From an uncultured Clostridia bacterium (GTDB lineage Bacteria; Bacillota; Clostridia; Christensenellales; Aristaeellaceae), in assembly GCA_947167215.1 (NCBI GenBank), contig CAMVHE010000005.1, positions 1,905 to 65,904 on the forward strand: a stretch of DNA of 64,000 nt, read 5' to 3'. The translations under genes were made by a program, and so were the position numbers. The notes beneath the pieces were generated by a model, which did not search any database, was not told the origin of the DNA, and worked only from the letters and a program-made list of their open reading frames with translations. Below are positions 1-64,000 of this stretch, piece after piece (within the stretch, counting starts at the first letter, position 1; each line of letters begins with the position of its first letter).

Positions 1-60
1 TTCCGGCAGGGTCTCGCCCTCATAAACGTAGCCACAAATACCACAAACCCACTTAGACAT
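1..60 (-). CDS. rubredoxin-type protein, first 20 codons only (continues beyond window start)
   Basis: Reverse complement of 1-60 reads MSKWVCGICGYVYEGETLPE. WVCxxCGYxY is the first Cys knuckle of rubredoxin or of the rubredoxin-like domains of (reverse) rubrerythrins. The ATG (58-60) overlaps the TAA of the upstream Fur-family gene (ATGTCTAA). Confidence 0.6.
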   Translation of the reverse strand, partial: MSKWVCGICGYVYEGETLPE

Positions 61-454
61 TGCTTTGTTCCTCCTTATTATTCTTCAGACATTTGAGACA
101 GATCCCATAGATCATGATATCAGCCCTTTGAGGAAGATACCCCCGCTCTTCGAGGCTCTGCATAGCTTCCGCTCCCGGATTTCCCGGCAAATCTTCAATC
201 CTTCCGCAGTTTTCACAGATAAAATGCATATGCTGCGGTCTTGAAAACTCATAGACGGCAACACCTGACTCAAGCGCCAGCCGTCGAATCTGCCGTTGTC
301 TCTCCAGGCTGAAAAGCGCACGATAAATTGTCGCTCTTCCTACATCGGGCAAAGCATTCTGAATCTCTTCCGCCGTCATATGGCAATTCTCTGCGGACAG
401 GAGATTTAAAACCTGTTGTGCCTGTCGTGTTACAGCTTGTTTCATCCTCGGCAT
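53..454 (-). CDS. Fur-family metalloregulator (PerR/Fur/Zur type)
   Basis: 133-aa ORF with a winged-helix N-terminus (TAEEIQNALPDVGRATIYRALFSL). C-terminal metal sites HMHFICENCGR and GICLKC form two CxxC pairs. A PerR-like role is inferred only from the downstream rubredoxin-type gene. Confidence 0.85.
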   Translation of the reverse strand: MPRMKQAVTRQAQQVLNLLSAENCHMTAEEIQNALPDVGRATIYRALFSLERQRQIRRLALESGVAVYEFSRPQHMHFICENCGRIEDLPGNPGAEAMQSLEERGYLPQRADIMIYGICLKCLKNNKEEQSNV

Positions 455-491
455 CAGGCTTCCCCTTTTCTATTTGAGACTCAGTATCATT

Positions 492-521
492 ATTGTAATC
501 GTTTCACCTCATGTTAGTCAA
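492..521 (-). promoter_or_regulatory. candidate sigma-A promoter for the Fur-family gene
   Basis: Minus strand reads TTGACT (516-521), an 18-nt spacer, then TACAAT (492-497), about 40 nt upstream of the ATG at 454. Confidence 0.35.
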
Positions 522-534
522 CGATAACATTTTT

Positions 535-693
535 CTATTTTCCAAAGATCACGAACATTGCAAAAATGAAAACCAGAAGAACCACCAGTGCTATATTCAG
601 CTGCTTCACACTGATGTTCGCCCGATCATAGAGATCCGTAACCCAGTTTCCTTTCCGAGGGGGGTCTTTCTCCGTTTTTTTCTCTTCTTCCAC
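535..693 (-). CDS. unannotated 52-aa small tail-anchored membrane protein (hypothetical)
   Basis: Below the 60-aa cutoff of the ORF track. A GTG at 693 is preceded by GGAGGAAACT. Translation: VEEEKKTEKDPPRKGNWVTDLYDRANISVKQLNIALVVLLVFIFAMFVIFGK, i.e. a charged N-terminus plus one C-terminal TM helix. Confidence 0.35.
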   Translation of the reverse strand: MEEEKKTEKDPPRKGNWVTDLYDRANISVKQLNIALVVLLVFIFAMFVIFGK

Positions 694-707
694 AGTTTCC
701 TCCGTTG

Positions 708-740
708 AAAAAGAGCTTCCGCTTGGGGAAGCTCTTTTGT
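708..740. terminator. bidirectional intrinsic terminator after mglC
   Basis: AAGAGCTTCC (711-720) pairs with GGAAGCTCTT (727-736) around a 6-nt loop. It is flanked by an A-run and a T-run, so a U-tract exists on both strands. Confidence 0.6.
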
Positions 741-744
741 TTTC

Positions 745-1743
745 TTACTTGCGGGTCATGTACTTGCGCATGTCCAGAATACAGGCAACCAGAATAACCG
801 CACCCTTGATGATGAAGGCTACGCCGCCGGAAATGCCCAGGAAGGTCATTGCCGTCATGATCAGCTGCATCATGAATACGCCGAGGATGACGCCGGAGAT
901 TTTACCGGTACCACCAACGAACGATACACCACCGATAACAGCAGCAGAAATAGCGTCATTCTCATAAGAGAGGCCCAGAGTCGGTCCGGAGTTGCCAATA
1001 CGGCAGGCTTCGATGAAACCGGTATAGCCGTAAAGAGCACCGGCCAGGATGAAAACGCCGATGATCGTCATCAGAACGTTGACACCGGAAACGCGGGCAG
1101 CTTCTTCGTTGGAGCCTACTGCAAACATGTTTTTGCCGAAGGTCGTTTTGTTCCATACGATCCACATGATCACCGTAATGATGACTGCCAGCAGTACATA
1201 ATACGGCACAGGCTGGCCCGCCACATAGAACATGGGATTGTTGACAAAGCTCTTAACCGCAATCTGCTTCGAATCAGATACCGTCAGATAGGTACCGTAA
1301 ACCATAAGCTGTGTTGCCAGAGTGACGATGAACGGATGGAGCTTGAATTTGCCCATGCAGAAGCCGTTGACCACACCCACGACACCGCCGCAAAGCATAA
1401 CTGCGAGGATAACGAGCACCACAGGCAGCGGTCCAAATGCCAGGACCTTGTTGGAAGCAGCTGCATCCTGAAGCAGAATGGCAGCAATGAATCCGGCAAA
1501 TCCGGCAACACGGCCGCCGGAAAGGTCGGTACCGGCAAGGATGATACATCCGGCAACACCGAGAGCCATCGGCAGACGGGCAGCCGTCAGTTTTACCAGG
1601 TTGATGATATTAGGCAGCTTGATGAATGCCGGCTGACGGATCCAGGTATAGATGGCCAGCAAAAGGATGATGAGAATCATCGCATGATCCAGCACCCAGT
1701 TCAGCACATCAAAGCTTTGGGATTCTTTCTTCGTCTGAGACAT
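745..1743 (-). CDS. mglC: galactose/methyl-galactoside-type ABC transporter permease
   Basis: Multi-TM CUT2-family permease. The ATG at 1743 has AAGGAGGA 7 nt upstream; the longer ORF to 1776 would overlap the mglA stop. Sits in mglB-mglA-mglC order. Confidence 0.8.
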   Translation of the reverse strand: MSQTKKESQSFDVLNWVLDHAMILIILLLAIYTWIRQPAFIKLPNIINLVKLTAARLPMALGVAGCIILAGTDLSGGRVAGFAGFIAAILLQDAAASNKVLAFGPLPVVLVILAVMLCGGVVGVVNGFCMGKFKLHPFIVTLATQLMVYGTYLTVSDSKQIAVKSFVNNPMFYVAGQPVPYYVLLAVIITVIMWIVWNKTTFGKNMFAVGSNEEAARVSGVNVLMTIIGVFILAGALYGYTGFIEACRIGNSGPTLGLSYENDAISAAVIGGVSFVGGTGKISGVILGVFMMQLIMTAMTFLGISGGVAFIIKGAVILVACILDMRKYMTRK

Positions 1744-1756
1744 GATGATGTCCTCC

Positions 1757-3262
1757 TTACACGTATTTGGCCGCAAGGGTCATGATTTCTTCCTGCGTAG
1801 TATGATCTGCATCCACTTCGCCTGCCAGGCGTCCGCCCGACATGACGAGGATACGGTCACATACACCCAGAAGTTCTGGCATCTCGGAGGATACCATAAT
1901 AACAGACTTGCCTTCCTTGGCCAGATTCTGAATCAGCTGATAGATTTCATACTTGGCGCCTACGTCAATTCCGCGGGTGGGCTCATCCAGAAGCAGAATA
2001 TCCGGATTTGTTAAAATCCAGCGTCCGAAAATGACCTTCTGCTGATTGCCGCCGGAAAGTGACTGGATCTTTGTCTTCTGGCTGGGTGTCTTGATGGACA
2101 TCGCCTGAATCATCTCATCCGTCTTTTTCGCCATTACAGAATCCTGGAGGAAAATGGATTTCAGATAGTTTTTCAGGCTGGCGATCACCGTGTTTTCCCG
2201 GATATTAAGAATACCGAGAATTCCGGTTGCACGGCGCTCTTCGGTCACCATTGCAAAACCATTGTGAATGGCTTCCTTGGGATCCTTGTTTCCTATCTGC
2301 ACTCCGTTTTTATAGATGGCACCGCTCTTCTTGGTAGCTGCTCCGAAGATATTCTCCAGCAGTTCCGTTCTTCCGGAACCATCGAGACCGGCAACACCCA
2401 GAATCTCGCCCTTTTTAAGGGAGAAGGAGACATCCTTCAGATGGGAGTATTCTGCAGTAAGGCCCTCCACCCGCATAATGTCTTCGTTCTGTGCGCAGTG
2501 AAGTTTTGCCGGGAACTGGTTGGTCATCTCGCGGCCGACCATCAGGCGGATAATCTCTTCCTTGGTGAGATCACGGGCATTGCGGGTATCAATATATTTG
2601 CCGTCGCGCATGATGGTGACTTCATCGCTGATGCGAAGAATCTCATCCATCTTGTGGGAAATATAGATGATGCCGCAGCCGCGGTCACGAAGCATGTTAA
2701 TGATCCGGAACAGATGTTCCACTTCCTGCTCCGTCAGAGACGAAGTCGGCTCATCCAGCACCAGCACTTTGGCATTGAAGGATACTGCCTTGGCAATCTC
2801 CACCATCTGCCGCTGGGATACCGGCATCTTGCTCATGATCATCTTGGGATCCACATTCACGTCGAGTTCATTGAACACGCGCATGGTATCCTCATACATC
2901 TGCTTCTCACTGACAAAAGGCAGGCCTTTCATCATCGGATAGCGTCCAAGCCAGATGTTATCCATTACGTTGCGCTTGAGTGCCTGGTTTAATTCCTGGT
3001 GCACCATGGCCACGCCACTTTCAAGCGCTTCCCTGGAGTTCTTGAAGCTGACTTCCTTTCCCTCCAGATAAATATGTCCTTCGTCCTTTGAATAGATGCC
3101 GAAGAGGCACTTCATCAGTGTAGACTTTCCTGCACCATTTTCTCCCATCAGTGCATGCACGGTGCCCGCCTTCAAGGAAAGCTGTACATTATCAAGCGCT
3201 TTTACGCCCGGAAAGCTCTTGCTGATTCCCTCCATCCTCAGCAGTAAAGTCTTGTCTTGCAT
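1757..3262 (-). CDS. mglA: galactose/methyl-galactoside ABC transporter ATP-binding protein (duplicated ABC cassette)
   Basis: 501 aa. GISKSFPGVKALDNV...ALMGENGAGKSTLMKCLFGIY...MVHQELN...DEPTSSLTE...YISHKM closely resembles E. coli MglA as I remember it. Confidence 0.9.
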   Translation of the reverse strand: MQDKTLLLRMEGISKSFPGVKALDNVQLSLKAGTVHALMGENGAGKSTLMKCLFGIYSKDEGHIYLEGKEVSFKNSREALESGVAMVHQELNQALKRNVMDNIWLGRYPMMKGLPFVSEKQMYEDTMRVFNELDVNVDPKMIMSKMPVSQRQMVEIAKAVSFNAKVLVLDEPTSSLTEQEVEHLFRIINMLRDRGCGIIYISHKMDEILRISDEVTIMRDGKYIDTRNARDLTKEEIIRLMVGREMTNQFPAKLHCAQNEDIMRVEGLTAEYSHLKDVSFSLKKGEILGVAGLDGSGRTELLENIFGAATKKSGAIYKNGVQIGNKDPKEAIHNGFAMVTEERRATGILGILNIRENTVIASLKNYLKSIFLQDSVMAKKTDEMIQAMSIKTPSQKTKIQSLSGGNQQKVIFGRWILTNPDILLLDEPTRGIDVGAKYEIYQLIQNLAKEGKSVIMVSSEMPELLGVCDRILVMSGGRLAGEVDADHTTQEEIMTLAAKYV

Positions 3263-3307
3263 AGCGTGTTTACTCCTTCTCGGGATGAGGTTTCCTTAAC
3301 GTACAAA

Positions 3308-3337
3308 CGCGGAGGGAATGAAGCAGTTCCCTCCGCG
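3308..3337 (-). other. intercistronic stem-loop between mglB and mglA
   Basis: CGCGGAGGGAA (3308-3318) pairs with TTCCCTCCGCG (3327-3337): an 11-bp stem with an 8-nt loop, followed on the minus strand by TTTGT. Typical partial terminator or stabiliser after a binding-protein gene. Confidence 0.5.
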
Positions 3338-3367
3338 GTGTTTGCATTTCGTCGGTACAGCCGGAAA

Positions 3368-4447
3368 TTACTCGCCGGTGTACTCAGCATACGGAATCTG
3401 AACAAACCAGCCATCGACAACCTTGTAATTCTCGTTGAGGCCGTCGAAAGCATCCTTGCCAGCGATGAGGTTCGCAGTGATGGTAGCAACAGCGTCAGCC
3501 ATGCCAACAGCATCCTGCTTGATGGTGCCGGTCATTTCGCCAGCAGCGATCTTTTCCTTGGCTGCGTCAACAGCGTCCACGCCGAATACCGGGATGGTCT
3601 TGCTGCCTTCTGCGCCGGTGTTGTAGCCAACGCCCTGCAGAGCATTGATAGCACCGATAGCCATATCGTCGTTGTTGCAGATAACGAGCTCGATCATGTT
3701 GCCATTGGCTTCGCTGTACTGGGCCAGGATGGTCTGCATGTAGTCGTTGGAAGCAACAGAGGACCAGGTTCCGTTGGTGTCAACAAGATACTTGTTAGCA
3801 TTGTTGTCATCATAGAACTTGAGAGCGGGCTTGCCAGCAGCGGTCAGGACCGCGTCAGCATTCTCAACACCATACTTGGTGCGGGCAATAGCTTCCTGGT
3901 TTGCTTCGTCGCCTTTGAACATAACATAGGTGATAACGCCGTCGCCGTTCAGGTCAATGGCATCATAGTTTGCCAGCACATAGTTGCCGATCATGGTGCC
4001 CTGCATCATGCCAGCTTCTTCGAAGTTGGTGCCGACGAAAGCGGACTTCTCATAGCCTTCGAACATGGCCTTGGCTTCTGCGTCGTCCTGGGATACTGCA
4101 CGGTTGAAGAACACGGCGGGGAGGCCGGCGTTCTTGGCAACGTCCAGCAGGCTCTGAGCAGTGCCGATAGCACCGGAGTCAACCAGGTTGATTACGACAG
4201 CATTGGTTCCGGTCAGAACAGCAGTGTTGATGTCGTCAGTCTGGGTCTGCTGCACGCCATTGGAATCCTTATCGGTTACGGTGATGCCTTTTGCTTCAAA
4301 AGCAGCATCGAGAGCGGTACGGACGCTGGTCAGATAGACGTCGCCGAAGGTATACCAGGATACCAGAGCGCTGTCAGCAAGAGCTGCGCCGCAGATGAGA
4401 GTCAGCACGAGTGCTGTAGCCATCATCATGGCAAAAAACTTTTTCAT
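3368..4447 (-). CDS. mglB: galactose/glucose-binding periplasmic-type lipoprotein (ABC substrate-binding protein)
   Basis: 359 aa with a signal peptide and Cys (MKKFFAMMMATALVLTLICGAALA). Body resembles MglB (INLVD...VFFN...NNDDMAIGA...IPVFGVDA). Confidence 0.85.
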   Translation of the reverse strand: MKKFFAMMMATALVLTLICGAALADSALVSWYTFGDVYLTSVRTALDAAFEAKGITVTDKDSNGVQQTQTDDINTAVLTGTNAVVINLVDSGAIGTAQSLLDVAKNAGLPAVFFNRAVSQDDAEAKAMFEGYEKSAFVGTNFEEAGMMQGTMIGNYVLANYDAIDLNGDGVITYVMFKGDEANQEAIARTKYGVENADAVLTAAGKPALKFYDDNNANKYLVDTNGTWSSVASNDYMQTILAQYSEANGNMIELVICNNDDMAIGAINALQGVGYNTGAEGSKTIPVFGVDAVDAAKEKIAAGEMTGTIKQDAVGMADAVATITANLIAGKDAFDGLNENYKVVDGWFVQIPYAEYTGE

Positions 4448-4548
4448 GGGAATACACCTCTTGAAAAATATATTTCAACGGCATATCAAATACCGTTGAT
4501 GACAGATGAATCTTCCCTCCTGCTTTTGCAGAAAAAGGGAGCATATGT

Positions 4549-4576
4549 ATTATATCACCTCCGGCGTTTATGTCAA
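4549..4576 (-). promoter_or_regulatory. candidate sigma-A promoter of the mglBAC operon
   Basis: Minus strand reads TTGACA (4571-4576), a 16-nt spacer, then TATAAT (4549-4554), about 100 nt upstream of the mglB ATG. Confidence 0.5.
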
Positions 4577-4801
4577 TGTATTTTTTGAGCACATTGTCTC
4601 CCTCTCCTTTCAAAAATATATATTTTGACAAAAAGCTTTATCGTGATTATATGCATTTCCCTAAATTTTCTTTTCCTGTGCGCTCTGCCCTTCCCCCGGT
4701 TCTTTTCCTGTCTGGTCAAATATCCTCTTGCAAAATATTCCCTTTTTGCGGATAATATTAAGTACGAATGACTTATTTATCATGCAGAAAGGGATATACG
4801 C

Positions 4802-5782
4802 ATGCAAGACACTTCTTTTTATCCTGCTCCCGTCCTCTCTCCCATGTACCTGGCGGATCTTCATCATGACGACCATTATGAAGGTTTTCTGCTGGTGCGC
4901 TCTGCAGAGGTCCGTACTGCCCAGTCAGGGAAGGCTTATATCGATATGAATCTGGCAGATGGCTCCGGCTCCATCAGTGCCAAATGCTGGGACGGTTCCC
5001 AGCCGCCGCCACCCAAGGGCAGCATTATCAAAGTACGGGGTGCAGGGAATCTCTTCCGTGGAACCATGCAACTGCGTGTAGACCGCTTCCGCCCGGCGGA
5101 AAAACAGGACAACGTTGACATGAGCATGCTCATGCCCTGCGCTCCCGAAGCTCCCGAAAAAATGATGGAAGAAATCGTACGGGCAGCAGACCAGATCAAG
5201 GATGCCGACTATCGCAAGATCACCTGCCGAATGCTCGACAAGGCCGGAGACGTCCTTCTCACCTTCCCTGCCGCCATCCAGATGCACCATGCCGAACGGG
5301 GCGGTCTTCTTCATCACACCCTCACCATGCTCCGCAGCGCCAGGGCACTCATCACCGTCTATCCGTATCTGAATCAGGATCTTCTGACGGCCGGCGTCAT
5401 CATCCATGACCTTGGAAAGATTGATGAAATGCAGCAGGATTCCGTCGGCCTGGTTTCGGATTACACCACGGACGGAAAACTCATCGGGCACATCATCCGC
5501 GGAGCCATTAATATTGAGGAAGCGGCAAAAGAAACAAAAGCTTCCATGGAAAAAGCAAGAATTCTGCAGCACATGATGCTTTCCCATCACGGAATCCCGG
5601 AATACGGCTCCCCCAGAATGCCCATGTTCCCGGAAGCAGAAGTTCTGCATACCATTGATACGCTGGACGCGCATCTGTTCCAGATGGTGGAAGCCCAGAA
5701 GCGGGCAGTTCCCGGCGGATTCAGTGACAAGGTCTTCGGCCTTGACAACCGCCAGATTTACCGGCTGCCCGAAGATTCCTGA
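4802..5782 (+). CDS. yhaM: 3'-5' exoribonuclease YhaM-like (OB-fold + HD domain)
   Basis: 326 aa. N-terminal OB region (GKAYIDMNLADGSGSISAKCWD) and HD-domain motifs (HHAERGGLLHHT, IIHDLGKI). AAAGGGA lies 8 nt upstream of the ATG. Confidence 0.75.
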   Translation: MQDTSFYPAPVLSPMYLADLHHDDHYEGFLLVRSAEVRTAQSGKAYIDMNLADGSGSISAKCWDGSQPPPPKGSIIKVRGAGNLFRGTMQLRVDRFRPAEKQDNVDMSMLMPCAPEAPEKMMEEIVRAADQIKDADYRKITCRMLDKAGDVLLTFPAAIQMHHAERGGLLHHTLTMLRSARALITVYPYLNQDLLTAGVIIHDLGKIDEMQQDSVGLVSDYTTDGKLIGHIIRGAINIEEAAKETKASMEKARILQHMMLSHHGIPEYGSPRMPMFPEAEVLHTIDTLDAHLFQMVEAQKRAVPGGFSDKVFGLDNRQIYRLPEDS

Positions 5783-5788
5783 AGACAG

Positions 5789-5816
5789 AAAAAAACCGGG
5801 TTCATCCCGGTTTTTT
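5789..5816. terminator. bidirectional terminator shared by yhaM and the sugar transferase gene
   Basis: A-run, CCGGG (5796-5800), loop TTCAT, CCCGG (5806-5810), then T6. The hairpin overlaps the stop codon of the minus-strand gene. Confidence 0.6.
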
Positions 5817-6539
5817 CTCATTCCATTCCTGCATCATGGCCTGCGCCAGGCGTATGCCGGAATCATATTCTTCCTGTGTGATCTTTCCGGTTGCAAGCAG
5901 CCAGTCTCCATAATCGATGGAGACCTCCAGCTCCTTGTTCGTCTCGGTGATATTGGAACGGATAAAAACCTTTTTCACGGTTTCCAGAATGATCCGGAGG
6001 TCGTTAAGAAAGGTGACTTTTTCAATGTAGCGCAGGTCCCACTGCAGGCGTTCCTCCCAGACAATGGCATTTCTGCCCCTGACCTGTGCCAGACCCGTAA
6101 GACCGGGCCTCGCAGTATGGCGCATTCTTGTCGCCTCATCCATAAAGACCAGGTCTTTGACCAGCTGCGGCCTCGGGCCGACAACGCTCATTTCCCCTTT
6201 CAGAATATTGAAAACCTCCGGGATCTCATCCAGGCTGGTCGCCCGCAGCATTTTTCCGAAGCGGCCCAGACGCACCGCATCCGGCAGCAGTTCTCCTTTT
6301 TCGTCCCGTTCTTCCGTCATTGAGCGGAATTTATAGAGTGCAAAGATCTGCTCTTTTCCGTGCCGGTCCATCCTGCCGGGACGCATCTGCCGGAACAGCA
6401 CCGGCTTTCCCATGCGGATCCGCACAATGATGGCAATCAGAAGAAAAAGCCACCAGAAAAAGAAGATAGCCAGGCATGCACAGAGAATATCCAGGAAGCG
6501 CTTCACATAGCGCTCGTAGAACCCGATCTTTCTCTCCAT
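5802..6539 (-). CDS. small (PglC/WbaP-C-terminal type) undecaprenyl-phosphate sugar phosphotransferase
   Basis: 245 aa with one N-terminal hydrophobic helix. Bacterial sugar-transferase motifs KPVLFRQMRPG, YKFRSM, DEIPEVFNILKGEMSVVGPRP. Confidence 0.8.
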   Translation of the reverse strand: MERKIGFYERYVKRFLDILCACLAIFFFWWLFLLIAIIVRIRMGKPVLFRQMRPGRMDRHGKEQIFALYKFRSMTEERDEKGELLPDAVRLGRFGKMLRATSLDEIPEVFNILKGEMSVVGPRPQLVKDLVFMDEATRMRHTARPGLTGLAQVRGRNAIVWEERLQWDLRYIEKVTFLNDLRIILETVKKVFIRSNITETNKELEVSIDYGDWLLATGKITQEEYDSGIRLAQAMMQEWNEKKPG

Positions 6540-6592
6540 TTCTGACCACCTTCTCGCATATACACCGGAATCCGGTCCGAGCCGGTCCGGAA

Positions 6593-7495
6593 CTACTCCA
6601 TCATTTTCTTTCGGCTGTCCACTGCTCTCGCACCCAGAAGCAGAGCACCCACAACACCGGAATTAACACCCAGGGCAGGAGCAACGATATAACTCTGAAT
6701 ATGTTCTTCAGAAACTGCATCGGATGCCACATAGCCATTGAGCAGGTCCACGACCTTTTCACGGATCCGCGGATACAGGTGCGCCTGCTGCATGACTCCG
6801 CCGCCGAGCACAATGATCTCCGGGGAAAGCATCACAATGAGGTTCACGCACATCTGCGCCAGATAATCCGTTTCCAGGTCCCATGCCGGATGGTCCGGCA
6901 TCATCAGCCGGGAAGAAAGGCCCCAGCGTTTTTCAATCGCAGGACCGCTGGCCAGTCCCTCCAGGCAGTGCTTGTGGAAGGGGCAGCTGCCGTCGGACAT
7001 GCTGTCGTTCTTCATGGGTGCCAGAATCATATGTCCCACTTCGGGATGGACCAGGCCGTGGACGATTTCCCCGTTCAGGACGATACCGCCTCCGACGCCG
7101 GTGCCTACGGTCACATAAACCAGGCTGTTCTTCCGCTTTCCTGCTCCGATCTGGTATTCTGCCAGTGCCGCAGCATTGACGTCCGTATCAATCATGCCGG
7201 GCACGCCCAGTTCATTTTCCAGTTCCGTGAGCAGCGGAAAATTCTGCCATTCCGTCTTGGGGGTAGACGTGATGCTTCCATAATTTGGCGATTCCAGATT
7301 AAGGTCCAGCGGGCCAAAGGAACCGATACCGATCGCTGCAATGCTGAATTTCGAAAAGAAATCCACAATCTGCGGAATAGTCTCCGCCGGCGTGGTTGTC
7401 GGGAAACTGGATCGCTGCAAAACATCTCCGTTTGCCGTTCCAATGGAGCATACCATCTTGGTTCCGCCCGCCTCCAAAGCGCCAATCAACATCAT
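6593..7495 (-). CDS. ROK-family fructokinase (Mak/ScrK type)
   Basis: 300 aa. LEAGGTKMVCSIG near the N-terminus, VGTGVGGG, and the zinc motif GHMIL...CPFHKHCLEGLASG typical of ROK fructokinases. Confidence 0.75.
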   Translation of the reverse strand: MMLIGALEAGGTKMVCSIGTANGDVLQRSSFPTTTPAETIPQIVDFFSKFSIAAIGIGSFGPLDLNLESPNYGSITSTPKTEWQNFPLLTELENELGVPGMIDTDVNAAALAEYQIGAGKRKNSLVYVTVGTGVGGGIVLNGEIVHGLVHPEVGHMILAPMKNDSMSDGSCPFHKHCLEGLASGPAIEKRWGLSSRLMMPDHPAWDLETDYLAQMCVNLIVMLSPEIIVLGGGVMQQAHLYPRIREKVVDLLNGYVASDAVSEEHIQSYIVAPALGVNSGVVGALLLGARAVDSRKKMME

Positions 7496-7705
7496 ATCTG
7501 TTTATCCTCTCTTTCGTGCACCTCTTCTCCGTAAAGCCTTCCGGAATGTCTGTGCACATTCCAAGGCTCCCGTGAGGTACGCCCTACATCATACAATACT
7601 CGTCTTTCTTGTGTCAATCGCCGGAAAATGTTTTTTCTGCATTCCCCCCGTTTTTCCTGTCAGTTCTTCCTTTTCCGCCTTATTCTCCAGTTGGGAGGTT
7701 CCCTT

Positions 7706-8899
7706 ATGAAAACGCCAACTTCTTCCGAGCAGGCAAATCTTGCCTCCCGGGCCGCCAGATCCATTTCTTCCTTTCCCGCCTTTGAAAGCACCGGCGGACA
7801 GTTGCTCTCCCCCGGGGACCGCATCCGCTTTCAGAAGAAAGCGGAGCAGATTCTGAAACAGAACCGTGCCGTCGGGTGTTCCCTTATTCTCTGCCAGGGA
7901 AACCGTTCCCAGATCTTTTCCTACGGGCATGCCAGGCTGCATCCCCCGGAAGACGTCACCCCCGGGACACCTTTCCGCCTGGCCTCTGTCACCAAGCTCG
8001 TTACAACCCTGGGCATTCTGTCCCTGGCCGAAGACGGGCTCCTGTCTCTGGATGCAGACCTGTCCGAGATTTTCGGTTTTCCCGTGCGCAATCCCCATTT
8101 TCCGGATCTTCCTGTCACCCTGCGCATGCTGCTGACGCATACCGCCGGCATCACGGACGGTGACCTGTATAATGAAAAAGGGCTCTCCGGCAGGGCAACC
8201 ACCCGGGAGCTGATCCTCAGCGACACCTCCTGGCTTTCCTGCGCCCCCGGAGAAGCATTCCATTACTCCAATCTCGGTGCCGGAATTGCCGGAGCTGCCG
8301 CCGAGTTGGCAGCAAAGCTTCCCCTGAACGCCCTGATGCAGGCCCGCATCTTTGCTCCTCTCGGCATCCATGCCGGATACGGAAGAGAGCATTTTGACAT
8401 TCCCGTCGCCTGCGGATACCGTCTGTATCCGTTTCTCCCTGCCCAGATGCGCTACAATCCGGACCGGCTGCCCGTCCTTCCGTGCATCGCCTCCGGCGAA
8501 CCCGGCTCCGACTACCTTTCCGCCGCCGGCCGCCTTATTGCCGACGCCGATGGAATTGCAAAACTGCTTTCCCTGTTCGTTTCCCGGGAAGATACCCCCG
8601 TGCTGACCTTCCGCTCCCTTCAGGAAATGCGGAAGGAACAGGCAGGCACCGGAAAAATCCGGCCTGCAGGCCGAGGCCTCAATACGGCCTTTCTGCCCGG
8701 GGTTTTCCCCGGCTTTGCACCGGTCGGCCATCAGGGCGTTGCCTATGGCATGGTTTCCGAATTCTTTGCCGATCCCGAGAGGCAGTGCGGCGTCGCCATG
8801 GCCATCAACGGAGCAAAACTCGTCAACCTGCATCCCCTGCAGCGGGTGGGCATGGACCTTCTTACCCTGGGTTTCCACGCCCTGCAGCAGACCCGCTGA
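7706..8899 (+). CDS. serine hydrolase, beta-lactamase/transpeptidase-like family
   Basis: SxxK (ASVTK) and YxN (HYSNLG) motifs. The ATG at 7706 has GGGAGG 8 nt upstream; the ORF-track start at 7628 is probably an N-terminal over-extension. Confidence 0.75.
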   Translation: MKTPTSSEQANLASRAARSISSFPAFESTGGQLLSPGDRIRFQKKAEQILKQNRAVGCSLILCQGNRSQIFSYGHARLHPPEDVTPGTPFRLASVTKLVTTLGILSLAEDGLLSLDADLSEIFGFPVRNPHFPDLPVTLRMLLTHTAGITDGDLYNEKGLSGRATTRELILSDTSWLSCAPGEAFHYSNLGAGIAGAAAELAAKLPLNALMQARIFAPLGIHAGYGREHFDIPVACGYRLYPFLPAQMRYNPDRLPVLPCIASGEPGSDYLSAAGRLIADADGIAKLLSLFVSREDTPVLTFRSLQEMRKEQAGTGKIRPAGRGLNTAFLPGVFPGFAPVGHQGVAYGMVSEFFADPERQCGVAMAINGAKLVNLHPLQRVGMDLLTLGFHALQQTR

Positions 8900-8967
8900 C
8901 CGGCTGCCTTTCCCCGTATATTCCGCCTGGAAATGCCTCCCGGCCGCAGCGCTTCCCGGCATAAAAG

Positions 8968-9002
8968 ATCGCTCATCATTTCCGGATGATGAGCGATTTT
9001 TT
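8968..9002. terminator. bidirectional terminator between the hydrolase gene and pyrG
   Basis: ATCGCTCATCAT (8968-8979) pairs with ATGATGAGCGAT (8986-8997) around loop TTCCGG. It is followed by T5 on the plus strand and preceded by AAAAG (CTTTT on the minus strand). Confidence 0.7.
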
Positions 9003-10600
9003 CATCTGTCCATGGCAGCACGGATAAATCCGGCAAACAGGGGATGCGGTTTATTGGGCCGGCTCTTGAATTCCGGATGGAACTGCACGCCCACATAGAA
9101 TTTTTCCCCGGGAATTTCCACCGTCTCCACCAGTCTCCCGTCCGGCGACAGCCCGGACAGGCATAGCCCGGCAGTCTGCAGCGGCTCCCGGAAGGCATTG
9201 ACAAATTCGTACCGGTGCCGGTGCCTTTCACTGATTTCACGGGTCCCGTAGCAGGCGGCAATCACCGTATTCTCCGCCAGCATGCAGGGATACTTTCCAA
9301 GCCTCAGTGTCCCGCCCTTGTCAATTTCTTCATTCTGCCCCGGCATGAAATCGATGACCCTGTAGGGAGCGTTCTCATCAAATTCGCGGGAATTGGCATT
9401 TTCGAGCCCGGCCATATTCCTTGCATATTCAATGACCGCAATCTGCATGCCCAGGCAGATGCCGAAGTACGGCACATGATGCTCCCTTGCATATTTTGCA
9501 GCAAGGATCATCCCCTCAATGCCCCTGCTGCCGAATCCGCCCGGGACCAGAATCCCCTGCAGCGGGGAAAGCAGGCTCTCCGCATTCTCTTCCTTTACGT
9601 TTTCCGCATCAATCCAGCGGATCTCCACCCTTGTATCCATCGCATAGCCCGCATGCCGCAGTGCCTCCGCCACCGAAAGATAGGCATCGTGAAGCTGCAC
9701 ATATTTTCCCACCAGCCCGATGCATACCCGCTTGCCGGGATGCCGGATGCGTTCCACCATGGCAGTCCATTCCGAAAGGTCCGGTTTTCCGGTCTGTATG
9801 CCCAGTTCCCTGCAGACGATGCCCGAAAAATTTTCCTTTTCCAGCATCAGGGGCGCCTCATACAGGATCGGCAGGGTCAGGTTTTCCACGACACAGTCTT
9901 CCTTTACATTGCAGAAATGGGCAATTTTGGTAAAAATGCTGCTGTCCGTGATTTTCTCATCCACCCGCAGCACGATGATGTTCGGCATGATGCCCATGCC
10001 CTGCAGTTCCTTCACGGAATGCTGCGTCGGCTTCGACTTGTGTTCGCCGCTGGCCTTGAGATACGGCACCAGGGTCACATGCACATACAGGGCATTTTCC
10101 CGTCCCACCTCCAGCCCCACCTGACGGATGGCCTCAATGAAGGGCTGGCTTTCGATATCGCCGATGGTGCCCCCGATCTCCGTGATTACCACATCCGCAT
10201 CCGTCTTCTCCCCGACCCGGTAGATAAAATGCTTGATTTCATCCGTGATATGCGGAATGGTCTGGACGGTAGAGCCAAGATATCCTCCCTGCCGTTCCCG
10301 GTGAATCACATTGGAATAAACCTTTCCGGTAGTCAGGTTGGAATACCGGTTCAGGTCCTCATCAATGAACCGCTCATAATGGCCGAGGTCGAGATCCGTC
10401 TCCGCGCCGTCCTCGGTGACATAGACTTCTCCATGCTGATAAGGGCTCATGGTTCCCGGGTCCACATTGATATAGGGGTCCAGTTTCTGGGCAGCCACCT
10501 TCAGGCCCCTGGCCTTCAGGAGCCTGCCGAGCGAGGCGGCGGTAATTCCCTTTCCCAGGCCGCTTACCACGCCGCCGGTAACAAAGATATATTTCGTCAT
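9002..10600 (-). CDS. pyrG: CTP synthase (glutamine-hydrolysing)
   Basis: [20 protein letters not shown]-terminus and the GATase triad region GICLGMQ. The ATG at 10600 overlaps the gltD TGA (ATGA). Confidence 0.95.
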
Positions 10601-12009
10601 GAACGCTTCCTCCCCAGCCATGCATGAATCTCCCGCGCCGCCGCACGTCCGTCCGCCAGCGCCCTTACTACCAGAGACTGCCCCGTGTGCATATCTCCCG
10701 CCGCAAAAAGCTTTCCTTTCAGATAATGGCTTCCGTCTGCAGGCATCAGCCTTCCGCGGAAGTCTGCCGTCAAGGAGAAACAGGAAAGGGTCTTTTCCTC
10801 ACATCCGGCAAAGCCGGCGGCAATCAGCAGCAGATCGCAGAGCAGCTCCGTTTCATTTCCCGGCACGGTCTGCCGTTTCCCTCCGGACCCCTCCGCCAGC
10901 CGGACCACGGTCACCGCCCGGATCTGTCCCTGGGCATCCGCATGAATACGGCTGACCGTAGTTTCATAGCGTCTCGGATCGCCCCCCTGAACCGCCGCCG
11001 CTTCCGCCTGCCCGTAGTCCGTGCGCAGAATGCGGGGCCATTCCGGCCAGGGATTCTGCGGCGTCCGGCATGCCGGCGCCGGGGGCATCATTTCGAGCTG
11101 CGTCACGGAAGCACACCCCTGGCGCAGGGCTGTCCCAACGCAGTCATTTCCCGTATCTCCTCCGCCCACTACCACCACGTGCCTGCCGCGTGCGGTGATC
11201 TCCGGAGGCTGTCCGAGCAGCACGCTTTTCGTGCCCGCCGTCAGATAATCCACGGCAAAGTGTATTCCCTGGGCATCCATGTTTTCCGCATTCAGGGACC
11301 GTGGCTTCCTGGCACCGCAGCAAAGGGCCACTGCATCATACGCTTCCTGCAGGGATTCCCCCGCTTCCGTACCGGTTAAGAAGGCGATTCCCTCCTCCTC
11401 CATCAGGCGGATGCGCCGCATCAGGATCTCCTTGGGCAGTTTCATATTCGGGATCCCGTACATCAGCAGCCCGCCGGGGGCATCCGCCCGTTCAATGACC
11501 GTCACCCGGTGCCCCAGCTGATTCAGCAGGTCTGCGCAGGCCAGTCCAGCAGGGCCGCTTCCCACCACCGCCACGATTTTTCCCGAGCGGAAGGCCGGAA
11601 TCCTCGGCTGTATCCATCCCTTTGAAAAGCCGGTCTCTGCAAGATACCTTTCATTGTCCCGGTTGGTGACCCCTTCTTCCGCCAGATTGCATGCCTTTTC
11701 GCAAAGTGCCGGGCACACCCTGCCCGTCAGCTCCGGAAACGGTGCTGTCAGCATCAGCCTCTCCAGGGCTTCCCTTTCCTGTCCCCGGTACAGCAGATCG
11801 TTCCATTCCGGAATCAGGTTATGCATCGGGCAGCCATATTCCGACTGGCAGAAGGGAACACCGCAGTTCATGCACCTTGCCGCCTGGCTTCGCCTTTCTC
11901 CGGTTTCCAGCGGGATATGCAGCTCCTCAAAATCCAGAAGCCTGCTCCGGACTTCCCGAAAGGGATTTTCCCGGCGTTCTATTTCCAGAAAGCCTGTTGT
12001 CTTACCCAT
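10597..12009 (-). CDS. gltD: glutamate synthase (NADPH) small subunit
   Basis: 470 aa. Fe-S Cys clusters ([18 protein letters not shown]) and dinucleotide folds ([25 protein letters not shown]). The start overlaps the gltB stop by 8 nt (ATGGGTAA). Confidence 0.9.
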
Positions 12010-15000
12010 CCTGCCGCACCCCTTTCAGGAAAGCCCGATATTCGTCCGAAATCACCATTTTGAATTTTCCCAGGTATGCATCAAAGTCTTCCAGAATCCT
12101 TTTCGCCCGTACGGAACCCGTTGCATGTTCATGCATTGCCAGGAGCGCTTTCAGTTCGTCCGCCATCTTCCTGGAAACCGGATATGCCTTTACATGTCCT
12201 GTATTCAGCCGTTCACAGAGCCCCCCGTCCTCTTCCAGGACCCAGGCAATGCCGCCGCTCATTCCTGCCGCAAAATTATCTCCCACGGGCCCCAGCACCG
12301 CCACGCGGCCCCCGGTCATGTACTCGCAGCCATGGTCTCCCACGCCTTCCACGACCGCCACGGCCCCCGAGTTGCGCACGGCAAAGCGTTCGCCTGCCAT
12401 CCCGGCGATAAAGGCATATCCGCCGGTTGCGCCGTACAGGGCCACATTCCCGATCAGGGTGTCTTCCGGACGCCAGAGGCTGTCCACCGGCGGGCAGACC
12501 GCCAGGGTTCCCCCGGACAGGCCTTTCCCGAGATAATCATTCGCTACCCCGTACAGGGTAATTTTCTGTCCTGCCGGCAAAAAGGCCCCGAAGGACTGGC
12601 CGCCGCACCCCTGTGCCTGAATTTCCCGTTCTCCCTTCAGCATGGTGCCGAAGGTCCTGTCCGTGGTCGTCAGGTGGACATGGTTCTGAAACAGCCTTGC
12701 ATCCAGGCGTTCGGACAGATGAAAGTCGTGCCTTGCTTCCGGCTGGAAATGAGTGTTTCTCGAAAACCCGATGAGTTCCGACAGGTTCAGCGCCGCATCC
12801 TCTTTCGGCTTCAGCAGGTCGCTGCGCCCCACCAGTTCGTTCACGGTGCGTGCGCCGAGTTTTGCCATTATCTCCCGCAGCTGTCCGGCAATATACCGCA
12901 TGAACCGCTCCACATACTCCGGTTTTCCGGCAAAGCGTCTGCGGAGCTCCGGATCCTGGGTGGCAATGCCGAAGGGACAGGTGCCCAGGTGGCAGACCCG
13001 CATCATCCGGCAGCCCATGGCTACCAGTGGGGCCGTCGCAAATCCGAACTGCTCCGCCCCCAGCAGCAGCGCCACCGCCACATCGTGGCCGGTCATCAGC
13101 TTGCCGTCCGTCTCCAGCGTCACTTTCTGCCGCAGACGGTTGCGGCAGAGCACCTGGTGGGCTTCCGCCAGTCCGATTTCCCAGGGCAGCCCGGCATGGT
13201 GGACGCTGCTCACCGGCGCCGCACCGGTACCGCCTTCTCCTCCCGAAATCAGGATTCCGCCCGCTCCTGCCTTGGCAACGCCGCTGGCAATCGTGCCCAC
13301 CCCCAGGGAAGAGACCAGTTTCACCGTGATTTTTGCCCTTTCGTTGGCACACTGAAGGTCATAGATCAGTTCTGCCAGATCCTCGATGGAATAGATATCA
13401 TGATGGGGCGGCGGAGAAATCAGGGAAATCCCCGGTGTGGAGCATCGGGTTTCCGCCACGCTCTTCGTCACCTTTGCCCCGGGCAGATGTCCTCCCTCAC
13501 CGGGCTTTGCTCCCTGCGCCATTTTGATCTGAATCTCCTGTGCGGAAAGCAGGTATTCCCTGGTCACGCCGAAGCGCCCGGATGCCACCTGCTTTATCGC
13601 CGAATTGAGCGGTGTCCCGAAACGTTCCGGAAGTTCGCCGCCTTCCCCGCTGTTGGATCTTCCGCCCAGACGGTTCATGGCTTCCGCCAGGCATTCATGC
13701 GCTTCCCGCGAAATGGAGCCGTAGCTCATGGCACCGGTACGGAAGCGTTTCACGATCTCTTCCTCGCTTTCCACTTCCTCCAGCGGAACGGGACGGCACG
13801 CTTCATAGCGGAACGTCAGCATGGACCGTATGGTTCCGGGGCCTTCCTCCTCCACGCACCGTGCATACCGGTCAAACAAAGCCCGGTCCCCCGTCCAGAC
13901 AGCCTGCTGCAGCAGGTGGATGGTTTCCGGACGGTAGAGATGTGCTTCCGCCTGCCCTCCGGTCCGCATACGGTGGATGCCGATGCTGGCAAGACCGGTC
14001 TGCGGGTCAGCCGAGAAGGCTTCCGCATGATGGAAGCGGCTGTCAGCCTCAATCTTCTGCAGATTTGTTCCGCCCAGAACAAACGGCGTATTGGTAAAGT
14101 ACTTTTCCACCAGCTGTCCGTCCAGTCCCACCGCCTCAAACAGCTGCGCACTCTGGTATGCCTGCAGGGTGGAAACTCCCATCTTGGAGGCAATCTTCAG
14201 CACGCCCGCACAGAGGGCATGATTGTAATCCCGTACAGCTTCCGCTTCGCTTTTCTGCAGCTGCCCTTTCCGGCAGCAGGCACGGATGCAGTCGTGGGCA
14301 AGGTAAGGGCTGACTGCCCGCGCCCCGAATCCGATCAGCATCGCCAGCTGGTGCACATCCCGGGGTTCTCCGCTTTCGAGGATCACGGAAACGGCCGTCC
14401 GTTTCTTGATCCGGATGAGATGCTGCTCCAGGGCGGAAACCGCCAGCAGGGAGGGAATCGCCAGATGCTCCGCATCCACGCCCCGGTCGGACAGGATCAG
14501 GATGTTTGCCCGTCTCCGGCATGCCCGATCGCATTCCCCGAAAAACGCCTCCAGCGCTTCCTCCAGGGTTTCCGTCTTCTCATAAAGGAGGGAAACCGTG
14601 GCTACGGAAAAAGCCTCATGCCGGATACTGCGGATTCCTGCAAGTTCCTCCTCCGTCAGTACCGGCGACGGCAGTTCCAGAATCGTGCTGTTTTCCGGTC
14701 CTCCCGTCAGCAGATTGCCATCGTCCCCGATATAGATGGAGCAGTCCGTCTTCACTTCTTCCCGCAGCGTGTCTATCGGCGGGTTCGTTACCTGCGCAAA
14801 GCGCTGCCTGAAATAGTCAAACAGGGAAGGATGCACTCCGGAAAGTGCCGCCAGCGGCTCGTCCGCCCCCATGGAGACAATGGGCTCCGTCCCCTTCTGT
14901 GCCATTGGCAGCAACACGTCCTGCACATCTTCCCAGGTATAATGGAAAGCCCTGCAGAGGCGGGTCCGTGTTTCCTCTGACGCAGTCGGCCCGCACTTTC

Positions 15001-16333
15001 CCTCCCGGGGCAGGTCTGCAAGGCAGATCCTGTGCCGCATCCATTCCGAATAGGGTTCTGCCCCTGCATACCGGGTTTTCAGCACTTCACTTTCCGAAAG
15101 AATCCCGGTCTCCAGGTCTGCTTCCAGCACATCCCCGCTCTTCAGTTTCCACCGGCGGAGGATGTGCGCATTTTCTTCATACAGCACCCCCGCTTCGGAT
15201 GAGAGGATAAGCCTCCGGTCATCCGTCAGCGCACACCGCAGCGGGCGAAGCCCGTTGCGGTCCAGGGATGCACAGACTTTTTCCCCGTCCGAGTACAGGA
15301 CAGCCGCAGGACCGTCCCAGGGTTCCATCATGGTGGCATAGTAGCGGTACAGATCCCGCCAGGGAGTTGCCTTCCGGGATCCCTGCCAGGGCTCCGGCAG
15401 GAGGATCATTCCCGCCAGGGCCAGCGGAAACCCGTTCATGGTCAGGAATTCCAGGGTGTTATCCAGCATCTGGCTGTCACTGCCGCCTTCCTCAACCACG
15501 GGCAGCACCCGGCGCATTTCTTCCTTCATTACCGGCGACTGCATGGTTTCCTCCCGGGCCTTCATGCGGTCATGATTCCCCCGGATGGTGTTGATTTCTC
15601 CATTGTGCAGGAGCATCCGCTGGGGATGCGCCTTGCTCCAGGACGGGAACGTATTGGTCGAAAAGCGGGAATGCACCATCGCCATCCGGCTGATGTAGCG
15701 TACGTCCTGAAGGTCGTCATAGAAGGAGCGGAGCTGGCTGACCAGCATCATGCCTTTATAGACAATGGTCCGGCAGGAAAGAGAGCAGATATACGTATCC
15801 GTATCCTGCTTTTCAAACACCCGGCGCAGGACATACATTTTCCGGTCAAAACCCTGGCCCGCGGGAATGTTTTCCGGCCGCTTCAGGAAACACTGCCGGA
15901 TGCGCGGCATCGTCCGCCGGGCGCCAGCGCCAAGCTGGGCGGGATGGCAGGGCACGTTCCGCCACCCGAGAACCGTCAGCTGCTCGGATGCCGCCAGCTG
16001 TTCAAAAATCCGGCAGACATTTTCCGATGCAACCTCATCCTCCGGCAAAAAGAACATCCCCACGCCGTAGTCCCCCGGATTTCCCAGGAGAATCCCCTCC
16101 TCCTGCGCCCAGGCGCAGAAGAGAGCGTGAGGAAGCTGTGTCATGATACCGACTCCGTCGCCGGTGGTTCCCTGGGCATCGCTTCCCGCCCGGTGGGCCA
16201 GGCGTTCCACGATGGAAAGCGCCTGGTCCACAGTGCGGTGCGTTGCCTTTCCGCTTAAGTCCGCAATCGCACCCACCCCGCAGGATTCGTGCTCCAGTTC
16301 ACTGTGGTACAGCGGATATTCAAGATCCCGCAT
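12002..16333 (-). CDS. gltB: glutamate synthase large subunit
   Basis: About 1443 aa. Ntn amidotransferase Cys (HESCGVGAI), FMN/3Fe-4S central and GXGXG C-terminal domains recognisable. The ATG at 16333 lies 2 nt after the ANTAR gene stop, with AAGGGGGA upstream. Confidence 0.95.
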   Translation of the reverse strand: MRDLEYPLYHSELEHESCGVGAIADLSGKATHRTVDQALSIVERLAHRAGSDAQGTTGDGVGIMTQLPHALFCAWAQEEGILLGNPGDYGVGMFFLPEDEVASENVCRIFEQLAASEQLTVLGWRNVPCHPAQLGAGARRTMPRIRQCFLKRPENIPAGQGFDRKMYVLRRVFEKQDTDTYICSLSCRTIVYKGMMLVSQLRSFYDDLQDVRYISRMAMVHSRFSTNTFPSWSKAHPQRMLLHNGEINTIRGNHDRMKAREETMQSPVMKEEMRRVLPVVEEGGSDSQMLDNTLEFLTMNGFPLALAGMILLPEPWQGSRKATPWRDLYRYYATMMEPWDGPAAVLYSDGEKVCASLDRNGLRPLRCALTDDRRLILSSEAGVLYEENAHILRRWKLKSGDVLEADLETGILSESEVLKTRYAGAEPYSEWMRHRICLADLPREGKCGPTASEETRTRLCRAFHYTWEDVQDVLLPMAQKGTEPIVSMGADEPLAALSGVHPSLFDYFRQRFAQVTNPPIDTLREEVKTDCSIYIGDDGNLLTGGPENSTILELPSPVLTEEELAGIRSIRHEAFSVATVSLLYEKTETLEEALEAFFGECDRACRRRANILILSDRGVDAEHLAIPSLLAVSALEQHLIRIKKRTAVSVILESGEPRDVHQLAMLIGFGARAVSPYLAHDCIRACCRKGQLQKSEAEAVRDYNHALCAGVLKIASKMGVSTLQAYQSAQLFEAVGLDGQLVEKYFTNTPFVLGGTNLQKIEADSRFHHAEAFSADPQTGLASIGIHRMRTGGQAEAHLYRPETIHLLQQAVWTGDRALFDRYARCVEEEGPGTIRSMLTFRYEACRPVPLEEVESEEEIVKRFRTGAMSYGSISREAHECLAEAMNRLGGRSNSGEGGELPERFGTPLNSAIKQVASGRFGVTREYLLSAQEIQIKMAQGAKPGEGGHLPGAKVTKSVAETRCSTPGISLISPPPHHDIYSIEDLAELIYDLQCANERAKITVKLVSSLGVGTIASGVAKAGAGGILISGGEGGTGAAPVSSVHHAGLPWEIGLAEAHQVLCRNRLRQKVTLETDGKLMTGHDVAVALLLGAEQFGFATAPLVAMGCRMMRVCHLGTCPFGIATQDPELRRRFAGKPEYVERFMRYIAGQLREIMAKLGARTVNELVGRSDLLKPKEDAALNLSELIGFSRNTHFQPEARHDFHLSERLDARLFQNHVHLTTTDRTFGTMLKGEREIQAQGCGGQSFGAFLPAGQKITLYGVANDYLGKGLSGGTLAVCPPVDSLWRPEDTLIGNVALYGATGGYAFIAGMAGERFAVRNSGAVAVVEGVGDHGCEYMTGGRVAVLGPVGDNFAAGMSGGIAWVLEEDGGLCERLNTGHVKAYPVSRKMADELKALLAMHEHATGSVRAKRILEDFDAYLGKFKMVISDEYRAFLKGVRQDG

Positions 16334-16335
16334 CA

Positions 16336-16866
16336 CTACGTCCCCCTTGACGAACGAAGTATTCTTTCCGCATACTCCGTCATTTTGATGCCATGATTCA
16401 TGGCGTACTGCTGCATCCGGCGATGCGCCTCCCTTTCGGAAATGGACAGCTCCGCCATCAGCATCTGCTTTGCCTGCTCGACCACCTGCCGGTCTGCACC
16501 CGACCGCCTTGGCATCTGCACGCTGTTCATCTGCGTCAGCATTTCGAGGGCTCCCAGAATGGTCTGTCCGGAAGCCGGCATGGTCAGATGAAAAATCTTT
16601 CCCGGCTCATCCTCTTTCCGGAAACCGGGTTTTTCAATCAGGAGGATTTTTATTCTGCCCCCATAATCCCATTGCAGCTCTTCCGCCTGCAGTCCCGGAA
16701 GCCTTCCTGCCAGAATCACAATGCTCTCTTCACAGGCAGCCAGTACCCTCCGAAGTTCACCTTCCGAGGCACAGCAACGGAACAGTTCATATCCGGCAGA
16801 AGACAGCAGCCGGGAAAGCTGCAGCCGTGCTGCCTCCGAAGTGCTTGCAATCACAAAACTGGCCAC
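16336..16866 (-). CDS. ANTAR-domain RNA-binding antiterminator with degenerate receiver-like N-terminus (NitR/GlnR-of-Clostridium type)
   Basis: 176 aa with a GTG start and AAGGAG 6 nt upstream. The C-terminal ANTAR helices are QAKQMLMAELSISEREAHRRMQQYAMNHGIKMTEYAERIL. The position between glnA and gltB matches the Clostridium saccharobutylicum glnA-nitR-glt cluster as I recall it. Confidence 0.8.
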   Translation of the reverse strand: MASFVIASTSEAARLQLSRLLSSAGYELFRCCASEGELRRVLAACEESIVILAGRLPGLQAEELQWDYGGRIKILLIEKPGFRKEDEPGKIFHLTMPASGQTILGALEMLTQMNSVQMPRRSGADRQVVEQAKQMLMAELSISEREAHRRMQQYAMNHGIKMTEYAERILRSSRGT

Positions 16867-16923
16867 TGTCTTCTCCTTCTCGCGCCTGCTTCGGCAGGCC
16901 TGTCCATCCGTTTTCCGTTAGCA

Positions 16924-18255
16924 TCAGTACATTACCAGATAGCGGCCGATTTCCCACTGACTGACATGGGTACGGTAGGCGTCCCATTCCTTTTCCTTTC
17001 CTTCCACATACTGGCACAGGACATGCTCTCCCAGCGCCCCACAGATCACCGGATCTTCCTTCAGGCAGTCAATCGCTTCCCTCAGGGTGCCGGGCAGGGA
17101 CACAATGCCCTTCGCTTCCCGGGTTGCCGCATCCATGGCAAAGATGTTCTCGGTGATTTCCGCCGGAGGCGTCATCCCCTTTTCAATGCCGTCCAGGCCG
17201 GCAGCCAGGCAGACCGCCATGTTCAGGTAAGGATTGCAGGACGGATCCGGACAGCGCAGTTCCACGCGGGTGCCCATGCCCCGCGCCGCGGGAATGCGGA
17301 TCAGGGCGCTGCGGTTGCTGGCGCTCCAGGCCAGGTAGCAGGGCGCCTCATATCCGGGCACCAGCCTCTTGTAGCTGTTTACCAGCGGATTGGTTATCGC
17401 CGCCATGCCCCTGACATGGGCAAGAATGCCGGCAATAAAAGAATATGCCTCCCTGCTGAGCCCGCGTTTGTCCGAGGGATCCGCGAACACGTTCCTGCCG
17501 TCCCGGAACAGGCTCATGTTGGTGTGCATGCCGCTGCCATTGATCCCGAATACCGGTTTCGGCATGAAGGTTGCATGCAGTCCGTTCTTCTGGGCAAGGG
17601 TCTTCACTGCCAGCTTGAACGTCATGATGTTGTCAGCGGCAGTCAGGGCATCCGCATATTTGAAATCAATCTCATGCTGTCCGGCAGCCACTTCATGGTG
17701 GCTGGCTTCGATTTCGAAGCCCATCTGTTCCAGCGTCATGCAGATTTCCCTGCGTGTGCTCTCCCCGTGGTCAAGCGGGCCAAGATCAAAGTATCCGGCT
17801 TCATCCGAAGTCGTGGTGGTAGGACGCCCCTGATCGTCTGTCTGGAAGAGGAAAAACTCCATTTCCGGCCCCACATTGAAAGCGTATCCCATATCCGCCG
17901 CTTTCCGGAGAACGCCCTTCAGGACCCCTCGCGGATCTCCTTCAAAGGGAGTACCGTCCGGATTGTAGACATCACAGATCAGGCGGGCAACCTTGCCATG
18001 CTGAGGCCTCCAGGGAAGTATGGCAAATGTATCCAGGTCCGGATGCAGATACTGGTCGCTCTCGTTGATTCGGACAAAGCCTTCAATCGAACTGCCGTCA
18101 ATCATGATCTGGTTGTTGACTGCCTTCTCGATCTGTCCTGCCGTAATGGCGACATTCTTCAGCTGCCCGAATATATCCGTAAACTGCATGCGGATAAACT
18201 CCACATCTCCTTCCTGAACCATCCGGATGATGTCTTCCTTTGTATACTTACCCAT
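16924..18255 (-). CDS. glnA: glutamine synthetase type I
   Basis: 443 aa from the ATG at 18255 (AAAGGAGG upstream), beginning [29 protein letters not shown] motifs FMPKP and GSGMHTN are present. The ORF-track start at 18360 runs through the leader terminator and promoter and is rejected. Confidence 0.95.
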
Positions 18256-18275
18256 AAAACTGCCTCCTTTTAAAT

Positions 18276-18325
18276 AAAAAAAAACGACAAGCAGAGCCCA
18301 GTGACCTGACCCCCTTGCCTTGTCG
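18276..18325 (-). terminator. leader (attenuator) terminator between the glnA promoter and the glnA RBS
   Basis: Minus strand reads CGACAAG(27 nt)CTTGTCG followed by T9, then ATTTAAAAGGAGG and the ATG. Confidence 0.7.
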
Positions 18326-18331
18326 TGATGT

Positions 18332-18360
18332 ATTGTAAGCGTTATTCTATGCATTGTCAA
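18332..18360 (-). promoter_or_regulatory. sigma-A promoter of the glnA operon
   Basis: Minus strand reads TTGACA (18355-18360), a 17-nt spacer, then TACAAT (18332-18337). Confidence 0.65.
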
Positions 18361-18465
18361 GCGTTATTTGAAAGATTTAACATGTGTTCTTGCTAAAATT
18401 TTATTTTTTTCATTATTATCTCAAATAAATTGCAATTTCAATATTATTAAAAATTCATTTTATGC

Positions 18466-18494
18466 TTGACTCCCCTTTTTTCGCGTGCTACAAT
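18466..18494 (+). promoter_or_regulatory. sigma-A promoter of the asnB leader
   Basis: TTGACT (18466-18471), a 17-nt spacer, then TACAAT (18489-18494). Confidence 0.65.
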
Positions 18495-18500
18495 ACGGCC

Positions 18501-18785
18501 AATTTCATACGAAAAAAGCGTTGCGGAAGCAAAGTACCCTGAAGGCCGGCATCCCAGAGAGCGGGCGCTGCTGAGAGTCCCGTATGCTCCTTCCGGAGAA
18601 AAACCCTTCCAAGTCCAAACCCAAAGCCTTCGGCAAGTAGGGGCGGCGTGAGGAGCGGCACGTTATCCCCGCCGGGGCTTGACAGAGCCCTTTCAAGAGA
18701 AGCAAATCAGGTGGCACCACGGAGCGGCGGCCTTCGTCCTGAAATCAGCCCAGCAGCTGCCTACCATCGGAGGAGGTGCCTTTCC
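18501..18785 (+). promoter_or_regulatory. T-box riboswitch leader, probable Asn (AAC) specifier
   Basis: AG bulge AGAGAG (18556-18561), distal loop GCUGCUGAGAG (18567-18577), and T-box sequence AAAUCAGGUGGCACCACGG (18704-18722). The antiterminator can be drawn as A1 UCAGG/CCUGA, a 7-nt bulge UGGCACC, and A2 ACGGAG/CUUCGU. AAC at 18602-18604 sits one nt before the lower Stem I helix (GGAAG 18525-18529 / CUUCC 18606-18610). Confidence 0.8.
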
Positions 18786-20366
18786 ATGTGTTCCATCTTT
18801 GGCGTTACCAGCAAGAACATCCCTGAAGATACCCTGAAGCAGGCCTTTCAGCGAACCGTTTCCCGCGGTCCCGACATGAGCCGGTTTGAAGAGATCCCCT
18901 GCGGATATCTCGGTTTTCACCGTCTGGCCATCATGGGGCTGGATGCACGCGGCATGCAGCCTTTTTACAGGGACCGGGACGCCGTTGTTTGCAACGGCGA
19001 GCTGTACGACTTCCGGCCTTTGCGGGATCGTCTGCTTGCAAAATATGAACTGATCAGCCAATCTGACTGCGAGATTCTCCTGCCGCTCTACCATGAGTAC
19101 GGAGTGGAGATGTTCAAAACCCTGGATGCGGAATTTGCCCTGATTCTCTGGGACGGCGAAAAGCAGAAGCTCCTTGCTGCCCGGGACCCTATCGGTATCC
19201 GGCCGCTGTATTACGGCAGACTGGAAGACGGGGAATGGGCCTTTGCCAGTGAGCCCAAGAACCTGCTTGGTCTGTGCAAAAACATTCTGCCTTTCCCTCC
19301 CGGCCACTATTGGATGGACGGGGAATTCATCCGGTATGCGGATCCGGCCTATGTCGGCTACTTCACCATGAAGGAAGAAGAGGCTGTCTGCGACAAGCTC
19401 CGCCGGCTTCTGATTGACGGAGTCAGGAAACGGCTGGATGCAGATGCCCCCATCGGCTTTCTGCTGTCCGGCGGCCTGGATTCCTCCCTAGTGTGCGCCA
19501 TTGCCCAGAAGATTCTCCAAAGGCCGATCCGCACCTTCGCCATCGGCATGGATATCGACGCCATTGACCTTAAATATGCCCGCATGGTTGCAGACTACAT
19601 TGGCAGCGACCATACGGAGGTCATCATTTCCGAAAAAGAGGTCCTGGATGCGCTCCCTGCGGTGGTGGAACTGCTGGGGACATGGGACATCACGACCATC
19701 CGGGCCAGCATCGGCATGTACCTCGTCTGTAAGTGGATCCACGAAAATACGGATGTGCGCGTGCTGCTGACAGGAGAAATCTCCGATGAGCTTTTCGGCT
19801 ACAAATATACGGATTACGCCCCCGATGCCGCCGCTTTCCAGGAAGAGGCGGAAAAGCGCATCCGTGAACTTCACGTCTATGATGTACTCCGGGCAGACCG
19901 GTGTATCTCCGTCAACAGTCTGGAGGCCCGCGTCCCCTTCGGGGATCTCAAGTTTGTCCGTTATGCCATGAGCATTGATCCCGAATTGAAAATGAACCGC
20001 CACAACATAGGAAAGTACCTGATCCGCAGGGCTTTTGCTGAAGACCATATCCTCCCTGACGAAATCCTCTGGCGGCAGAAGGCTGCTTTCTCCGACGCAG
20101 TCGGGCACAGTATGGTGGACGACCTCAAGGCGCTGGCCGAAAGGACCTTCACCGATGAACAGTTCGCCGCCGGGGCCGCAAAGTACGATTACTGCCGCCC
20201 CTTTACCAAGGAAAGCCTGCTGTACCGGGAACTGTTTGAACGGTTCTACCCCAACCAGGCCCGGATGATCCCGGGCTACTGGATGCCCAACAAAAGCTGG
20301 CCGGGCTGTGATGTGGATGATCCTTCCGCCCGGGTTCTGGCCAACTACGGCGACAGCGGAAAATAG
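18786..20366 (+). CDS. asnB: asparagine synthetase (glutamine-hydrolysing)
   Basis: 526 aa from the ATG at 18786. MCSIFGV gives the Ntn Cys2, and SGGLDSS is the PP-loop. The ORF-track start at 18648 lies inside the T-box leader. Confidence 0.9.
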   Translation: MCSIFGVTSKNIPEDTLKQAFQRTVSRGPDMSRFEEIPCGYLGFHRLAIMGLDARGMQPFYRDRDAVVCNGELYDFRPLRDRLLAKYELISQSDCEILLPLYHEYGVEMFKTLDAEFALILWDGEKQKLLAARDPIGIRPLYYGRLEDGEWAFASEPKNLLGLCKNILPFPPGHYWMDGEFIRYADPAYVGYFTMKEEEAVCDKLRRLLIDGVRKRLDADAPIGFLLSGGLDSSLVCAIAQKILQRPIRTFAIGMDIDAIDLKYARMVADYIGSDHTEVIISEKEVLDALPAVVELLGTWDITTIRASIGMYLVCKWIHENTDVRVLLTGEISDELFGYKYTDYAPDAAAFQEEAEKRIRELHVYDVLRADRCISVNSLEARVPFGDLKFVRYAMSIDPELKMNRHNIGKYLIRRAFAEDHILPDEILWRQKAAFSDAVGHSMVDDLKALAERTFTDEQFAAGAAKYDYCRPFTKESLLYRELFERFYPNQARMIPGYWMPNKSWPGCDVDDPSARVLANYGDSGK

Positions 20367-20368
20367 GA

Positions 20369-20392
20369 TCCGGACTTTCCGGAACGTTTTTT
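20369..20392 (+). terminator. weak terminator after asnB
   Basis: TCCGG-ACTTT-CCGGA hairpin (5 bp) followed by AACG and T6. Confidence 0.35.
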
Positions 20393-20485
20393 CCCGGCGT
20401 CTGCTGCTTCTGCTGCAGAACATTGCGGTCCAACCGCCCTTTTCCCTTCTTCCGGCAGCATTTCTCCAGGATACTGAATCATTAA

Positions 20486-20539
20486 GGCACAAGGGTGTGC
20501 CGGCGAGCCTGCTCGCCAGCATGCCCCTGTGCCTTTTTT
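20486..20539 (+). terminator. strong leader terminator immediately upstream of the amt RBS
   Basis: GGCACAAGGGTGTGC (20486-20500) pairs with GCATGCCCCTGTGCC (20519-20533) with 1 mismatch and 2 GU pairs. This encloses GGCGAG-CCTG-CTCGCC and is followed by T6. The amt ATG is 33 nt downstream. Confidence 0.75.
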
Positions 20540-20571
20540 GATAATACTTCAAATAAAGGAACGTGATCTGA

Positions 20572-22275
20572 ATGAACTATTCTCCCGTAAACACCATCTG
20601 GGTCCTTCTCGGCGCTGCTCTGGTTTTCTTCATGCAGGCTGGCTTTGCCATGTGTGAGGCGGGATTTACCCGTGCAAAAAACTCCGGGAATATCCTGATG
20701 AAAAACCTGATGGACTTCTGCATCGGAACCCCGCTCTACTGGATTTTCGGCTACGGGATCATGTTCGGTGCAGGGACAGCGCTGTTCGGCTGGATTGATC
20801 CGTTCATTCTGAAGGATTACAGCCATATTCTCCCGCCCGGTGTACCGCTCTGGGCCTACGCCATTTTCCAGACCGTTTTCTGCGCCACTTCCGCCACCAT
20901 CGTCTCCGGCGCCATGGCCGAGCGCACCAGGTTTTCTGCCTACTGCCTCTACTCCGCCGCCATTTCCCTGTTCATCTATCCCGTAAGCGGGCACTGGATC
21001 TGGGGCGGAGGCTGGCTGGCTCAGATGGGCTTCCACGATTTTGCCGGCTCCACCGCCGTGCACATGGTCGGCGGTGTCTGTGCACTGATCGGCGCCCGAA
21101 TGCTCGGGCCCCGGATCGGCAAGTACGGAAAAGACGGAAAGCCCCGTGCCATCCTCGGCCATAACCTGAGCATTGCCGCTCTGGGTGTCTTCATCCTGTG
21201 GTTCTGCTGGTTCGGCTTTAACGGTGCCTCCACCGTCGGCATGGACAGCGACAGTCTTCTCTCCGCCGCCTCCATCGTCTTCTTCAACACAAACCTCTCC
21301 GCCGCTCTGGCTACCCTCACCACCATGTTCTTCACCTGGCTCCGCTACGGAAAACCGGATGTCTCCATGACTTTCAACGCTTCCCTGGCCGGTCTGGTAG
21401 GCATCACTGCAGGCTGCGACGCCGTCAGTCCCTTCGGCGCTGCCGTCATCGGTCTGTGCTGCGGTTTTGCCATTGTCCTCTCCGTGGAATTCTTCGATAA
21501 AATTGCCCGGATCGATGACCCTGTCGGAGCCATCTCCGTTCATGGCGTATGCGGTGCACTGGGCACCATCCTGACCGGGTTCTTTGCCACCGGCGTTTCC
21601 ACCATGAAAGGGGTTTTCTACGGCGGAGGCCTCTCCTTCCTGCTGGTGCAGTGTGCCGGGGTGATTTCAACGATCGCCTGGACTGCCGTCGTCATCACCA
21701 TTGTCTTTACCATGATCCGGAAAACCATCGGACTCCGTGCAGATGCTTCGGAGGAAGTCATGGGGCTTGACCGTTCCGAGCACGGCCTTCCCACTGCCTA
21801 TGCCGGAATCGCCATGCTCCCGGACGATACTTTCAGTCAGGACAGCAGCACGGCCTCCGCTTCCATGTCCTATCAGGGAACGGCATCTCCGGAAAAGAAC
21901 AAGGAGAAAGCCCCGGATTCTCCGGTCTACACCCGTATTCAGATTATCTGCAGACCTTCTGCACTGGAAGGGCTCAAAAATGCCATGAACAAAATCGGCA
22001 TCACCGGAATGACGGTGACCAACGTCATGGGCTACGGTACACAGAAAGGAACGCCGGAGTACTACCGCGGCACTCCGGTCGAGGTTACCCTTCTGCCGAA
22101 GGTACAGGTGGACATCGTCGTCAGCAAAGTTCCGGTCCGGGAGGTCATCGAAACGGCCTGCGCCGTCCTTCACACCGGACACATCGGAGACGGAAAAATC
22201 TTCGTCTACGATGTCGAAAATGTTGTCCGCGTCCGCACCGGCGAGGAAGGGTATGATGCCCTGCAGTCCGACTGA
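20572..22275 (+). CDS. ammonium transporter (Amt) fused to a C-terminal P-II (GlnK/GlnB) domain
   Basis: 567 aa. Residues 1-~410 form a multi-TM Amt (FAGSTAVHMVGG). After a ~45-aa linker comes a P-II domain: RIQIICRPSALEGLKNAMNKIGITGMTVTNVMGYGTQKGTPEYYRGTPVEV...GDGKIFVYDVENVVRVRTGEEG. Confidence 0.85.
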   Translation: MNYSPVNTIWVLLGAALVFFMQAGFAMCEAGFTRAKNSGNILMKNLMDFCIGTPLYWIFGYGIMFGAGTALFGWIDPFILKDYSHILPPGVPLWAYAIFQTVFCATSATIVSGAMAERTRFSAYCLYSAAISLFIYPVSGHWIWGGGWLAQMGFHDFAGSTAVHMVGGVCALIGARMLGPRIGKYGKDGKPRAILGHNLSIAALGVFILWFCWFGFNGASTVGMDSDSLLSAASIVFFNTNLSAALATLTTMFFTWLRYGKPDVSMTFNASLAGLVGITAGCDAVSPFGAAVIGLCCGFAIVLSVEFFDKIARIDDPVGAISVHGVCGALGTILTGFFATGVSTMKGVFYGGGLSFLLVQCAGVISTIAWTAVVITIVFTMIRKTIGLRADASEEVMGLDRSEHGLPTAYAGIAMLPDDTFSQDSSTASASMSYQGTASPEKNKEKAPDSPVYTRIQIICRPSALEGLKNAMNKIGITGMTVTNVMGYGTQKGTPEYYRGTPVEVTLLPKVQVDIVVSKVPVREVIETACAVLHTGHIGDGKIFVYDVENVVRVRTGEEGYDALQSD

Positions 22276-22287
22276 TGTTCTGCCCTG

Positions 22288-22377
22288 CTGCCGGCCGGAA
22301 AAGCCGCGCCCCGGTTTCCGGCCGGCAGCGTTCTGCTTTTCCCGCAAAAGAGGACACCTCCGCGTGCCCTCTTTTTT
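22288..22377 (+). terminator. tandem terminators after amt::PII
   Basis: CTGCCGGCCGGAAA (22288-22301) pairs with TTTCCGGCCGGCAG (22315-22328). A second hairpin AGAGGACAC (22349-22357) / GTGCCCTCT (22364-22372) is followed by T5 (22373-22377). Confidence 0.7.
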
Positions 22378-22560
22378 GCTTTTTCTTCGGTTTCCGGATA
22401 CCCTTCGTCCACTGACCGCTGACACAATTTCGTCACATTTCCTTCACGATCTTTTTGAAAGCTTACCATTTTTATGTCAAAGAGCCGATTTATAATTACG
22501 GCGTCTTCCGAAGGAAGGCACAAGAAACTGTTAATTCATTTTCCGGAAAGGAGAATTCAT

Positions 22561-23751
22561 ATGCGTAAACATGTACTTTCAGTAATCTCTCTTATCGCAG
22601 TCATTGCTCTTATTGCTGTTGCTTCCCTGTCCGTGCTGGCTACTGCCGAGACATCGGACAAGTCGGATAAACATTTCAGCGTAATCGAGGCAGCCAGTGA
22701 CGAAAATGCGCTTTCCGTCAAGGAAATCGCCAAGAAGAACCAGAATTCCGTCGTGGCAATCGAGACGGAAACCAAAGTTGTCTACAACAATAACGATTAT
22801 TACAACCCCTTCGGCTTCTTCGGATACGGCTACGGATATCCTTACGGCTACGGCGATCGTTCCCCTCGTGAAATCACCCGTACAGCCAGCGGTTCCGGTG
22901 TCATCATTTCCGACGACGGATACATCGTCACGAACAACCACGTCATCTCCGGCGCTGACAAGATCATCGTCTATGTAAGAGGCGAGGACGGGGAAGAGAC
23001 GGAGTATGAAGCTACCCTGGTCGGTTCTTCCGAAAGCCATGACGTCGCTGTCCTGCAGATCGAAGCCGACAACCTGACCCCTGTAACCTTCGGCAACAGC
23101 GATACGCTTGAAGTCGGTGAACTGGCAGTTGTCATCGGCAACCCCATGGGAACGGTACACGGTTCCGTTACAGCCGGCATTATTTCCGCCCTCCAGCAGG
23201 AAATGACCATCGATGATACCCGGATCAACGCCATACAGACAGATGCTTCCGTGAACCCCGGCAACTCCGGCGGCGCACTCTTCGATTCCTACGGCAACCT
23301 CATGGGTATTGTCTATGCAAAGGCTTCCAATGTACAGATCGAAGGCATCGGCTATGCAATCCCTGTCAACGACATAAAGGACCTCATCGAGCAGATGATC
23401 AATGACCCGGATGCAGTGGAAGCACAGACCAACGGCAGCCGTATCATGCTCGGTATCACGATTTCCGATGTAACTGAGGAAATCAGCAGACAGTATTCCA
23501 TGCCCAGAGGCGTCTATATCACCGAAGTCAACTCCATGAGTGCAGCTGAGCGTGCCGGCCTGCAGCGTGGCGACATCATCACCGGGTTCGCCGGCGAGAA
23601 GATCACCTCTGCGGATGAACTCAATGCAGTGAAGGCAAAACAGACTCCTGGTGAAATCGTGAATGTGGAGATCGACCGTAACGGTCAGACTCTGACCCTG
23701 AAGCTTGTCATTCCGCAGCCCACGGAAGTAGATACTGCCTCGAATCGATAA
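22561..23751 (+). CDS. HtrA/DegP-family serine protease with N-terminal membrane anchor and C-terminal PDZ domain
   Basis: The ATG at 22561 follows GGAAAGGAG. Triad motifs TNNHVI and GNSGGAL, with a PDZ region (GVYITEVNSMSAAERAGLQRGDII). Confidence 0.85.
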   Translation: MRKHVLSVISLIAVIALIAVASLSVLATAETSDKSDKHFSVIEAASDENALSVKEIAKKNQNSVVAIETETKVVYNNNDYYNPFGFFGYGYGYPYGYGDRSPREITRTASGSGVIISDDGYIVTNNHVISGADKIIVYVRGEDGEETEYEATLVGSSESHDVAVLQIEADNLTPVTFGNSDTLEVGELAVVIGNPMGTVHGSVTAGIISALQQEMTIDDTRINAIQTDASVNPGNSGGALFDSYGNLMGIVYAKASNVQIEGIGYAIPVNDIKDLIEQMINDPDAVEAQTNGSRIMLGITISDVTEEISRQYSMPRGVYITEVNSMSAAERAGLQRGDIITGFAGEKITSADELNAVKAKQTPGEIVNVEIDRNGQTLTLKLVIPQPTEVDTASNR

Positions 23752-23768
23752 TCTGCTTCACTTTTTCA

Positions 23769-23798
23769 GCGGACAACGAACAGTTGTCCGCTTTTTTT
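23769..23798 (+). terminator. intrinsic terminator after htrA
   Basis: GCGGACAAC-GAACA-GTTGTCCGC followed by T7. Confidence 0.8.
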
Positions 23799-23876
23799 CA
23801 TGCGTTTTCATTTGCAGTGCCCCTTCTGCTGTGATATGATTACTCTGTTCAACTGTCGATATCAATCGGAGGCACT

Positions 23877-25271
23877 ATGCGGCATCTCTCCTTTCTTTTT
23901 TTGCTTTTTTTCTTACTGTTTCCCGCCTTTTCCTTTGCTGAAACCATCTTATGGGAAGATGATAACGGAAAAGTCATGCTGAACGAAGGCGGAGAAATCT
24001 CCTTCATCTCTCCGGACAGTGAAAGCATTCTCTGGTCTCCGGAGCTGGAAGAAGATCTCCCCGGGGAAAGCTGGAAAGAGGAAGATATTTATTTTTTCGA
24101 AAGCCCCGTCCCCACCGCAGCGCCGGAAGGATATGTCGGAGCAGTCTCTTTCACTTATAAGAAAACCCTGAAATACGGCGATTCCGGAACGCTGGTCAGT
24201 CAGCTCCAGGAGCGGCTGAAAGCACTCGGTTTCTATGAGGCAAAAGTCTCCGGAGGCTATTATAAGGTCACCCGGAATGCCGTGCGCGCCTTTCAGCGGC
24301 AAAACGGCCTGAACGTTGACGGCGTGGCGGGCAGACAGACTCAGGAGCTGCTCTTCTCTTCCGCAGCGGTTCCTGCCAGTGCAACCCCGCTTCCTTCGCC
24401 TACGCCTGCTCCTGCCCGGTATAAGCTCATGGTGGACGTCACCAACCAGATCACCCGGGCTTATACCTATGATGAGCATGGCGACTATACGGTTCTCGTC
24501 CGGGAAATGATCTGTTCCACGGGCACCGTCAAAAATCCCACACCGCTCGGCACGACCATCATGCCGAAAACAAGGGCCAGATGGGGATACTTTCCCACCT
24601 GGGACTCCCATGCGCAGTATCTTACCCGCATCGACAAGGCCAATGCCTTCCATTCCGTACTCTATACCCAGCCCGTGGACAGCGCCCTCGCCGTTTCATC
24701 CTATAAGGCGCTAGGAACCCGTCAGTCCCACGGCTGTGTCCGGCTCCTGGTTTCGGATGCCAAATGGATCTATGACAACTGCTCTGCCGGAACCATCATC
24801 ACCGTCTATGAAAGCGAAATCTACGATCCCGAATACACCATGACGCTGAAGCCTTCCCTCAATGAGAATACTATGCGGGAACGATCCCTTCCGGCACCTA
24901 CCCCTACCCCGGAATATACCCCCGAAAACTGGCCCACCAGCTACCGGACCCTTTCCCGTGGAAAAACCGGCAGGGATGTCTATATGGTGCAGATGCGTCT
25001 GCAGGAGCTGGGATACTACCACGGGACCGTTACCGGCGGCTATTACGGCGGAACCATTGAAGCCGTCCGCGCATTTCAGAAGGATCACGGGCTCACCGTA
25101 GACGGCGCCGCCGGCAGGCAGACCCAGGCCGTTCTTTTCTCTCCCGAGGTCGGCAGTACCCCTGCCGCAACACCAACCCTGCTGCCGGTCATGACACCCC
25201 AACCCACCCCCATTCCAACACCGACACCAGATCCTGCCAGCTATGTTCCCCATGCAGATGCCGTCGGCTGA
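23877..25271 (+). CDS. secreted L,D-transpeptidase (YkuD domain) with two PG_binding_1 domains
   Basis: Signal peptide MRHLSFLFLLFFLLFPAFSFA and the YkuD active site SHGCVRL. Two peptidoglycan-binding repeats (…AVRAFQRQNGLNVDGVAGRQT…, …AVRAFQKDHGLTVDGAAGRQT…). Confidence 0.85.
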   Translation: MRHLSFLFLLFFLLFPAFSFAETILWEDDNGKVMLNEGGEISFISPDSESILWSPELEEDLPGESWKEEDIYFFESPVPTAAPEGYVGAVSFTYKKTLKYGDSGTLVSQLQERLKALGFYEAKVSGGYYKVTRNAVRAFQRQNGLNVDGVAGRQTQELLFSSAAVPASATPLPSPTPAPARYKLMVDVTNQITRAYTYDEHGDYTVLVREMICSTGTVKNPTPLGTTIMPKTRARWGYFPTWDSHAQYLTRIDKANAFHSVLYTQPVDSALAVSSYKALGTRQSHGCVRLLVSDAKWIYDNCSAGTIITVYESEIYDPEYTMTLKPSLNENTMRERSLPAPTPTPEYTPENWPTSYRTLSRGKTGRDVYMVQMRLQELGYYHGTVTGGYYGGTIEAVRAFQKDHGLTVDGAAGRQTQAVLFSPEVGSTPAATPTLLPVMTPQPTPIPTPTPDPASYVPHADAVG

Positions 25272-25292
25272 TCGCATTCAAAGGAGTTCTCC

Positions 25293-26726
25293 ATGCTTTT
25301 CAATTCTTATGTTTTCATTCTTGCCTTCCTGCCCGTCACGCTCATTGTCTATTTCCTGTTGGGCAGGCTGCCGGAGCGGATTCCCCTCAACAAGGCTTTC
25401 CTGGTTATCGCCTCCTTCGTATTCTACGGCTACAATAACCCAAGCTATGTGCCTATCATTGCAGGAAGCATTCTCGTCAATTATGCCCTGTCTCAGGGCA
25501 TGCTGCGCCTGGCATCCAGGATTCCCCGCCTTCTGCTGATGCTCCTCGGCATCCTTCTCAATCTTGGGGTATTGTTTATCTTCAAATACTATGATTTCTT
25601 TGCCGAAAACATGAACTCCTTCCTCGGCACACACTTCACCCTGCGGCACCTTGTGCTGCCTCTCGGCATCTCTTTCTTTACTTTCCAGCAGCTGTCCTAC
25701 GTAATCGACAGCTACCGCAAAACGGTACCCCCCTATCACCTGCTCGACTATGCGCTTTTTGTCACTTTTTTCCCGCAACTGATTGCCGGCCCTATTGTCC
25801 TGCACAGTGAAATCGTTCCCCAGTTTGCAGATCCGCAGAACCGGCATTTCAATCCAGATAACTTTGCACCCGGTCTCTACGGATTCGCACGCGGTCTCTT
25901 TAAAAAGGTCGTTGTCGCAGATACCTTCGCCAAAGCCGTCGAGGTCGGCTTCGGCGCCGCTGCCAGCCTTAACACGGCAGAGGCCTGGTTTATCGCCATC
26001 GGCTATACCCTGCAGCTGTACTTCGACTTTTCCGGTTACTGCGACATGGCTACGGGCATCGGCAAGATGTTCAACATCACCATCCCCATCAATTTCAATT
26101 CTCCTTACAAAAGCCTCAACATCCGGGAATTCTGGCAGCGCTGGCATATCACCCTTTCCCGCTTTCTTACCAATTACATCTATTTCCCGCTGGGCGGCAG
26201 CAGGAAAGGAGCCGTGCGCACCTATATCAATCTGCTTATCGTGTTCCTTCTTTCCGGTCTCTGGCATGGTGCCGGATGGCTTTTCCTGCTCTGGGGCCTT
26301 CTGCACGGCCTGGCAAGCGTGTTCTACCGGCTGTTCCGCAAACAGTATGACAGCCTGCATCCCGCCCTGCAGTGGATAATCAATTTTACCGTTGTGACAG
26401 TGGCCTGGGTCTTCTTCCGGGCAGTCAATCTGGCAGATGCACTCTCCATTGTAAAAACCATGTTTTTCATGGACTTCGGCCCTCTGCGTTCAGAAATCAC
26501 CTCTGCTTTCGCGCTTCCCGGCGGCTTCCATCCCGGCTATAATGCCATCTACATGATGGTCTGGTATGTTCTGGCCCTGTTCTGCTGTCTGGGGCTGCCC
26601 AATAACTATGAAAAAATCATGAAGTTCAAGCCTACGCTGGCCAATTCTCTGGCGACGGTTCTGCTGCTGACCTACTGCACCCTCTGCCTTTCCAGCGTCA
26701 GTGTCTTCCTCTACTTCAATTTCTGA
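25293..26726 (+). CDS. MBOAT-family membrane O-acyltransferase (AlgI/DltB/PatA type)
   Basis: 477 aa, multi-TM, N-terminus MLFNSYVFILAFLP. Conserved FWQRWHITLSRFL motif with the catalytic His. Confidence 0.85.
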   Translation: MLFNSYVFILAFLPVTLIVYFLLGRLPERIPLNKAFLVIASFVFYGYNNPSYVPIIAGSILVNYALSQGMLRLASRIPRLLLMLLGILLNLGVLFIFKYYDFFAENMNSFLGTHFTLRHLVLPLGISFFTFQQLSYVIDSYRKTVPPYHLLDYALFVTFFPQLIAGPIVLHSEIVPQFADPQNRHFNPDNFAPGLYGFARGLFKKVVVADTFAKAVEVGFGAAASLNTAEAWFIAIGYTLQLYFDFSGYCDMATGIGKMFNITIPINFNSPYKSLNIREFWQRWHITLSRFLTNYIYFPLGGSRKGAVRTYINLLIVFLLSGLWHGAGWLFLLWGLLHGLASVFYRLFRKQYDSLHPALQWIINFTVVTVAWVFFRAVNLADALSIVKTMFFMDFGPLRSEITSAFALPGGFHPGYNAIYMMVWYVLALFCCLGLPNNYEKIMKFKPTLANSLATVLLLTYCTLCLSSVSVFLYFNF

Positions 26727-27790
26727 TGGTCTTTGCTATGAACAGAAAACGCTGGTGCCAGCTCAGCCTTCTTCTGCTGCTGGCCGCCTTCCTCTTTCTT
26801 TTCCTGCTGGTCACATTCATTGACCCTTTTCAGGTCTACCGGCTGGCAGAACACTATATTCCCCCCATTGACAATACCACCCAGGTCTATGCAAACGCCG
26901 GAATCGTCAGGAACTATGATTATGATTCCGCGATTGTGGGCAGCTCTGTCACGGAGAATTTCCGCCCTACTTTCATGGACACACAGCTGGGCGGCCGGTT
27001 CATCAAGCTCTGTACGGCTGCAGGAACCGCTTCCAATCATGCTATGCTGATGAATCTGGCCTTCCGCACGCATTCCATGCGGCGAATTGTATATGGTTTC
27101 GACATCTATTCCTATATCAGCGATGCCGGATATTCTTCCCGGAGTATTCCGGACTACCTCTATGACAATAACCCTTTCAACGATGTCCGGTATTGGTACA
27201 ACCGCACCGTCATCGCTTCTTTTCTTCCCCGTTGTCTGTCCACCTGGGGGCAGCAGCAGGATAACAGCATCCGTGACAGCATGTACTGCTGGGCAGGAAA
27301 GGATGAATATGGTGCTATCGCCATGTACAATGCGCAGCTGACCCCTCCGGATCATATTCTGCCGGAAGATTATTACCTGGAAAACGCCCGTGCAAACCTG
27401 GAGACAAATCTCATCGCTTTTATTGCCTCCCATCCGGAAACGCAGTTTGATATTTTCTTTCCCCCCTATTCCGCGGCGGAATGGTCCAGCATGCTCAGCA
27501 AAGGCACACTGTATGCCCTGCTCGCTATCCGTTCCCTCGCCTATGACATGCTTACCCCCTATGAAAATGTCACCCTTTATGATTTTTCCATCCGGGATGA
27601 CTGGGTTCTGCATATCAGCAACTACAAGGACACCACGCATTATGGACAGTGGATCAATGATGCTATCACCGAAAGCATCGCCAAAGGAGAAAACGTTCCT
27701 GCCAGCCTGGAGGAAATCCTCCGGGATAATGCACAGCTGACAGCATGGGCAGAATCAATTCTTGAGAAAGGAGGCTGGTGCTTTGAGTAG
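26726..27790 (+). CDS. membrane-anchored DltD/SGNH-like partner of the MBOAT (hypothetical)
   Basis: The start overlaps the MBOAT stop (TGATG) and there is one N-terminal TM helix. Putative catalytic Ser in VGSSVTENF (GSS as in DltD) and a DxxH block (KDTTHY). Family assignment is by motif only. Confidence 0.5.
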   Translation: MVFAMNRKRWCQLSLLLLLAAFLFLFLLVTFIDPFQVYRLAEHYIPPIDNTTQVYANAGIVRNYDYDSAIVGSSVTENFRPTFMDTQLGGRFIKLCTAAGTASNHAMLMNLAFRTHSMRRIVYGFDIYSYISDAGYSSRSIPDYLYDNNPFNDVRYWYNRTVIASFLPRCLSTWGQQQDNSIRDSMYCWAGKDEYGAIAMYNAQLTPPDHILPEDYYLENARANLETNLIAFIASHPETQFDIFFPPYSAAEWSSMLSKGTLYALLAIRSLAYDMLTPYENVTLYDFSIRDDWVLHISNYKDTTHYGQWINDAITESIAKGENVPASLEEILRDNAQLTAWAESILEKGGWCFE

Positions 27791-28919
27791 TTCCGTGAAA
27801 AAAAAGAATACCCGGAGGCGTACTTCTTCGAAACGGAAAAGAAGCAGAACACTCCCATCCTTTTACCGCATCCTCCTTCTCATCGCAATTGCCGCTCTCT
27901 TCCTCTACCTTCTTCTGGTCATCAGCAGCATGTTCCGTCCGGCTGCACATGCAGCTTCCCATGCTTCTGCTTCCAATGCTCCCGCAGCCTCTCCGCAGAT
28001 GAAAAGCGCGCTGCCGGTATATACCCCGGATCCCACTCCTTCCCCCAGCCCTACGCCTTCCCCCACTCCGGTGCCCACGCCCACACCCGTGGTCACCCTT
28101 CGCAAAGGAGCGGAGGGCGAGGAAGTCCGCCGCCTTCAGGAAGCACTCATCCGCCTCGGCTATCTGGATGATGCTGCCGACGGCAATTTCGGCAGCCGTA
28201 CAGAAAGTGCCGTCTGCATGTTCCAGGCGGTCAACCATCTGACTGCGGACGGCCTCGCCGGCCAGAAAACACTGGCCCTGCTCTACAGTGATGCTGCCCT
28301 TCCCGCTTCTGCGGCCCCCAAGACGGATTTCCTTATCCTGGTCAACCGGGACTATCCCCTGGACAAAGGTTACGTTCCTTCCGATCTCATGGAAATCTCC
28401 GACTGCATTCCGGGAGATGTCCTCAAAGTCAAATACAAAGGAACAAAGGCCAACCGGTATGCATTGGAGGCTCTGCGTCAGATGCTCGAGGCCGCCATTT
28501 CAGATGGTATTTCCAACTGGCAGGTATCTTCCGCCTACCGGACTTACAAGGAACAGCAGCGTCTGGTTGATAATTCGGTTTCCACCTACCTCCGGAATCA
28601 TTCCGACTGGTCAAGAAAACAGGCCCTCTCCGCCACCTATCATACGGTTGCTCCTGCAGGAACCAGCGAACACCAGACTGGTCTGGCCTTCGACATCACC
28701 GTTCCCGGCGTCAATTTTACGGGCACCGAGCAGCAGAAGTGGATGCACGAACACTGCCATGAATACGGCTTTATCGTCCGCTATACCAAGGACAAGGAAT
28801 CCAAAACCGGCTTTATTGCCGAGTCCTGGCATTTCCGGTACGTCGGACGGGAAGCCGCAGAAATCATCAAGCGGAATAACTGGTGCCTTGAGGAATACCT
28901 TGAAGCTGTCCCACAATAA
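27783..28919 (+). CDS. VanY/M15B-family D-alanyl-D-alanine carboxypeptidase with PG_binding_1 domain
   Basis: SEHQTGLAFDI and ESWHFRYVG zinc-peptidase motifs, a Pro/Ser/Thr linker and a PG-binding domain (EEVRRLQEALIRLGYL). The likely TTG start at 27783 is 8 nt after AAGGAGG; the ORF-track start is 27762. Confidence 0.8.
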   Translation: MSSSVKKKNTRRRTSSKRKRSRTLPSFYRILLLIAIAALFLYLLLVISSMFRPAAHAASHASASNAPAASPQMKSALPVYTPDPTPSPSPTPSPTPVPTPTPVVTLRKGAEGEEVRRLQEALIRLGYLDDAADGNFGSRTESAVCMFQAVNHLTADGLAGQKTLALLYSDAALPASAAPKTDFLILVNRDYPLDKGYVPSDLMEISDCIPGDVLKVKYKGTKANRYALEALRQMLEAAISDGISNWQVSSAYRTYKEQQRLVDNSVSTYLRNHSDWSRKQALSATYHTVAPAGTSEHQTGLAFDITVPGVNFTGTEQQKWMHEHCHEYGFIVRYTKDKESKTGFIAESWHFRYVGREAAEIIKRNNWCLEEYLEAVPQ

Positions 28920-29000
28920 ACTAATGCCGCCCGGATCCGGGGGCTTCGTAAAACAGTATAAGGTTCATATTGATGAAAACGTAATGTTTCCAAGGCTTGC

Positions 29001-29030
29001 GGCGTGACTCCGGTCACGCCGTTTGCTTTG
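29001..29030 (+). terminator. terminator after the envelope gene cluster
   Basis: GGCGTGAC-TCCG-GTCACGCC followed by GTTTGCTTTG. Confidence 0.5.
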
Positions 29031-29307
29031 CTATCAGTTCATTGATCGGGATGAAGCCGATGCCGCTGTACTTGATGTGGATCCTCTGCACACGGTGTCC
29101 GCTGCTCTTATCGGGAGCTTCCACATAGATGGCTTCAATCAGCTCATGGAGAATGTAGCCGTCCAGCGTATCAATCTCCAGCGCGTGATCCTTCAGCCGG
29201 GCAATAAACTGCTCTACAGATTCAGTCTGCTTTTCCTGTACTTCAATCTCTTGCCTGATTATAAATATCGGTCCATGAACACCACGTGCACGGAATGTTT
29301 GCACCAC
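29014..29307 (-). pseudogene. C-terminal fragment of a large serine recombinase (DUF4368-type tail, TnpX/TndX-like)
   Basis: The 97-aa ORF ends …LHELIEAIYVEAPDKSSGHRVQRIHIKYSGIGFI. This matches the conserved tail of Firmicutes large serine recombinases. No resolvase catalytic domain lies upstream. Confidence 0.6.
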
Positions 29308-29420
29308 CGGGACGGAATAATTGCACCAGTGCGACGGCGAAACTTCTCCACCTTCACGGAGGAACTGTCCCGCTTATTCTGTTGAGATCAAAAGCCATAC
29401 CCTGTTATATAATCCTGCGT

Positions 29421-29759
29421 TTATACACGAACTCCCTTTTGCCGCAGGTGAGAGGCGTTATAGCCCACTTTTACTGAAACACTAATTCCGGAAGGTTCGT
29501 GTTCCATAAGTCCGTGGAGATACAAGGCTGTTTCGTGTGAAAAAATGATTCGTGAATTTGCGGCAGAGAGCAAGAACAGCTCGTCTGGCCAGGCTTCTTC
29601 TGACAAATAAATTCTCTGCGCAACCCTCTCCATGTTTCGAGCCTGCACATACTCCGCAACAGTAGGTTTTGAAACCCCCTGCGCGACAACCTCTGCTGTG
29701 CGTAGATACCCGTTTCCCCTATCAACCATTTCGTCCAGAATGTCAAAGCGACTTTTCAA
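29421..29759 (-). pseudogene. truncated AbiEi-family (type IV TA antitoxin) N-terminal domain
   Basis: MKSRFDILDEMVDRGNGYLRTAEVVAQGVSKPTVAEYV…IFSHETALYLHGLMEHEP…GYNASHLRQKGVRV fits the AbiEi_4 N-terminal domain. It stops at 112 aa, where full-length proteins continue, and no AbiEii toxin gene follows. Confidence 0.55.
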
Positions 29760-29944
29760 AACGTATCACATTACTTTCTCGCTTTTGATTCTATCATACA
29801 AAGCGAATTAGTAAACAGTTCTTCCAGATTTTCTGTGAACACGAGAAACAGATTCCAAACCTTACAGTTGCAAATGTCAAGCACTTTTTTACAGTTTTGT
29901 AAGGATTCCACACACGCGCCCTAAAATGAGCTATAATGAAATCG

Positions 29945-29952
29945 AGAACAAC
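29945..29952. repeat. left copy of the 8-bp target-site duplication AGAACAAC
   Basis: Identical octamer at 33250-33257, immediately outside the two inverted repeats. Confidence 0.85.
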
Positions 29953-30071
29953 GTAAAGGGTAGATGTTCCGTGTAAGGCGGATTTGAGAAGAAGAGGAAG
30001 TGCCAGTGAAGGAACAGCAATTTCATGTTATACTGCAGAAGAGCAGGAGGAGAAAGCAGGAGGAAAATGAA

Positions 30072-30401
30072 ATGCTGACAGATGCGAAAGCTGGCGTGTT
30101 TTCTTCAATAGCGGTATGTAGTGGTTATACTGATTTACGCAAAGGAATAGACCAATTGGCGGCAACACTATCAACAACCTACGGAGTCAATCCATATGTA
30201 GAGAACCAGTTATTTCTGTTCTGTGGGAGAGCAAGCTATAAGATCAAAGGACTCATAAGGGAAGAAGCAGGATTTGTCCTTGTGAATCTACGATTAAAGA
30301 ACAGACGATTTCACTGGCCGAGGGATGAAAGGAAGGGATTAATCCAGATCACGCACGATCAATATCTGCAGCTAATGAGTGAAGGGACGTTCCGCCCGTA
30401 A
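30072..30401 (+). CDS. tnpB: IS66 Orf2 (TnpB) accessory protein
   Basis: CSGYTDLRKGIDQLAATL…LFLFCGRASYKIKGLIREEAGFVLVNLRLKNRRFHWP matches the IS66 Orf2 family. The ATG at 30072 is 8 nt after AGGAGG. Confidence 0.85.
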   Translation: MLTDAKAGVFSSIAVCSGYTDLRKGIDQLAATLSTTYGVNPYVENQLFLFCGRASYKIKGLIREEAGFVLVNLRLKNRRFHWPRDERKGLIQITHDQYLQLMSEGTFRP

Positions 30402-30423
30402 CCGGAACTGTCCATCACTGTAG

Positions 30424-30450
30424 GGCATCACCGTAAGGTGGTGCCTTTTT
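30424..30450 (+). terminator. terminator inside the IS, after tnpB
   Basis: GGCATCACC-GTAA-GGTGGTGCC followed by T5. Confidence 0.6.
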
Positions 30451-30500
30451 CATTTCCCCGAAAAAAAGTTTGCAGTTTCGAAAAAATTTTTAAATAGTAC

Positions 30501-30529
30501 TTGACAAGTGATGTATTTAGAGGTATAAT
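30501..30529 (+). promoter_or_regulatory. internal sigma-A promoter of the IS driving the transposase genes
   Basis: TTGACA (30501-30506), a 17-nt spacer, then TATAAT (30524-30529). The ORF-track start at 30501 is actually this -35 box. Confidence 0.6.
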
Positions 30530-30557
30530 ACAAGAAAAATTCAAAGCGAGGAGAGCA

Positions 30558-30992
30558 ATGGCATCTATTGTATATGTGCATGATAAGCGGACAGGGACCA
30601 CGTACGTTTATTCTCAGGAGTCATTTTGGAGCAAAGAGAAAAAGCAGTCGCGGTCCCATCGCAAACTGCTGGGACGACTTGACCCTGAAACCAATGAAGT
30701 CATTCCAACAAGCGGGAAAAGAGGACGCCCACCCAAAGATAAAACGACAGAAGTGAATCCCGTTCCGGAAGAGGAAGGTTTCTCTGCCCGGATGGAGCCG
30801 GTTCTGAAAGAACTGGAGGAAGTAAAGCAAAAATGCGCAGTCCTTTCAAAAGAAAATATGGAAATGAAAATGCGGATCGTCCTGCTTGAAGGCTGCATTC
30901 GGAAAGCATCGTCAGACTTCACAGAAGTATTAACAAAAGTATCGGCTGAAACAGGAGACACAAACAGCCGTAAAGTGGAGCAAAGAAAATGA
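30558..30992 (+). CDS. 144-aa IS-encoded protein with basic N-terminus and coiled-coil (possible detached N-terminal/leucine-zipper module of the IS66 transposase)
   Basis: The ATG at 30558 follows GAGGAG. Sequence: MASIVYVHDKRTGTTYVYSQESFWSKEKKQSRSHRKLLGRLDPETNEVIP… then heptad-like LKELEEVKQKCAVLSKENMEMKMRIVLLE. The stop overlaps the transposase ATG (ATGA). Confidence 0.5.
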   Translation: MASIVYVHDKRTGTTYVYSQESFWSKEKKQSRSHRKLLGRLDPETNEVIPTSGKRGRPPKDKTTEVNPVPEEEGFSARMEPVLKELEEVKQKCAVLSKENMEMKMRIVLLEGCIRKASSDFTEVLTKVSAETGDTNSRKVEQRK

Positions 30993-32959
30993 AAGAGTAT
31001 TGCAATTATAAAGAGACTGCCCCTAACCACGGAACCGCAGAATCCAGTCCTGACCAGCATGTGCAGAAAATGGGAGACGACGCATCTGCAGAAATGCCGG
31101 AAGGGAAAGCATATGCCGACGACCGGCGTCTGGATCCCGCGACCGGTCTCCAGGGAGGCACCTCTTTGTGTGGCAATACTTCGGAACCCGACTCGGAAAT
31201 GGAAGCGGAAGACTCCCTTGAACTTCCGAATCCGGCTGATTTCATTCCTTCAATCTATTCAAAGAATTACTTAATGCATATGCCGAAGGAGCAGATAGCA
31301 GACAGCTATATCGAATTGCACACCAGGTATGAAGAAATACTCAGGGCATACACCAACCTCTGTGAGCGGGTGCGCAGAGATAACTATCTGCATTTTTATG
31401 AAAAGAAGGATTCCTTTGGAAAAGCTCCGATTCAGGTCCCTGAAATCTCTCTGCCCCAGGAAAATGAAGGGAGTGAAGAAGAAAACGAAAGCGGCAGGGG
31501 TTCTTCCGGCAATGGAAGCCTGACTTCTGTATTAACCCGCACGTCGTCCCCCCGGCGTGGAGAAAGTTGTACGGAAAACCGCGATAAAAACATACCAACG
31601 CTTACTGTTTCTGAAAACTGGACAGAAGAAACGATTGCTGCAGAATTCGCCGGCCACAAATATCAGCTGGTCAGTTCAGAATTTGTTGAGGAATACAGGA
31701 CACTGCCTGCCCGCATCTTTCTGCTGAGGCACGAAGTGTTTATCTACAAGGATATGGTTACAGGAAAAATGTACCGCAGTGCTTCTGCAGAAAGTATTAA
31801 AATGCTTTCGAGAAGCAGGGTCAGTGCCGATATGCTTGGCTATATGGCAGAACGCTATTATGGCGAAGGGATTCCAATAAACAAACAGGTAAAAATGGCA
31901 AACCTGGAAGGCTGCATGATAACAAAGCAGGAAGTCTACAAGTGGCTCCGGCAGTTTGGGGAGATTGCCATTAAACCCGTAACTGTAAGGATGCTGGAGC
32001 TGGTACTGGCCCAGCCTGCAATCCAGATGGATGAAACCTATTGGAAAGTAATGGAAGAAACGCTGGAAACCGGGAGAAAATACAGCTATTTCTGGCTGGC
32101 AAGGACAAGTGAAAAGCTGGATGTTCCGCCCGTAACCGTAATGACCTTTGTCAGGCACAGGGATACGGAAACCCTTCTGCAGATACTGAAGGACTACTCC
32201 GGCATGGTGGAATGCGATGGGTATGGGGTATATCCTGCCGTCGAGAAGAAACTGGTGAATCTTGAAATTTCTTCCTGCCTGTCACACATACGGCATTACT
32301 ATTTCAATGCATTGAAGGCTGTTCCAGACATCCGAACAATGAGCAGTGAGAACCGTGCCAAACTTCCGGCTCAGGCTGTAATAACGGAAATTGACGCCAT
32401 CCTCGAAGAGGAAAAGAAGATGAAAGGATTTGACAGAAAAACACGCGGTGAACTGCGCGAATCTGTTGTCCTGCCACTTGTCAACCATCTGTATGAAACC
32501 ATAGAGCAGCAGCTTAAGGATGAACAGTTCGACCAGGGAAGCCTCCTCGGCAAAGCAGTGATTTATGCAGTGAACCGGAAAGAGCACCTCCTGGCAGGAG
32601 TAAAAAACCCGGACATCCCCCTGCATAATTCTGCCTGCGAGCGCTGCTTTATTCCCATGTCCGTTTTCCGTAATAACAGCAAGCAGTTTACAAAAAGGGA
32701 AGGCGCACAGACTGCTTCCTATTATTTTTCCATCATGGGTACCTGCAGAGAAAATAAATGCAATTCCAGCACTTATTTACGCTATCTCTTTGAAAAGGTC
32801 CCGGGATTAATGAAGGAAAACGAGGAGAAAGTTCAGAAGGGGGACCTTTCTTTCCTTGATGTGGTTATGCCTTGGTCCACTGAATATTCAGAATATGAAG
32901 AAGCATGCCGGAAAGAAGCGGCAGATCTTTTCCATTATCTGCAGATGGTCGACAAATGA
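30989..32959 (+). CDS. IS66-family DDE transposase (divergent, long acidic N-terminal extension)
   Basis: 656 aa. DDE-type motifs IQMDETYWKV, VECDGYGVY, CLSHIRHYYF and HNSACERCF…FRNNSKQF… appear in the order typical of IS66 TnpC. Confidence 0.8.
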   Translation: MKEYCNYKETAPNHGTAESSPDQHVQKMGDDASAEMPEGKAYADDRRLDPATGLQGGTSLCGNTSEPDSEMEAEDSLELPNPADFIPSIYSKNYLMHMPKEQIADSYIELHTRYEEILRAYTNLCERVRRDNYLHFYEKKDSFGKAPIQVPEISLPQENEGSEEENESGRGSSGNGSLTSVLTRTSSPRRGESCTENRDKNIPTLTVSENWTEETIAAEFAGHKYQLVSSEFVEEYRTLPARIFLLRHEVFIYKDMVTGKMYRSASAESIKMLSRSRVSADMLGYMAERYYGEGIPINKQVKMANLEGCMITKQEVYKWLRQFGEIAIKPVTVRMLELVLAQPAIQMDETYWKVMEETLETGRKYSYFWLARTSEKLDVPPVTVMTFVRHRDTETLLQILKDYSGMVECDGYGVYPAVEKKLVNLEISSCLSHIRHYYFNALKAVPDIRTMSSENRAKLPAQAVITEIDAILEEEKKMKGFDRKTRGELRESVVLPLVNHLYETIEQQLKDEQFDQGSLLGKAVIYAVNRKEHLLAGVKNPDIPLHNSACERCFIPMSVFRNNSKQFTKREGAQTASYYFSIMGTCRENKCNSSTYLRYLFEKVPGLMKENEEKVQKGDLSFLDVVMPWSTEYSEYEEACRKEAADLFHYLQMVDK

Positions 32960-33249
32960 AATGCATGACTGCCTGAACTGAAATCTGTGCAGATGATTCC
33001 CGAATACGGAGGCGTCTTTTATTCATCGCGGGGGGGAAAACTGCTAAGGGGTATCTATGCCCTTTCAGAAACCTGAAAGAGGAGGCTGCAACTCCGGCAA
33101 TAAAGATCCCCCGCTCTCTGATGCAAGAAAAACAGGTCTTCAAAAAACTGGTTTTTGAAGGCCTGTTCAATATGCTTTTACATAGCTTCTCCTGATGCTG
33201 TTCGGGAGAAGTTTTTTGATTAACGGAACACGGATTATCTACCCTTTAC

Positions 33250-33257
33250 AGAACAAC
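33250..33257. repeat. right copy of the 8-bp target-site duplication AGAACAAC
   Basis: See 29945-29952. Confidence 0.85.
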
Positions 33258-33261
33258 ATAA

Positions 33262-33316
33262 GAAACAGTATATAATAAAGAAGTGAAGAAGCCGTTGTGT
33301 GACGCTTCTCCACTTC
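33262..33316 (-). terminator. terminator downstream of the lipoprotein gene
   Basis: GAAGTGAAGAAGC (33280-33292) pairs with GCTTCTCCACTTC (33304-33316), 12 of 13 bp. It is followed on the minus strand by TTTATTATAT. Confidence 0.5.
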
Positions 33317-33376
33317 TGATTTAACTCTTTTCTTGTCTCACCTAATCGAGATTCAACGTTTTAAGTATGTGACAGT

Positions 33377-33931
33377 TTATTCTGCAGGCTGAATTGATGA
33401 AAAAATGATATTCCTTATTGTTTCCCAGTTTTCATCTGCGTCCATTGGCATACAATTCACAGAGATCACCATATGATCAGAAACCGGATAAATCAGACTT
33501 AAGATGTTATCTTTTTCAACTTCATAAGATATACATTCAACACCATTTATTGAAATAGTCTTGAAGTTTGAGCCGCCTCCCTCTTTTTCCATAAGTGCGA
33601 CGTAATCGTCCAGGCTGGATACTTCTGAAACAAAAAGAATAACAGACTTGGTCTGATCTGCAGTCCCATAAAGTGCAACAGGCTTAAACGGGCCATCCAT
33701 GAAACTGGTATCAACCGCTATCATTTCAGCGGGAATCCAAAGCTGGATCGTAGACAAATCCGGCACTTCAATCCTTTGGAACGTTCCTTGTGCCTTTGCT
33801 TCTTCGGTACCCAGATCCGCCCAGTTCAATTCCGGCACTTCCTCAGCCAGCGCCCAGCTATTGCAAGACACAAGGAAAGCAAAAAGCAGAACAAAGCATA
33901 GCAGAGCGGTTATCCTCTTTTCGGTTTTCAT
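33377..33931 (-). CDS. lipoprotein of unknown function
   Basis: The ATG at 33931 is 8 nt after GGAGGG. Signal peptide plus lipobox: MKTEKRITALLCFVLLFAFLVSC. No recognisable domain. Confidence 0.6.
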   Translation of the reverse strand: MKTEKRITALLCFVLLFAFLVSCNSWALAEEVPELNWADLGTEEAKAQGTFQRIEVPDLSTIQLWIPAEMIAVDTSFMDGPFKPVALYGTADQTKSVILFVSEVSSLDDYVALMEKEGGGSNFKTISINGVECISYEVEKDNILSLIYPVSDHMVISVNCMPMDADENWETIRNIIFSSIQPAE

Positions 33932-34024
33932 TTCCATTTCCCTCCAATACGTTAATTTGGGATCCTTCTTTATTCTATCAGTCAATGGAGGGAAATAGGT
34001 GGGCGTCACGCCCACTTAAGCAGA

Positions 34025-35422
34025 TTATTTTTTCTGATCGTCGTGCATCATGGTATATACTTTATCAGCGTTAGCAAACGCAATAGCCGCTTCTCCGCAG
34101 GAAACATCCCTTGGCCGGTTTACACCGGTAAGAATTCCGTGATCTTCGCACCATTTCAAGGACACAGTAATTCCTGGGTATTCTTCCGGGTTCCCTTTAA
34201 TAGATGACCAATCTGCAGCCACCTGGGGCCAATAGGTTTTTGTCACGAAATACGCCAGATAATCCCTGTCGATATATTGCATATCGTTAAGAGACCAGGG
34301 AAGAAAATGGGCTTCATTCTCCTGCGGAAGCTCTAACGGACTGGGAATTCTCACATAGTCATTTTCAAGACCATATAACTCAATCAGAGTATCCTTCAGC
34401 ATTCCGACGGTATAGTGCGCGGCGCTGTTATCGAAGATGTGCGTTCCGTATTTTTTCTGCAGATAGGAAACTGCCTCCTGCTGACGCTCTTCATCCGGCA
34501 TGACTCGCGGAATAACTGAGCCATCCGTAAAAGGATTGTATGTGATCCGCTCATAGGCGGCTTTTCCGGCGAAAGAAACAGCAGTCATGGCCGCAAGAAC
34601 ACAAATCGATATCCTGAAGATCCGTAAAACCTGAGAGCGCGGATTTGCATTCAGCAGCGCACGCTTCACCTGTTTCATGTCTGAATAACGATTCTTCGGA
34701 TCAAAAGCCGTACATTTGGCAATAATGTTCCTGAGTGGTTTATAGAGACGAATCTTATGATTCTCCCGTACGCTGTCAGTCAGGAGAAAACGAAGCAGCA
34801 CGCCGAAAGAATATATATCAGATCTGGTATCGGTCTGCGCAAAGCCATATTGTTCGGGCGGCGCATATCCTTTTGTCCCGAAGAAAGCAGTATCTGATTC
34901 CTCTGCAGTTTTGAAAGTTCTTGCGATATCAAAATCAATCAGAACAACATCTTCATTTTCCGTAACAATGATATTTTCCGGCTTTATATCGCGATGAATG
35001 ACCGGCGGCGTCTGGTTATGAAGATAAATCAGGACATCCGCGAGTTTTATGCAAAGACGTACGATTTCCTCTTGGGATAAATCATTGTCTCCAGCATAAT
35101 CACTGAGCGGCGTTCCTTCGATGTATGAGCGCACAATAATAAACATTGAACCGTTTCTATAGCTGCCGCAATAATCCGGGATTCCTTCATGATGCAGGCT
35201 GCGCAGTATGCTTTCGGTATTCGGTTCTGAAAACAATGAAGTGTCATAACATTTTGCTATGCAGAGATCTTGTGTTTCCTTTTTTGATACCAGGAAGGTT
35301 TCTCTTCCATGATGGGAAGCGAGGCATTCCAATTGGTCATAATCGGCCAAAAACTCAACAGGATACCCATTTTTTGAGAAAAAGTTCTCTATTTCCTGTA
35401 CAGCAGATTTATTGTCAATCAT
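34025..35422 (-). CDS. membrane-anchored Hanks-type Ser/Thr protein kinase with ~170-aa extracytoplasmic C-terminal domain
   Basis: HRDIKPENIIV, DFDIAR, GTKGYAPPEQ and a VAIK-type Lys (CIAK). One TM helix (ISICVLAAMTAVSFAG). The start overlaps the HTH gene stop by 8 nt. Confidence 0.85.
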   Translation of the reverse strand: MIDNKSAVQEIENFFSKNGYPVEFLADYDQLECLASHHGRETFLVSKKETQDLCIAKCYDTSLFSEPNTESILRSLHHEGIPDYCGSYRNGSMFIIVRSYIEGTPLSDYAGDNDLSQEEIVRLCIKLADVLIYLHNQTPPVIHRDIKPENIIVTENEDVVLIDFDIARTFKTAEESDTAFFGTKGYAPPEQYGFAQTDTRSDIYSFGVLLRFLLTDSVRENHKIRLYKPLRNIIAKCTAFDPKNRYSDMKQVKRALLNANPRSQVLRIFRISICVLAAMTAVSFAGKAAYERITYNPFTDGSVIPRVMPDEERQQEAVSYLQKKYGTHIFDNSAAHYTVGMLKDTLIELYGLENDYVRIPSPLELPQENEAHFLPWSLNDMQYIDRDYLAYFVTKTYWPQVAADWSSIKGNPEEYPGITVSLKWCEDHGILTGVNRPRDVSCGEAAIAFANADKVYTMMHDDQKK

Positions 35423-35864
35423 TTTTTCGTCCTCCGCCCAAAATGGGCAAGTCTAAATCGTGGAGAATGATTTGCGTATCAACAAAAGATTTGCCATGAT
35501 AAAGACAGTAAATGATGGCAGTATCTCTTTTTACACGTGGATACAGAGGACTTTTTCTGGCAATTTTTAACAATTCTTGTGTGTCCGTCACTGATAGCGA
35601 AAACCCAAAGGCAAGCTGCAGTACAGTATCCCTTGATGGGGTTCTCCTGCCGCTAAAAAGCTGATGCCCAAATGATTTTTCCAGTCCTGAGCGCCGTATG
35701 ACATGTTCAGGGATTTCGTTTTGTGCAATACACAATGAAGAAATATATTCATGAAAAGTGGGCAGCGTAATATCCGACATTTTTCCTTCCAGAAGCAGAG
35801 GAAGACTGGATGTCTTAAAGAGAAGAACAAGGAGCTCTTCTGTGCTAAGCCTGTTTTGATCCAT
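35415..35864 (-). CDS. XRE-type helix-turn-helix protein (alternative start at 35780)
   Basis: …IRRSGLEKSFGHQLFSGRRTPSRDTVLQLAFGFSLSVTDTQELLKIARKSPLYPRVKRDTAII is the HTH_3-like pattern common in Firmicutes regulators. Both ATGs have AAGGA-type RBSs. Confidence 0.65.
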   Translation of the reverse strand: MDQNRLSTEELLVLLFKTSSLPLLLEGKMSDITLPTFHEYISSLCIAQNEIPEHVIRRSGLEKSFGHQLFSGRRTPSRDTVLQLAFGFSLSVTDTQELLKIARKSPLYPRVKRDTAIIYCLYHGKSFVDTQIILHDLDLPILGGGRKND

Positions 35865-36131
35865 AGAATACCTTCCTTAACTGATTCAAAGCCACAGTCG
35901 GAGGTTCATTGACAAGAGTATTCGTTTAATCCCGGATGATCGGGGTTTGATTCTTAAAAAGTTCCCAACAAATAGGAACTTCTAAAAGAGGTTATTCGTT
36001 CCGTATCTTGATAATCCTGCTTAGATAGAATCGACCTCGCTATGTTTTTCCCCCAGATCCTCATATCTGCAATCCAAAAACTACAATAGCCGCTGGTACA
36101 GTTTTCCCGATCATACCAGCGGCTGCTTTAT

Positions 36132-36290
36132 TTACAGGGTATTGATGATTTCTTCCTGGTAAGCTCTGTGCATCATACCCCATCTGCCGATGGGATGCTG
36201 ATCAGAATCATCAATTGTCAGATCGGGATAGTACATGTCATCTTCACCCAGCGTATAGGTTTCTCCGAGTTTCTCGAACAACGATTTCAT
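36132..36290 (-). pseudogene. N-terminal fragment (52 aa) of a TnpV-like transposon protein
   Basis: Not in the ORF track. MKSLFEKLGETYTLGEDDMYYPDLTIDDSDQHPIGRWGMMHRAYQEEIINTL resembles the first ~50 residues of ~120-aa TnpV proteins of Tn4451-type elements (…YxPDL…IGxWGxxRxxYLKEH…). GGAGGA lies 8 nt upstream. Confidence 0.4.
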
Positions 36291-36486
36291 TGAAATTTCC
36301 TCCATAATTCAATATTGACCAATCCAGTACGCAGATGCCTTTTCTGTCTGTTTTTTGGCTAATACTGTTTTATGGATACCCGGACGACGGGCGGCTTCTT
36401 TATTACCGAATTGAACAAACGTCGGTTCATGCCGGAGAAGGTTATTTTTTCCAAATCGGATCCTTCTTGCGGCTGCCACTGGCTCT

Positions 36487-37143
36487 TCAGTCAGGCAGGA
36501 GCATTTTCCTTGCGGCGAGGACTCCCAGCCGGGGACTGGTCAGTACCGGGACCGGCATATCGGACAGATAGGGCTCCAGGGCAAGCATGGATCCCTGGGC
36601 AAGCACCACGACATCATTGCGGGATGCTGCTGCGCGGACAGCATCCAGGACCATGGCATTATGCTTTTCCGGTCCTTCGGTCATCAGTACGTCGAGCGCA
36701 CCATCAATCAGCACGCGTTCGAGCTGAATCTCTTTCCCGATCTTTGCCGCCTCCCTCTCCACCAGCCGGCTGGAGGGACCCATGGTGGACCCCACTGTGG
36801 CGACTACGGCAATGCGCGTCCCCATTGCAACGGCCTTGGCAGCCATGGGTTCATCCACTTTAAGGACAGGGACGGCGACGGTCTTCGCTGCAATATCCGC
36901 TGCTTCCCCCACCGAAGAGCACTGATTGAAAATCAGGTCCGCACCGGATTGTTCCGCCAGCTGATAATAGCAGCACATGCGCTTAATCAGGAAAGGCGTC
37001 GGGTGTCCTACCGTTTTTACTTCGCGGAGCAGACTGTCATCAATGATGTTCATGATTTCCGCTTCCGGAATCAGTTCGCTGAAAAGCTTCGTCAGATCCT
37101 GGATGGATACGAGACTGGTGTGAATAACTGCGATTTTCTTCAT
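36487..37143 (-). CDS. Asp/Glu/hydantoin racemase-family protein
   Basis: 218 aa. MKKIAVIHTS…IFNQCSSVGEA…VVVLAQGSM… has the two-lobed Asp/Glu racemase layout. Only the first catalytic Cys position (Cys75) is occupied. Confidence 0.6.
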   Translation of the reverse strand: MKKIAVIHTSLVSIQDLTKLFSELIPEAEIMNIIDDSLLREVKTVGHPTPFLIKRMCCYYQLAEQSGADLIFNQCSSVGEAADIAAKTVAVPVLKVDEPMAAKAVAMGTRIAVVATVGSTMGPSSRLVEREAAKIGKEIQLERVLIDGALDVLMTEGPEKHNAMVLDAVRAAASRNDVVVLAQGSMLALEPYLSDMPVPVLTSPRLGVLAARKMLLPD

Positions 37144-37336
37144 GATCCTGTCCTCCTTCTCCTCTTTCTCCGTTTGGAACGATTTTCTCCGGACACATGG
37201 AAGATTTCATCCTCCGCTCCGGTATCGGGCAGTTTTTCCGTTTTCTCCCCGCGAATCACCGGCAAAAGGCTCAGATGCCCCGCACTGCTTCAAAAGTGCT
37301 TTCCAGCCGAAACCCTTCGACCATTTCCGCATCCTG

Positions 37337-38011
37337 CTAAACCGCACCGAAGAATTCCTCTTCCAGCATCAGGCACAGTGCATGCCATACCGGAAGATGC
37401 AGTTCCTGGATAAGGTGCGCCCGGTCTGCGGGAACCGCAATCAGAACGTCGCTGCGTTCCCCGACGTCTCTCCCTTCGGAGCCCGTCATGCCGATGACCT
37501 TCATCTTTTTGGCATGCGCTGCAGTACATGCCAGCACAACATTTCTGGATTTTCCGGATGTGGACAGTGCCAGCAGGACGTCATGTTCACGGCCGTAGCC
37601 CCATACCTGCTGGGCAAAGACCATTTCCGCACTAACATCATTAATGTAAGCGGTCATCAGTGCTGTTTCCGCCCCCAGGGAAATTGCAGGGAGGGCACCC
37701 TGCAGCCTGTATGCCATCTGGCTTCCATATACCGGATCCAGCTCTTTCAGTCTCCGGGCATCTGCCTCGGGAATTTTTCTCGGCAGAATAAAGGATTTCA
37801 TCAGTTCCCCGACAATATGCTGGCCGTCCGCACAGCTTCCCCCGTTTCCGCAGATCAGCAGCTTTCCCCCCTGAGAATAGCTTTCGATCAGCATTGCTCC
37901 TGCTGCATAAATCGAATTGCGGCAGGAACCCAGCACCGGATAACGTTCAAGAAGATCCGCAAGAATTGCGGATGATGCGCCTTTCAATACAATCATCTCC
38001 CCCAAAATCAT
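37337..38011 (-). CDS. SIS-domain protein, GmhA (sedoheptulose-7-phosphate isomerase)/DiaA-like
   Basis: GGKLLICGNGGSCADGQHIVGEL and LALSTSGKSRNV motifs. Confidence 0.7.
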   Translation of the reverse strand: MILGEMIVLKGASSAILADLLERYPVLGSCRNSIYAAGAMLIESYSQGGKLLICGNGGSCADGQHIVGELMKSFILPRKIPEADARRLKELDPVYGSQMAYRLQGALPAISLGAETALMTAYINDVSAEMVFAQQVWGYGREHDVLLALSTSGKSRNVVLACTAAHAKKMKVIGMTGSEGRDVGERSDVLIAVPADRAHLIQELHLPVWHALCLMLEEEFFGAV

Positions 38012-38111
38012 TTACGCTCTCTGCGTATCTGCCCTTCTTCTTTCCCTGTTCCTTTCAGACAGAAAAATATCAAAAAGGGTCCCTCTGAATACGCAGAAGG
38101 ACCCAGTTTTC

Positions 38112-38711
38112 TTATTCCGCACACCCCAGCCGCTTCTGCAGAAATGCCAGGAGGGCAGGATAATCCACCTTTTCGAGGTCCGTCATATCCAGAACAAAGG
38201 AATCTCCCAAGTGGATGAAATAATCCTTTTCCGCACAATCCCTCGTATATGCTTCAAGGGAAAGCCTCGGAGCAATCACCTGTTCCCCATCCTTGTGATA
38301 AGTGCTGCAAAGATGGCCCGGATGCCGTGAAGACTGTTTATCACGGTTTTCGGAGCGCTGCCACAGTGCTTCCGGTTTTCCCGCCAGGACAACGGTATAC
38401 GGAGTATAGCCATATTTTGCAATCAGCGATTTCAGCATCGCTACGTGCTTTCTGCAGAAAGGATATTCGATCAGCCAGTCTGCTCCTCCTGCCATACGCT
38501 CACCCAACTGCTGCCAGAAGTCCTGCAGACTGCGTTCATTTACCCGGCCTTTCTCTTCCATGCCGTCAAAGCCCAGCAGATCCCACCACTTTTCCTTCCA
38601 CTCATCATAGGATAGAACGGTGAAGGAAGGAAAGGATTTGCTGATCATGCCGGAAATATACGACTTGCCGGAACCCGGATAGCCGGTAACAATCAATAGA
38701 CGCTTTGCCAT
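38112..38711 (-). CDS. P-loop (Walker A) small-molecule kinase-like protein, unknown specificity
   Basis: From the ATG at 38711: MAKRLLIVTGYPGSGKSY… The start is 1 nt after the stop of the upstream SIS gene (TGATATG). Confidence 0.55.
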   Translation of the reverse strand: MAKRLLIVTGYPGSGKSYISGMISKSFPSFTVLSYDEWKEKWWDLLGFDGMEEKGRVNERSLQDFWQQLGERMAGGADWLIEYPFCRKHVAMLKSLIAKYGYTPYTVVLAGKPEALWQRSENRDKQSSRHPGHLCSTYHKDGEQVIAPRLSLEAYTRDCAEKDYFIHLGDSFVLDMTDLEKVDYPALLAFLQKRLGCAE

Positions 38712-38712
38712 A

Positions 38713-39300
38713 TCACATATTATGTCCGGGAATATCCCACAGCCTCTGTACGACATTCATCAGCATATGATTCAGGATCAGATGCACGTCTTCCACGATC
38801 TGCATATTATTGACATTTACATGGAATACCACATCTGCAATTTCCCGGATCTTTCCGCCGGAATAACCGCATACGGCTATGGTCCGGATGCCCTGCTCCT
38901 TTGCATAAGAAAGTGCATTGACCACATTCATGCTGTTGCCGCTTCCGCTGATGCCTATGACCACGTCTCCCTTGCGGAGCCTCCCCCGCAGCTGGAACCG
39001 GAACATTTCATCATAGCTGATATCATTGGCAATGGACAGCATGGTTGCCACATTATCCGTCAGGCTGTAAAAGCGGAATTTCTTTTCAACGTATTCGGAA
39101 ATGCCTTTATTGAAGTCATTTGCCATATGGGAGGCAGTGCTGGCACTGCCTCCATTTCCGCAGACATAAATGGTTCCTTCTGCCTCATAGGCCTCCAGAA
39201 TCGTGTCAAGCACCTGTCTCACCTGCTGCTGGTCAACCGCCTGGAGCGTTCGCATTTCCAGGTCCAGGTACTCACGGATATAGCGGTCGGTATCTTTCAT
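38713..39300 (-). CDS. SIS-domain protein, GmhA-like (second copy)
   Basis: IYVCGNGGSASTASHMANDF and IGISGSGNSMNV motifs. Confidence 0.7.
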   Translation of the reverse strand: MKDTDRYIREYLDLEMRTLQAVDQQQVRQVLDTILEAYEAEGTIYVCGNGGSASTASHMANDFNKGISEYVEKKFRFYSLTDNVATMLSIANDISYDEMFRFQLRGRLRKGDVVIGISGSGNSMNVVNALSYAKEQGIRTIAVCGYSGGKIREIADVVFHVNVNNMQIVEDVHLILNHMLMNVVQRLWDIPGHNM

Positions 39301-39315
39301 AGAACTCCTCTTTCC

Positions 39316-40389
39316 TCAGATAGCGTGGGTATCCGCAATGTCCAGATGCAGGAATGCAGTCTCTCCGCTCTTGAAAATATGTTTGTTCTTTGGATTGTTT
39401 TCATGTACCGTAAAACGTCTTCCATCAATCTGGAGCTCATAGAGCTGGTAGGAACCCATGAATGTGGACAGCGTTACCGTTGCTTCCAGCAGGCCGCTTT
39501 CCCGAACGGAACAGGCCTCTGGACGGACGATGACCGTGCATTTTTCTCCGGGCTCAAACCTACGGTCGCTGGGAATGTTCTTCAGCTGCTTGCCCATTGT
39601 CTCAATGGTCAGGCCTTCTTTTCCCTGTGAAATGACCGTACCGTAAAGCATATTGGCCGTACCGATAAAGTTGGCCGAGAATTCGCTGTTGGGCGAATAG
39701 TAGACCTCCTCCGGGGAGCCCATCTGCTCAATCCTGCCGTCTTTCAGAATAACGATCCGGTCCGACATGCTCATCGCTTCCGCCTGGTCATGGGTCACAT
39801 AAACCGCCGTAATCCCCACTTCCCGCTGAATCCTGCGGATCTCCGTGCGCATCTGAATGCGCAGATTGGCGTCCAGGTTGGAGAGAGGTTCATCAAAAAG
39901 CAACACGCCCGGCTCCATGACCAGCGCGCGCGCCAGCGCCACCCGCTGCTGCTGTCCGCCGGAAATTTCATTGGTATGACGTTTTTCCAGTCCCTTGAGC
40001 CCCGTCATTTCCAGAATATTCATCACTTTCCGGTTGATCTCGGAACTCGAGAGTTTTTTGATCTTGAGTCCGTAAGAGATGTTGTCATAAATATTCATGT
40101 TGGGGAACAGGGCATAGGTCTGGAAAACCATTGCCGTATCCCGTTTGTCCGGAGACAGGTAGCGGATGGACTGGTCTCCCAGGCGGATATCGCCGCCGGT
40201 AGGCTTTTCAAAGCCCGCAATCATTCGCAGCGTTGTGGTTTTTCCGCAGCCGGACGGTCCCAGCAGGGTAACAAATTCGCCCGGCGCAATATCCATGGAA
40301 ACATGATCAACGGCATGAACTGGCGCACCGCCATGTTTATTGGGGTATACCTTTTCCAAGTCAATGAGGGATAATCCCTTGGCACTCAT
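39316..40389 (-). CDS. ABC transporter ATP-binding protein (FbpC/PotA/AfuC type)
   Basis: Walker A GPSGCGKTT, signature SGGQQQRVALAR, Walker B LLFDEPLS, and a C-terminal TOBE-like regulatory domain. Confidence 0.85.
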   Translation of the reverse strand: MSAKGLSLIDLEKVYPNKHGGAPVHAVDHVSMDIAPGEFVTLLGPSGCGKTTTLRMIAGFEKPTGGDIRLGDQSIRYLSPDKRDTAMVFQTYALFPNMNIYDNISYGLKIKKLSSSEINRKVMNILEMTGLKGLEKRHTNEISGGQQQRVALARALVMEPGVLLFDEPLSNLDANLRIQMRTEIRRIQREVGITAVYVTHDQAEAMSMSDRIVILKDGRIEQMGSPEEVYYSPNSEFSANFIGTANMLYGTVISQGKEGLTIETMGKQLKNIPSDRRFEPGEKCTVIVRPEACSVRESGLLEATVTLSTFMGSYQLYELQIDGRRFTVHENNPKNKHIFKSGETAFLHLDIADTHAI

Positions 40390-40418
40390 AGTCGTCCTCC
40401 ATTTTCATTCTCATGACG

Positions 40419-42110
40419 TTACTGTTTGAACAGATCAATCTTCTCGCCGGAGCTGCGACCAAGCCGGTTCAGAATCGCATTCATCAGGCCAACGACGATA
40501 AACACGATAATCATCAGCAGCGTGGAAAGCACAGACGCATAACCGAACTGTCCCTTATCCACGTGCTGCATGACACGAACTGTCAGCAGGTTATAGTTGG
40601 CAGAAACCAGGAAGATGACCGCACTGATGGCCGTCATGCTCTTGATGAAGCTGAAAACCAGACCGGTATAGAAAGCAGGACGGATCAGCGGCAGTGTTAC
40701 CGATGTGAAAACCTTTGTGGAGTGTGCTCCGAGGTCTGCCGCGGCTTCTTCAATGCTCGGATCAATCTGCCGGAGTGCCGACATGCCGGAGCGTACACCC
40801 ACGGGCAGACGGGTCATCACCAGGACGATTACCAGAATCCACATGGTATTGGTCAGTACCAGCGGCGGCGTATTATACGCCAGAATGTATCCGAGGCCGA
40901 ATACGGTTCCGGGTACTGCCATTCCCAGCATGGAAACATATTCCACCAGCCGGCGTCCGACAAAGCGCTTGCGTACCACAAGGAACGCAATCACCATGGC
41001 CAGTATGCCGCCGATGGGCGCCACCAGCAGGGAGATTCCCAGCGTATCATAAATGGATTTAATATTCTTGGACAGACCGAGCGCAAATTTCCAGTTATCC
41101 AGCACCAGGGTGTAATCTGCTCCCCAGGTCTTGAAGAAAGAGGAAAGAACCACGAAAACATAGAAAAGAAGCACAATCGCCGAGATCAGCAGGCACAGCA
41201 CATTGGTGGTAATCATGATTCCCTTGTCATCAATCATCTCACGCACCCGGCTTGCCTTGCCCGTCAGCGTCACATAGGACCGTTTATCCAGAATGGCTTT
41301 CTGTACAACAAACACCGCTACCGTGACCAGCAGCAGGATGGTCGCTATGGCCGTGCCTGCACTCTGGTTGTAGTTGCCGATTGCCTGAATATATATTTGC
41401 GAGGCCAGCGTTTTATAGCCGCCGCCCAGAATCATCGGATTGGAGAAGTCCGTCACCGACTCAATAAAGGAGAGAAGAAACACATTGGCAAGTCCCGAAG
41501 CCAGCATGGGAATCTGTACCGTCACAAAAACCCGCAGACGGCTTGCACCCATATTCCGTGCCGCTTCCTCCATGGAAACGTCAAAGTTCTCCAGAAGCCC
41601 GTCCAGTGTCATGGCTGCAATCGGGAAAAACACCAGTGTCTGTACGATGACAAGACCAACGTAGCCGTAAATATTGAAATTCTTGATTCCCAGCAGGGAA
41701 TAGGTAATGAGCCCGCGGCGTCCAAGCAGCGTGATGGCAGCAAAAGCCAGTACGAACGGCGGGGAAATGATAGGAAGGATTTCAATAACGCTGAAGAGTT
41801 TTTTAAAGGGACTTTTGACGCATTGTTTGGTATAGGCAAACAGAAATCCCACAATGGTAGAAGTCAGTCCGACGACGGTTCCCAGTCGAATGGTATTCCA
41901 GAAAGCAGTTTTGAAGCCCGAATCCCCGAAGATGCTAAAATAGGAAGAAAGAGTGAGTTTTCCCGTATTGTCAGTAAAGCTGCCCTTCAGGATGCAGAAT
42001 AGCGGATAAGCGATGAACATCAGCAGCACAACAATGACTGCAATAATGATCAGCAGCAGGAGCGGATCCTGGAAAAGGCGTCTGCTCTCATTTTCCTCAG
42101 CCTTTTGCAT
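40419..42110 (-). CDS. ABC transporter permease with duplicated transmembrane domain (FbpB/AfuB/ThiP type)
   Basis: 563 aa, about 12 TM segments in two repeats, each with an EAA-like loop (MEEAARNMGASRL; IEEAAADLGAHS). Confidence 0.8.
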   Translation of the reverse strand: MQKAEENESRRLFQDPLLLLIIIAVIVVLLMFIAYPLFCILKGSFTDNTGKLTLSSYFSIFGDSGFKTAFWNTIRLGTVVGLTSTIVGFLFAYTKQCVKSPFKKLFSVIEILPIISPPFVLAFAAITLLGRRGLITYSLLGIKNFNIYGYVGLVIVQTLVFFPIAAMTLDGLLENFDVSMEEAARNMGASRLRVFVTVQIPMLASGLANVFLLSFIESVTDFSNPMILGGGYKTLASQIYIQAIGNYNQSAGTAIATILLLVTVAVFVVQKAILDKRSYVTLTGKASRVREMIDDKGIMITTNVLCLLISAIVLLFYVFVVLSSFFKTWGADYTLVLDNWKFALGLSKNIKSIYDTLGISLLVAPIGGILAMVIAFLVVRKRFVGRRLVEYVSMLGMAVPGTVFGLGYILAYNTPPLVLTNTMWILVIVLVMTRLPVGVRSGMSALRQIDPSIEEAAADLGAHSTKVFTSVTLPLIRPAFYTGLVFSFIKSMTAISAVIFLVSANYNLLTVRVMQHVDKGQFGYASVLSTLLMIIVFIVVGLMNAILNRLGRSSGEKIDLFKQ

Positions 42111-42154
42111 TTATGGGAAGCCTCCTTCCGTTTTACATTGTCTGAATATGGATT

Positions 42155-42184
42155 GCGCCGGACCCACCAAGGCGAATCCGGCGC
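42155..42184 (-). other. intercistronic stem-loop after the binding-protein gene
   Basis: GCGCCGGA…TCCGGCGC, an 8-bp stem with a 14-nt loop and no U-tract. Confidence 0.35.
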
Positions 42185-42230
42185 TTCAAAATAATTACTT
42201 TACAGTGTATTCCTTACTGCGGTCCGAAAA

Positions 42231-43238
42231 TCAACGGCCGGTCAGCTTGGTCCACTTCTCAGTGAATTCTGCACGCTTTTCGCCAGCCCATGCGGTATTG
42301 TATTCGATGGTCTTGGCATCAGCGATACGGGCAACAGCTTCCGAAGGAACTGCACCGGGAGCGGTCAGGAACTGCAGAGCGCCATAATCCTTGTAGAGGT
42401 TCTGGCAGTCAGCGGTAAGTGCCCAGTCATAGAACTTCTTGGCGGCTTCCTGATCGGGGCCGTTGGCAATGATAGCCATAGCGCCGGTCTCATAGCCGGT
42501 GCCTTCTGCCGGTACATTGACGGTCAGCAGATCCTGATATCCATTCTGCTGCTGAGTGATTGCGTCATGGCAGAAGCAGATGCCTACAGCAACTTCACCC
42601 GCGATAACGGAAGTAATGCAGGCGCCGCCGCGTTCGGTGTACTGCAGGACGTTCTTGTCGAGCTTCTGCATGAAGTTGAAGCCCTCTTCCTCGCCCATCA
42701 GCTGCAGCACGGTGGCAAGAATAACATAACCCGTGGAAGATGCGGCAGGAGATGCCAGCATGATTTCGCCTTCCAGCTTCGGATCCAGCAGGTCTTCCCA
42801 GGAATCAGGCGCTTCGATGCCCAGTTCGGCAAGACGTTCATTGTTGCAGACAAAGCCTACATAACCGATATAAACACCAGTCCAGTAGTTGTCGGGATCC
42901 TTATACTTGCTCTCGATAGGAGCCGCATTCGGAGATTCATACTGAAGCAGGAGTCCTTCATTCTTGGCAGTGATGAAAGGATCAGCGGGGCCGCCAAACC
43001 AGACGGAGCAGGTTGCATTTTCATTCTCGTTCTTGACACGGTTCAGAATTTCGCCGCCGCCAAGCACGACATAGTTGGTCTTGATGCCGCTTACTTCTTC
43101 AAAGCGCTTGCACAGGCCATCGGTTTCGTCCTCGTACACCGCAGAGTAGATGGTCAGCTCGTCATCGGCAGCAAGCGCTCCGCAGAACAGAGCAGAGACC
43201 ATCATCAGTGCCATCAGGCATGCAATGAGTTTCTTCAT
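42231..43238 (-). CDS. family-1 extracellular solute-binding protein (FbpA/AfuA/ThiB type)
   Basis: Signal peptide MKKLIACLMALMMVSALFCGALA, then LTIYSAVYEDETDGLCKRFEEVSGIKTNYVVLGGGEILNRV… typical of Fe3+/thiamine/sugar-phosphate binding proteins. Confidence 0.75.
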   Translation of the reverse strand: MKKLIACLMALMMVSALFCGALAADDELTIYSAVYEDETDGLCKRFEEVSGIKTNYVVLGGGEILNRVKNENENATCSVWFGGPADPFITAKNEGLLLQYESPNAAPIESKYKDPDNYWTGVYIGYVGFVCNNERLAELGIEAPDSWEDLLDPKLEGEIMLASPAASSTGYVILATVLQLMGEEEGFNFMQKLDKNVLQYTERGGACITSVIAGEVAVGICFCHDAITQQQNGYQDLLTVNVPAEGTGYETGAMAIIANGPDQEAAKKFYDWALTADCQNLYKDYGALQFLTAPGAVPSEAVARIADAKTIEYNTAWAGEKRAEFTEKWTKLTGR

Positions 43239-43286
43239 GGGGTTTCCTCCTTTGAATAATTCAATCTATCTTAAGCGTTCCAGCGC

Positions 43287-44111
43287 TTAAAACCGTACCA
43301 GATCAATCTTCTTACGGATAGTATCTGCCATGGCATCATTGCATCGAATCATAAGCTCACGCAAAGATTCATCCGGCTCCGCCTCTCCAAAGACTTCCTT
43401 CGCTCTGCGTACCCAGGACACATTCAGCTCTGTGCCGAAGTTCAGCTTCAGCATGCCAAGGCGGATACAGGTGCGCACATCCTCCTCCCGGACTCCGGTT
43501 CCTCCATGCAGAACCAGCGGGGTATCCACTTTTTCGTGAATCTGGCGGAGTACGTCAAGATTGATGTTCGTCTTTGCCTTATATTGCCCATGGTGGGTGC
43601 CAATGCCCACTGCCAGGGCATCAACGCCTGTCTCCTTCACAAACACCACTGCATCGTCAGGGTCCGTATAGGGATAGCTCTCAATAATCTTCCCGCGCCC
43701 CACGATACCCAGTTCCGCCTCAATGGATGCGCCTGCTTCCCGGGCCATCTTCACCGCTTTCAGTGTGTTGGCGATGTTTTCTTCCAGCGGAAGCCTGGAG
43801 CCGTCATACATGACGGAAGAAAAACCGCCTTCCAGTGCTCCCTCAATATCTTCCAGCTTGCCCGCATGGTCCAGATGCAGGGCAACCGGAATCTCCAGTC
43901 CCTCGGCCACATCCTGGACCACCTTGGTCAGCAGCCGGAAACCGATATACTTCGCTGTGGAAACCGATACCTGCAGAATGACGGGGCAGTCTTTCTCTGC
44001 CGCGGTCCTTGCCATCATCGGAACCACTTCCAGTGCGTGAATATTAAACGCCGGAACACCCTTCCCATCTTTTTTTGCCTGTGCCAGCATGGGAATCATC
44101 GTTGAATACAT
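43287..44111 (-). CDS. class II ketose-bisphosphate aldolase (FbaA/KbaY/GatY family)
   Basis: 274 aa with PVALHLDHAG, VLHGGTGV and the overall FBA_II layout. Confidence 0.8.
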   Translation of the reverse strand: MYSTMIPMLAQAKKDGKGVPAFNIHALEVVPMMARTAAEKDCPVILQVSVSTAKYIGFRLLTKVVQDVAEGLEIPVALHLDHAGKLEDIEGALEGGFSSVMYDGSRLPLEENIANTLKAVKMAREAGASIEAELGIVGRGKIIESYPYTDPDDAVVFVKETGVDALAVGIGTHHGQYKAKTNINLDVLRQIHEKVDTPLVLHGGTGVREEDVRTCIRLGMLKLNFGTELNVSWVRRAKEVFGEAEPDESLRELMIRCNDAMADTIRKKIDLVRF

Positions 44112-44144
44112 GCATTGTCCTCCAAACTATTTAAATGCGTTTAT

Positions 44145-44173
44145 ATCTTATCCTTCTTTGTGTATTCTGTCAA
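44145..44173 (-). promoter_or_regulatory. candidate promoter of the aldolase/ABC/SIS operon
   Basis: Minus strand reads TTGACA (44168-44173), a 17-nt spacer, then TAAGAT (44145-44150), about 30 nt upstream of the GGAGGA RBS. Confidence 0.35.
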
Positions 44174-44342
44174 TATAAATCATGCTATAATTGTAGAATC
44201 GTGCCTTCTGACACGTTGCTGTTTGGGTATCTTCCTTATATTCACGCTCCGGTAAATGTTCTTTTTTGATGAAGATTCCACCTTTTTTCTCCCCGGAACT
44301 GTCTTTTTCCGAATTCCAGAAGAAACAGTACGGTCAGGACCA

Positions 44343-45278
44343 TCAGATTGCCGTGAAACCATCTCTGGCGTAGCAGGCTGCACCATAAAGGACATTCTGG
44401 TCCATCAGCTGGCATTGCTGTATCTCATAATGCCCTCTGGCTGAATCAAATACATAGGCCTCGGTATAACGGCGGATTGGTGCAAGCAGCACCTCTCCCA
44501 GATTCGCCACTCCGCCCCCGATGGCAATCCTCTGCGGTGCCAGCAGCGTAATCAGATTGGCCAGCGCCAGGCCGTACACTCTGGCATCTTCCTCGAGGAA
44601 ACGGAGAGCAAAAGTATCTTCCTTTTCGGCCGCCTCCCGGAGATGGTAGGTACTCAGCGTTTCCCGGCGTCCGTCGCAGAGTTTCATCAGGAGAGAATGG
44701 TCCGGCGTCTCCGCCCGCAGTCTTTTCGTCATGGCTACCCCGCTGCAGAATTTTTCGAGCCGGATAACATTTCCCGTTACCGGGTCCTGGACCACGGTAT
44801 TTCCAAAATATGAGGCGCCATACCCTACGCCGTCATACACCTTGCCTCCGATGAACATGGCCCCGCCAATTCCTGTGCCGATATTGGTATAAAAGAAACT
44901 GCGGATATCCTTTCCGCTTCCCATCATCAGTTCCGCATAGCCGCCGCATACCGTATCATTGACAATCACTGCCGGAACATGGAAATGGTCTTCCATCCAC
45001 CCCTTGAGGTTCATATCATTCCACCCGGGAACCTGAACGGAAAAAAGCACCTTTCCAGTCCTGCTGTCCACAATGCCGCCAAATCCGACACCGATCGCCT
45101 CAACCGGATATTCCGCCAGCAATTCCGGCAGTTGCAAAGCAATCCACGAAAGCACGGTCTGCGCACCGTCCACCAGAGGAAATTTCCCGGTCTTCTGCTT
45201 CAGAATCCGTCCATCTTCTTCGTGAATGGCGATCTGCTGTTTGGTACCCCCGATTTCTATGGAAGCATATCTCTTCAT
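44343..45278 (-). CDS. ROK-family protein lacking the canonical zinc motif (sugar kinase-like)
   Basis: From the ATG at 45278: MKRYASIEIGGTKQQIAI…, VGFGGIVD, NDTVCGGYAE, TNIGTGIGGA. There is no CxCGxxGCxE block. The ORF-track start at 45620 overlaps lplA and is rejected. Confidence 0.65.
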   Translation of the reverse strand: MKRYASIEIGGTKQQIAIHEEDGRILKQKTGKFPLVDGAQTVLSWIALQLPELLAEYPVEAIGVGFGGIVDSRTGKVLFSVQVPGWNDMNLKGWMEDHFHVPAVIVNDTVCGGYAELMMGSGKDIRSFFYTNIGTGIGGAMFIGGKVYDGVGYGASYFGNTVVQDPVTGNVIRLEKFCSGVAMTKRLRAETPDHSLLMKLCDGRRETLSTYHLREAAEKEDTFALRFLEEDARVYGLALANLITLLAPQRIAIGGGVANLGEVLLAPIRRYTEAYVFDSARGHYEIQQCQLMDQNVLYGAACYARDGFTAI

Positions 45279-45462
45279 TTTCCTTTTCCTCATGGCTTTT
45301 TCATCAAGAAGCCTGGTCTCTGAATGAAATATGGTTGTTTCCCGCCGTTTCGGCTGAGAATTTTCCGGTTTTCCTGCAATGCTTCCTTTCCGGGCATGCC
45401 GTGCCCGGAACAGAAAATACATGAATGCACGGCCTTCTCCGGAGCGTTGCAGACTGCCTCCC

Positions 45463-46449
45463 TCAGCTTTCGCCGTTTCCGTTTTTCTGAAAGAGGGACA
45501 GCAGATCCCGCTGGATGGCAGCATCACACGGAAGCGTGCGGATGATCTGTGGCAGTTCTTCAAACGATCTTCCGGTAAAGTTCTTATCAAGGGTTGCAAA
45601 AAGTTCTGCATCCATGGCATCGGTCACCGCCTGGAAAGCCTGAATTCTTCCTGATTCCCGGATAAAACGCACCGTGATGTTCCCCCAGGAGAAGCTTCCC
45701 CGAAGAATTTCGGCATCCGGAATTGTCCGGTCCATGATAAAGCTCTCCGCTGAAAAACACGACGTGTAATATCGGATTTTCTGTTCCTCCTGTGTCGTAA
45801 ACTGCTTTCCGCGGCAGGAGGATCCGAATGCCTCTTCAAAGGAAGCACGGACCGCAGAAGCTGTCATCGGTACCGTCAGATCGCTTCGGTAGAAAGTCAG
45901 GTTTTCCGTCCGGCTCTCCACGCTGTGAACCGCATGTCTGGCGAGCTTGCTTCTGTCTGCCGTCAGCCATTTCTGCATTTCTCCGCGGTTGCTTTTTACC
46001 AGAATGGTCCCGTGATGGAAAGCTTTTCCGTCATGACAGTAAAACGCACTTCCGGAAAATTTCTTTCCTTCCACCGTCAGGTCATTGCGCCCATCCACCC
46101 GGGCGGGAATCCCAAGGCTCTGTACCGCTCTGGCGATAATCTGCATCTGTTTCGGAATGTCAAAGGCGGATTCGGGCAGAATCATCGTAAAATTCAGGTT
46201 CCCCAGATCATGGTAGACTGCGCCTCCTCCGCTCATTCTTCTGGCAATTTTCCCTCCGTCCTTCCGAAATTCAGATGCCCTGCATTCCATCAGCACATCC
46301 TGGTTTCGTCCAACAACAATGGTATGGGCATTCTGCCAAAGATACAAAATGGCGGTCTGCCCTTGAAGCGTCCGGGTCAGAACCCATTCTGTCGCCAGGT
46401 TCCGGTATGGATCTGTCCCGTTTCCCTTCAGGATCAGCAGCTCATCCAT
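45463..46449 (-). CDS. lplA: lipoate-protein ligase A
   Basis: From the ATG at 46449: MDELLILKGNGTDPYRNLATEWVL…VGRNQ…RRMSGGGAVYHDLGNLNF. Confidence 0.85.
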   Translation of the reverse strand: MDELLILKGNGTDPYRNLATEWVLTRTLQGQTAILYLWQNAHTIVVGRNQDVLMECRASEFRKDGGKIARRMSGGGAVYHDLGNLNFTMILPESAFDIPKQMQIIARAVQSLGIPARVDGRNDLTVEGKKFSGSAFYCHDGKAFHHGTILVKSNRGEMQKWLTADRSKLARHAVHSVESRTENLTFYRSDLTVPMTASAVRASFEEAFGSSCRGKQFTTQEEQKIRYYTSCFSAESFIMDRTIPDAEILRGSFSWGNITVRFIRESGRIQAFQAVTDAMDAELFATLDKNFTGRSFEELPQIIRTLPCDAAIQRDLLSLFQKNGNGES

Positions 46450-46503
46450 CTTTTTTCCTTTCGCCGAGGCATCCGCTGGCATTTTTTTCTTTTTCCGTAC
46501 AAA

Positions 46504-46535
46504 CACAAATTGCCGGCATTGCCGGACAATCTGTG
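46504..46535 (-). terminator. possible attenuator/terminator hairpin between the ROK kinase gene and lplA
   Basis: Minus strand reads CACAGATTG(T)CCGGC-AAT-GCCGGCAATTTGTG followed by TTTGTACGG, a short U-tract. Confidence 0.35.
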
Positions 46536-46557
46536 CTTGTTATTTATTGGAGAACAG

Positions 46558-47487
46558 TCAGGAACGGGAACAGTCCGTTCCGATAAAGGCCGCTCCGATC
46601 ATCGGAGCATCGCTGCCCAGGACAGCTTTCAGCACCTGAAGACGGTTAAGATGTGTCCAGGCATAATAGCCCCTGGCCGGAATCCTCTTTCTCAGGAACT
46701 CAATGACCATATCATGCTCACTCAGTCCGCCGGAAATAATGACAGCTTCCACGCTGAGCAGATTCACCGCACCTGCGATTCCTGCTGCAAGATCCTCCAG
46801 ACACTCTTCAATCACTTTCTGCATGACGGTATCCCCTGAGGCGGCCAGGTCAAAAACACTTTCGCATTTTTTCGGCCAGTTTTCAAACCGCTCCGGGAAA
46901 GCCTGGTAAGCCCTCCGGAAAATGTTATTGCCGCTGGTATACCTTTCAAGGCAGCCAATGCTTCCGCAGGCGCATTGTTCTCCTTTTCTGTCAATGGTAA
47001 TATGTCCGAGTTCTCCTGCAGTATTCATCCCTCCGGAAAATACCCGTCCATCCAGAACAATACCGCAGCCTATTCCCGTGCCGATAGTCACGACCATCAG
47101 ATTATCAAAGGGCTTTCCCGCACCAAAGAGTTTTTCAGCCAGAGCACCATTGCGGGAATCCTGGGCAACCAGAACGGGTTTCCCCATCGCCTTTGAAAGA
47201 TATTCTCCCATCGGAACATCATACCACTGGAGATTGGGGCAATAGGAAACCATTCCTGTCCTCGTATCTGCAGTTCCGGGCACGCCCGCACCGATAAAGG
47301 TAATATCCGCCTCCGAGAATCCTGCTTCCCCTGCCATCTCCCGCTTAACCTCCGCGATGCGGACAGCAAGGGCTTCCGGATTCTCGGAGTCCAGGGTCGA
47401 TACCTTCCGTTTCAGGAGAATCTCTCCGCTGTCGGATATGAATCCCATATTGACCTTTGTTCCACCAATATCTATTCCGATCCGCAT
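46558..47487 (-). CDS. ROK-family sugar kinase (glucokinase-like)
   Basis: MRIGIDIGGTKVN…, TIGTGIGCG, and the zinc motif GHITI…CACGSIGCLE. Confidence 0.8.
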   Translation of the reverse strand: MRIGIDIGGTKVNMGFISDSGEILLKRKVSTLDSENPEALAVRIAEVKREMAGEAGFSEADITFIGAGVPGTADTRTGMVSYCPNLQWYDVPMGEYLSKAMGKPVLVAQDSRNGALAEKLFGAGKPFDNLMVVTIGTGIGCGIVLDGRVFSGGMNTAGELGHITIDRKGEQCACGSIGCLERYTSGNNIFRRAYQAFPERFENWPKKCESVFDLAASGDTVMQKVIEECLEDLAAGIAGAVNLLSVEAVIISGGLSEHDMVIEFLRKRIPARGYYAWTHLNRLQVLKAVLGSDAPMIGAAFIGTDCSRS

Positions 47488-47496
47488 CCTTAGCTC

Positions 47497-48747
47497 CTAT
47501 TCTGATCTGGGAAGGGTGGATCCGCCGTACGGCATCACCAGAACCTTCCCCTTTCCATCCGTTTTCCCGAGTGCATAGGCAGCTGCTTCCTCCAGCGTTG
47601 CGAAATGGCGCAAAAAGGTTTTTCCAACCATCTCCGTCGGCATCTCGCTGATCAGGCAGACTTCCGCCTGCTCTGCCACCAGCGCAATCGCTGCTGCCTT
47701 ATGGCCTCCCAGTTTAAAATGGGCCCTCGTTCTGGCAATCAGTTCCTGCGGTGAAGAGCCGTCCGTCATCCATTCCCCGAAAGTCTTTTCCCCCATGCCT
47801 TCCCTGCAGGAGCCCACCAGGACCACTGTCCCGCCGGGTTTTACCGCATGCTTCGCATTATCGAGGGCTTTCTGCGTCTGGTACAGATTCAGATCTTTGG
47901 GTGCCCCCCCCTGGGATACCAGGACGATGTCCGCTTTTTCGGGAATTTTTTTCATGTACAGTCTGTCAATCATCTGGCAGGCAGTCCGGTGCGCTGTGAT
48001 ATGGTCTCCCGCAAAAGCTCCGATGATCCGCTTATGTTCATCCAGTACCACATTCAGGATGAAATCGGCCGGGCACAGCTTCGCCGCTTCCTCGATGTCT
48101 TCCCGGATCGGGTTGCCTGCAAGCTGACCGGCGCAGGCACCCGCTTCCACCATGTGGCTGTGATTGCATTCAATGGCTTCCCGGGTCGAACATCCGGGCA
48201 TGATGGCCTTGTCTCCGCCGGAATAGCCTGCAAAATAATGGTATTCCACGTTTCCAAGGCAGATTCTGAAATCTGCCTCTGCCACTCTTCGGGTGATCTT
48301 TACCGGCGTCCCCCGGCTGGTAACTCCCAGGTCTATTACATCGTCCGGATCCGAATCCTCGCAGGTATAACGCCTGTATGCTTCGTCACCAACGAGGTGC
48401 TTCTTTTCTTCTTCACTCTGTTTCCGATGGGAACCGACTGCAAAGACCACGGTCACATCTTCATCCCGGACACCTGCAGCTTCCAGCGTTTCCATCAGGG
48501 CAGGCATCACCCTCGACGTCGGCATGGGACGGGTCACATCGCTGGTTACAATGACAACCTTATCTCCGGGATGGATCCGTTGTTCCAGCGGCAGGCTGTC
48601 CATGGGATTTGCAAGCGCTTCCCGGACCAGTTCGCTTTCGCTCTTCCCGCTGTGAACCACCGGGTTGGGCGTAAGAATTCCCATTACCAGCTCATCGGGG
48701 ATTTCTGCCGTCTGTGTTCCATATCCGAATCCCAATTCAATTTTCAT
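47497..48747 (-). CDS. LarA-family nickel-pincer-cofactor-dependent 2-hydroxyacid racemase/epimerase homologue
   Basis: 416 aa with the DUF2088/LarA layout. His107 (VGSHRK), His170 (EYHYFAGYSGG), Lys180 (GGDKAI) and His196 (CNHSH) sit at positions corresponding to LarA His108/His174/Lys184/His200. Alignment was by eye. Confidence 0.75.
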   Translation of the reverse strand: MKIELGFGYGTQTAEIPDELVMGILTPNPVVHSGKSESELVREALANPMDSLPLEQRIHPGDKVVIVTSDVTRPMPTSRVMPALMETLEAAGVRDEDVTVVFAVGSHRKQSEEEKKHLVGDEAYRRYTCEDSDPDDVIDLGVTSRGTPVKITRRVAEADFRICLGNVEYHYFAGYSGGDKAIMPGCSTREAIECNHSHMVEAGACAGQLAGNPIREDIEEAAKLCPADFILNVVLDEHKRIIGAFAGDHITAHRTACQMIDRLYMKKIPEKADIVLVSQGGAPKDLNLYQTQKALDNAKHAVKPGGTVVLVGSCREGMGEKTFGEWMTDGSSPQELIARTRAHFKLGGHKAAAIALVAEQAEVCLISEMPTEMVGKTFLRHFATLEEAAAYALGKTDGKGKVLVMPYGGSTLPRSE

Positions 48748-50111
48748 GGCATTCTCCTTGGCATGTTATGGCACGATTCTCCCCGGGTATCCAGGGCCGC
48801 CTCCATAATGATCTCGCTGACGGTAGGATGTGGATGAACCGTCATGCCCAGTTCTTCAATGGTTCCTTCACAGCGCATTACGGCTGCGATTTCCGCAATC
48901 ATTTCCGTTGCATTCGGCGCCATGATCTGGGCTCCCAGCAGTTCCCCGGTCCTCCGGTCGCTGACCAGAATGCAGATGCCGGTTCTTTCGTTCATTACCA
49001 TGCTGCGTCCGTTGGTTGCAACCCGGAAGCTTCCCGTTGCCGGTTCATAGCCTGCCTCTCTTGCCGCCTTTTCCGTAAGCCCGATATAGGCAATTTCCGG
49101 ATGCGTATACACACAGGCAGGCACCTGACGGTAGTTAACCGTGGCCGGGCTTCCGGCAATGGTATTCGCCACGGCATGCGCCTGGGCACCTGCCGCATGG
49201 GCAAGCTGCATTTTTCCGGTAATATCGCCGATGGCGTATACTCCGGGCACACTGGTACGCAGATAATCATCCACCACGACGAATCCCTTTTTCAGGGCAA
49301 TACCGGCTTCTTCCAGGCCGATTCCTGCGGTCATCGGGCTCCGCCCGATGCAGCAGATCACCTTTTCTGCCTCCATTTTCAGGGTCTTTTCTCCGGAAAC
49401 ATAGCTCACGCTGCCGCTTTCGATCGACTGCACCCTTGCATTGCAGCAGATATTCACCTGTTTCTTTTCGAGAACTTCCTTCAGCATTCCCGTAATGATC
49501 GGGTCCACTCCCGGAAGAATGTCCGGCATCATCTCCAGGACTGCGACACGGACTCCCAGTGCGGAGAACAGGGTGGCGAATTCAATGCCGATAACCCCTC
49601 CGCCGATCAGGATGACACTTTGCGGAAGACTCGTCCAATGGAGCACCGTGTCGCTGTTTTCTGCATTTTCAATGCCCGGAATCGGAGGTACTGCCGGTTT
49701 GGCCCCCGTGGCGAGAATCAGGTTCTTCGTTTCTATTTTTTCGTCCTTCACCTGGACCGTATGCGCATCCAGAAGCACTCCCCTGCCGCGGATCACCGTG
49801 ACTCCGTTTGCCTTTTCCAGCGCCTCCACGCCTCTGCGCAGAGTTGCCACCTGACGGTCCCGAAAAGATGCGAGCCTGGCGAAATCCATGGCAGCCCCGG
49901 TCACTGAAATGCCCAGGGTTTCTGCTTCGCGGATGCTTTCAAAAACCTCCGCACCGTGAAGAAGCGCTTTCGTCGGAATGCAGCCCCGGTTAAGACAGGT
50001 GCCTCCCACTTCCCGCTCCTCCACAAGCGCCGTCTTCAGCCCATGCTGGGCGCAGTGAATTGCCGCCTCGTAACCGCCGGGGCCTGCACCCAGAACCAGG
50101 ACATCATACAT
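48744..50111 (-). CDS. acoL: dihydrolipoyl dehydrogenase (E3)
   Basis: VLGAGPGGYEAA and the redox disulfide GGTCLNRGCIPTK. 455 aa. Confidence 0.9.
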   Translation of the reverse strand: MYDVLVLGAGPGGYEAAIHCAQHGLKTALVEEREVGGTCLNRGCIPTKALLHGAEVFESIREAETLGISVTGAAMDFARLASFRDRQVATLRRGVEALEKANGVTVIRGRGVLLDAHTVQVKDEKIETKNLILATGAKPAVPPIPGIENAENSDTVLHWTSLPQSVILIGGGVIGIEFATLFSALGVRVAVLEMMPDILPGVDPIITGMLKEVLEKKQVNICCNARVQSIESGSVSYVSGEKTLKMEAEKVICCIGRSPMTAGIGLEEAGIALKKGFVVVDDYLRTSVPGVYAIGDITGKMQLAHAAGAQAHAVANTIAGSPATVNYRQVPACVYTHPEIAYIGLTEKAAREAGYEPATGSFRVATNGRSMVMNERTGICILVSDRRTGELLGAQIMAPNATEMIAEIAAVMRCEGTIEELGMTVHPHPTVSEIIMEAALDTRGESCHNMPRRMP

Positions 50112-50129
50112 ACATGCCGCCTCCCTCTT

Positions 50130-51428
50130 TTACAGCATCAGCATCGGATTTTCCAGCAGCTGCCGGATTCTTGCAAGGAACTGCGCCGCCGGTGCGCCGT
50201 CAATGATGCAATGGTCATATGTCAGCGTCAGCCACATCATCGGCCGGATTCCCAGCGTATCATCCGGCAGGACCACCGGCTGCTTCTTCATTGCGCCAAC
50301 CGCAAGAATCGCGGATTCCGGTGCATTGATGATTGCCACAAACCGGTCTATGCCATACATTCCCAGGTTGGTCACGGTAAAGGTGCTGCCGGACAGCTCA
50401 TCCAGCTGAACGGTTCCGTCCTTCGTGCGTCCTGCCAGGTCTTTTGCCTTTTCTGCCAGCTCCGACAGGCGCATCTGATCCGCATACCGGATGACCGGGA
50501 CCATCAGGCCCCTGTCTGTGGCCACCGCCATTCCCATGTGCACATGGGGCAGCTTGAGGATCGCGTCCCCCTCCCGCCGCACGTGGATCATCGGGAACTC
50601 CGTCAGGGCCTTTGCCGCGCAGTACATGACGATGTCGTTGTAGCTGATCTTCACTCCGGAAGCTTTCATGGCTTCCCGGAGGGCAATGCAGGCAGTCATG
50701 TCCACCTGTACGCTGTGATTCGCCTGTGCCGTCGTTTCGAGACTTTCCTTCATATGTCTGGCGATGGTCCGGCGGATTCCGGTCATGGGCTCCGGTGCAA
50801 TCCGGACGGGTTCTTCTTCTTTCTGCAGCATTCCGCGGACATCTTCCGCCATGATCTTCCCCCGGACACCCGATCCGGAGATTCCTTCCAGCGGAATTCC
50901 TGCCAGCTCTGCTTCCTTTCTGGCAAGCGGGGTGGCCTTCACCGGCTCATAGGCAAGCACATCCCGTTCAATAACCATGTGATCCGGGCCGGTTGGCGGG
51001 ATTTTGGTAATATCCAGCTTCCGCTCTTCCGCCCGCATTTTTGCCCTGGGAGTGGCATAGAATTCCCCGGCCGGTGCCGCTTCTGCAGCTGCCGTCTGGC
51101 GGACTTCCCGAACGGTCTCCGGCTGCTCCTTCTCTTCCTTCTCCGCAGGAGCAGTTTCCCCGGAAGCACCCTCCTCGGGGATCTTTTCTCCCGGCTCACC
51201 TACCCAGGCAATCGTTTCGGTAATCGGAACGGTATCCCCTTCGGGATGCACGATCTTCAGCAGAGTACCGCCGGCAGAAGCGTCAATGGTGATGGTCAGC
51301 TTATCTGTCTCCATCTCAAAAAGAGGCTCACCGGCTTTGACCGTTTCTCCTTCTTTTTTCAGCCATTTTGTCAGAAATCCTTCTGTCATCTGCAGGCCCT
51401 GTTTGGGCATGATGATCCTCTCCGCCAT
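50130..51428 (-). CDS. acoC: dihydrolipoamide acyltransferase (E2) with one lipoyl domain
   Basis: From the ATG at 51428 (GGAGG upstream): [17 protein letters not shown]…[14 protein letters not shown] (lipoyl-Lys). Pro/Ala/Glu-rich linker and a catalytic domain ending …[14 protein letters not shown]. Confidence 0.85.
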
Positions 51429-51438
51429 ATTCCGCCTC

Positions 51439-52419
51439 CTATCTGTAGCATACCTGGTGGCATGCTGCCACGATTTCCGGTATCTGCGGCGTTGCCGCAT
51501 TTTCCAGATTGAGTGCAAAAGGCAGCGGGCACGCCTTGGTTCCCAGCCGCAGCGGTGGAGCATCCAGATAGCGGAATGCTTCCTCCGTGATCATGGAAGC
51601 AACTTCTGCACCCCATCCGGCATTCCTGTGTGCTTCATGGACAATGACTACCCGGCCGGTCTTCCGGACGGAAGCCACCAGGGTCTCATGATCCAGCGGC
51701 ACCAGCGTTCTGGGGTCAATGACTTCTGCTTCAATGCCTTCCTTGGCAAGGATTTCCGCGGCTTCGAGCGCTCTGGGGACATACAGGAGGTTCGCGATGA
51801 TCGTCACATCCTTGCCTTCCCGTTTCACATCCGCCTTTCCAAAGGGGATCATATATTCCGGATCGTCCGGCACCTCGCCCTTGGTCGCGTAGAGCGCCTT
51901 ATGCTCAAAGAACATTACCGGATTATCATCCCGGATGGCTGTTCTCAGCAGACCGCAGGCATCAGCCGGCGTGGAAGGACATGCCACCTTGAGGCCGGGG
52001 ATATGCATGAAAATCGTTTCCATGCTCTGGGAATGCGTTGCCGCATTTCCTCTTCCGATTCCCTGCTGTCCGCGTATGACCATCGGGATCTTTGCCTTTC
52101 CGCCGAAAATATAGCGGGTCTTTGCCACCTGATTCAGAAGCTGGTCCATGCAGACCATGGTAAAATCCATATACATGAGTTCAACAATGGGACGCATGCC
52201 GGTACATGCCGCACCGAGGCCGGCGCCGACAAATCCCGCTTCACTGATCGGCGTATTCCGCACCCGCTCTGTTCCGAATTCTTTGTAAAGATCCCGGGTA
52301 CATCCGAACAGGCCGCCCATTTTTTCTATGTCTTCTCCCATGACAAAGATCTTATCATCCCTGCGCATCTCCTGGGCAATCGTATCCCGGATTGCCACGG
52401 CATAACTCTTAATGCTCAT
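51439..52419 (-). CDS. acoB: TPP-dependent 2-oxoacid/acetoin dehydrogenase E1 beta subunit
   Basis: 326 aa, transketolase-like pyrimidine-binding and C-terminal domains (…VFVMGEDI…[14 protein letters not shown]…). Confidence 0.85.
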
Positions 52420-53384
52420 GCTTCCTCCTCATAGAATACGTCGTCAAGCACATGGGCGGGATCCGGTTCCGGACTGTTCAGCGCATATTCTGCCGCATCA
52501 TCTGCTTCCTGTCTTGCGTCTTTCATGATGTTGTCCAGTTCCTCCTGAGAAACTCCCATGGCCAGAAGCTTCGGTGCATAATTCTTGATGGGGCACTTTT
52601 CTTTCCAGGCTTCCACTTCCTCCCTGGTACGGTACACCTGCGGGTCTCCTACCCAGTGTCCCAGCCAACGGTAAGTCTTGCACTCTATCAGGGTCGGTCC
52701 GATTCCTCCGCGTGCTCTTTCAATAGCCACATCCATGGCCTTGTCAATTTCATCCGGATCATTTCCGTAGCACGTAATTCCCGGAATTCCATAAGACGCG
52801 GCCCGCACCGAGATGTCTTCCACACTGGTGGCCTGCCACTGGGGCACGGTGATGCCGAAACCGTTGTTTTCACAGATGAAAATAACCGGAAGCTTCCAGA
52901 GTGCTGCCAGGTTCATGGCCTCGTGCCAGGCCCCCTGGTTCGTCGTACTGTCGCCGAAGAAGCTGACGCTTACCCGCCCGTCCTGGTGCTGCATCTTAAT
53001 GGACAGACCCGCACCGACGGCAATGGGAATGCCACCGCCCACAATGGCGTTGGCGCCCAGGTTTCCGGTTGTGAAGTCCGCAATATGCATGGAGCCGCCG
53101 CGGCCCTTGCAGTAGCCGGTGGCCTTTCCCATCAGCTCCGCCATGGCAAAGCGCTCATCCGCGCCTTTTGCAATGCAGTGCCCGTGGCCCCTGTGCGTGC
53201 TTGCAATATAGTCATCCCGGTTCAATCTTGAACAGACCGTTGCCGCGATTGCTTCCTCTCCAACATAAAGATGCATGGAGCCTCGCAGCTTGTTGGCTTC
53301 AAAGAGCGCTACTGCCTTTTCCTCAAAGCTGCGGATCCGGCACATGGTCTTGTAAATCCATAGTCCCCGCTCCCGATCAATCAT
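52416..53384 (-). CDS. acoA: TPP-dependent acetoin-dehydrogenase-type E1 alpha subunit
   Basis: …HLYVGEEAIA…STHRGHGHCIAKG…GKATGYCKGRGGSMHIAD…FFGDSTTNQGAWHEAMNLAALWKLPVIFICENNG… closely resembles B. subtilis AcoA as I recall it. The STHRGHGHCIAKG block is characteristic. Confidence 0.8.
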   Translation of the reverse strand: MIDRERGLWIYKTMCRIRSFEEKAVALFEANKLRGSMHLYVGEEAIAATVCSRLNRDDYIASTHRGHGHCIAKGADERFAMAELMGKATGYCKGRGGSMHIADFTTGNLGANAIVGGGIPIAVGAGLSIKMQHQDGRVSVSFFGDSTTNQGAWHEAMNLAALWKLPVIFICENNGFGITVPQWQATSVEDISVRAASYGIPGITCYGNDPDEIDKAMDVAIERARGGIGPTLIECKTYRWLGHWVGDPQVYRTREEVEAWKEKCPIKNYAPKLLAMGVSQEELDNIMKDARQEADDAAEYALNSPEPDPAHVLDDVFYEEEA

Positions 53385-54265
53385 ATCTTTCCCTCCGATT
53401 TCAGAGTCAACAGAATATCCACAATATGCTGCGTATTATCCGCAATGATCGCACCGGCTTTTCGCAAGGCTTTTTCCTTGTTTTCCGCACTTCCCGTGCC
53501 GTCCGCCGCCACAATGGCGCCTGCATGTCCCATGCTGCGCCCCTTGGGTGCATTCTTGCCTGCAATCAGGGCAATCACCGGCTTGGTCACGTGGGATGCG
53601 ATGTATTCTGCAGCCAGCTCCTCCTCGTTTCCTCCAATTTCACCGATCATCACGATGGCTTTCGTCTGTTCATCCGCATTGAATTCCGGCAGCAGATCCA
53701 CAAAAGTGGTTCCCGGGATCATGTCCCCGCCGACTCCCACACAGGTGGACTGGCCGATCCCGTTGTTTGTCAGCATGAAGACCGTTTCATAGCAGTTGGT
53801 TGCACTGCGGCTCATGATTCCAACCGATCCCTCGGAAAAAATCCGGTGTGCCATGAATCCGGCTTTGCATTTGCCCGGGGATATGACGCCGAAGGAATTC
53901 GGTCCGAACAGCCGGACTCCTGCTTCCCTTGCCAGATGGTAGCAATGCATCATGTCATGAACCGGAACATGCTCCGCAATGGTAAAGATCATCGGCACCT
54001 TGGCATCAATCGCCTCCAGCACCGAATTTTTCATGAATTTAGCAGGAACGAAGATCACGGAGGCATTGGCATGGGTTTCTTCCATGGCTTCCCGTACGGT
54101 ATTGAATACAGGAACCCCCAGCACCGTCTGTCCTCCCTTTCCGGGAGTCACGCCTCCCACTACCTGCGTGCCATAGGCAATCATCTGCTCGGTATGGAAG
54201 GAGCCCTCTCTTCCGGTAATGCCCTGGACCAGCAGCCTTGTCGTCTGATCAATCAGAATGCTCAC
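53381..54265 (-). CDS. succinyl-CoA-synthetase-family (ADP-forming acyl-CoA ligase) alpha subunit
   Basis: MSILIDQTTRLLVQGITGREGSFH… and the phospho-His loop GRSMGHAGAIV. Specificity unknown. Confidence 0.8.
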   Translation of the reverse strand: MSILIDQTTRLLVQGITGREGSFHTEQMIAYGTQVVGGVTPGKGGQTVLGVPVFNTVREAMEETHANASVIFVPAKFMKNSVLEAIDAKVPMIFTIAEHVPVHDMMHCYHLAREAGVRLFGPNSFGVISPGKCKAGFMAHRIFSEGSVGIMSRSATNCYETVFMLTNNGIGQSTCVGVGGDMIPGTTFVDLLPEFNADEQTKAIVMIGEIGGNEEELAAEYIASHVTKPVIALIAGKNAPKGRSMGHAGAIVAADGTGSAENKEKALRKAGAIIADNTQHIVDILLTLKSEGKI

Positions 54266-55422
54266 AGACGATCCCTCCTTTCCGTCAGTGCACGAATGCT
54301 TTCCCGAAGTCCCGGTACCAGCACTACATCGCCCTGAATGGACTTCAGTATTTCAAGACCCAGATCCTTGTTCGTACCTTCCATCCGAATCACAACAAAC
54401 TGTTCATCGTTCCGAATATGGTTCTCAAATGCCAGCTTTACGCCCCCCGCCACTTCATCACAGCGGGTTATGCCGCCGAAGATGTTAATCAGCACCGCCT
54501 TGATTCCTGGTGTGGAGAACATGATGCGCATTGCATGCGAGATGCGTTCCGCCGTGGCTCCTCCTCCAAGGTCCAGTGCTGCAGAAACCTTCATGCCTTC
54601 CCTGGAAATCATGTCAATGCAGCTCATCAGCATTCCGGAACCGTTGCTGACGACTCCGATGGTTCCCTGTTCCTCCACCGGAATGTACAGGAAATTGAAG
54701 CTGCGTGCCTCCTTCACCAGTTCTGGTTCGGGCATTGCATCCCGCCAGGCGGCCACATCCGGCAGGCGGTACAGTGCGGAATCATCCACATCCACCTTGC
54801 CATCCAGGGCAATGAGTTTCCCCTCTTTGTCCACGATCAGCGGATTTACCTCCACTAGCATGGCATCATGGCTTTCAAATACCCGGTACAGCCCCTGCAG
54901 CATCTTATGCAGCGCTTTGGTATAGGAAACATCCAGCCCCAGCGAGGACAGGAGATAACGGGCCATATAATCCTGTATCCCGATCATCGGATCCACGGTG
55001 ATCTTTCTCAGATGTTCCGGCCTGGTTTTTGCCGTTTCCTCTATTTCCATGCCGCCCAGATCAGAGAACATGATAAGCGGGCGCTTGCTGAGCCGGTCCA
55101 GCATGATGGACAGATACCATTCGGTCTCATGTTCGCATTTTTCAACCACCAGCAGCTCCCGGACCGGCAATCCGCGCAGCGTGCTTCCAAGCAGGTCTTC
55201 CGCATGCTTGAGGACTTCCTCTTCATTGTCTGCAAACCGGATGCCGCCGGCCTTTCCCCTGCCGCCGATCTGTACCTGCGCCTTGACCACCACAGGATAA
55301 GAAAGGCCCGCCTCCTGCAGCACCTGCGCAGCACCGGCTGCGTCACGAATGACGCAGCCGGGCATTGTCGCGACCGAGGCTTCATCAAATAATGCCTTGG
55401 CCTGATATTCCAATAGCTTCAC
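54262..55422 (-). CDS. succinyl-CoA-synthetase-family (ADP-forming acyl-CoA ligase) beta subunit, ATP-grasp
   Basis: MKLLEYQAKALFDE…VVKAQVQIGGRGKAGGI…, 386 aa. Overlaps the alpha subunit gene by 4 nt. Confidence 0.8.
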   Translation of the reverse strand: MKLLEYQAKALFDEASVATMPGCVIRDAAGAAQVLQEAGLSYPVVVKAQVQIGGRGKAGGIRFADNEEEVLKHAEDLLGSTLRGLPVRELLVVEKCEHETEWYLSIMLDRLSKRPLIMFSDLGGMEIEETAKTRPEHLRKITVDPMIGIQDYMARYLLSSLGLDVSYTKALHKMLQGLYRVFESHDAMLVEVNPLIVDKEGKLIALDGKVDVDDSALYRLPDVAAWRDAMPEPELVKEARSFNFLYIPVEEQGTIGVVSNGSGMLMSCIDMISREGMKVSAALDLGGGATAERISHAMRIMFSTPGIKAVLINIFGGITRCDEVAGGVKLAFENHIRNDEQFVVIRMEGTNKDLGLEILKSIQGDVVLVPGLRESIRALTERRDRL

Positions 55423-55428
55423 CGAAAT

Positions 55429-56802
55429 TCACCCCCAGATTTCCTCATCTGTCGGCATGGTGGCACCGGGTTTCACGTCTGCAATCCGGCTCACATTGAT
55501 AAGATGCCGCCAACTGAGATTCTCGGAAATGGAATTGTTGCCCCAGGATCCACAGCCCAGGGTGGTGGTGGCAGACAGGCTGTTGAAGAAGCTGCCGCCA
55601 TTGCTGGTTGCACAGATCTGATTGAGCAGGAAGCGGGATACCGGCAGTTTCTCACTGGCGTAAAGGATATGCTCCCGGTTATGGGAATGTATGCATACGC
55701 TGTGGCCCTTGCCCGCCACACACAGGTTGGCATAGGCAATGGCTACGCCTTCCTCCCAGGTATCATAGGCATATGCCGCAATCACGGGGCACATTTTTTC
55801 CTTTGCCAGATCATCCTCTGCGCCGTACTTCGTAGCTGCCAGCACCAGGATTTTGGTATCTTCCGGAACGGTAATGCCTGCCTTCGCCGCCACCGTTACC
55901 GCACTCTGTCCTACGCAGTTCTTGTCCATGACCCCATTGGGGAACATGGTGGCACGGACCTTGTCCACTTCTTTTTCATCACTGATATAATAGGCACCGT
56001 TTTTCTCAAATTCCCGGATGATCCGGTCATAGTCCCCGCGGGGCATGATGACCGTCTGCTCGCCGGAGCAGATGATGCCATTATCGAAGCGTCTGCCTTC
56101 AATGATCATGGGAACTGCCTTTTCGATATCCACATTCTCATCGATCAGGCACTGAACATTTCCGGCACCCACGCCAAAGGCCGGTTTGCCGCTGGCATAG
56201 GCAGCGCGCACCATTCCCATGCCTCCGGTGGAAATGCAGACATCGCACAGCTTCATTACAAAGCCGGAAATCTCCACTGTGGGTTCCGGGATGCACTGGA
56301 TCAGATCCGCAGGCGCGCCAAGGGCCTCAATCGCTTCCCGCATCAGCCGGACTGCCTCAGCAGAGCATTTCTTGGAGCGCGGATGGGGACAGACAATGAT
56401 GGCATTGCGTCCTTTGACCGCAAACATGGCGTTGCACATCGGGGTTACGATGGGGTTGGTGGTCGGCGTTACTGCACCGATGACACCCATGGGCTTTGCA
56501 ACCTCAATGAGGCCCAGTTCCGGCATTTCCCGCAGCACGCCCACACTCTTCTTACCCTTCATGTCACTCCAGATGATCCGGGCTTTTCCGCGGTTCTTGT
56601 TGATCTTATCCTGAACAACACCCATTCTGGTTTCTTCCACAGCCATCTTTGCAAGAGGCTCCGCGTGATCATAGATCGTCTTCGCCATTGCCCTGCACAG
56701 CTGGTCTACCTGCTCCTGGGTATATTCCTCTGCAATTTTCTGGGCTGCCTGTGCCTTTTCAATCAAGCTCTCCACATAGGCTTTGCTTTCTTCGGTGCTC
56801 AT
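55429..56802 (-). CDS. CoA-acylating aldehyde dehydrogenase (C. kluyveri SucD / EutE / AdhE-N-terminal family)
   Basis: 457 aa with …VTPTTNPIVTPMCNAMFAVKGRNAII… and the catalytic Cys in FDNGIICSGEQ. Confidence 0.75.
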   Translation of the reverse strand: MSTEESKAYVESLIEKAQAAQKIAEEYTQEQVDQLCRAMAKTIYDHAEPLAKMAVEETRMGVVQDKINKNRGKARIIWSDMKGKKSVGVLREMPELGLIEVAKPMGVIGAVTPTTNPIVTPMCNAMFAVKGRNAIIVCPHPRSKKCSAEAVRLMREAIEALGAPADLIQCIPEPTVEISGFVMKLCDVCISTGGMGMVRAAYASGKPAFGVGAGNVQCLIDENVDIEKAVPMIIEGRRFDNGIICSGEQTVIMPRGDYDRIIREFEKNGAYYISDEKEVDKVRATMFPNGVMDKNCVGQSAVTVAAKAGITVPEDTKILVLAATKYGAEDDLAKEKMCPVIAAYAYDTWEEGVAIAYANLCVAGKGHSVCIHSHNREHILYASEKLPVSRFLLNQICATSNGGSFFNSLSATTTLGCGSWGNNSISENLSWRHLINVSRIADVKPGATMPTDEEIWG

Positions 56803-56820
56803 CGTATATTTCCTCCTCTA

Positions 56821-57492
56821 TCAGGCTTTTGCTGCCTTTTCCCCTTCGCAAATGACCGGCGTTGATCCAAATCCCACGCCAAGCCTTGCAACGCCTTTAT
56901 CCACATAGAACTTGGCGGTCTCATACGTCCGGACTCCGCCGGAAGGCTTTACGCCGATGCGGCCGTCCGCTGCTTCCAGCATCGCCATGACAGCCTCCGG
57001 AGTCGAACCATGGGAAGAGAATCCGGTGGAAGTCTTTACAAGGTCCGCCCCTGCTTCCACGCAGATTTCCGTTGCCTTCTTTATTTCCGGAATGGTAAGT
57101 TCACTGGTTTCAAAAATGACCTTTACCAGTACACCAGCCGGATGGGCCTTTCCCACCACCCTGGAAACCTCATCCTTCACCTTGTCCCAGCAGCCGGACC
57201 TGGCCAGACCGTAATTCATGACCATATCGATTTCGCGCACGCCTTTGGCCACATACAGCTCTGCCAGCATTTCCTTGGCCTCTGCAGGAGCCTGTCCATG
57301 GGGAAAGTCCAGTACCGTGATCACCATGGTATCCGTTCCCTTCGTCATCTCCTGTGCCATCTCAATATCGCAGGGACGTACGCACACACTGCGGCAGTTA
57401 TAATCAATACCCACCTGAATCTGTTTGCGCGCTTCCTCCTGCGTCATCTCCGGCTTCAGCACTGCATGATCCAGGTATCTGCAGATATCCAT
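56821..57492 (-). CDS. deoC: deoxyribose-phosphate aldolase
   Basis: 223 aa. LDHAVLKP, VCVRP, and the Schiff-base Lys in LVKTSTGF. Confidence 0.85.
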   Translation of the reverse strand: MDICRYLDHAVLKPEMTQEEARKQIQVGIDYNCRSVCVRPCDIEMAQEMTKGTDTMVITVLDFPHGQAPAEAKEMLAELYVAKGVREIDMVMNYGLARSGCWDKVKDEVSRVVGKAHPAGVLVKVIFETSELTIPEIKKATEICVEAGADLVKTSTGFSSHGSTPEAVMAMLEAADGRIGVKPSGGVRTYETAKFYVDKGVARLGVGFGSTPVICEGEKAAKA

Positions 57493-57504
57493 TTTATTTC
57501 CTCC

Positions 57505-57954
57505 TTATTTTCCCATCCGCTTCTGTGCATATTCCGGATCCAGGGTTCCGTCCGCGGTTCCCCAGGCATCCTTGCGCACAAAATATACTTCATTCTGTTC
57601 CTGATGGGGCCAGAATGTGTAGATCACAAAAGGCTCATCGCTCTTTGTATTATCAATCCAGTGGAAAGTATGGGGTGGGATCACAATGAAATCTCCCGCT
57701 TTTGTCGGAATGGCATCCTCATCCAGCCAGACCCAGCTCATGCCTTCCTTGCACGAAACGATATAGTATATTTCCGTATCCTCGTGCGCCGCGCCGCCGG
57801 TCCTGCCGCCGGCTTTCAGGGTCCCCTCATTGATATTGATGACCGGGATTCCATCCATGTCATCGCAGGTCAGCATTTTCGAGGTGTATACCGCATCGCA
57901 GTCATACCCGCGAATATTTTCACTGTTGACCAGCGTCCATTTAACCTTCTCCAT
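57505..57954 (-). CDS. cupin-domain protein
   Basis: From the ATG at 57954 (GAGGAG 7 nt upstream). Cupin motifs GGAAHEDTEIYYIV and AGDFIVIPPHTFHWIDN. Confidence 0.65.
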   Translation of the reverse strand: MEKVKWTLVNSENIRGYDCDAVYTSKMLTCDDMDGIPVININEGTLKAGGRTGGAAHEDTEIYYIVSCKEGMSWVWLDEDAIPTKAGDFIVIPPHTFHWIDNTKSDEPFVIYTFWPHQEQNEVYFVRKDAWGTADGTLDPEYAQKRMGK

Positions 57955-57967
57955 GCCTCTGCTCCTC

Positions 57968-58477
57968 TCAGGGATAAATCTTGATTTCATTCATTTCTGT
58001 CCATGGAATTTCCGGTGTGTCATGATTCTCCAGCATGTCAAAGCGGATGTATTTGGCATTCACCGGCGTCTCCAGCACCACATCCTGCCATCCTTCCTCT
58101 TTTCCGATATTCACATGGGTCAGGAATTTCCATGGCACCGATTCAATGCTGTCTTCTTTCTTGCGCAGTTTTCTCGGCTCATCCGTATCGGATACATAGA
58201 TATCCACTGCCTTGCAGAGCTCTCCAAGCACGGAGATATCAATGCCTACGTTCCGGAAAAATCTTATCTTTCCAATGCTCTGCTCTTCACCGAAGAAAGA
58301 CAGAATCAGATGTGCCGGTCCCAGCGTATTGGCTCCCCATGTACCGCCGTTGCGGGTCACATCATCGTCAATGATGTTAAGCACCCAGAGGAGCGGATCG
58401 CTCTCGGTATGGGAGCACCATTCAATGCGCGTATAATAACTGCCGTCCCGACGGACACCCAAAGGATAACTTTCCAT
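57968..58477 (-). CDS. cytoplasmic F5/8-type-C (discoidin, galactose-binding-like) single-domain protein
   Basis: 169 aa with no signal peptide. …GGTWGANTLGPAHLILSF…IGKIRFF…DIYVSDTDE…AKYIRFDML…WTEMNEIKIYP follows the discoidin-domain pattern (by eye). Confidence 0.5.
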   Translation of the reverse strand: MESYPLGVRRDGSYYTRIEWCSHTESDPLLWVLNIIDDDVTRNGGTWGANTLGPAHLILSFFGEEQSIGKIRFFRNVGIDISVLGELCKAVDIYVSDTDEPRKLRKKEDSIESVPWKFLTHVNIGKEEGWQDVVLETPVNAKYIRFDMLENHDTPEIPWTEMNEIKIYP

Positions 58478-58489
58478 TTTTCAGCCTCC

Positions 58490-59419
58490 TCACTTTGTTC
58501 CATAGGTTGCAGCATACAACCGATCAATTTCTTCCCTGGTCGGCATTGCCGGAGCCGTTCCGTAGCGGGTCACAGAAAGTGCTCCTGTGACGTTGCCGTA
58601 CCGCAATGCAGTAAACAGATCCATTCCCGCATCCAGCGCCATGGCAAAGCCTCCATTGAATGCGTCTCCCGCGCCAGTTGTATCCACGGCTTCTACCGGA
58701 ATCCTTGGCAGCAGTTCCTCCCGCACCCCGTCAAAGGCGTAGGCACCCATGGCTCCCAGGGTAATCACCACCTGGCGCACCCCTTTCTTCAGGAAGCATT
58801 CCGCTGCCCTGCGGGCATCCGCTGCATTTGCCACGTGAATGCCAGTCAGCACTTCCGCTTCCGTTTCGTTGGGGGTCACAATATCTATCTTCGCCATTAT
58901 CTCGTCCGGGATCGGTGCCGCCGGAGCCGGATTCAGCACAATCCGGACGCCTGCCCGGTGCGCAATGTCAATTACCCGGTACTGGGCATCCATATTGATC
59001 TCATGCTGAAGCAGGAGAATATTCGCAGACTCCACCAGCTTTCTGCATTTTTCCACGTCCTGTTCCGAAATCTTCCCGCAGGCATCAATAATCACGATGA
59101 TGGCATTCTGGGCGCTTTCCTCATCCACCATAATCTGTGCCACGCTGGTGGAAAGTCCTTCCTCCTCCAGAATGTAGTCCGTATTCATTCCTTCCTTGCG
59201 ATAGAAATCCAGGGCAATCTGTCCAAAGGCATCCTTTCCGAGTTTGGTAACAAAGGTTACATCCGCGCCGGCCCGGTGCGCCGCTACCGCCTGGTTGCTG
59301 CCTTTTCCGCCGGGTCCGTACCGGAAGCTGTTGCCCAGAATCGTCTGGCCTGGCACCGGGAATCCTTTGGACCTGCTGGTAAGATCCACGACAAAACTGC
59401 CGAAGTCCACAATGCTCAT
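58490..59419 (-). CDS. ribokinase-family (PfkB) sugar kinase
   Basis: From the ATG at 59419: …GPGGKGSNQAVAAHRAG… and DTTGAGDAFNGGFA. The ATG overlaps the upstream stop (ATGA). Ribose versus deoxyribose specificity is not deducible. Confidence 0.8.
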   Translation of the reverse strand: MSIVDFGSFVVDLTSRSKGFPVPGQTILGNSFRYGPGGKGSNQAVAAHRAGADVTFVTKLGKDAFGQIALDFYRKEGMNTDYILEEEGLSTSVAQIMVDEESAQNAIIVIIDACGKISEQDVEKCRKLVESANILLLQHEINMDAQYRVIDIAHRAGVRIVLNPAPAAPIPDEIMAKIDIVTPNETEAEVLTGIHVANAADARRAAECFLKKGVRQVVITLGAMGAYAFDGVREELLPRIPVEAVDTTGAGDAFNGGFAMALDAGMDLFTALRYGNVTGALSVTRYGTAPAMPTREEIDRLYAATYGTK

Positions 59420-60501
59420 CTTTGCTTTTCCTCCAATTCTCTGCACTTTGTCTCCATGTACTGCAGCTCGTCTGCACCATGAAGCATGCGGATTTCAAAA
59501 TGAACAGCATATTGTTCGCCGGGCTCCAGTACCTGCAGACATCCCTTTTCGCGCAGCGCCGCTCTTCCCTGCGGATAACAGTTTCCGGGTTCAAAAGCAA
59601 GCACATATTCGCCTTCGCGGCAAACCTTCCATTCCGAGAAGCAGGGAAGCTGACTCGGGAAAAAGCCCAGGGCTACTCCTATTTCTTCCTGCGGATTGAC
59701 CAGTGCCACCTCGGTATACCCTTTCGCATCACAGTTCAGGGTATGATAATACTGCCGTTCCAGATAGTCCTTTTCCGGGGGCTCAAACGAGTCATAGGAG
59801 GACAGATATTTTTCTGCCTCTTCCGAAGCGGGAACCACTTTTCTGGTAGGAATCAGAAGCCTGGCCTCTTCCGATAAGAGCGGGTATCCCAGATTGATAT
59901 GATAGAAGAATGTCAAAGGAGTAGCGACGGTTCCCTCATTGGAAAACAGATCATCCACCATGATGGTACGTTTTCCGAGGTACGTGGTTATTGTCCTTCT
60001 CAGCTGAAGGTGCTCTCCGTGGAGCCTTCCTTCCTGCATCCGCCCGGACAGCCGGATCCGATACTGACCGTCCACCCACTCCGTTTCACTGCAGATGTTG
60101 TCCGCTCCCGTGTTGGAAATGTCTCCATGCAGGCCGAAAGGCGTAACACCGACGATGGGCAGCTCTTCTTCACAGGGCGGTCCGGCATTCTGCAATCCGC
60201 AGGTAGTCAGAAGACCGCCGAAGAAGCTCTGCAGCCATTGCATGTTCCTCCGGTCATGATAGCCCGGGTGGCTGATCTCTGCCTTGGTACGGTAGGCAAT
60301 GGGGATTCCCCGGAAAGATGCTTCCGCAATATCCATCCCCCTTCCTGGCAATACCAGGAACTGCATATCCCCGCAGGTCACCGCCATCATTTCCATACCG
60401 GCAGCTCTGCCTTCCAGCATCATGGCGCGGCGCACGCAGGCCACCTGTTCCATGTTGCCCAGGCGCCTGCGGCACTCTTCCCGTGTCACTGGGATCGGCA
60501 T
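59416..60501 (-). CDS. aldose-1-epimerase-fold protein (DUF4432 type)
   Basis: From the ATG at 60501: …LVLPGRGMDIAEASFRGIPIAYR…TPFGLHGDISN…FYHINLGYPLL…. Confidence 0.6.
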   Translation of the reverse strand: MPIPVTREECRRRLGNMEQVACVRRAMMLEGRAAGMEMMAVTCGDMQFLVLPGRGMDIAEASFRGIPIAYRTKAEISHPGYHDRRNMQWLQSFFGGLLTTCGLQNAGPPCEEELPIVGVTPFGLHGDISNTGADNICSETEWVDGQYRIRLSGRMQEGRLHGEHLQLRRTITTYLGKRTIMVDDLFSNEGTVATPLTFFYHINLGYPLLSEEARLLIPTRKVVPASEEAEKYLSSYDSFEPPEKDYLERQYYHTLNCDAKGYTEVALVNPQEEIGVALGFFPSQLPCFSEWKVCREGEYVLAFEPGNCYPQGRAALREKGCLQVLEPGEQYAVHFEIRMLHGADELQYMETKCRELEEKQR

Positions 60502-60505
60502 AGAA

Positions 60506-61567
60506 TCAATCCCCTTCCACCATATCAATCATCACCTTGATACGGGTTGCCTTCCGTTCATCCGAAGCAGCAAAAGCTTCAACAATCTGATCGAAAGGAA
60601 AATGGTCCGTTATCATCGGTAAAAGACTCATATGTCCATAAGCCAGAAGGTCCAGCAGTTTCCGTCCCAGATTGGGCGTTCCTGCCGCGCCTACCAGGGT
60701 AATATTGCGGGCAATGATATTGTCCAGTTCTACATTATCCAGCACCTGCTCATAGAACCCCGGAATTACCAGGTGGCCGCTTCCGCGGGTGCAGCGGATG
60801 GCGGTATTCAGCAAAGAAGGATTTCCGGTGGTGTCAAGCACAATGTCCGCACCTTTTCCCTTGGTCTCCCGCATCACCACATCCAGCAGGTCTTCCTTTT
60901 CTGTATTGACGAGAACATCTGCTCCCATCTGTTTTCCGATTTTGAGCTTTGCATCTTTTCTTCCCGCCAGGAGCGTTTTTCCGACTCCCACTGCTTTTGC
61001 ACATGCCATACCGCCGAGACCGATCGCACCGGTACCCAGTACCAGCAGCGTCTTATTCGGGCCGATCGGCGTGCGGCTCAGGCCGTAATAGCCGATGGAC
61101 GCCGGCTCCACCAGGGCTGCCTCCGTCAGGCTCACATTATCCGGCACTTCATACAGAAGCCGTTCAGGCATCAGCATATAGTCTGCAAAGGCGCCGGGCC
61201 AGCAGTTGCCGGTAGTTCCTATCGCTCTTCCTTTTTCGCAGTTCTGGTAATTTCCTTCCAGGCAGGCTTCACATTCACCGCAGGACCAGCCGGTATCGCT
61301 GATTACCCGGGTTCCCGGCTTTATCCGCCACGTTTCACTTCCTGTTTCTTCGACTACTCCCGACCATTCATGACCGGGGCGCACCGGGAATTTTGCCCGC
61401 ATGGAGGGCCCTTCTCCAAGCACCAGGGTTCCATGCAGAATAGACATATCCGTTCCGCAGATACCGCAATGATGTACTTTCATCAGACATTCCTTGGGAC
61501 CGGGGACCGGTTTTTCCATCTCGACTACTTCAAGCTTACCTGGCCTTTGAATGACGAGTACTTTCAT
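60506..61567 (-). CDS. zinc-dependent medium-chain dehydrogenase (sorbitol/threonine/2,3-butanediol dehydrogenase family)
   Basis: From the ATG at 61567 (AAAGGAG upstream): HHCGICGTDMSILHG, GHEWSGVV, structural-Zn CGECEACLEGNYQNC, and GTGAIGLG. Confidence 0.8.
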   Translation of the reverse strand: MKVLVIQRPGKLEVVEMEKPVPGPKECLMKVHHCGICGTDMSILHGTLVLGEGPSMRAKFPVRPGHEWSGVVEETGSETWRIKPGTRVISDTGWSCGECEACLEGNYQNCEKGRAIGTTGNCWPGAFADYMLMPERLLYEVPDNVSLTEAALVEPASIGYYGLSRTPIGPNKTLLVLGTGAIGLGGMACAKAVGVGKTLLAGRKDAKLKIGKQMGADVLVNTEKEDLLDVVMRETKGKGADIVLDTTGNPSLLNTAIRCTRGSGHLVIPGFYEQVLDNVELDNIIARNITLVGAAGTPNLGRKLLDLLAYGHMSLLPMITDHFPFDQIVEAFAASDERKATRIKVMIDMVEGD

Positions 61568-61605
61568 CTCCGTACACTCCTTTCTGAGGCTTAAAACCCG
61601 ATGCG

Positions 61606-62393
61606 TTAAAAGTCGCGGGTATATCCGCAGGTCCATCCTCCGTCAATGGTTACCACGGACCCGGTCATATAGGCAGAATCGTCGCTTGCAAGGAAGCAAG
61701 CCATGCTGGCAATATCCGCCGGGTCTCCCGGCCGATGCAGCGGAATATGGGACATCATTGCCTCTGCTTTCACCGGGTCTGCATAGAACAGTGCGCGGGT
61801 TCCTTCAAACATGATGGATCCCGGACAGATGCAGTTCACACGGATGGAAAGCGGTGCAACTTCCAGTGCCATTGCTTTGGTAAGGTTGATTACGCCGGCC
61901 TTGGCCGCTGTAAAACCACACTGCAGCCTCAGCGGTGTAAGTCCTGCTATGGAGGCAATGTTAATGATGGTTCCGCCCTTTCCCTGAATCTCCATCTGCT
62001 GAATTGCCGGCTTGGAGCAGTAATACACTCCATTCAGGTCTACATTGATAATGCGTTCCCAGAGGTCATCATTATACTGATGGATCGGCTGGCGATACTC
62101 CGGTCCGCCGTTGATTCCCGCATTATTCACCAGGCAGTCTACTTTACCGTAGATTTCCACGGTTCTGCTGATCATATGCGCTGCACTTTCGCGGCTGCCA
62201 ACATCCACCTGGATTCCTACCGCTTCCCCGCCTGCTTCCCGGATCACATCCACACGGTGATTCATGGTCTCTTCGTTATAATCTGCCACAACCACCTTGG
62301 CGCCATTTCTTGCAAACTCTTCTGCCATTGCACCGCCTATGGCGCCGCCTGCTCCGGTGATAATCACAACCCTGCCGTCCAAATTCACTTTCA
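61606..62393 (-). CDS. short-chain dehydrogenase/reductase (SDR) family protein with Phe at the catalytic Tyr position
   Basis: From the ATG at 62393: VVIITGAGGAIGGA (TGxxxGxG), NNAG, and NIASIAG…GFTAAKAG, i.e. FxxxK instead of YxxxK, 13 residues after the Ser. Confidence 0.75.
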
Positions 62394-62410
62394 TAGTTCT
62401 TCCTCTTTTC

Positions 62411-63400
62411 TTATGCAGGTACTTTTCTGCTTTGCTTGTACACGTCAAACAGCACAGCAGCTGCCATAAGCAATCCCTGGATTGCCACACGCATGGTGGT
62501 CGGCAATCCGATAAAGATAATGGCATTTTCAGCAACGAATACCAGTGTAACGCCAATCAGAATGCCAAGAGGCGAGCATTTTCCGCCGCTCAGCGACACA
62601 CCGCCAACAACACATCCGGCAATTGCCCGGAATTCCCATCCGTCACCGGTTTCCGGCAGTCCAAGCCCGATATCCAGAGTCAGCAGAATGCCTGCAATAC
62701 CGGAAAGCAGGGAGGAAATGACATAAGCTTCCATTCTCATCTTCGTTACATTGATTCCGCAGAGCTTCGCCACTTCCCGATTATCTCCTACAGCCAGCAT
62801 GTATCTGCCCCATACCGTATATTTGATGACCACGAAACCGATGGCAAACAGAAGCAGCATGATCCAGAAATATAACGGCATTTTAAAATAGCGCTGATCA
62901 AAAACCTTGACGAGCGGGAAATTCTCGAGGGTATTGAGACTGAGCTGATACCCATGGATGAAGAGATAGCGGGCACCGCCCACCATATACAGGGTTCCCA
63001 TGGTTGCCACAAAATCCGGAACTTTGAAATGCACTACCAGAAGTCCATTGAAAAGCCCGATAAGCAGGCAGCACGTCATTGCAAAGATAATCGCCGGACC
63101 AGCTGTCCAACCATGGTCAATTACCAGCATGGACATCAGGATTCCTGCAAATCCGGCCACACGACCGGTAGAAATATCCACCTGGCCGATCATCAGAGGA
63201 AAGCTTGCACCAAGTGCAGTGATGGCGATGAATGGAATCTGTGTGAACATCGCCTGAAAGTTACTGGGTCTGAAGAAATCCGGGCGGATGATGGTAGTCA
63301 CCAGGCAAATGAGTGCCAGCGGTATAAATGCACTGAATTCATCCGTGCGCGTCAGACGTTTCAGTAACGTATGATCCTTTTGGACCGTCTTTTTCTCCAT
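62411..63400 (-). CDS. ribose/xylose-type (CUT2) ABC sugar permease
   Basis: 329 aa, about 10 TM segments, …GQVDISTGRVAGFAG…, RbsC-like. Confidence 0.8.
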   Translation of the reverse strand: MEKKTVQKDHTLLKRLTRTDEFSAFIPLALICLVTTIIRPDFFRPSNFQAMFTQIPFIAITALGASFPLMIGQVDISTGRVAGFAGILMSMLVIDHGWTAGPAIIFAMTCCLLIGLFNGLLVVHFKVPDFVATMGTLYMVGGARYLFIHGYQLSLNTLENFPLVKVFDQRYFKMPLYFWIMLLLFAIGFVVIKYTVWGRYMLAVGDNREVAKLCGINVTKMRMEAYVISSLLSGIAGILLTLDIGLGLPETGDGWEFRAIAGCVVGGVSLSGGKCSPLGILIGVTLVFVAENAIIFIGLPTTMRVAIQGLLMAAAVLFDVYKQSRKVPA

Positions 63401-63412
63401 GATGTCACCCCC

Positions 63413-64000
63413 TCACATTCTCGTCAGTTCACGCTTCTCGAGTTTTTTGCGCTGCAGATCCATCAATACTGCCAGTACAAGGATAGCGCCAATCAGTACC
63501 AGCTGAAGGTTTGTATCCACGTTAAGAAGCCGCAGGCAATCCCACAGTGTATGGAACAGCAGTACGCCCAGCGCCACTCCGAACATGGAGCCCGCGCCTC
63601 CCGTCATGCTGATGCCGCCTACTGCGCAGCAGATAATCGCTCTGAATTCTCTTCCACCGCCAAAGTTCGAGTTGGCAGTTGCGTTTTTAAGCACGTCAAA
63701 CATGCCGCCCGTAGCTGCCAGAATACCTGCCAGAATGAAAACCATCATTTTTATCTTGCGTACATCAATTCCTGCCATTTCAGCAGAATCCTTGTTTCCG
63801 CCTACTGCACGCAGCTGATATCCAAACTTTGTCCTGCGGATCACAAAGTCCAGTATTAGGATCAATGCGATAAATATGAAGAACAGCCAGGAGAGTCTCA
63901 ATGGTTTCGCTCTTGTAAAAGCGGAGGTCCCCAGTGCTTTGATGGACAGCGGAACGCCCTGGCAGATGGTTACGGCAAGGCCCTGGCACAGATACTGTGT
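63413..64000 (-). CDS. second CUT2 ABC sugar permease, C-terminal part only (reading frame open to window end)
   Basis: The frame continues upstream of the TTG chosen by the ORF track: …TQYLCQGLAVTICQGVPLSIKALGTSAFTRAKPLRLSWLFFIF…GGNKDSAEMAGIDVRKIKM… No stop occurs up to 64000. Confidence 0.75.
   Translation of the reverse strand, partial: TQYLCQGLAVTICQGVPLSIKALGTSAFTRAKPLRLSWLFFIFIALILILDFVIRRTKFGYQLRAVGGNKDSAEMAGIDVRKIKMMVFILAGILAATGGMFDVLKNATANSNFGGGREFRAIICCAVGGISMTGGAGSMFGVALGVLLFHTLWDCLRLLNVDTNLQLVLIGAILVLAVLMDLQRKKLEKRELTRM

Follow-up and report, generated by a model that had tools for sequence, protein, structure and literature searches.

AfuABC is an ABC importer of hexose and heptose phosphates in Actinobacillus pleuropneumoniae and Citrobacter rodentium, and its three genes encode a periplasmic binding protein, a fused double permease, and an ATPase with a TOBE domain (Sit et al. 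2015, PMC4546632; PDB 4r72-4r75). His205, Asp206, and Glu229 of AfuA are essential for sugar-phosphate binding and served the authors as the criterion for recognizing homologues (PMC4546632). This stand-alone system of Gram-negative bacteria feeds its substrates into ordinary glycolysis. In the GatYZ, KbaYZ/AgaY, and AgaS routes for tagatose, galactitol, and N-acetylgalactosamine (PfkB/PfkA kinases), as well as in the sedoheptulose-1,7-bisphosphate bypass (PFK and class II aldolase), a ketose phosphate receives another phosphate and is then cut by a class II aldolase of the family PF01116; the first enzyme of the Aga route is likewise an SIS protein. The sulfo-EMP and sulfo-EMP2 pathways (YihS/YihV/YihT; class II aldolase SqiA, PMC10665668) process an anionic C6 sugar by an isomerase, a 1-kinase, and an aldolase, and non-homologous enzyme sets are already known.

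Here we describe a cassette in a 64,000-nt stretch (the window) of contig CAMVHE010000005.1 (assembly GCA_947167215.1) from an uncultured Clostridia bacterium, in which an AfuABC-type transporter is embedded with its own predicted isomerases, kinase, and aldolase. No published description of this cassette was found in the literature.

Organization of the cassette

The ORF check and profile searches reproduced the seven minus-strand ORFs of the initial annotation, with their coordinates, their families, and the order of aldolase, binding protein, fused permease, ATPase, SIS, P-loop kinase, and SIS (Table 1). The candidate promoter proposed upstream was also present, as a match to the consensus only, and the ATG of the aldolase gene was preceded at 7 nt by a GGAGG ribosome-binding site. 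As no strong terminator was found between the upstream ROK gene and the promoter-like site, transcripts of the upstream operon may extend into the cassette.

Table 1. Features of the cassette and its upstream region in the window
Feature	Position	Strand	Description
Whole cassette	37337-44111	-	7 ORFs
ROK-family protein	44343..45620	-	425 aa; N-terminal extension of ~117 residues; ROK domain, residues 118-419
Promoter-like site	44145..44173 (44173-44145)	-	TTGACA-17-TAAGAT; consensus match only
Class II (metal-dependent) ketose-bisphosphate aldolase	43287..44111	-	274 aa; PF01116, E 1e-85
AfuA-like extracellular solute-binding protein	42231..43238	-	335 aa; N-terminal signal sequence; SBP_bac_6/11/8/1
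Fused double ABC permease (AfuB/PhnU2/ThiP architecture)	40419..42110	-	563 aa; two BPD_transp_1 domains
ABC ATPase	39316..40389	-	357 aa; ABC_tran and C-terminal TOBE_2 domain
SIS-1, divergent GmhA-like isomerase (predicted)	38713..39300	-	195 aa; SIS_2, E 1e-20
P-loop kinase (predicted), unannotated family	38112..38711	-	199 aa; Walker A motif GYPGSGKS
Intrinsic terminator-like hairpin	38077..38104	-	GGGTCC...GGGACCC then TTTTT; directly after kinase stop
SIS-2, GmhA-like isomerase (predicted)	37337..38011	-	224 aa; SIS_2

The stop codon of the ATPase gene and the start of SIS-1 were 15 nt apart. The ATG of the kinase gene (38711-38709) lay 1 nt past the TGA of SIS-1 (38715-38713), as had been noted before, which defines the real extent of the kinase gene given in Table 1; the kinase is predicted to be translationally coupled to SIS-1. 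The hairpin between the kinase and SIS-2 genes, missed in the initial annotation, consisted of 11 pairs, including seven G-C pairs. In relatives whose kinase and SIS-2 genes are just 3-40 nt apart, there was no room for such a structure. The proposal that both SIS genes are embedded in one unit needs correction for SIS-2, which here lay behind a strong terminator and was dispensable in relatives.

The ROK protein is a possible regulator of the cassette, although this assignment is uncertain. ROK or RpiR sugar regulators adjoined the cassette in seven other loci: ROK genes of regulator size (404-412 aa) were divergent upstream of it in L012, L013, L014, L016, L018, and L070, as was an RpiR gene in L015, and these ROK proteins were only ~25% identical to that of the window. 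A weak hint of expression came from metatranscriptome contigs near-identical to the aldolase, binding-protein, and ATPase genes in four animal-gut runs (three bovine) from three studies.

Properties of the transporter and the enzymes

In the transporter, TIGR03262 aligned with permease residues 21-550. The initial annotation had suggested comparing the pocket of the binding protein with those of AfuA and FbpA, and the comparison assigned it to the AfuA type. Its best solved relatives were AfuA itself (4r72-4r75; 4r72, E 1e-55), 8x1a, and, in third place, P5PA (6wce, E 3e-50), while FbpA-type matches were weaker than AfuA by at least 40 orders of magnitude. In the alignment, H224, D225, and E250 corresponded to the AfuA triad and T169 to AfuA T150. 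FbpA-type iron-binding proteins typically require a Tyr-Tyr motif, and no such dipeptide was present in the sequence. Unlike periplasmic AfuA, this protein carries a signal sequence in a Clostridia host, and its anion pocket was remodelled: the phosphate-pocket residues S37 and S184 of AfuA were replaced by Gly and Arg203 in all cassette orthologues, and SSGTAY by ASSTGY. G60-G62, E63, and R203 were invariant in the orthologues, except for one Gly-to-Cys change in L020, and none of the other Bacillota AfuA-like proteins that were compared shared a pocket of this type. AfuA-type import of sugar phosphates, as initially proposed, was thus backed by the homology and the conserved triad, but the specificity of AfuA is not simply transferable because the anion pocket differs; the remodelling could be a sign of a different anionic group.

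Both SIS proteins were GmhA-like SIS_2 proteins as annotated. GmhA, the sedoheptulose-7-phosphate isomerase (PDB 2x3y, 2xbl, 1x92, 2i22), likewise has a single SIS_2 domain of ~190 aa. All SIS proteins of the cassettes scored below the GmhA cut-off of 209 bits (TIGR00441), with 122 bits for SIS-1 and 138 bits for SIS-2. Both retained a Ser/Thr-rich SIS phosphate loop and the metal histidines of GmhA. SIS-1 (E 1e-23 to GmhA structures; loop SGSGNS) had Asp at the catalytic Glu position and Glu for Gln, and the set of H58, D62, E170, and H178 was invariant in 17 orthologues. SIS-2 aligned with GmhA structures in two stretches (E 8e-33) and kept all the metal and catalytic residues (H65, E69, Q202, H210; loop STSGKS), with an insertion of ~27 residues at about residues 79-105. 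The sole SIS protein of L017 and L021 was a near-canonical GmhA (197 bits). Apart from SIS-1 and SIS-2, the genome of the window gave no strong GmhA-like (SIS_2) match. In contrast to GmhA, the two are accompanied by a transporter and an aldolase, without the genes for ADP-/GDP-heptose (HldA/HddA, GmhB, nucleotidyltransferase).

The class II ketose-bisphosphate aldolase was identified as claimed. Among the models, it reached the cut-off only for TIGR00167, a subfamily model (238 against 215.6 bits), and fell below every equivalog cut-off for FBA, GatY, and KbaY; the cassette had no GatZ/KbaZ partner either. The Zn ligands and the motifs HLDH (D81, H82), GTHHG, and HGGTG were kept. AgaY was among its best solved relatives (E 2.5e-46), and R251, aligned with the distal-phosphate arginine R257 of AgaY, was invariant in the cassette orthologues. 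In class II sulfofructose-phosphate (SFP) aldolases such as SqiA, this position is Ala257 (PMC10665668).

The P-loop kinase, correctly recognized as such in the initial annotation, has a Walker A motif and differs from the PfkA, PfkB, and ROK kinases of the known routes by its NMP-kinase fold. The HMM classification called for in the initial annotation gave scores barely above the cut-offs for AAA_33, AAA_18, and Zeta_toxin, and no match to any NCBIfam model. The AlphaFold model (pLDDT 94.5) had its best structural match in the uncharacterised 2rhm, with adenylate kinases, gluconokinase, polynucleotide kinase, and PFK-2 ranking next. The protein in 2rhm, Caur_3907 of Chloroflexus aurantiacus, is a putative kinase solved by structural genomics; it was the closest relative in both sequence (E 2e-8) and fold (TM 0.78-0.82), but only 21-22% identical, and we know of no sugar context for it. 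The invariant residues included D36, E40, E82-F85, H89, R119, R123, R129, H133, Y138, H139, K162, and Y164. The family is unannotated and not previously studied, and its generic P-loop NMP-type kinase fold leaves both the substrate class and the position that is phosphorylated to guesswork.

Distant members of the kinase family (28-35% identity, with the same invariant motifs) were found within PTS operons with an EIIC-GAT permease, whose class II aldolases and the cassette aldolase were reciprocal best hits; the PTS, too, delivers a sugar phosphate. Other members were fused to PfkB kinases or to DeoC/LacD-type aldolases, and the genome of the window has a paralogue as the first gene of a sugar ABC operon. 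By neighbourhood and gene fusions, the family is tied to sugar-phosphate aldolases.

Distribution of the cassette

The order of aldolase, AfuA-like binding protein, fused permease, ATPase, GmhA-like SIS, and P-loop kinase recurred in ~20 genomes of rumen or gut bacteria belonging to Bacillota (Christensenellales, Lachnospiraceae, Oscillospiraceae), Synergistota (Fretibacterium), and Spirochaetota. Since the genomes are independent and span three phyla, and the flanking genes were unrelated from one context to the next, the arrangement is not due to chance. The invariant core comprised the transporter, at least one GmhA-like SIS protein, and the kinase, while only part of the cassettes had SIS-2. 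The aldolase, initially taken as a member of the unit, belonged to the cassette in the window and most relatives (kinase and aldolase together in 16 of the 18 complete genome loci), but was absent from the spirochaete versions (Treponema, Ornithospirochaeta) and from L070. We also considered the case, raised in the initial annotation against its own proposal, that the SIS and kinase genes are a remnant of LPS/heptose biosynthesis; it was rejected, since no other genes accompany the transporter as constantly in the three phyla.

Proposed pathway and alternative explanations

The best-supported reading, to which we assign a probability of roughly 0.55, is that the cassette is a self-contained, horizontally mobile catabolic unit for an extracellular phosphorylated sugar. 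The AfuABC-type importer would take up a cyclic hexose or heptose monophosphate, as homology and the conserved sugar triad suggest, and, unlike in the Gat, Kba, and Aga routes and the sedoheptulose bypass, the substrate would come in already phosphorylated. One or two GmhA-type metal-dependent SIS isomerases would isomerise the aldose phosphate to its ketose form, the P-loop kinase would phosphorylate this ketose phosphate a second time, most likely at C1, as judged from gene context and fusions only, and the class II aldolase would split the ketose-1,n-bisphosphate into DHAP and glyceraldehyde-3-phosphate (hexose) or erythrose-4-phosphate (heptose). Cassettes that lack an aldolase gene would rely on a housekeeping class II enzyme for the cleavage. 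Because both products are central metabolites, the cassette could work in unrelated genomes without further dedicated genes. This is the route initially proposed, and the AfuA-like protein, the SIS motifs, the kinase-aldolase ties, R251 of the aldolase, the synteny, and the adjacent sugar regulators argue for it, whereas the substrate and every enzyme activity are predicted from sequence. Points against it are the remodelled anion pocket, the Asp of SIS-1 at the catalytic Glu position of GmhA, the spirochaete versions without an aldolase, a kinase that has no characterised relative, and the PfkB kinase in some PTS-type operons. In addition, the genome of the window encodes seven class II aldolases, five PFKs, and a transaldolase, and other carriers are similarly equipped, so that the cassette would be redundant for common hexose phosphates or S7P. 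Among candidate substrates, we tentatively favour the pair of heptose-7-phosphate and sedoheptulose-7-phosphate, with sedoheptulose-1,7-bisphosphate as the intermediate that is cleaved; an unusual hexose phosphate, for instance of the tagatose, psicose, or mannose series, has much the same likelihood.

A rather unlikely alternative is that the P-loop protein has a role other than that of a ketose-phosphate 1-kinase and the aldolase is merely a frequent neighbour. The protein would then be an anomeric kinase of an aldose phosphate (compare HldA and HddA acting after GmhA) whose 1,n-bisphosphate product serves glycan synthesis or signalling, a kinase of a cleavage product, or a protein with a regulatory or ATP-handling role. 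The core without the aldolase agrees with this explanation, as do the SIS-then-kinase order, parallel to GmhA-HldA of heptose activation, the fold from which specificity is not predictable, and the PfkB kinase in some PTS-type operons, where the P-loop kinase is thus not the only second kinase. However, neither a GmhB-type phosphatase nor a nucleotidyltransferase or glycosyltransferase was found beside the cassette in the contexts examined, and there is little obvious reason to import a sugar phosphate for biosynthesis when cells make S7P themselves. The frequent pairing of kinase and aldolase, repeated with orthologous aldolases in the independent PTS-type operons, and the existence of kinase-aldolase fusions also speak against it.

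It is quite improbable that the same logic of isomerase, 1-kinase, and aldolase serves an imported sugar with a non-phosphate distal anion, namely sulfoquinovose, as a third, non-homologous form of sulfo-EMP, or a uronate, in a route resembling YdjH/YdjI. In favour of this reading, such substrates need just one kinase, the phosphate-type Ser residues of the binding-protein pocket are replaced by Gly and by the invariant Arg203, plant sulfolipid is plentiful in the rumen and gut where the hosts live, and class II SFP aldolases also belong to PF01116. One product would be a C3 sulfonate or acid aldehyde; in the genome of the window, the operon next to the cassette encodes a CoA-acylating aldehyde dehydrogenase and an ADP-forming ligase that could process it. 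Against this reading, that operon was not found in the other cassette contexts, the aldolase retains R251 in place of the Ala of class II SFP aldolases, and the isomerase is an SIS protein; SIS domains bind phosphosugars, while the known sulfoquinovose isomerases belong to PF07221 and PF02952 and the sulfoerythrose isomerase SqwI to PF02502. Moreover, no sulfoquinovosidase, sulfolactaldehyde reductase/dehydrogenase, or sulfonate exporter travelled with the cassette in the ~20 contexts.

Transport of iron(III), thiamine, pyridoxal-5-phosphate, or 2-aminoethylphosphonate beside unrelated sugar enzymes, as automatic annotations imply through the putative PhnS2/PhnU2/PhnT2 models (the best NCBIfam matches of the transporter, all below cut-off), weak matches of the binding protein to thiamine and iron binding proteins, and the rank of P5PA, is very hard to credit in view of the AfuA triad, the poor FbpA-type matches, the lack of Tyr-Tyr, the order of transporter, SIS, and kinase kept across three phyla, the absence of phosphonate-degrading genes, and the restriction of P5PA to Pasteurellaceae stated by its authors.

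The catabolic unit for a phosphorylated sugar is the preferred reading. The cassette is shared by a Clostridia bacterium and members of two other phyla, and it probably links phosphosugar import to central metabolites through an unstudied kinase family.

Gene organization of the cassette

The cassette consists of seven genes on the minus strand, and their order, ORFs and families were found to be as stated in the initial annotation, including the ATG of the kinase gene located 1 nt past the stop codon of the preceding SIS gene (SIS-1). The stop codon of the ATPase gene and the start of SIS-1 are separated by 15 nt. The hairpin between the kinase gene and the second SIS gene (SIS-2) is an addition to the earlier description.

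Features of the cassette and its flanking signals in the window
Feature	Position	Strand	Length or remark
Promoter-like site TTGACA-17-TAAGAT	44173-44145	minus	consensus match
GGAGG ribosome-binding site	between promoter-like site and aldolase gene	minus	
Class II aldolase	43287-44111	minus	274 aa
Solute-binding protein with signal sequence	42231-43238	minus	335 aa
Fused double permease	40419-42110	minus	563 aa
ABC ATPase with TOBE domain	39316-40389	minus	357 aa
SIS-1, GmhA-like SIS protein	38713-39300	minus	195 aa
P-loop kinase	38112-38711	minus	199 aa
Terminator-like hairpin	38104-38077	minus	strong, 11 pairs then T run; separates kinase from SIS-2
SIS-2, second GmhA-like SIS protein	37337-38011	minus	224 aa

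The Rfam search of 36000-45000 detected no riboswitch or other RNA element. The upstream ROK gene is the end of a large sugar and aldehyde-oxidation operon, and no convincing terminator was seen between this gene and the cassette promoter (44174-44342); transcription of the cassette by read-through from the upstream operon may also occur. An Asp/Glu-racemase-fold gene (36487-37143) is located downstream of SIS-2. It was found with the cassette in no other locus by tblastn and was left out of the cassette due to this lack of conservation, being probably a local neighbor.

The host is an uncultured Clostridia bacterium with a 3.8-Mb genome, whose close relatives came from rumen and gut samples. 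Metatranscriptomes contained near-identical contigs in four animal-gut runs (three bovine) from three studies. These spanned parts of the aldolase, binding-protein and ATPase genes and the kinase end, and one contig bridged the junction of the aldolase and binding-protein genes. This coverage is contig-based and patchy, so that uncovered parts are uninformative, and the high depth at 39754-40381 corresponds to conserved ABC ATPase motifs of other organisms. Because the contigs may include DNA, they were taken only as a hint of expression.

Predicted functions of the binding protein, isomerases and aldolase

The best solved relatives of the binding protein were AfuA (4r72-4r75, E 1e-55), followed by 8x1a, P5PA, whereas FbpA-type structures matched at E 1e-13 to 1e-3. 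In FbpA of H. influenzae and Neisseria, iron is bound by two neighboring tyrosines together with a His and a Glu, and no Tyr-Tyr dipeptide was present in the 335 residues of the cassette protein. AfuABC is an importer of G6P, F6P and S7P, in which H205, D206 and E229 of AfuA are essential for sugar-phosphate binding and were used by the authors to define homologues, while the phosphate is held by S37 and T150, with Ser/Thr at three helix N-termini (PMC4546632). The triad aligned with H224, D225 and E250, which are invariant in 17 cassette orthologues, and T150 is kept as T169, whereas S37 and the third-helix Ser aligned with Gly61 and Arg203, respectively. The sugar triad and the missing Tyr-Tyr pair are in line with an AfuA-like rather than an FbpA-like protein, as supposed in the initial annotation, and the phosphate-binding positions are kept in part. 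All the pocket motifs were invariant in the 17 orthologues, except for one Gly-to-Cys change in the glycine motif (locus L020), despite overall identities down to 65%. Among 29 further AfuA-like proteins compared, which came from the 45 Bacillota genomes out of 400 sampled that encode such proteins, the H-D and E motif was common, while G60-G62 (Ser in the 29 proteins) and Arg203 (Ser in AfuA and the 29 proteins) occurred only in the cassette proteins. Judging from these alignments, the binding protein is a subfamily of its own in the AfuA sugar-phosphate branch with a putatively remodeled anion site, so that its ligand would not necessarily be one of those of AfuA; a sulfonate or a carboxylate could be possible. 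The AfuA-like proteins in the loci L035-L063 of other Bacillota displayed several distinct pocket signatures, some without the His-Asp pair (FTPAF, PDTGE), and the AfuA-like family probably covers several ligands.

In GmhA, the zinc-binding and catalytic residues are reportedly His64, Glu68, Gln175 and His183 (B. pseudomallei numbering, ascribed to Harmer 2010), together with a Ser/Thr phosphate loop. All of these are present in SIS-2 (H65, E69, Q202, H210 and the loop STSGKS), which aligned with GmhA structures at E 8e-33 with an insertion of about 27 residues. SIS-1, aligning at E 1e-23, possesses them in part (H58, D62, E170, H178 and the loop SGSGNS); the catalytic Glu of GmhA is replaced by Asp62 and the Gln by Glu170, and both replacements are invariant in the 17 orthologues. 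The scores of SIS-1 and SIS-2 against TIGR00441 (122.5 and 138.5 bits) were below the equivalog cut-off of 209.45. These two were the only strong GmhA-like matches in the window's genome. A near-canonical GmhA is the sole SIS protein in loci L017 and L021 (197 bits vs the cut-off of 209), and a further near-canonical form scoring 193 bits was found in L027. The initial annotation had considered that the SIS and kinase genes could be a remnant of LPS heptose biosynthesis, but no heptose-activation genes accompany the two SIS genes, and the SIS and kinase genes are not such a remnant.

The aldolase matched PF01116 (288 bits) and TIGR00167 (238 bits vs the cut-off of 215.6), passing the generic ketose-bisphosphate subfamily model only, as its scores were below those required for the equivalogs of FBA (TIGR01859, 257 vs 343), GatY (246 vs 383) and KbaY (180 vs 542 bits). 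The zinc ligands and catalytic Asp are intact (D81/H82, GTHHG, HGGTG), and R251 is kept. Arg251 aligned with Arg257 of AgaY, whose numbering is shared with SqiA at D82, H83, E134, H180, H208 and N230, and by this numbering it occupies the position of Ala257 in class II sulfofructose-phosphate aldolases. The inter-subunit Arg binds the distal phosphate in FBP aldolases, and the residue in SqiA is Ala257 (PMC10665668). Arg251 was invariant in the cassette aldolases and present in four of the five aligned PTS-type and outlying loci, while the divergent aldolase of L023 did not align at this position. The retention of the distal-phosphate Arg favors a bisphosphate as the substrate. Seven paralogous class II aldolases of PF01116 are encoded in the window's genome, and the gene of one contains an internal TAG. 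Together with five PFK-family genes, they make up an unusually large ketose-bisphosphate enzyme set for the genome size.

The P-loop kinase family and its genomic contexts

The kinase matched only generic Pfam models, AAA_33 (30 bits), AAA_18 (33) and Zeta_toxin (23), barely above the cut-offs, and no NCBIfam model. It belongs to none of PfkA, PfkB, ROK, FGGY and GHMP by Pfam and NCBIfam, in agreement with its initial description as a P-loop, non-PfkB and non-ROK kinase, and members of the family carry at present no annotation beyond "AAA family ATPase". The AlphaFold model built from 21 homologues (pLDDT 94.5) suggested an NMP-kinase-like P-loop fold, from which the substrate cannot be read: the nearest folds by Foldseek were the uncharacterized 2rhm, then generic NMP-type kinases including adenylate kinases, gluconokinase, polynucleotide kinase and the kinase domain of PFK-2. 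The zeta-toxin and UDP-GlcNAc-kinase names in the ESM Atlas are automatic and carry no weight. A zeta toxin or anti-phage defense kinase was rejected, as there was no PADLOC match and the gene was always inside a transport and metabolic operon.

The kinase homologues were rare, with 23 protein clusters detected by a word-indexed search and none in 400 other genomes sampled across the phylum. In the profile search against 1.8 billion representative proteins, 53 clusters had E ≤ 1e-30 and 788 had E ≤ 1e-10, and at least about 20 species in a 185,579-species collection possess a homologue, a lower bound since the scan was pattern-based. Comparison of gene neighborhoods across genomes, as suggested in the initial annotation, showed the recurrence of the cassette as a conserved unit, with the kinase gene lying within it in almost all the loci. 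The order aldolase, binding protein, permease, ATPase, SIS and kinase was seen in Clostridia MAGs, Christensenellales, Frisingicoccus and other Lachnospiraceae, Oscillibacter, Dysosmobacter and Fretibacterium (Synergistota). A shorter form, with the genes for the binding protein, permease, ATPase, SIS and kinase in this order, sometimes a second SIS gene, and no aldolase gene beside them, was seen in Treponema socranskii ATCC 35536, Treponema sp. Marseille-Q4130, Ornithospirochaeta and a further metagenome lineage (L070). The invariant core was thereby the transporter, at least one GmhA-like SIS protein and the kinase, where the SIS content varied among SIS-1 alone, the near-canonical GmhA alone, and both. 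The flanking genes differed between all the lineages, those downstream of the kinase gene being unrelated to each other, while the Fretibacterium aldolase and binding protein are 84% and 76% identical to those in the window. The differing flanks and the high identities between phyla point to horizontal spread of the cassette as a conserved, mobile unit.

In seven loci a regulator gene lies upstream in divergent orientation: a regulator-sized ROK-family gene in six of them and an RpiR gene (HTH and SIS) in the seventh. The 425-aa ROK protein directly upstream in the window is encoded on the same strand, and its link to the cassette is uncertain since it shares only about 25% identity with the ROK proteins of the other loci. 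A 51-residue stretch with 53% identity to the kinase C-terminus (L005:12273-12425, same as L022), 2 kb downstream of the intact gene in Fretibacterium, is probably the remnant of a second kinase copy. In two Fretibacterium genomes, a fusion of STAS-domain and APH-type phosphotransferase is encoded convergently, directly after the cassette (L005:10321-11541, L026:8374-9594).

More distant kinase relatives (28-35% identity) keeping the same invariant motifs were found in Niallia circulans NBRC 13626 (L024:4797-10612), Fannyhessea vaginae DSM 15829 (L025:5383-10639) and several metagenome contigs (PTS-type loci L028, L030-L032). Their operons encode EIIA, EIIB, EIIC-GAT, a small TPR-like protein (about 130-160 aa), a PF01116 aldolase and the kinase, with a PRD/EIIA regulator. 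The aldolases of these operons and of the cassette were reciprocal best hits, with 4-7 paralogues per genome. Some of the PTS-type operons encode a PfkB kinase in addition, so that the step catalyzed by the P-loop kinase might be a different one. Fusions of the family to a PfkB sugar kinase (protein cluster P0050) and to DeoC/LacD-type aldolases (P0056, P0057, P0071) were identified, some of them in PTS-type loci. In the window's genome, a paralogue 28% identical to the kinase (G000:C17:40718-41338; L033:9719-10339, minus strand) stands at the head of another sugar ABC operon, which further encodes two permeases and a 503-aa binding protein, and the family may serve several sugar systems in this organism. 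From these gene contexts, the kinase family is repeatedly coupled to systems delivering sugar phosphates and to one aldolase clade.

Proposed route, candidate substrates and implications

In the route that we propose, the AfuABC-type importer would take up a cyclic aldose phosphate, which would be isomerized to the ketose phosphate by the GmhA-type enzyme. The P-loop kinase would then add a phosphate, C1 being the simplest position, and the class II aldolase would cleave the resulting bisphosphate to DHAP and an aldose phosphate. Since both products would be central metabolites, the cassette would need no further genes, and the route would also account for the sugar-responsive regulators flanking the cassette. 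The missing isomerase of the PTS-type relatives would be explained if these took up a free ketose, which receives its phosphate during entry. A weak point of the route is that the window's genome already has a transaldolase besides its seven class II aldolases and five PFKs.

The substrate may be a heptose phosphate, with heptose-7-P converted via S7P and S1,7-bisphosphate to DHAP and E4P. The GmhA-like proteins are the sole isomerases used, a near-canonical GmhA being sufficient in some cassettes, and AfuA binds S7P. Class II FBA is an enzyme that cleaves sedoheptulose bisphosphate, and the spirochete versions of the cassette without an aldolase could use the housekeeping class II FBA. It may instead be a rare hexose phosphate, as the cassette aldolase is equally similar to tagatose-bisphosphate aldolases and an environmental source of heptose-7-P is not obvious. 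The need for an S7P kinase in organisms missing transaldolase was also considered; a TAL/FSA gene was present in all the carriers tested, and this argument therefore does not discriminate. Sulfoquinovose, prompted by the altered anion pocket and the neighboring aldehyde-oxidation operon, was rated low because of the distal-phosphate Arg kept in all the cassette aldolases, the SIS-type isomerases and the lack of sulfoglycolysis genes linked to the cassette; none of the GH31 genes in the genome is located near it.

AfuABC, GmhA and class II aldolases are singly known, as is the logic of isomerase, kinase and aldolase. The combination in one cassette, the cassette-specific pocket, the P-loop kinase in the place of PfkA or PfkB and the PTS-type sister system appear undescribed, and we found no relevant account of a heptose-phosphate catabolic cluster or a PF13671 sugar kinase in the literature. 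The cassette stands a fair chance of involving a sugar-phosphate kinase family and a substrate that are both new. The most far-reaching reading, to which we give a probability of about 30%, is that the P-loop proteins constitute an unrecognized sugar-phosphate kinase family with no homology to PfkA, PfkB, ROK, FGGY and GHMP, which would provide a dedicated clade of class II aldolases with its ketose bisphosphate. Together, kinase and aldolase would then define a new route for the breakdown of either a seven-carbon sugar (sedoheptulose/heptose) or a rare six-carbon one, supplied by an AfuABC-type importer as the phosphorylated sugar or by a PTS as the free sugar. This route would have passed horizontally between anaerobes from gut, rumen and mouth that belong to at least three phyla.

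Sugar phosphates are usually seen as intracellular metabolites. AfuABC showed that they can feed gut bacteria, and the present cassette suggests that anaerobes of the rumen, gut and mouth have a mobile route dedicated to a single phosphosugar. Cultured carriers are available in T. socranskii ATCC 35536 for the ABC form, and N. circulans NBRC 13626 and F. vaginae DSM 15829 for the PTS form. If the route is confirmed, it would give the kinase family its first function, and a pathway by which heptose or rare-hexose phosphates are catabolized could come to light.

Follow-up and report, generated by a model that had tools for sequence, protein, structure and literature searches.

A predicted aldehyde-oxidising, SucCD-linked gene module joined to a ribose/deoxyribose-like sugar module in an operon of an uncultured Clostridia bacterium

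Results

The window analysed here is a 64,000-nucleotide stretch of DNA from an uncultured gut-type Clostridia bacterium. According to its open reading frames and their translations, 20 consecutive genes run from position 64000 down to position 44343, all on the minus strand, and these belong to a single tightly packed operon of approximately 24 genes when the upstream part outside the window is included. With starts chosen by the ribosome-binding site, a GGAGG-like version of which precedes each of the 20 genes, neighbouring genes lie 4-38 nt apart or overlap by 4 nt (59416-19, 54262-65, 53381-84, 52416-19 and 48744-47), and only two gaps are larger, at 46450-46557 (108 nt) and 45279-45462 (184 nt). 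A previous sequence-only reading had described at least 19 tightly spaced co-directional genes with precisely these overlaps and two larger gaps, the first of which contains a hairpin, and all of this was recovered. The hairpin, located between a ROK gene and lplA (approximately 46499-46540, minus strand), has a 19-bp stem and is strong (-34 kcal/mol, z = -4.7 versus shuffles); it lacks a U-tail and might act in transcript processing or stability or as a weak terminator. The 45279-45462 gap also contains a hairpin, but a weaker one (z = -2.2). Neither promoter-like nor terminator-like motifs are in excess within the region compared with shuffled sequence (15 versus 13.6 and 24 versus 18.8, respectively). 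Minus-strand co-directionality goes on below 44343, with a class II aldolase and other genes, to at least position 36487; the lower boundary proposed at 44343 is supported because a 231-nt gap with a promoter-like site (TTGACA-17-TAAGAT, 44173-44145) follows it. On a metagenome contig with identical permeases (L001, 100%), the upstream genes code for a permease, an ATPase and a binding protein, and a 690-nt gap and a co-directional gene for a LacI-type regulator precede the transporter genes. The ATPase, binding protein and regulator had been expected outside the window and are all present there, and the operon is probably under LacI-type control.

The first part of the operon, here termed module S, consists of a CUT2 ABC transporter, an SDR oxidoreductase, a Zn-dependent medium-chain dehydrogenase (Zn-MDR), a DUF4432 protein, a ribokinase-like kinase, a discoidin-like protein, a cupin and DeoC. 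Both permeases match PF02653; the first (63413-64000) is cut by the window edge and its best NCBIfam match is of the AraH/MglC type, below cut-off, and the second (62411-63400) is AraH-like (182 bits). The binding protein encoded upstream of the window is distantly ribose-binding-protein-like. The SDR protein (61606-62394, adh_short_C2) passes the glucose-1-dehydrogenase subfamily model PRK07231 (231.8 > 215), and orthologues with 59-75% identity adjoin ABC genes in L003, L004, L011, L012, L093, L094, L105, L110, L114 and L127. The best NCBIfam match of the Zn-MDR (60506-61567, ADH_N and ADH_zinc_N) is the scyllo-inosose 3-dehydrogenase IolM, at 210 bits and below the cut-off of 450. No specific support was obtained for the suggestion that these two enzymes represent the butanediol dehydrogenase families. 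The DUF4432 protein (59416-60501, PF14486, 307 bits) has an aldose-1-epimerase-like fold, its sole solved relative being the 'hypothetical aldose 1-epimerase' 3ty1, and the PfkB-family kinase (58490-59419) passes the ribokinase model TIGR02152 (327.7 > 299.65). The following 169-amino-acid discoidin/CBM32-like protein (57968-58477) has no Pfam match itself, but some of its 223 close homologues bear faint discoidin (PF00754) matches; one homologue is encoded after a GH36 alpha-galactosidase in L090, and the L088 cluster with another homologue also includes a GH36 gene. The small cupin (57505-57954, Cupin_2), a possible sugar isomerase with only weak solved relatives, is conserved beside the kinase and DeoC in related loci. 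DeoC (56821-57492) is a deoxyribose-phosphate aldolase (DERA) by TIGR00126 (193.6 > 117.3), its best structural matches are solved DERAs, and it retains the Schiff-base lysine; it belongs to a lineage-typical DFPHG/RLGVGF subtype, which also occurs as a stand-alone gene.

The second part, module T, consists of a CoA-acylating aldehyde dehydrogenase (ALDH), SucC and SucD, usually accompanied by an E1αβ/E2/E3 lipoyl complex. The ALDH (55429-56802) is of the SucD type rather than the acetaldehyde type, as it scores 522 bits with 54% identity against the succinate-semialdehyde dehydrogenase SucD of C. kluyveri (8cei) versus 366 bits against AdhE. It retains Cys242 and His364 as well as Lys70 (48 of 48 relatives), Ser243 (47 of 48) and Thr/Ser395 (48 of 48); the residues of AdhE that correspond to these last three are Ala, Ala and Gln. 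In C. kluyveri SucD, Lys70, Ser243 and Thr395 bind the distal carboxylate of the substrate (PMC10249356). The beta subunit of the ADP-forming acyl-CoA ligase (54262-55422) belongs to a SucC-like subfamily (PRK00696, 385.7 > 370), and the SucD-like alpha subunit (53381-54265; TIGR01019, 394.8 > 353) carries the signature SRSATN[CAG]YE, which is found in all 45 triad loci where SucD could be aligned and which replaces the canonical SRSGTLTYE. The tyrosine contacting the distal carboxylate is kept; the equivalent position is His in the sulfopropionate enzyme HpfZ (PMC11489063).

The genes for the lipoyl complex follow. E1 alpha (52416-53384; E1_dh, 259 bits) has PDH_E1_alph_y as its best match, at 338.7 and below the cut-off of 393.85, and it reaches only 27-28 bits with 2-oxoglutarate E1o models. 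The proposed Aco-like nature of E1 is supported by score. E1 beta (51439-52419; Transket_pyr and Transketolase_C) passes the pyruvate dehydrogenase subfamily model PRK09212 (386.7 > 321), which fits pyruvate as the substrate without proving it. E2 (50130-51428) contains lipoyl, E3-binding and catalytic domains with an ETDK lipoyl-lysine motif in the translation, and E3 (48744-50111) is a dihydrolipoyl dehydrogenase (TIGR01350, 510 > 408.8). The next gene (47497-48747) had been named a LarA-type isomerase; the LarA family is correct, and the more precise name is a nickel-pincer 2-hydroxyacid racemase of the malate-racemase family LarAH6 (NF052593, 548 > 500), with Mar2 (6d6z, 385 bits) as the best solved relative compared with approximately 195 bits for LarA. 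However, Mar2 has the loop sequence HYK, in which the lysine is a proposed substrate-binding residue, and nearly all triad-linked racemase copies have HYF instead, including the one described here. Due to this change, the substrate of the racemase may not be malate. The remaining genes code for a ROK-family sugar kinase that lacks a DNA-binding domain (46558-47487; PF00480, 216 bits, every NCBIfam kinase model below cut-off), for the lipoate-protein ligase LplA (45463-46449; LplA-B_cat, 175 bits; TIGR00545 at 261.7, just under the cut-off of 280), which is predicted to salvage lipoate onto E2, and for a second, more divergent ROK-family protein (44343-45278; PF00480, 145 bits), the last of the operon, a 48% identical orthologue of which adjoins the cluster in L016 and L122. 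Overall, the family assignments made previously were confirmed by Pfam and NCBIfam, for the discoidin-like protein by way of its homologues.

Recurrence was assessed in 47 species-representative genomes from Clostridia and Spirochaetes whose SucC shares 42-70% identity with that of the window. Linkage of the ALDH to SucCD is almost without exception: the ALDH gene is directly upstream of sucC in 45 of 47 loci, the exceptions being a contig that begins within SucC (L014) and a locus with a transaldolase-family gene at this position (L009), and sucD is downstream in 45 of 47. Across the SucC subfamily at 42-75% identity, every contig long enough to show the upstream gene has an ALDH there, apart from L009, and no ALDH was found at 33 canonical sucCD loci (SucC ≤40% identical). 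E1, E2 or E3 genes lie within 10 kb in 33 of the 47 loci, and in Treponema loci E3 directly follows SucD. DeoC is immediately followed by the ALDH in the window and in L006, L011, L013, L016, L086, L088/L089 and L122; in addition, the two modules are convergent in L114, L098 has the order RbsK-DeoC-E3, and L117 has DeoC-E3-malic enzyme. The same fusion of S and T is present in several species whose SucC is just 53-66% identical. Module S occurs without T in L091, and T is found elsewhere with transaldolases, a DHDPS-type aldolase, TRAP transporters or GFO/xylose-isomerase-like genes, so that different loci may act on different aldehydes. Elsewhere, malic enzyme or tartrate/D-malate dehydrogenase occurs alongside the racemase or in its place: a malic enzyme gene adjoins the triad in L023, L025, L036, L043 and L083, L045 contains two dehydrogenase copies of which one passes TIGR02089 (483.6 and 441.4; cut-off 470.4), L088 combines the architecture of the window with such a dehydrogenase (504.6 > 470.4), and L114 has an Ldh/Mdh-family gene. 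The adjacency is seen in dozens of genomes and is not unique to this one, and a literature search found no published description of the gene cluster. An adjacency confined to this genome or an existing characterisation would have refuted the previous proposal, and neither was encountered. As S is found alone in L091 and T in varied other settings, the description that fits best is of two modules that can be separated, not of a single indivisible pathway.

Discussion

The ALDH and the SucCD-like pair are best read as converting an aldehyde to an acyl-CoA and then to the acid with formation of ATP, as had been suggested. The closest characterised analogues of module T are the sulfonate modules SqwD/SqwKL, SauS/SauCD and HpfX/HpfYZ, which are experimentally proven ALDH plus SucCD-like pairs. 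Their substrates are anionic aldehydes, and when they run in the oxidative direction they yield ATP (PMC11489063, PMC10413351). We tentatively propose, as a reading that we consider plausible rather than probable, that the operon links a ribose/deoxyribose-like sugar module with a conserved, uncharacterised aldehyde-oxidising and ATP-yielding module, the acid product of which is passed on to acetyl-CoA. In this reading, the CUT2 system would import a neutral ribose-like monosaccharide, which may be remodelled by oxidoreduction and isomerisation by the SDR, Zn-MDR, epimerase-like and cupin proteins, phosphorylated by the ribokinase-type kinase and then cleaved by the DERA-type aldolase. In module T, the ALDH would oxidise a distal-carboxylate aldehyde of the size of succinate semialdehyde, most likely the C4 compound malate or tartrate semialdehyde, and the ligase would turn the resulting thioester into the free C4 (hydroxy)dicarboxylate and ATP. 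The LarAH6 racemase could convert the D form to the L form, from which malic enzyme, encoded elsewhere in this genome outside the window, would form pyruvate; in other genomes, tartrate/D-malate dehydrogenase may be used instead. Lastly, the Aco/PDH-type complex, lipoylated by the co-encoded LplA, would oxidise pyruvate to acetyl-CoA or make an aldehyde/acyl-CoA pair by ketol cleavage. The gene identities, the operon structure, the recurrence of the modules and the conserved carboxylate-binding residues are observed, and from sequence we infer the sugar, its feed into module T, which aldehyde is oxidised, which way the flux runs and the role of the lipoyl complex.

A dicarboxylate as the substrate class is suggested by the likeness of the ALDH to C. 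kluyveri SucD and its conserved distal-carboxylate residues, by the scores of SucC and SucD above the NCBIfam succinate-CoA ligase cut-offs and by the retained tyrosine, and a malate-type product by the malate-racemase model, by Mar2 as the nearest solved relative and by the malate and tartrate enzymes encoded nearby. A pathway through D-malate would be expected to use either a racemase or a decarboxylating dehydrogenase specific for the D form, as is seen across these genomes. Against this reading, none of the enzymes encoded in the window is known to form a C4 aldehyde with a carboxylate group, and as DERA should yield glyceraldehyde-3-phosphate and acetaldehyde, the step linking S to T is missing. 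Moreover, a carboxylate as the key intermediate leaves the three kinases (one PfkB, two ROK) without an explanation, and neither malic enzyme nor tartrate dehydrogenase is encoded in the window. The HYF loop, module S without T in L091 and the varied partners of T also count against it.

The sequence-only reading had the module burn acetaldehyde or acetyl units: a deoxyribose-type sugar would be phosphorylated and split by DeoC, the ALDH would convert the acetaldehyde to acetyl-CoA, which the PDH/Aco-type complex would form as well, and the SucCD-like enzyme would serve as an ADP-forming acetate-CoA ligase, thereby making ATP. The bona fide DERA, the ALDH gene directly after deoC in at least eight loci, the ribokinase and ribose-binding-protein likenesses and the subfamily assignment of E1 beta all agree with this, and one database source labels a homologue of the ligase 'acetate--CoA ligase family protein'. 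We nevertheless consider it unlikely, as the ALDH groups with succinate-semialdehyde dehydrogenase and not with AdhE/EutE, and its distal-carboxylate residues are kept across the 48 relatives, in contrast to the Ala, Ala and Gln of acetaldehyde enzymes. For C. kluyveri SucD, the relative catalytic efficiency is reported to be <2% with the majority of the other CoA esters assayed (PMC10249356). In addition, the ligase keeps the dicarboxylate-contacting tyrosine, and the malate racemase, malic enzyme and tartrate dehydrogenase partners would be left without a role.

Alternatively, module T might be a plain succinyl-CoA node, in which the complex oxidises 2-oxoglutarate, the ALDH either oxidises succinate semialdehyde or, as a redox valve, reduces succinyl-CoA, SucCD forms succinate and ATP, and the racemase and malate enzymes are a side branch. 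The best matches of ALDH, SucC and SucD are all succinate enzymes, both ligase subunits exceed NCBIfam equivalog cut-offs, the nearest solved relative of the ALDH is succinate-semialdehyde dehydrogenase, and the arrangement appears similar to that of E. coli sucABCD. This seems rather unlikely, however, as E1 is of the heterodimeric Aco/PDH type and not of the E1o type, and the alpha subunits of the clade have a fixed ATN[CAG]Y loop instead of GTLTY beside the substrate tyrosine. Genes for 4-hydroxybutyrate or GABA metabolism were seen at none of the examined loci, a sugar route to succinate semialdehyde is not encoded, and the recurrent malate and tartrate enzymes stay unexplained.

One might also speculate that module T is orthologous to the sulfonate modules, with the ALDH acting on sulfoacetaldehyde or sulfolactaldehyde like SqwD and the ligase forming sulfoacetate or sulfolactate and ATP like SqwKL. 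The cluster would then encode a variant of sulfosugar degradation in which the LarA homologue racemises sulfolactate. Every characterised catabolic ALDH plus SucCD-like pair acts on sulfonates, the SqwD/SqwKL variant has been reported in Firmicutes and Spirochaetes (PMC12890257), and sulfolactate is an isostere of malate. In L015 the triad adjoins genes for an RpiB-like isomerase and a split transketolase, both of which also belong to the sulfo-TK pathway, and in L084, L009 and L046-L049 it is flanked by genes of the transaldolase family. We regard this as quite improbable, as a sulfonate exporter, sulfoquinovosidase or sulfoquinovose isomerase was not found in the window or the sampled neighbours, the ALDH scores 410 against the SauS model (cut-off 600), and the His/Asn signature of HpfYZ is absent from the ligase. 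Furthermore, malic enzyme and tartrate/D-malate dehydrogenase as partners can be understood only if the substrates are carboxylates, and known sulfoglycolysis offers no role for a lipoyl complex. That rbs/deo, suc, aco/pdh and lar genes are juxtaposed by chance or merely physically, with no shared pathway, is very improbable: S without T, T without S at many loci and the stand-alone DERA subtype would fit, but the module junctions show 4-nt overlaps and 6-18 nt gaps, the S-T fusion is shared by diverged species, and one of the two exceptions to the ALDH-SucCD linkage is simply a contig start.

Operon structure and gene identities

Within the window, the operon under study comprises 20 consecutive genes on the minus strand (64000 to 44343; ORF list and translations). 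Start codons were assigned from ribosome-binding sites, and a GGAGG-like site is found 5' of each of the 20 genes. The genes are spaced by 4-38 nt or overlap by 4 nt, except at the gaps 46450-46557 and 45279-45462, and the positions of the five 4-nt overlaps are exactly those read earlier from the sequence alone. The first of these gaps holds a 19-bp hairpin lacking a U-tract (approximately 46499-46540, -34 kcal/mol, z = -4.7) and the second a weaker one, while the counts of promoter-like and terminator-like motifs within the operon region do not exceed those in shuffled sequence. A 231-nt gap with the promoter-like sequence TTGACA-17-TAAGAT (44173-44145) lies below position 44343, ahead of a class II ketose-bisphosphate aldolase gene, and makes 44343 a reasonable lower boundary, as had been proposed. 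The missing upstream part is supplied by the metagenome contig L001, whose permease genes are identical to those of the window. This part codes for a binding protein, at positions 1219-2235 of L001, an ATPase and a permease, preceded by a 690-nt gap and a co-directional gene for a LacI-type regulator. An Rfam search of the L001 leader region and of window positions 36000-64000 revealed no RNA element.

The gene-family assignments of the sequence-only reading were all upheld, several of them in a sharper form. We group the genes into module S, comprising a CUT2 ABC transporter, an SDR, a Zn-MDR, a DUF4432 protein, a ribokinase-like kinase, a discoidin-like protein, a cupin and DeoC, and module T, comprising a CoA-acylating ALDH, SucC and SucD (the triad), usually accompanied by a lipoyl complex (E1 alpha/beta, E2 and E3). 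The kinase of module S scores above the ribokinase equivalog cut-off (327.7 > 299.65), and the nearest solved structures of the binding protein in a sequence search are distant ribose-binding proteins only (E ~1e-9). Solved-structure searches with the cupin and the DUF4432 protein yielded no functional lead. The 169-aa discoidin-like protein is a member of a closely knit family comprising 223 small proteins, of which some have faint discoidin-domain matches. In the related locus L090, a member of this family (10001-10510) stands alone directly after a GH36 alpha-galactosidase gene, and in locus L088 (1-1775 and 10001-10513) a GH36 gene and a ROK kinase gene precede a complete window-type cluster. 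This GH36 context hints at a substrate related to a galactoside or arabinopyranoside.

DeoC scores above the DERA model cut-off (TIGR00126, 193.6 > 117.3), has solved DERAs as its best matches and, when aligned to these, retains the catalytic Lys/Asp/Lys. It has DFPHG for GFPLG and RLGVGF for RIGASS, the latter being the phosphate-binding motif of DERA. Loss of the phosphate site was considered as a sign of a carboxylated, non-phosphorylated substrate. This argument was dropped, since a metagenome scan located the same variant in stand-alone deoC genes beside ligA/sbcCD/addAB or tgt, and the variant is thus an ordinary DERA of the lineage.

In module T, the gene for a PF00171 acylating ALDH (55429-56802) is adjacent to those for a two-subunit PF08442/PF02629 ligase. 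Both ligase subunits exceed the curated NCBIfam cut-offs for succinate-CoA ligase (SucC, 385.7 > 370; SucD, 394.8 > 353), and the phosphohistidine motif GHAGA is present in the SucD translation (SMGHAGAIV). E1 alpha/beta, the lipoyl E2 and E3 are encoded within the same operon. E1 alpha matches PDH_E1_alph_y best, though below the cut-off, as AcoA-like proteins of Firmicutes typically do; E1 beta exceeds the cut-off of a PDH subfamily, E2 has lipoyl, E3-binding and catalytic domains, and E3 is a clear lipoamide dehydrogenase.

Module T is a recurrent unit with varied partners

The SucC-like protein was searched against one genome per species, and all window proteins were then placed on the retrieved loci by tblastn; the antisense ORF families F9, F14, F20, F21 and F27 are spurious and were excluded by masking the tblastn-matched regions in the related loci. 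SucC proteins with 42-70% identity to the window protein were found in 47 species representatives, belonging to the Clostridia (including Oscillospiraceae, Christensenellaceae and Lachnospiraceae) and the Spirochaetes (termite-gut Treponema, Marispirochaeta and Sphaerochaetaceae). The sequence-only reading had left it to neighbourhood analysis whether the gene adjacency is unique to this genome. It recurs strongly, with ALDH immediately upstream of SucC in 45 of the 47 loci and SucD downstream of it in as many. The two loci lacking an upstream ALDH are L014, a contig that starts inside SucC, and L009, which has a transaldolase-family gene in the ALDH position. The remaining 33 loci of the scan contain canonical SucC (34-40% identity), and none of them has an ALDH next to it.

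Genes for E1, E2 or E3 are located at most 10 kb from the triad in 33/47 loci, and Treponema has the arrangement ALDH-SucC-SucD-E3. In 18 loci the triad occurs with a GntR/FCD regulator and in eight with an MBL-fold hydrolase. Further partners are a TRAP transporter, a DHDPS-type aldolase and two transaldolases (L046-L049), a GFO/IDH/MocA oxidoreductase, a xylose-isomerase-like TIM barrel and an M24 hydrolase (L036, L044, L045), and transaldolase-family genes (L084, L009). The transaldolase/FSA-family protein in the latter two loci is unusually long (~457 aa; L009 8555-9925, L084 5946-7322); it replaces the ALDH upstream of SucC in L009 and precedes LarA-ALDH-SucCD in L084 (Candidatus Merdisoma). 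A KduI/IolB isomerase and a TRAP transporter are the partners in the spirochaete locus L043, where the genes follow a compact order (823-13241): KduI/IolB-family isomerase, SDR, TRAP (DctPQM), ALDH, SucC, SucD and LarA homologue, with a malic enzyme nearby. This arrangement links module T to uronate or deoxy-keto-sugar-acid catabolism. In L083 (216-5110), the partners are a four-subunit 2-oxoacid:ferredoxin oxidoreductase and a malic enzyme; here, on a 2.4-Mb contig, the triad occurs without a lipoyl complex, and the genes for a LarA homologue and a HAD hydrolase are divergent from it. This suggests that the 2-oxoacid-oxidising step can come from either a lipoyl complex or a ferredoxin oxidoreductase.

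Enzymes of malate and tartrate families accompany the triad

The LarA homologue encoded in the operon scores above the NCBIfam model "nickel-dependent malate racemase, LarAH6 family" (NF052593, 548 > 500), and its nearest solved relative is Mar2 (6d6z, 385 bits, compared with ~195 bits for lactate racemase). Racemases of the LarAH6 family are found near the triad in the window, in 8/47 GTDB loci and in L083, L084, L087, L110 and L114, the last of which also contains an Ldh/Mdh-family gene. A malic enzyme occurs together with module T genes in L023, L025, L036, L043, L083 and L117. Locus L088 has the architecture of the window with a tartrate/D-malate dehydrogenase in place of the racemase (504.6 > 470.4), and L045 has two copies of this dehydrogenase (441.4 and 483.6 against the TIGR02089 cut-off of 470.4). 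Disposal of a D-hydroxy-dicarboxylate requires either a racemase and an L-malic enzyme or a D-specific decarboxylating dehydrogenase, and the distribution of the partner enzymes, racemase/malic enzyme or tartrate/D-malate dehydrogenase, is the pattern expected for such a compound, as it matches these two alternatives. In tblastn searches, the 64-kb window itself contains no malic enzyme, tartrate dehydrogenase, MBL-fold hydrolase or F23 protein (a conserved protein of relatives), and larB, larC and larE, for biosynthesis of the nickel-pincer cofactor, are absent from the operon.

In the comparison with Mar2 of Thermoanaerobacterium thermosaccharolyticum (LarAH6; region Tyr172-Lys173, Gln293, Lys351), the catalytic His residues, the Q-K motif (Gln-Lys) and the GHK motif are kept. 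Loop residue Lys173, for which a role in malate binding by Mar2 has been suggested (PMC7583248), is replaced by Phe in the window protein and in 7/8 aligned triad-linked homologues, which leaves the hydroxy acid among malate, tartrate or a relative. Within the LarA superfamily, no group is larger than the malate racemases; no pathway context is established for Mar2 itself, and the papers characterising these racemases leave their in vivo role unknown.

Substrate class of the aldehyde dehydrogenase and ligase

The nearest solved relative of the ALDH is the acylating succinate-semialdehyde dehydrogenase SucD of C. kluyveri (8CEI, 522 bits, 54% identity; the score for AdhE is 366 bits). For comparison, the two characterised SucDs, from C. 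kluyveri and C. difficile, are 58% identical to each other, and in the C. kluyveri enzyme Lys70 and Ser243 hold the distal carboxylate of the acyl group, while Thr395 stands where PduP has a hydrophobic residue (PMC10249356). The window ALDH carries all three residues. Among the triad-linked ALDHs, Lys70 is found in 48/48, Ser243 in 47/48 and Thr or Ser at position 395 in 48/48 sequences, and the catalytic pair Cys242/His364 shared with SucD is kept throughout (48/48). AdhE has Ala, Ala and Gln at positions 70, 243 and 395. In the loci examined here, the partner of the ALDH is always a SucCD-type ligase. The genes cat1, 4hbD and abfD, the neighbours of sucD in C. kluyveri, where succinate is reduced to butyrate, were found neither in the window nor in the ~60 triad-containing loci examined.

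In the sequence-only reading, DeoC would release acetaldehyde, and the ALDH with the SucCD-like ligase would turn the aldehyde into acyl-CoA and then ATP. The gene order, with the ALDH immediately after DeoC, agrees with this acetaldehyde/acetyl-CoA route. An ALDH of the acetaldehyde type was not borne out, as both the score and the carboxylate pocket are of the SucD type; the pocket contradicts the route, which also gives the malate enzymes no role, and we regard it as rather unlikely.

The window ligase retains the Tyr of the alpha subunit that makes contact with the distal carboxylate in succinate binding; this residue is His in the 3-sulfopropionate enzyme HpfZ (PMC11489063). Every one of the 45 triad loci whose SucD could be aligned has the loop SRSATN[CAG]YE, compared with xRSGTLTYE in 27 aligned canonical sequences, and SRSGTLTYE does not occur in the triad clade. 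Based on these residues, the ligase substrate is suggested to be succinate-like yet not identical to succinate. A second candidate, the GIT versus GIV motif of SucC put forward as a specificity marker (PMC11489063), was dropped, as most canonical SucC proteins in the sample also have GIT. One might argue that module T is a plain succinyl-CoA node, in agreement with the names of the best matches. The type of E1, the variant SucD loop and the malate/tartrate partners do not fit this explanation, which is unlikely to hold. Taken together, the ALDH pocket, the ligase Tyr and loop and the co-travelling malate/tartrate enzymes point to a carboxylated C4 compound as the candidate substrate of module T.

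The combination of a SucD/AdhE-N-family CoA-acylating ALDH with an ADP-forming SucCD-type ligase is also found in SqwD/SqwKL (a sulfo-TK variant), SauS/SauCD (Bilophila) and HpfX/HpfYZ (Enterococcus gilvus). In these pairs, an anionic aldehyde and its acid are interconverted by way of a CoA thioester, and oxidation of the aldehyde yields ATP; their genes lie within clusters for sugar catabolism in anaerobic Firmicutes and Spirochaetes (PMC11489063, PMC10413351, PMC12890257). They differ from module T in that their substrates are sulfonates and their products are excreted, whereas module T is tied to a lipoyl complex, a malate-family racemase, and malic enzyme or tartrate dehydrogenase, which points to a carboxylate that is metabolised further. 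Since the only characterised analogues of the ALDH-ligase pair act on sulfonates, module T might do so as well. In addition, genes for an RpiB/LacAB-family isomerase, two ChrA-like half-transporters and a split transketolase flank the ALDH-SucC-SucD-E3 unit of L015 (Spirochaetia bacterium MS502-30, 1700-11200). A sulfoacetate-making sulfo-transketolase variant would be expected to have this gene set, so that the clade may include sulfonate-specific members. Against a general sulfonate role, the window ligase has Tyr and GIT instead of the His and GIN of the HpfYZ signature (His160/Asn312), and the ALDH scores 410 on the SauS equivalog model, below its cut-off of 600. No sulfonate exporters or sulfoquinovose and other sulfosugar genes are present in the window or the sampled neighbours, and a Pfam search of ten neighbouring ORFs in six triad loci found no sulfonate exporter, one of the loci having a KduI/IolB-family protein (L043). 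Module T would work like the sulfonate pairs but fails their tested sulfonate features, and given its carboxylate-specific partner enzymes, we consider a sulfonate substrate very unlikely.

Module S and its fusion to module T

The order SDR, MDR, (DUF4432), ribokinase-like kinase, discoidin-like protein, cupin, (second ribokinase paralogue), DeoC is repeated in relatives (L011-L013, L016, L086, L088/L089, L091, L093/L094, L105, L110, L114, L122 and L127). Module S is fused to T, as in the window, in L006, L011, L013, L016, L086, L088 and L122, is convergent with it in L114 and occurs without it in L091. A reduced arrangement is found in L003, L004, L007 and L085, where the transporter and the orthologous SDR are divergent from an MBL-fold gene, a GntR gene and module T. 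As S occurs alone, fused or convergent and T with varied partners, the window combines two conserved modules that can also exist apart, and represents neither a one-off arrangement nor one indivisible pathway. That they were brought together by chance is hardly credible, since stop and start codons overlap across the module borders and the fusion is repeated in species with 53-66% SucC identity.

Module S resembles the rbs operon and the deoK-deoC and deoQKPX genes of Salmonella in its CUT2 ribose-type transporter, ribokinase-family kinase, mutarotase-like protein and DERA. It differs by the addition of an SDR, a Zn-MDR, a cupin and the discoidin-like protein, by its fusion to module T and, in the relatives L086 and L091, by a second ribokinase paralogue; the extra SDR, MDR and cupin are left without explanation under a deoxyribose reading.

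Downstream of DeoC or E3, loci L011, L012, L105 and L110 code for the 313-aa protein F23, which has no Pfam or NCBIfam match, a 220-aa unknown protein and a second SDR. The same loci have a second, divergent E1 alpha/beta pair (48% and 60% identity), followed in L105 and L110 by a split transketolase as well, and thus more TPP-dependent C-C cleaving enzymes are tied to module S. Two mini-clusters lack the rest of module T, DeoC-E3-malic enzyme in L117 (4398-7652) and ribokinase-DeoC-E3 in L098 (3847-6345); they directly link DERA to lipoamide dehydrogenase and, in L117, also to malic enzyme.

A tentative pathway

Going beyond the directly observed gene identities, operon structure and conservation of modules and residues, we tentatively propose a pathway in which the ALDH would oxidise a carboxylated C4 aldehyde to the acyl-CoA and the SucCD-type ligase would free the (hydroxy)dicarboxylate with formation of ATP. 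The racemase would then turn the D form into the L form, a malic enzyme encoded elsewhere in the genome would yield pyruvate, and the lipoyl complex, lipoylated by the co-encoded LplA, would produce acetyl-CoA. Alternatively, the complex might cleave a keto-sugar acid, in the manner of acetoin dehydrogenase, to a carboxylated aldehyde and an acyl-CoA, which would explain its tight linkage to an ALDH. The complex is similar to AcoABCL and pyruvate dehydrogenase in its heterodimeric TPP-dependent E1 alpha/beta, lipoyl E2, E3 and lipoate-handling gene in the operon, and anaerobic acetoin catabolism likewise places an acylating ALDH after the cleavage step. It differs in that the ALDH seems adapted to a carboxylated aldehyde and the genes of the complex are fused to those of a SucCD-type ligase; a search for acetoin- or butanediol-specific evidence for the window complex found none.

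In its general form, the proposal is an undescribed fermentation of gut and termite-gut anaerobes (Clostridia and Spirochaetes), in which sugar-derived malate or tartrate semialdehydes would be converted via a CoA thioester to D-malate or tartrate and ATP, and a nickel-pincer racemase or a D-malate/tartrate dehydrogenase would lead on to pyruvate, with the Aco-type complex either making the aldehyde by ketol cleavage of a keto-sugar acid or ending the route at acetyl-CoA. We consider this fermentation possible rather than probable. Its weak points are that formation of a carboxylated aldehyde is not a known activity of any module S enzyme, that the products of DERA should be glyceraldehyde-3-P and acetaldehyde, and that three kinases are left without explanation. 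The parts of the modules all come from known families, namely SucD-type ALDH, SucCD, Aco/PDH-type complex, LarAH6 racemase, DERA and ribokinase. Our literature search, of incomplete coverage, yielded only papers on sulfonates and on the LarA superfamily, and gave no account of an ALDH-SucCD-lipoyl-complex unit with malate/tartrate enzymes or of module T fused to a ribose-type sugar module.

If correct, the proposal would provide the large malate-racemase branch of the LarA superfamily with a pathway context and its first physiological role, and strict anaerobes with a reason for lipoyl complexes and lipoate salvage. The sugar fermentation of uncultured but abundant Clostridia of the gut (Oscillospiraceae, Christensenellales, Lachnospiraceae) and of termite-gut Treponema would also gain an ATP step, and the principle of acylating ALDH and SucCD-type ligase, described to date for sulfonates only, would be extended to carboxylated aldehydes. 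Module T would be a recurrent, energy-conserving module of abundant uncultured anaerobes, a distinct catabolic unit masked by the pipeline names "succinate--CoA ligase", "aldehyde dehydrogenase" and "pyruvate dehydrogenase". The proposal is directly testable with defined proteins and candidate substrates.

Surrounding genes

The operon is followed immediately by another cluster in the same direction (minus strand, 36487-44111), which has its own promoter-like site. It codes for the class II ketose-bisphosphate aldolase (43287-44111), a PhnS2/PhnU2/PhnT2-like ABC transporter (39316-43238), two SIS/GmhA-like isomerase-domain proteins (38713-39300 and 37337-38011), an AAA/zeta-toxin-like kinase (38112-38756) and an Asp/Glu-racemase-family protein (36487-37143). 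In the Marispirochaeta loci L046 and L048, a PfkB kinase and a class II aldolase come after the ALDH-SucCD triad, and the aldolase of the downstream cluster may therefore be functionally related to the operon. Positions 30000-36000 form a low-GC island (GC 0.44-0.46 compared with 0.50-0.61 elsewhere) with reversed GC skew, which contains an IS66-family transposase gene (30989-32959) and a Ser/Thr protein kinase-like gene with a weak match to a methylation-associated defence kinase model (34025-35422), and is probably an inserted mobile element. The large subunit of glutamate synthase (12002-16336, minus strand; 1444 aa; GATase_2, Glu_syn_central, Glu_synthase and GXGXG domains) represents a housekeeping context.
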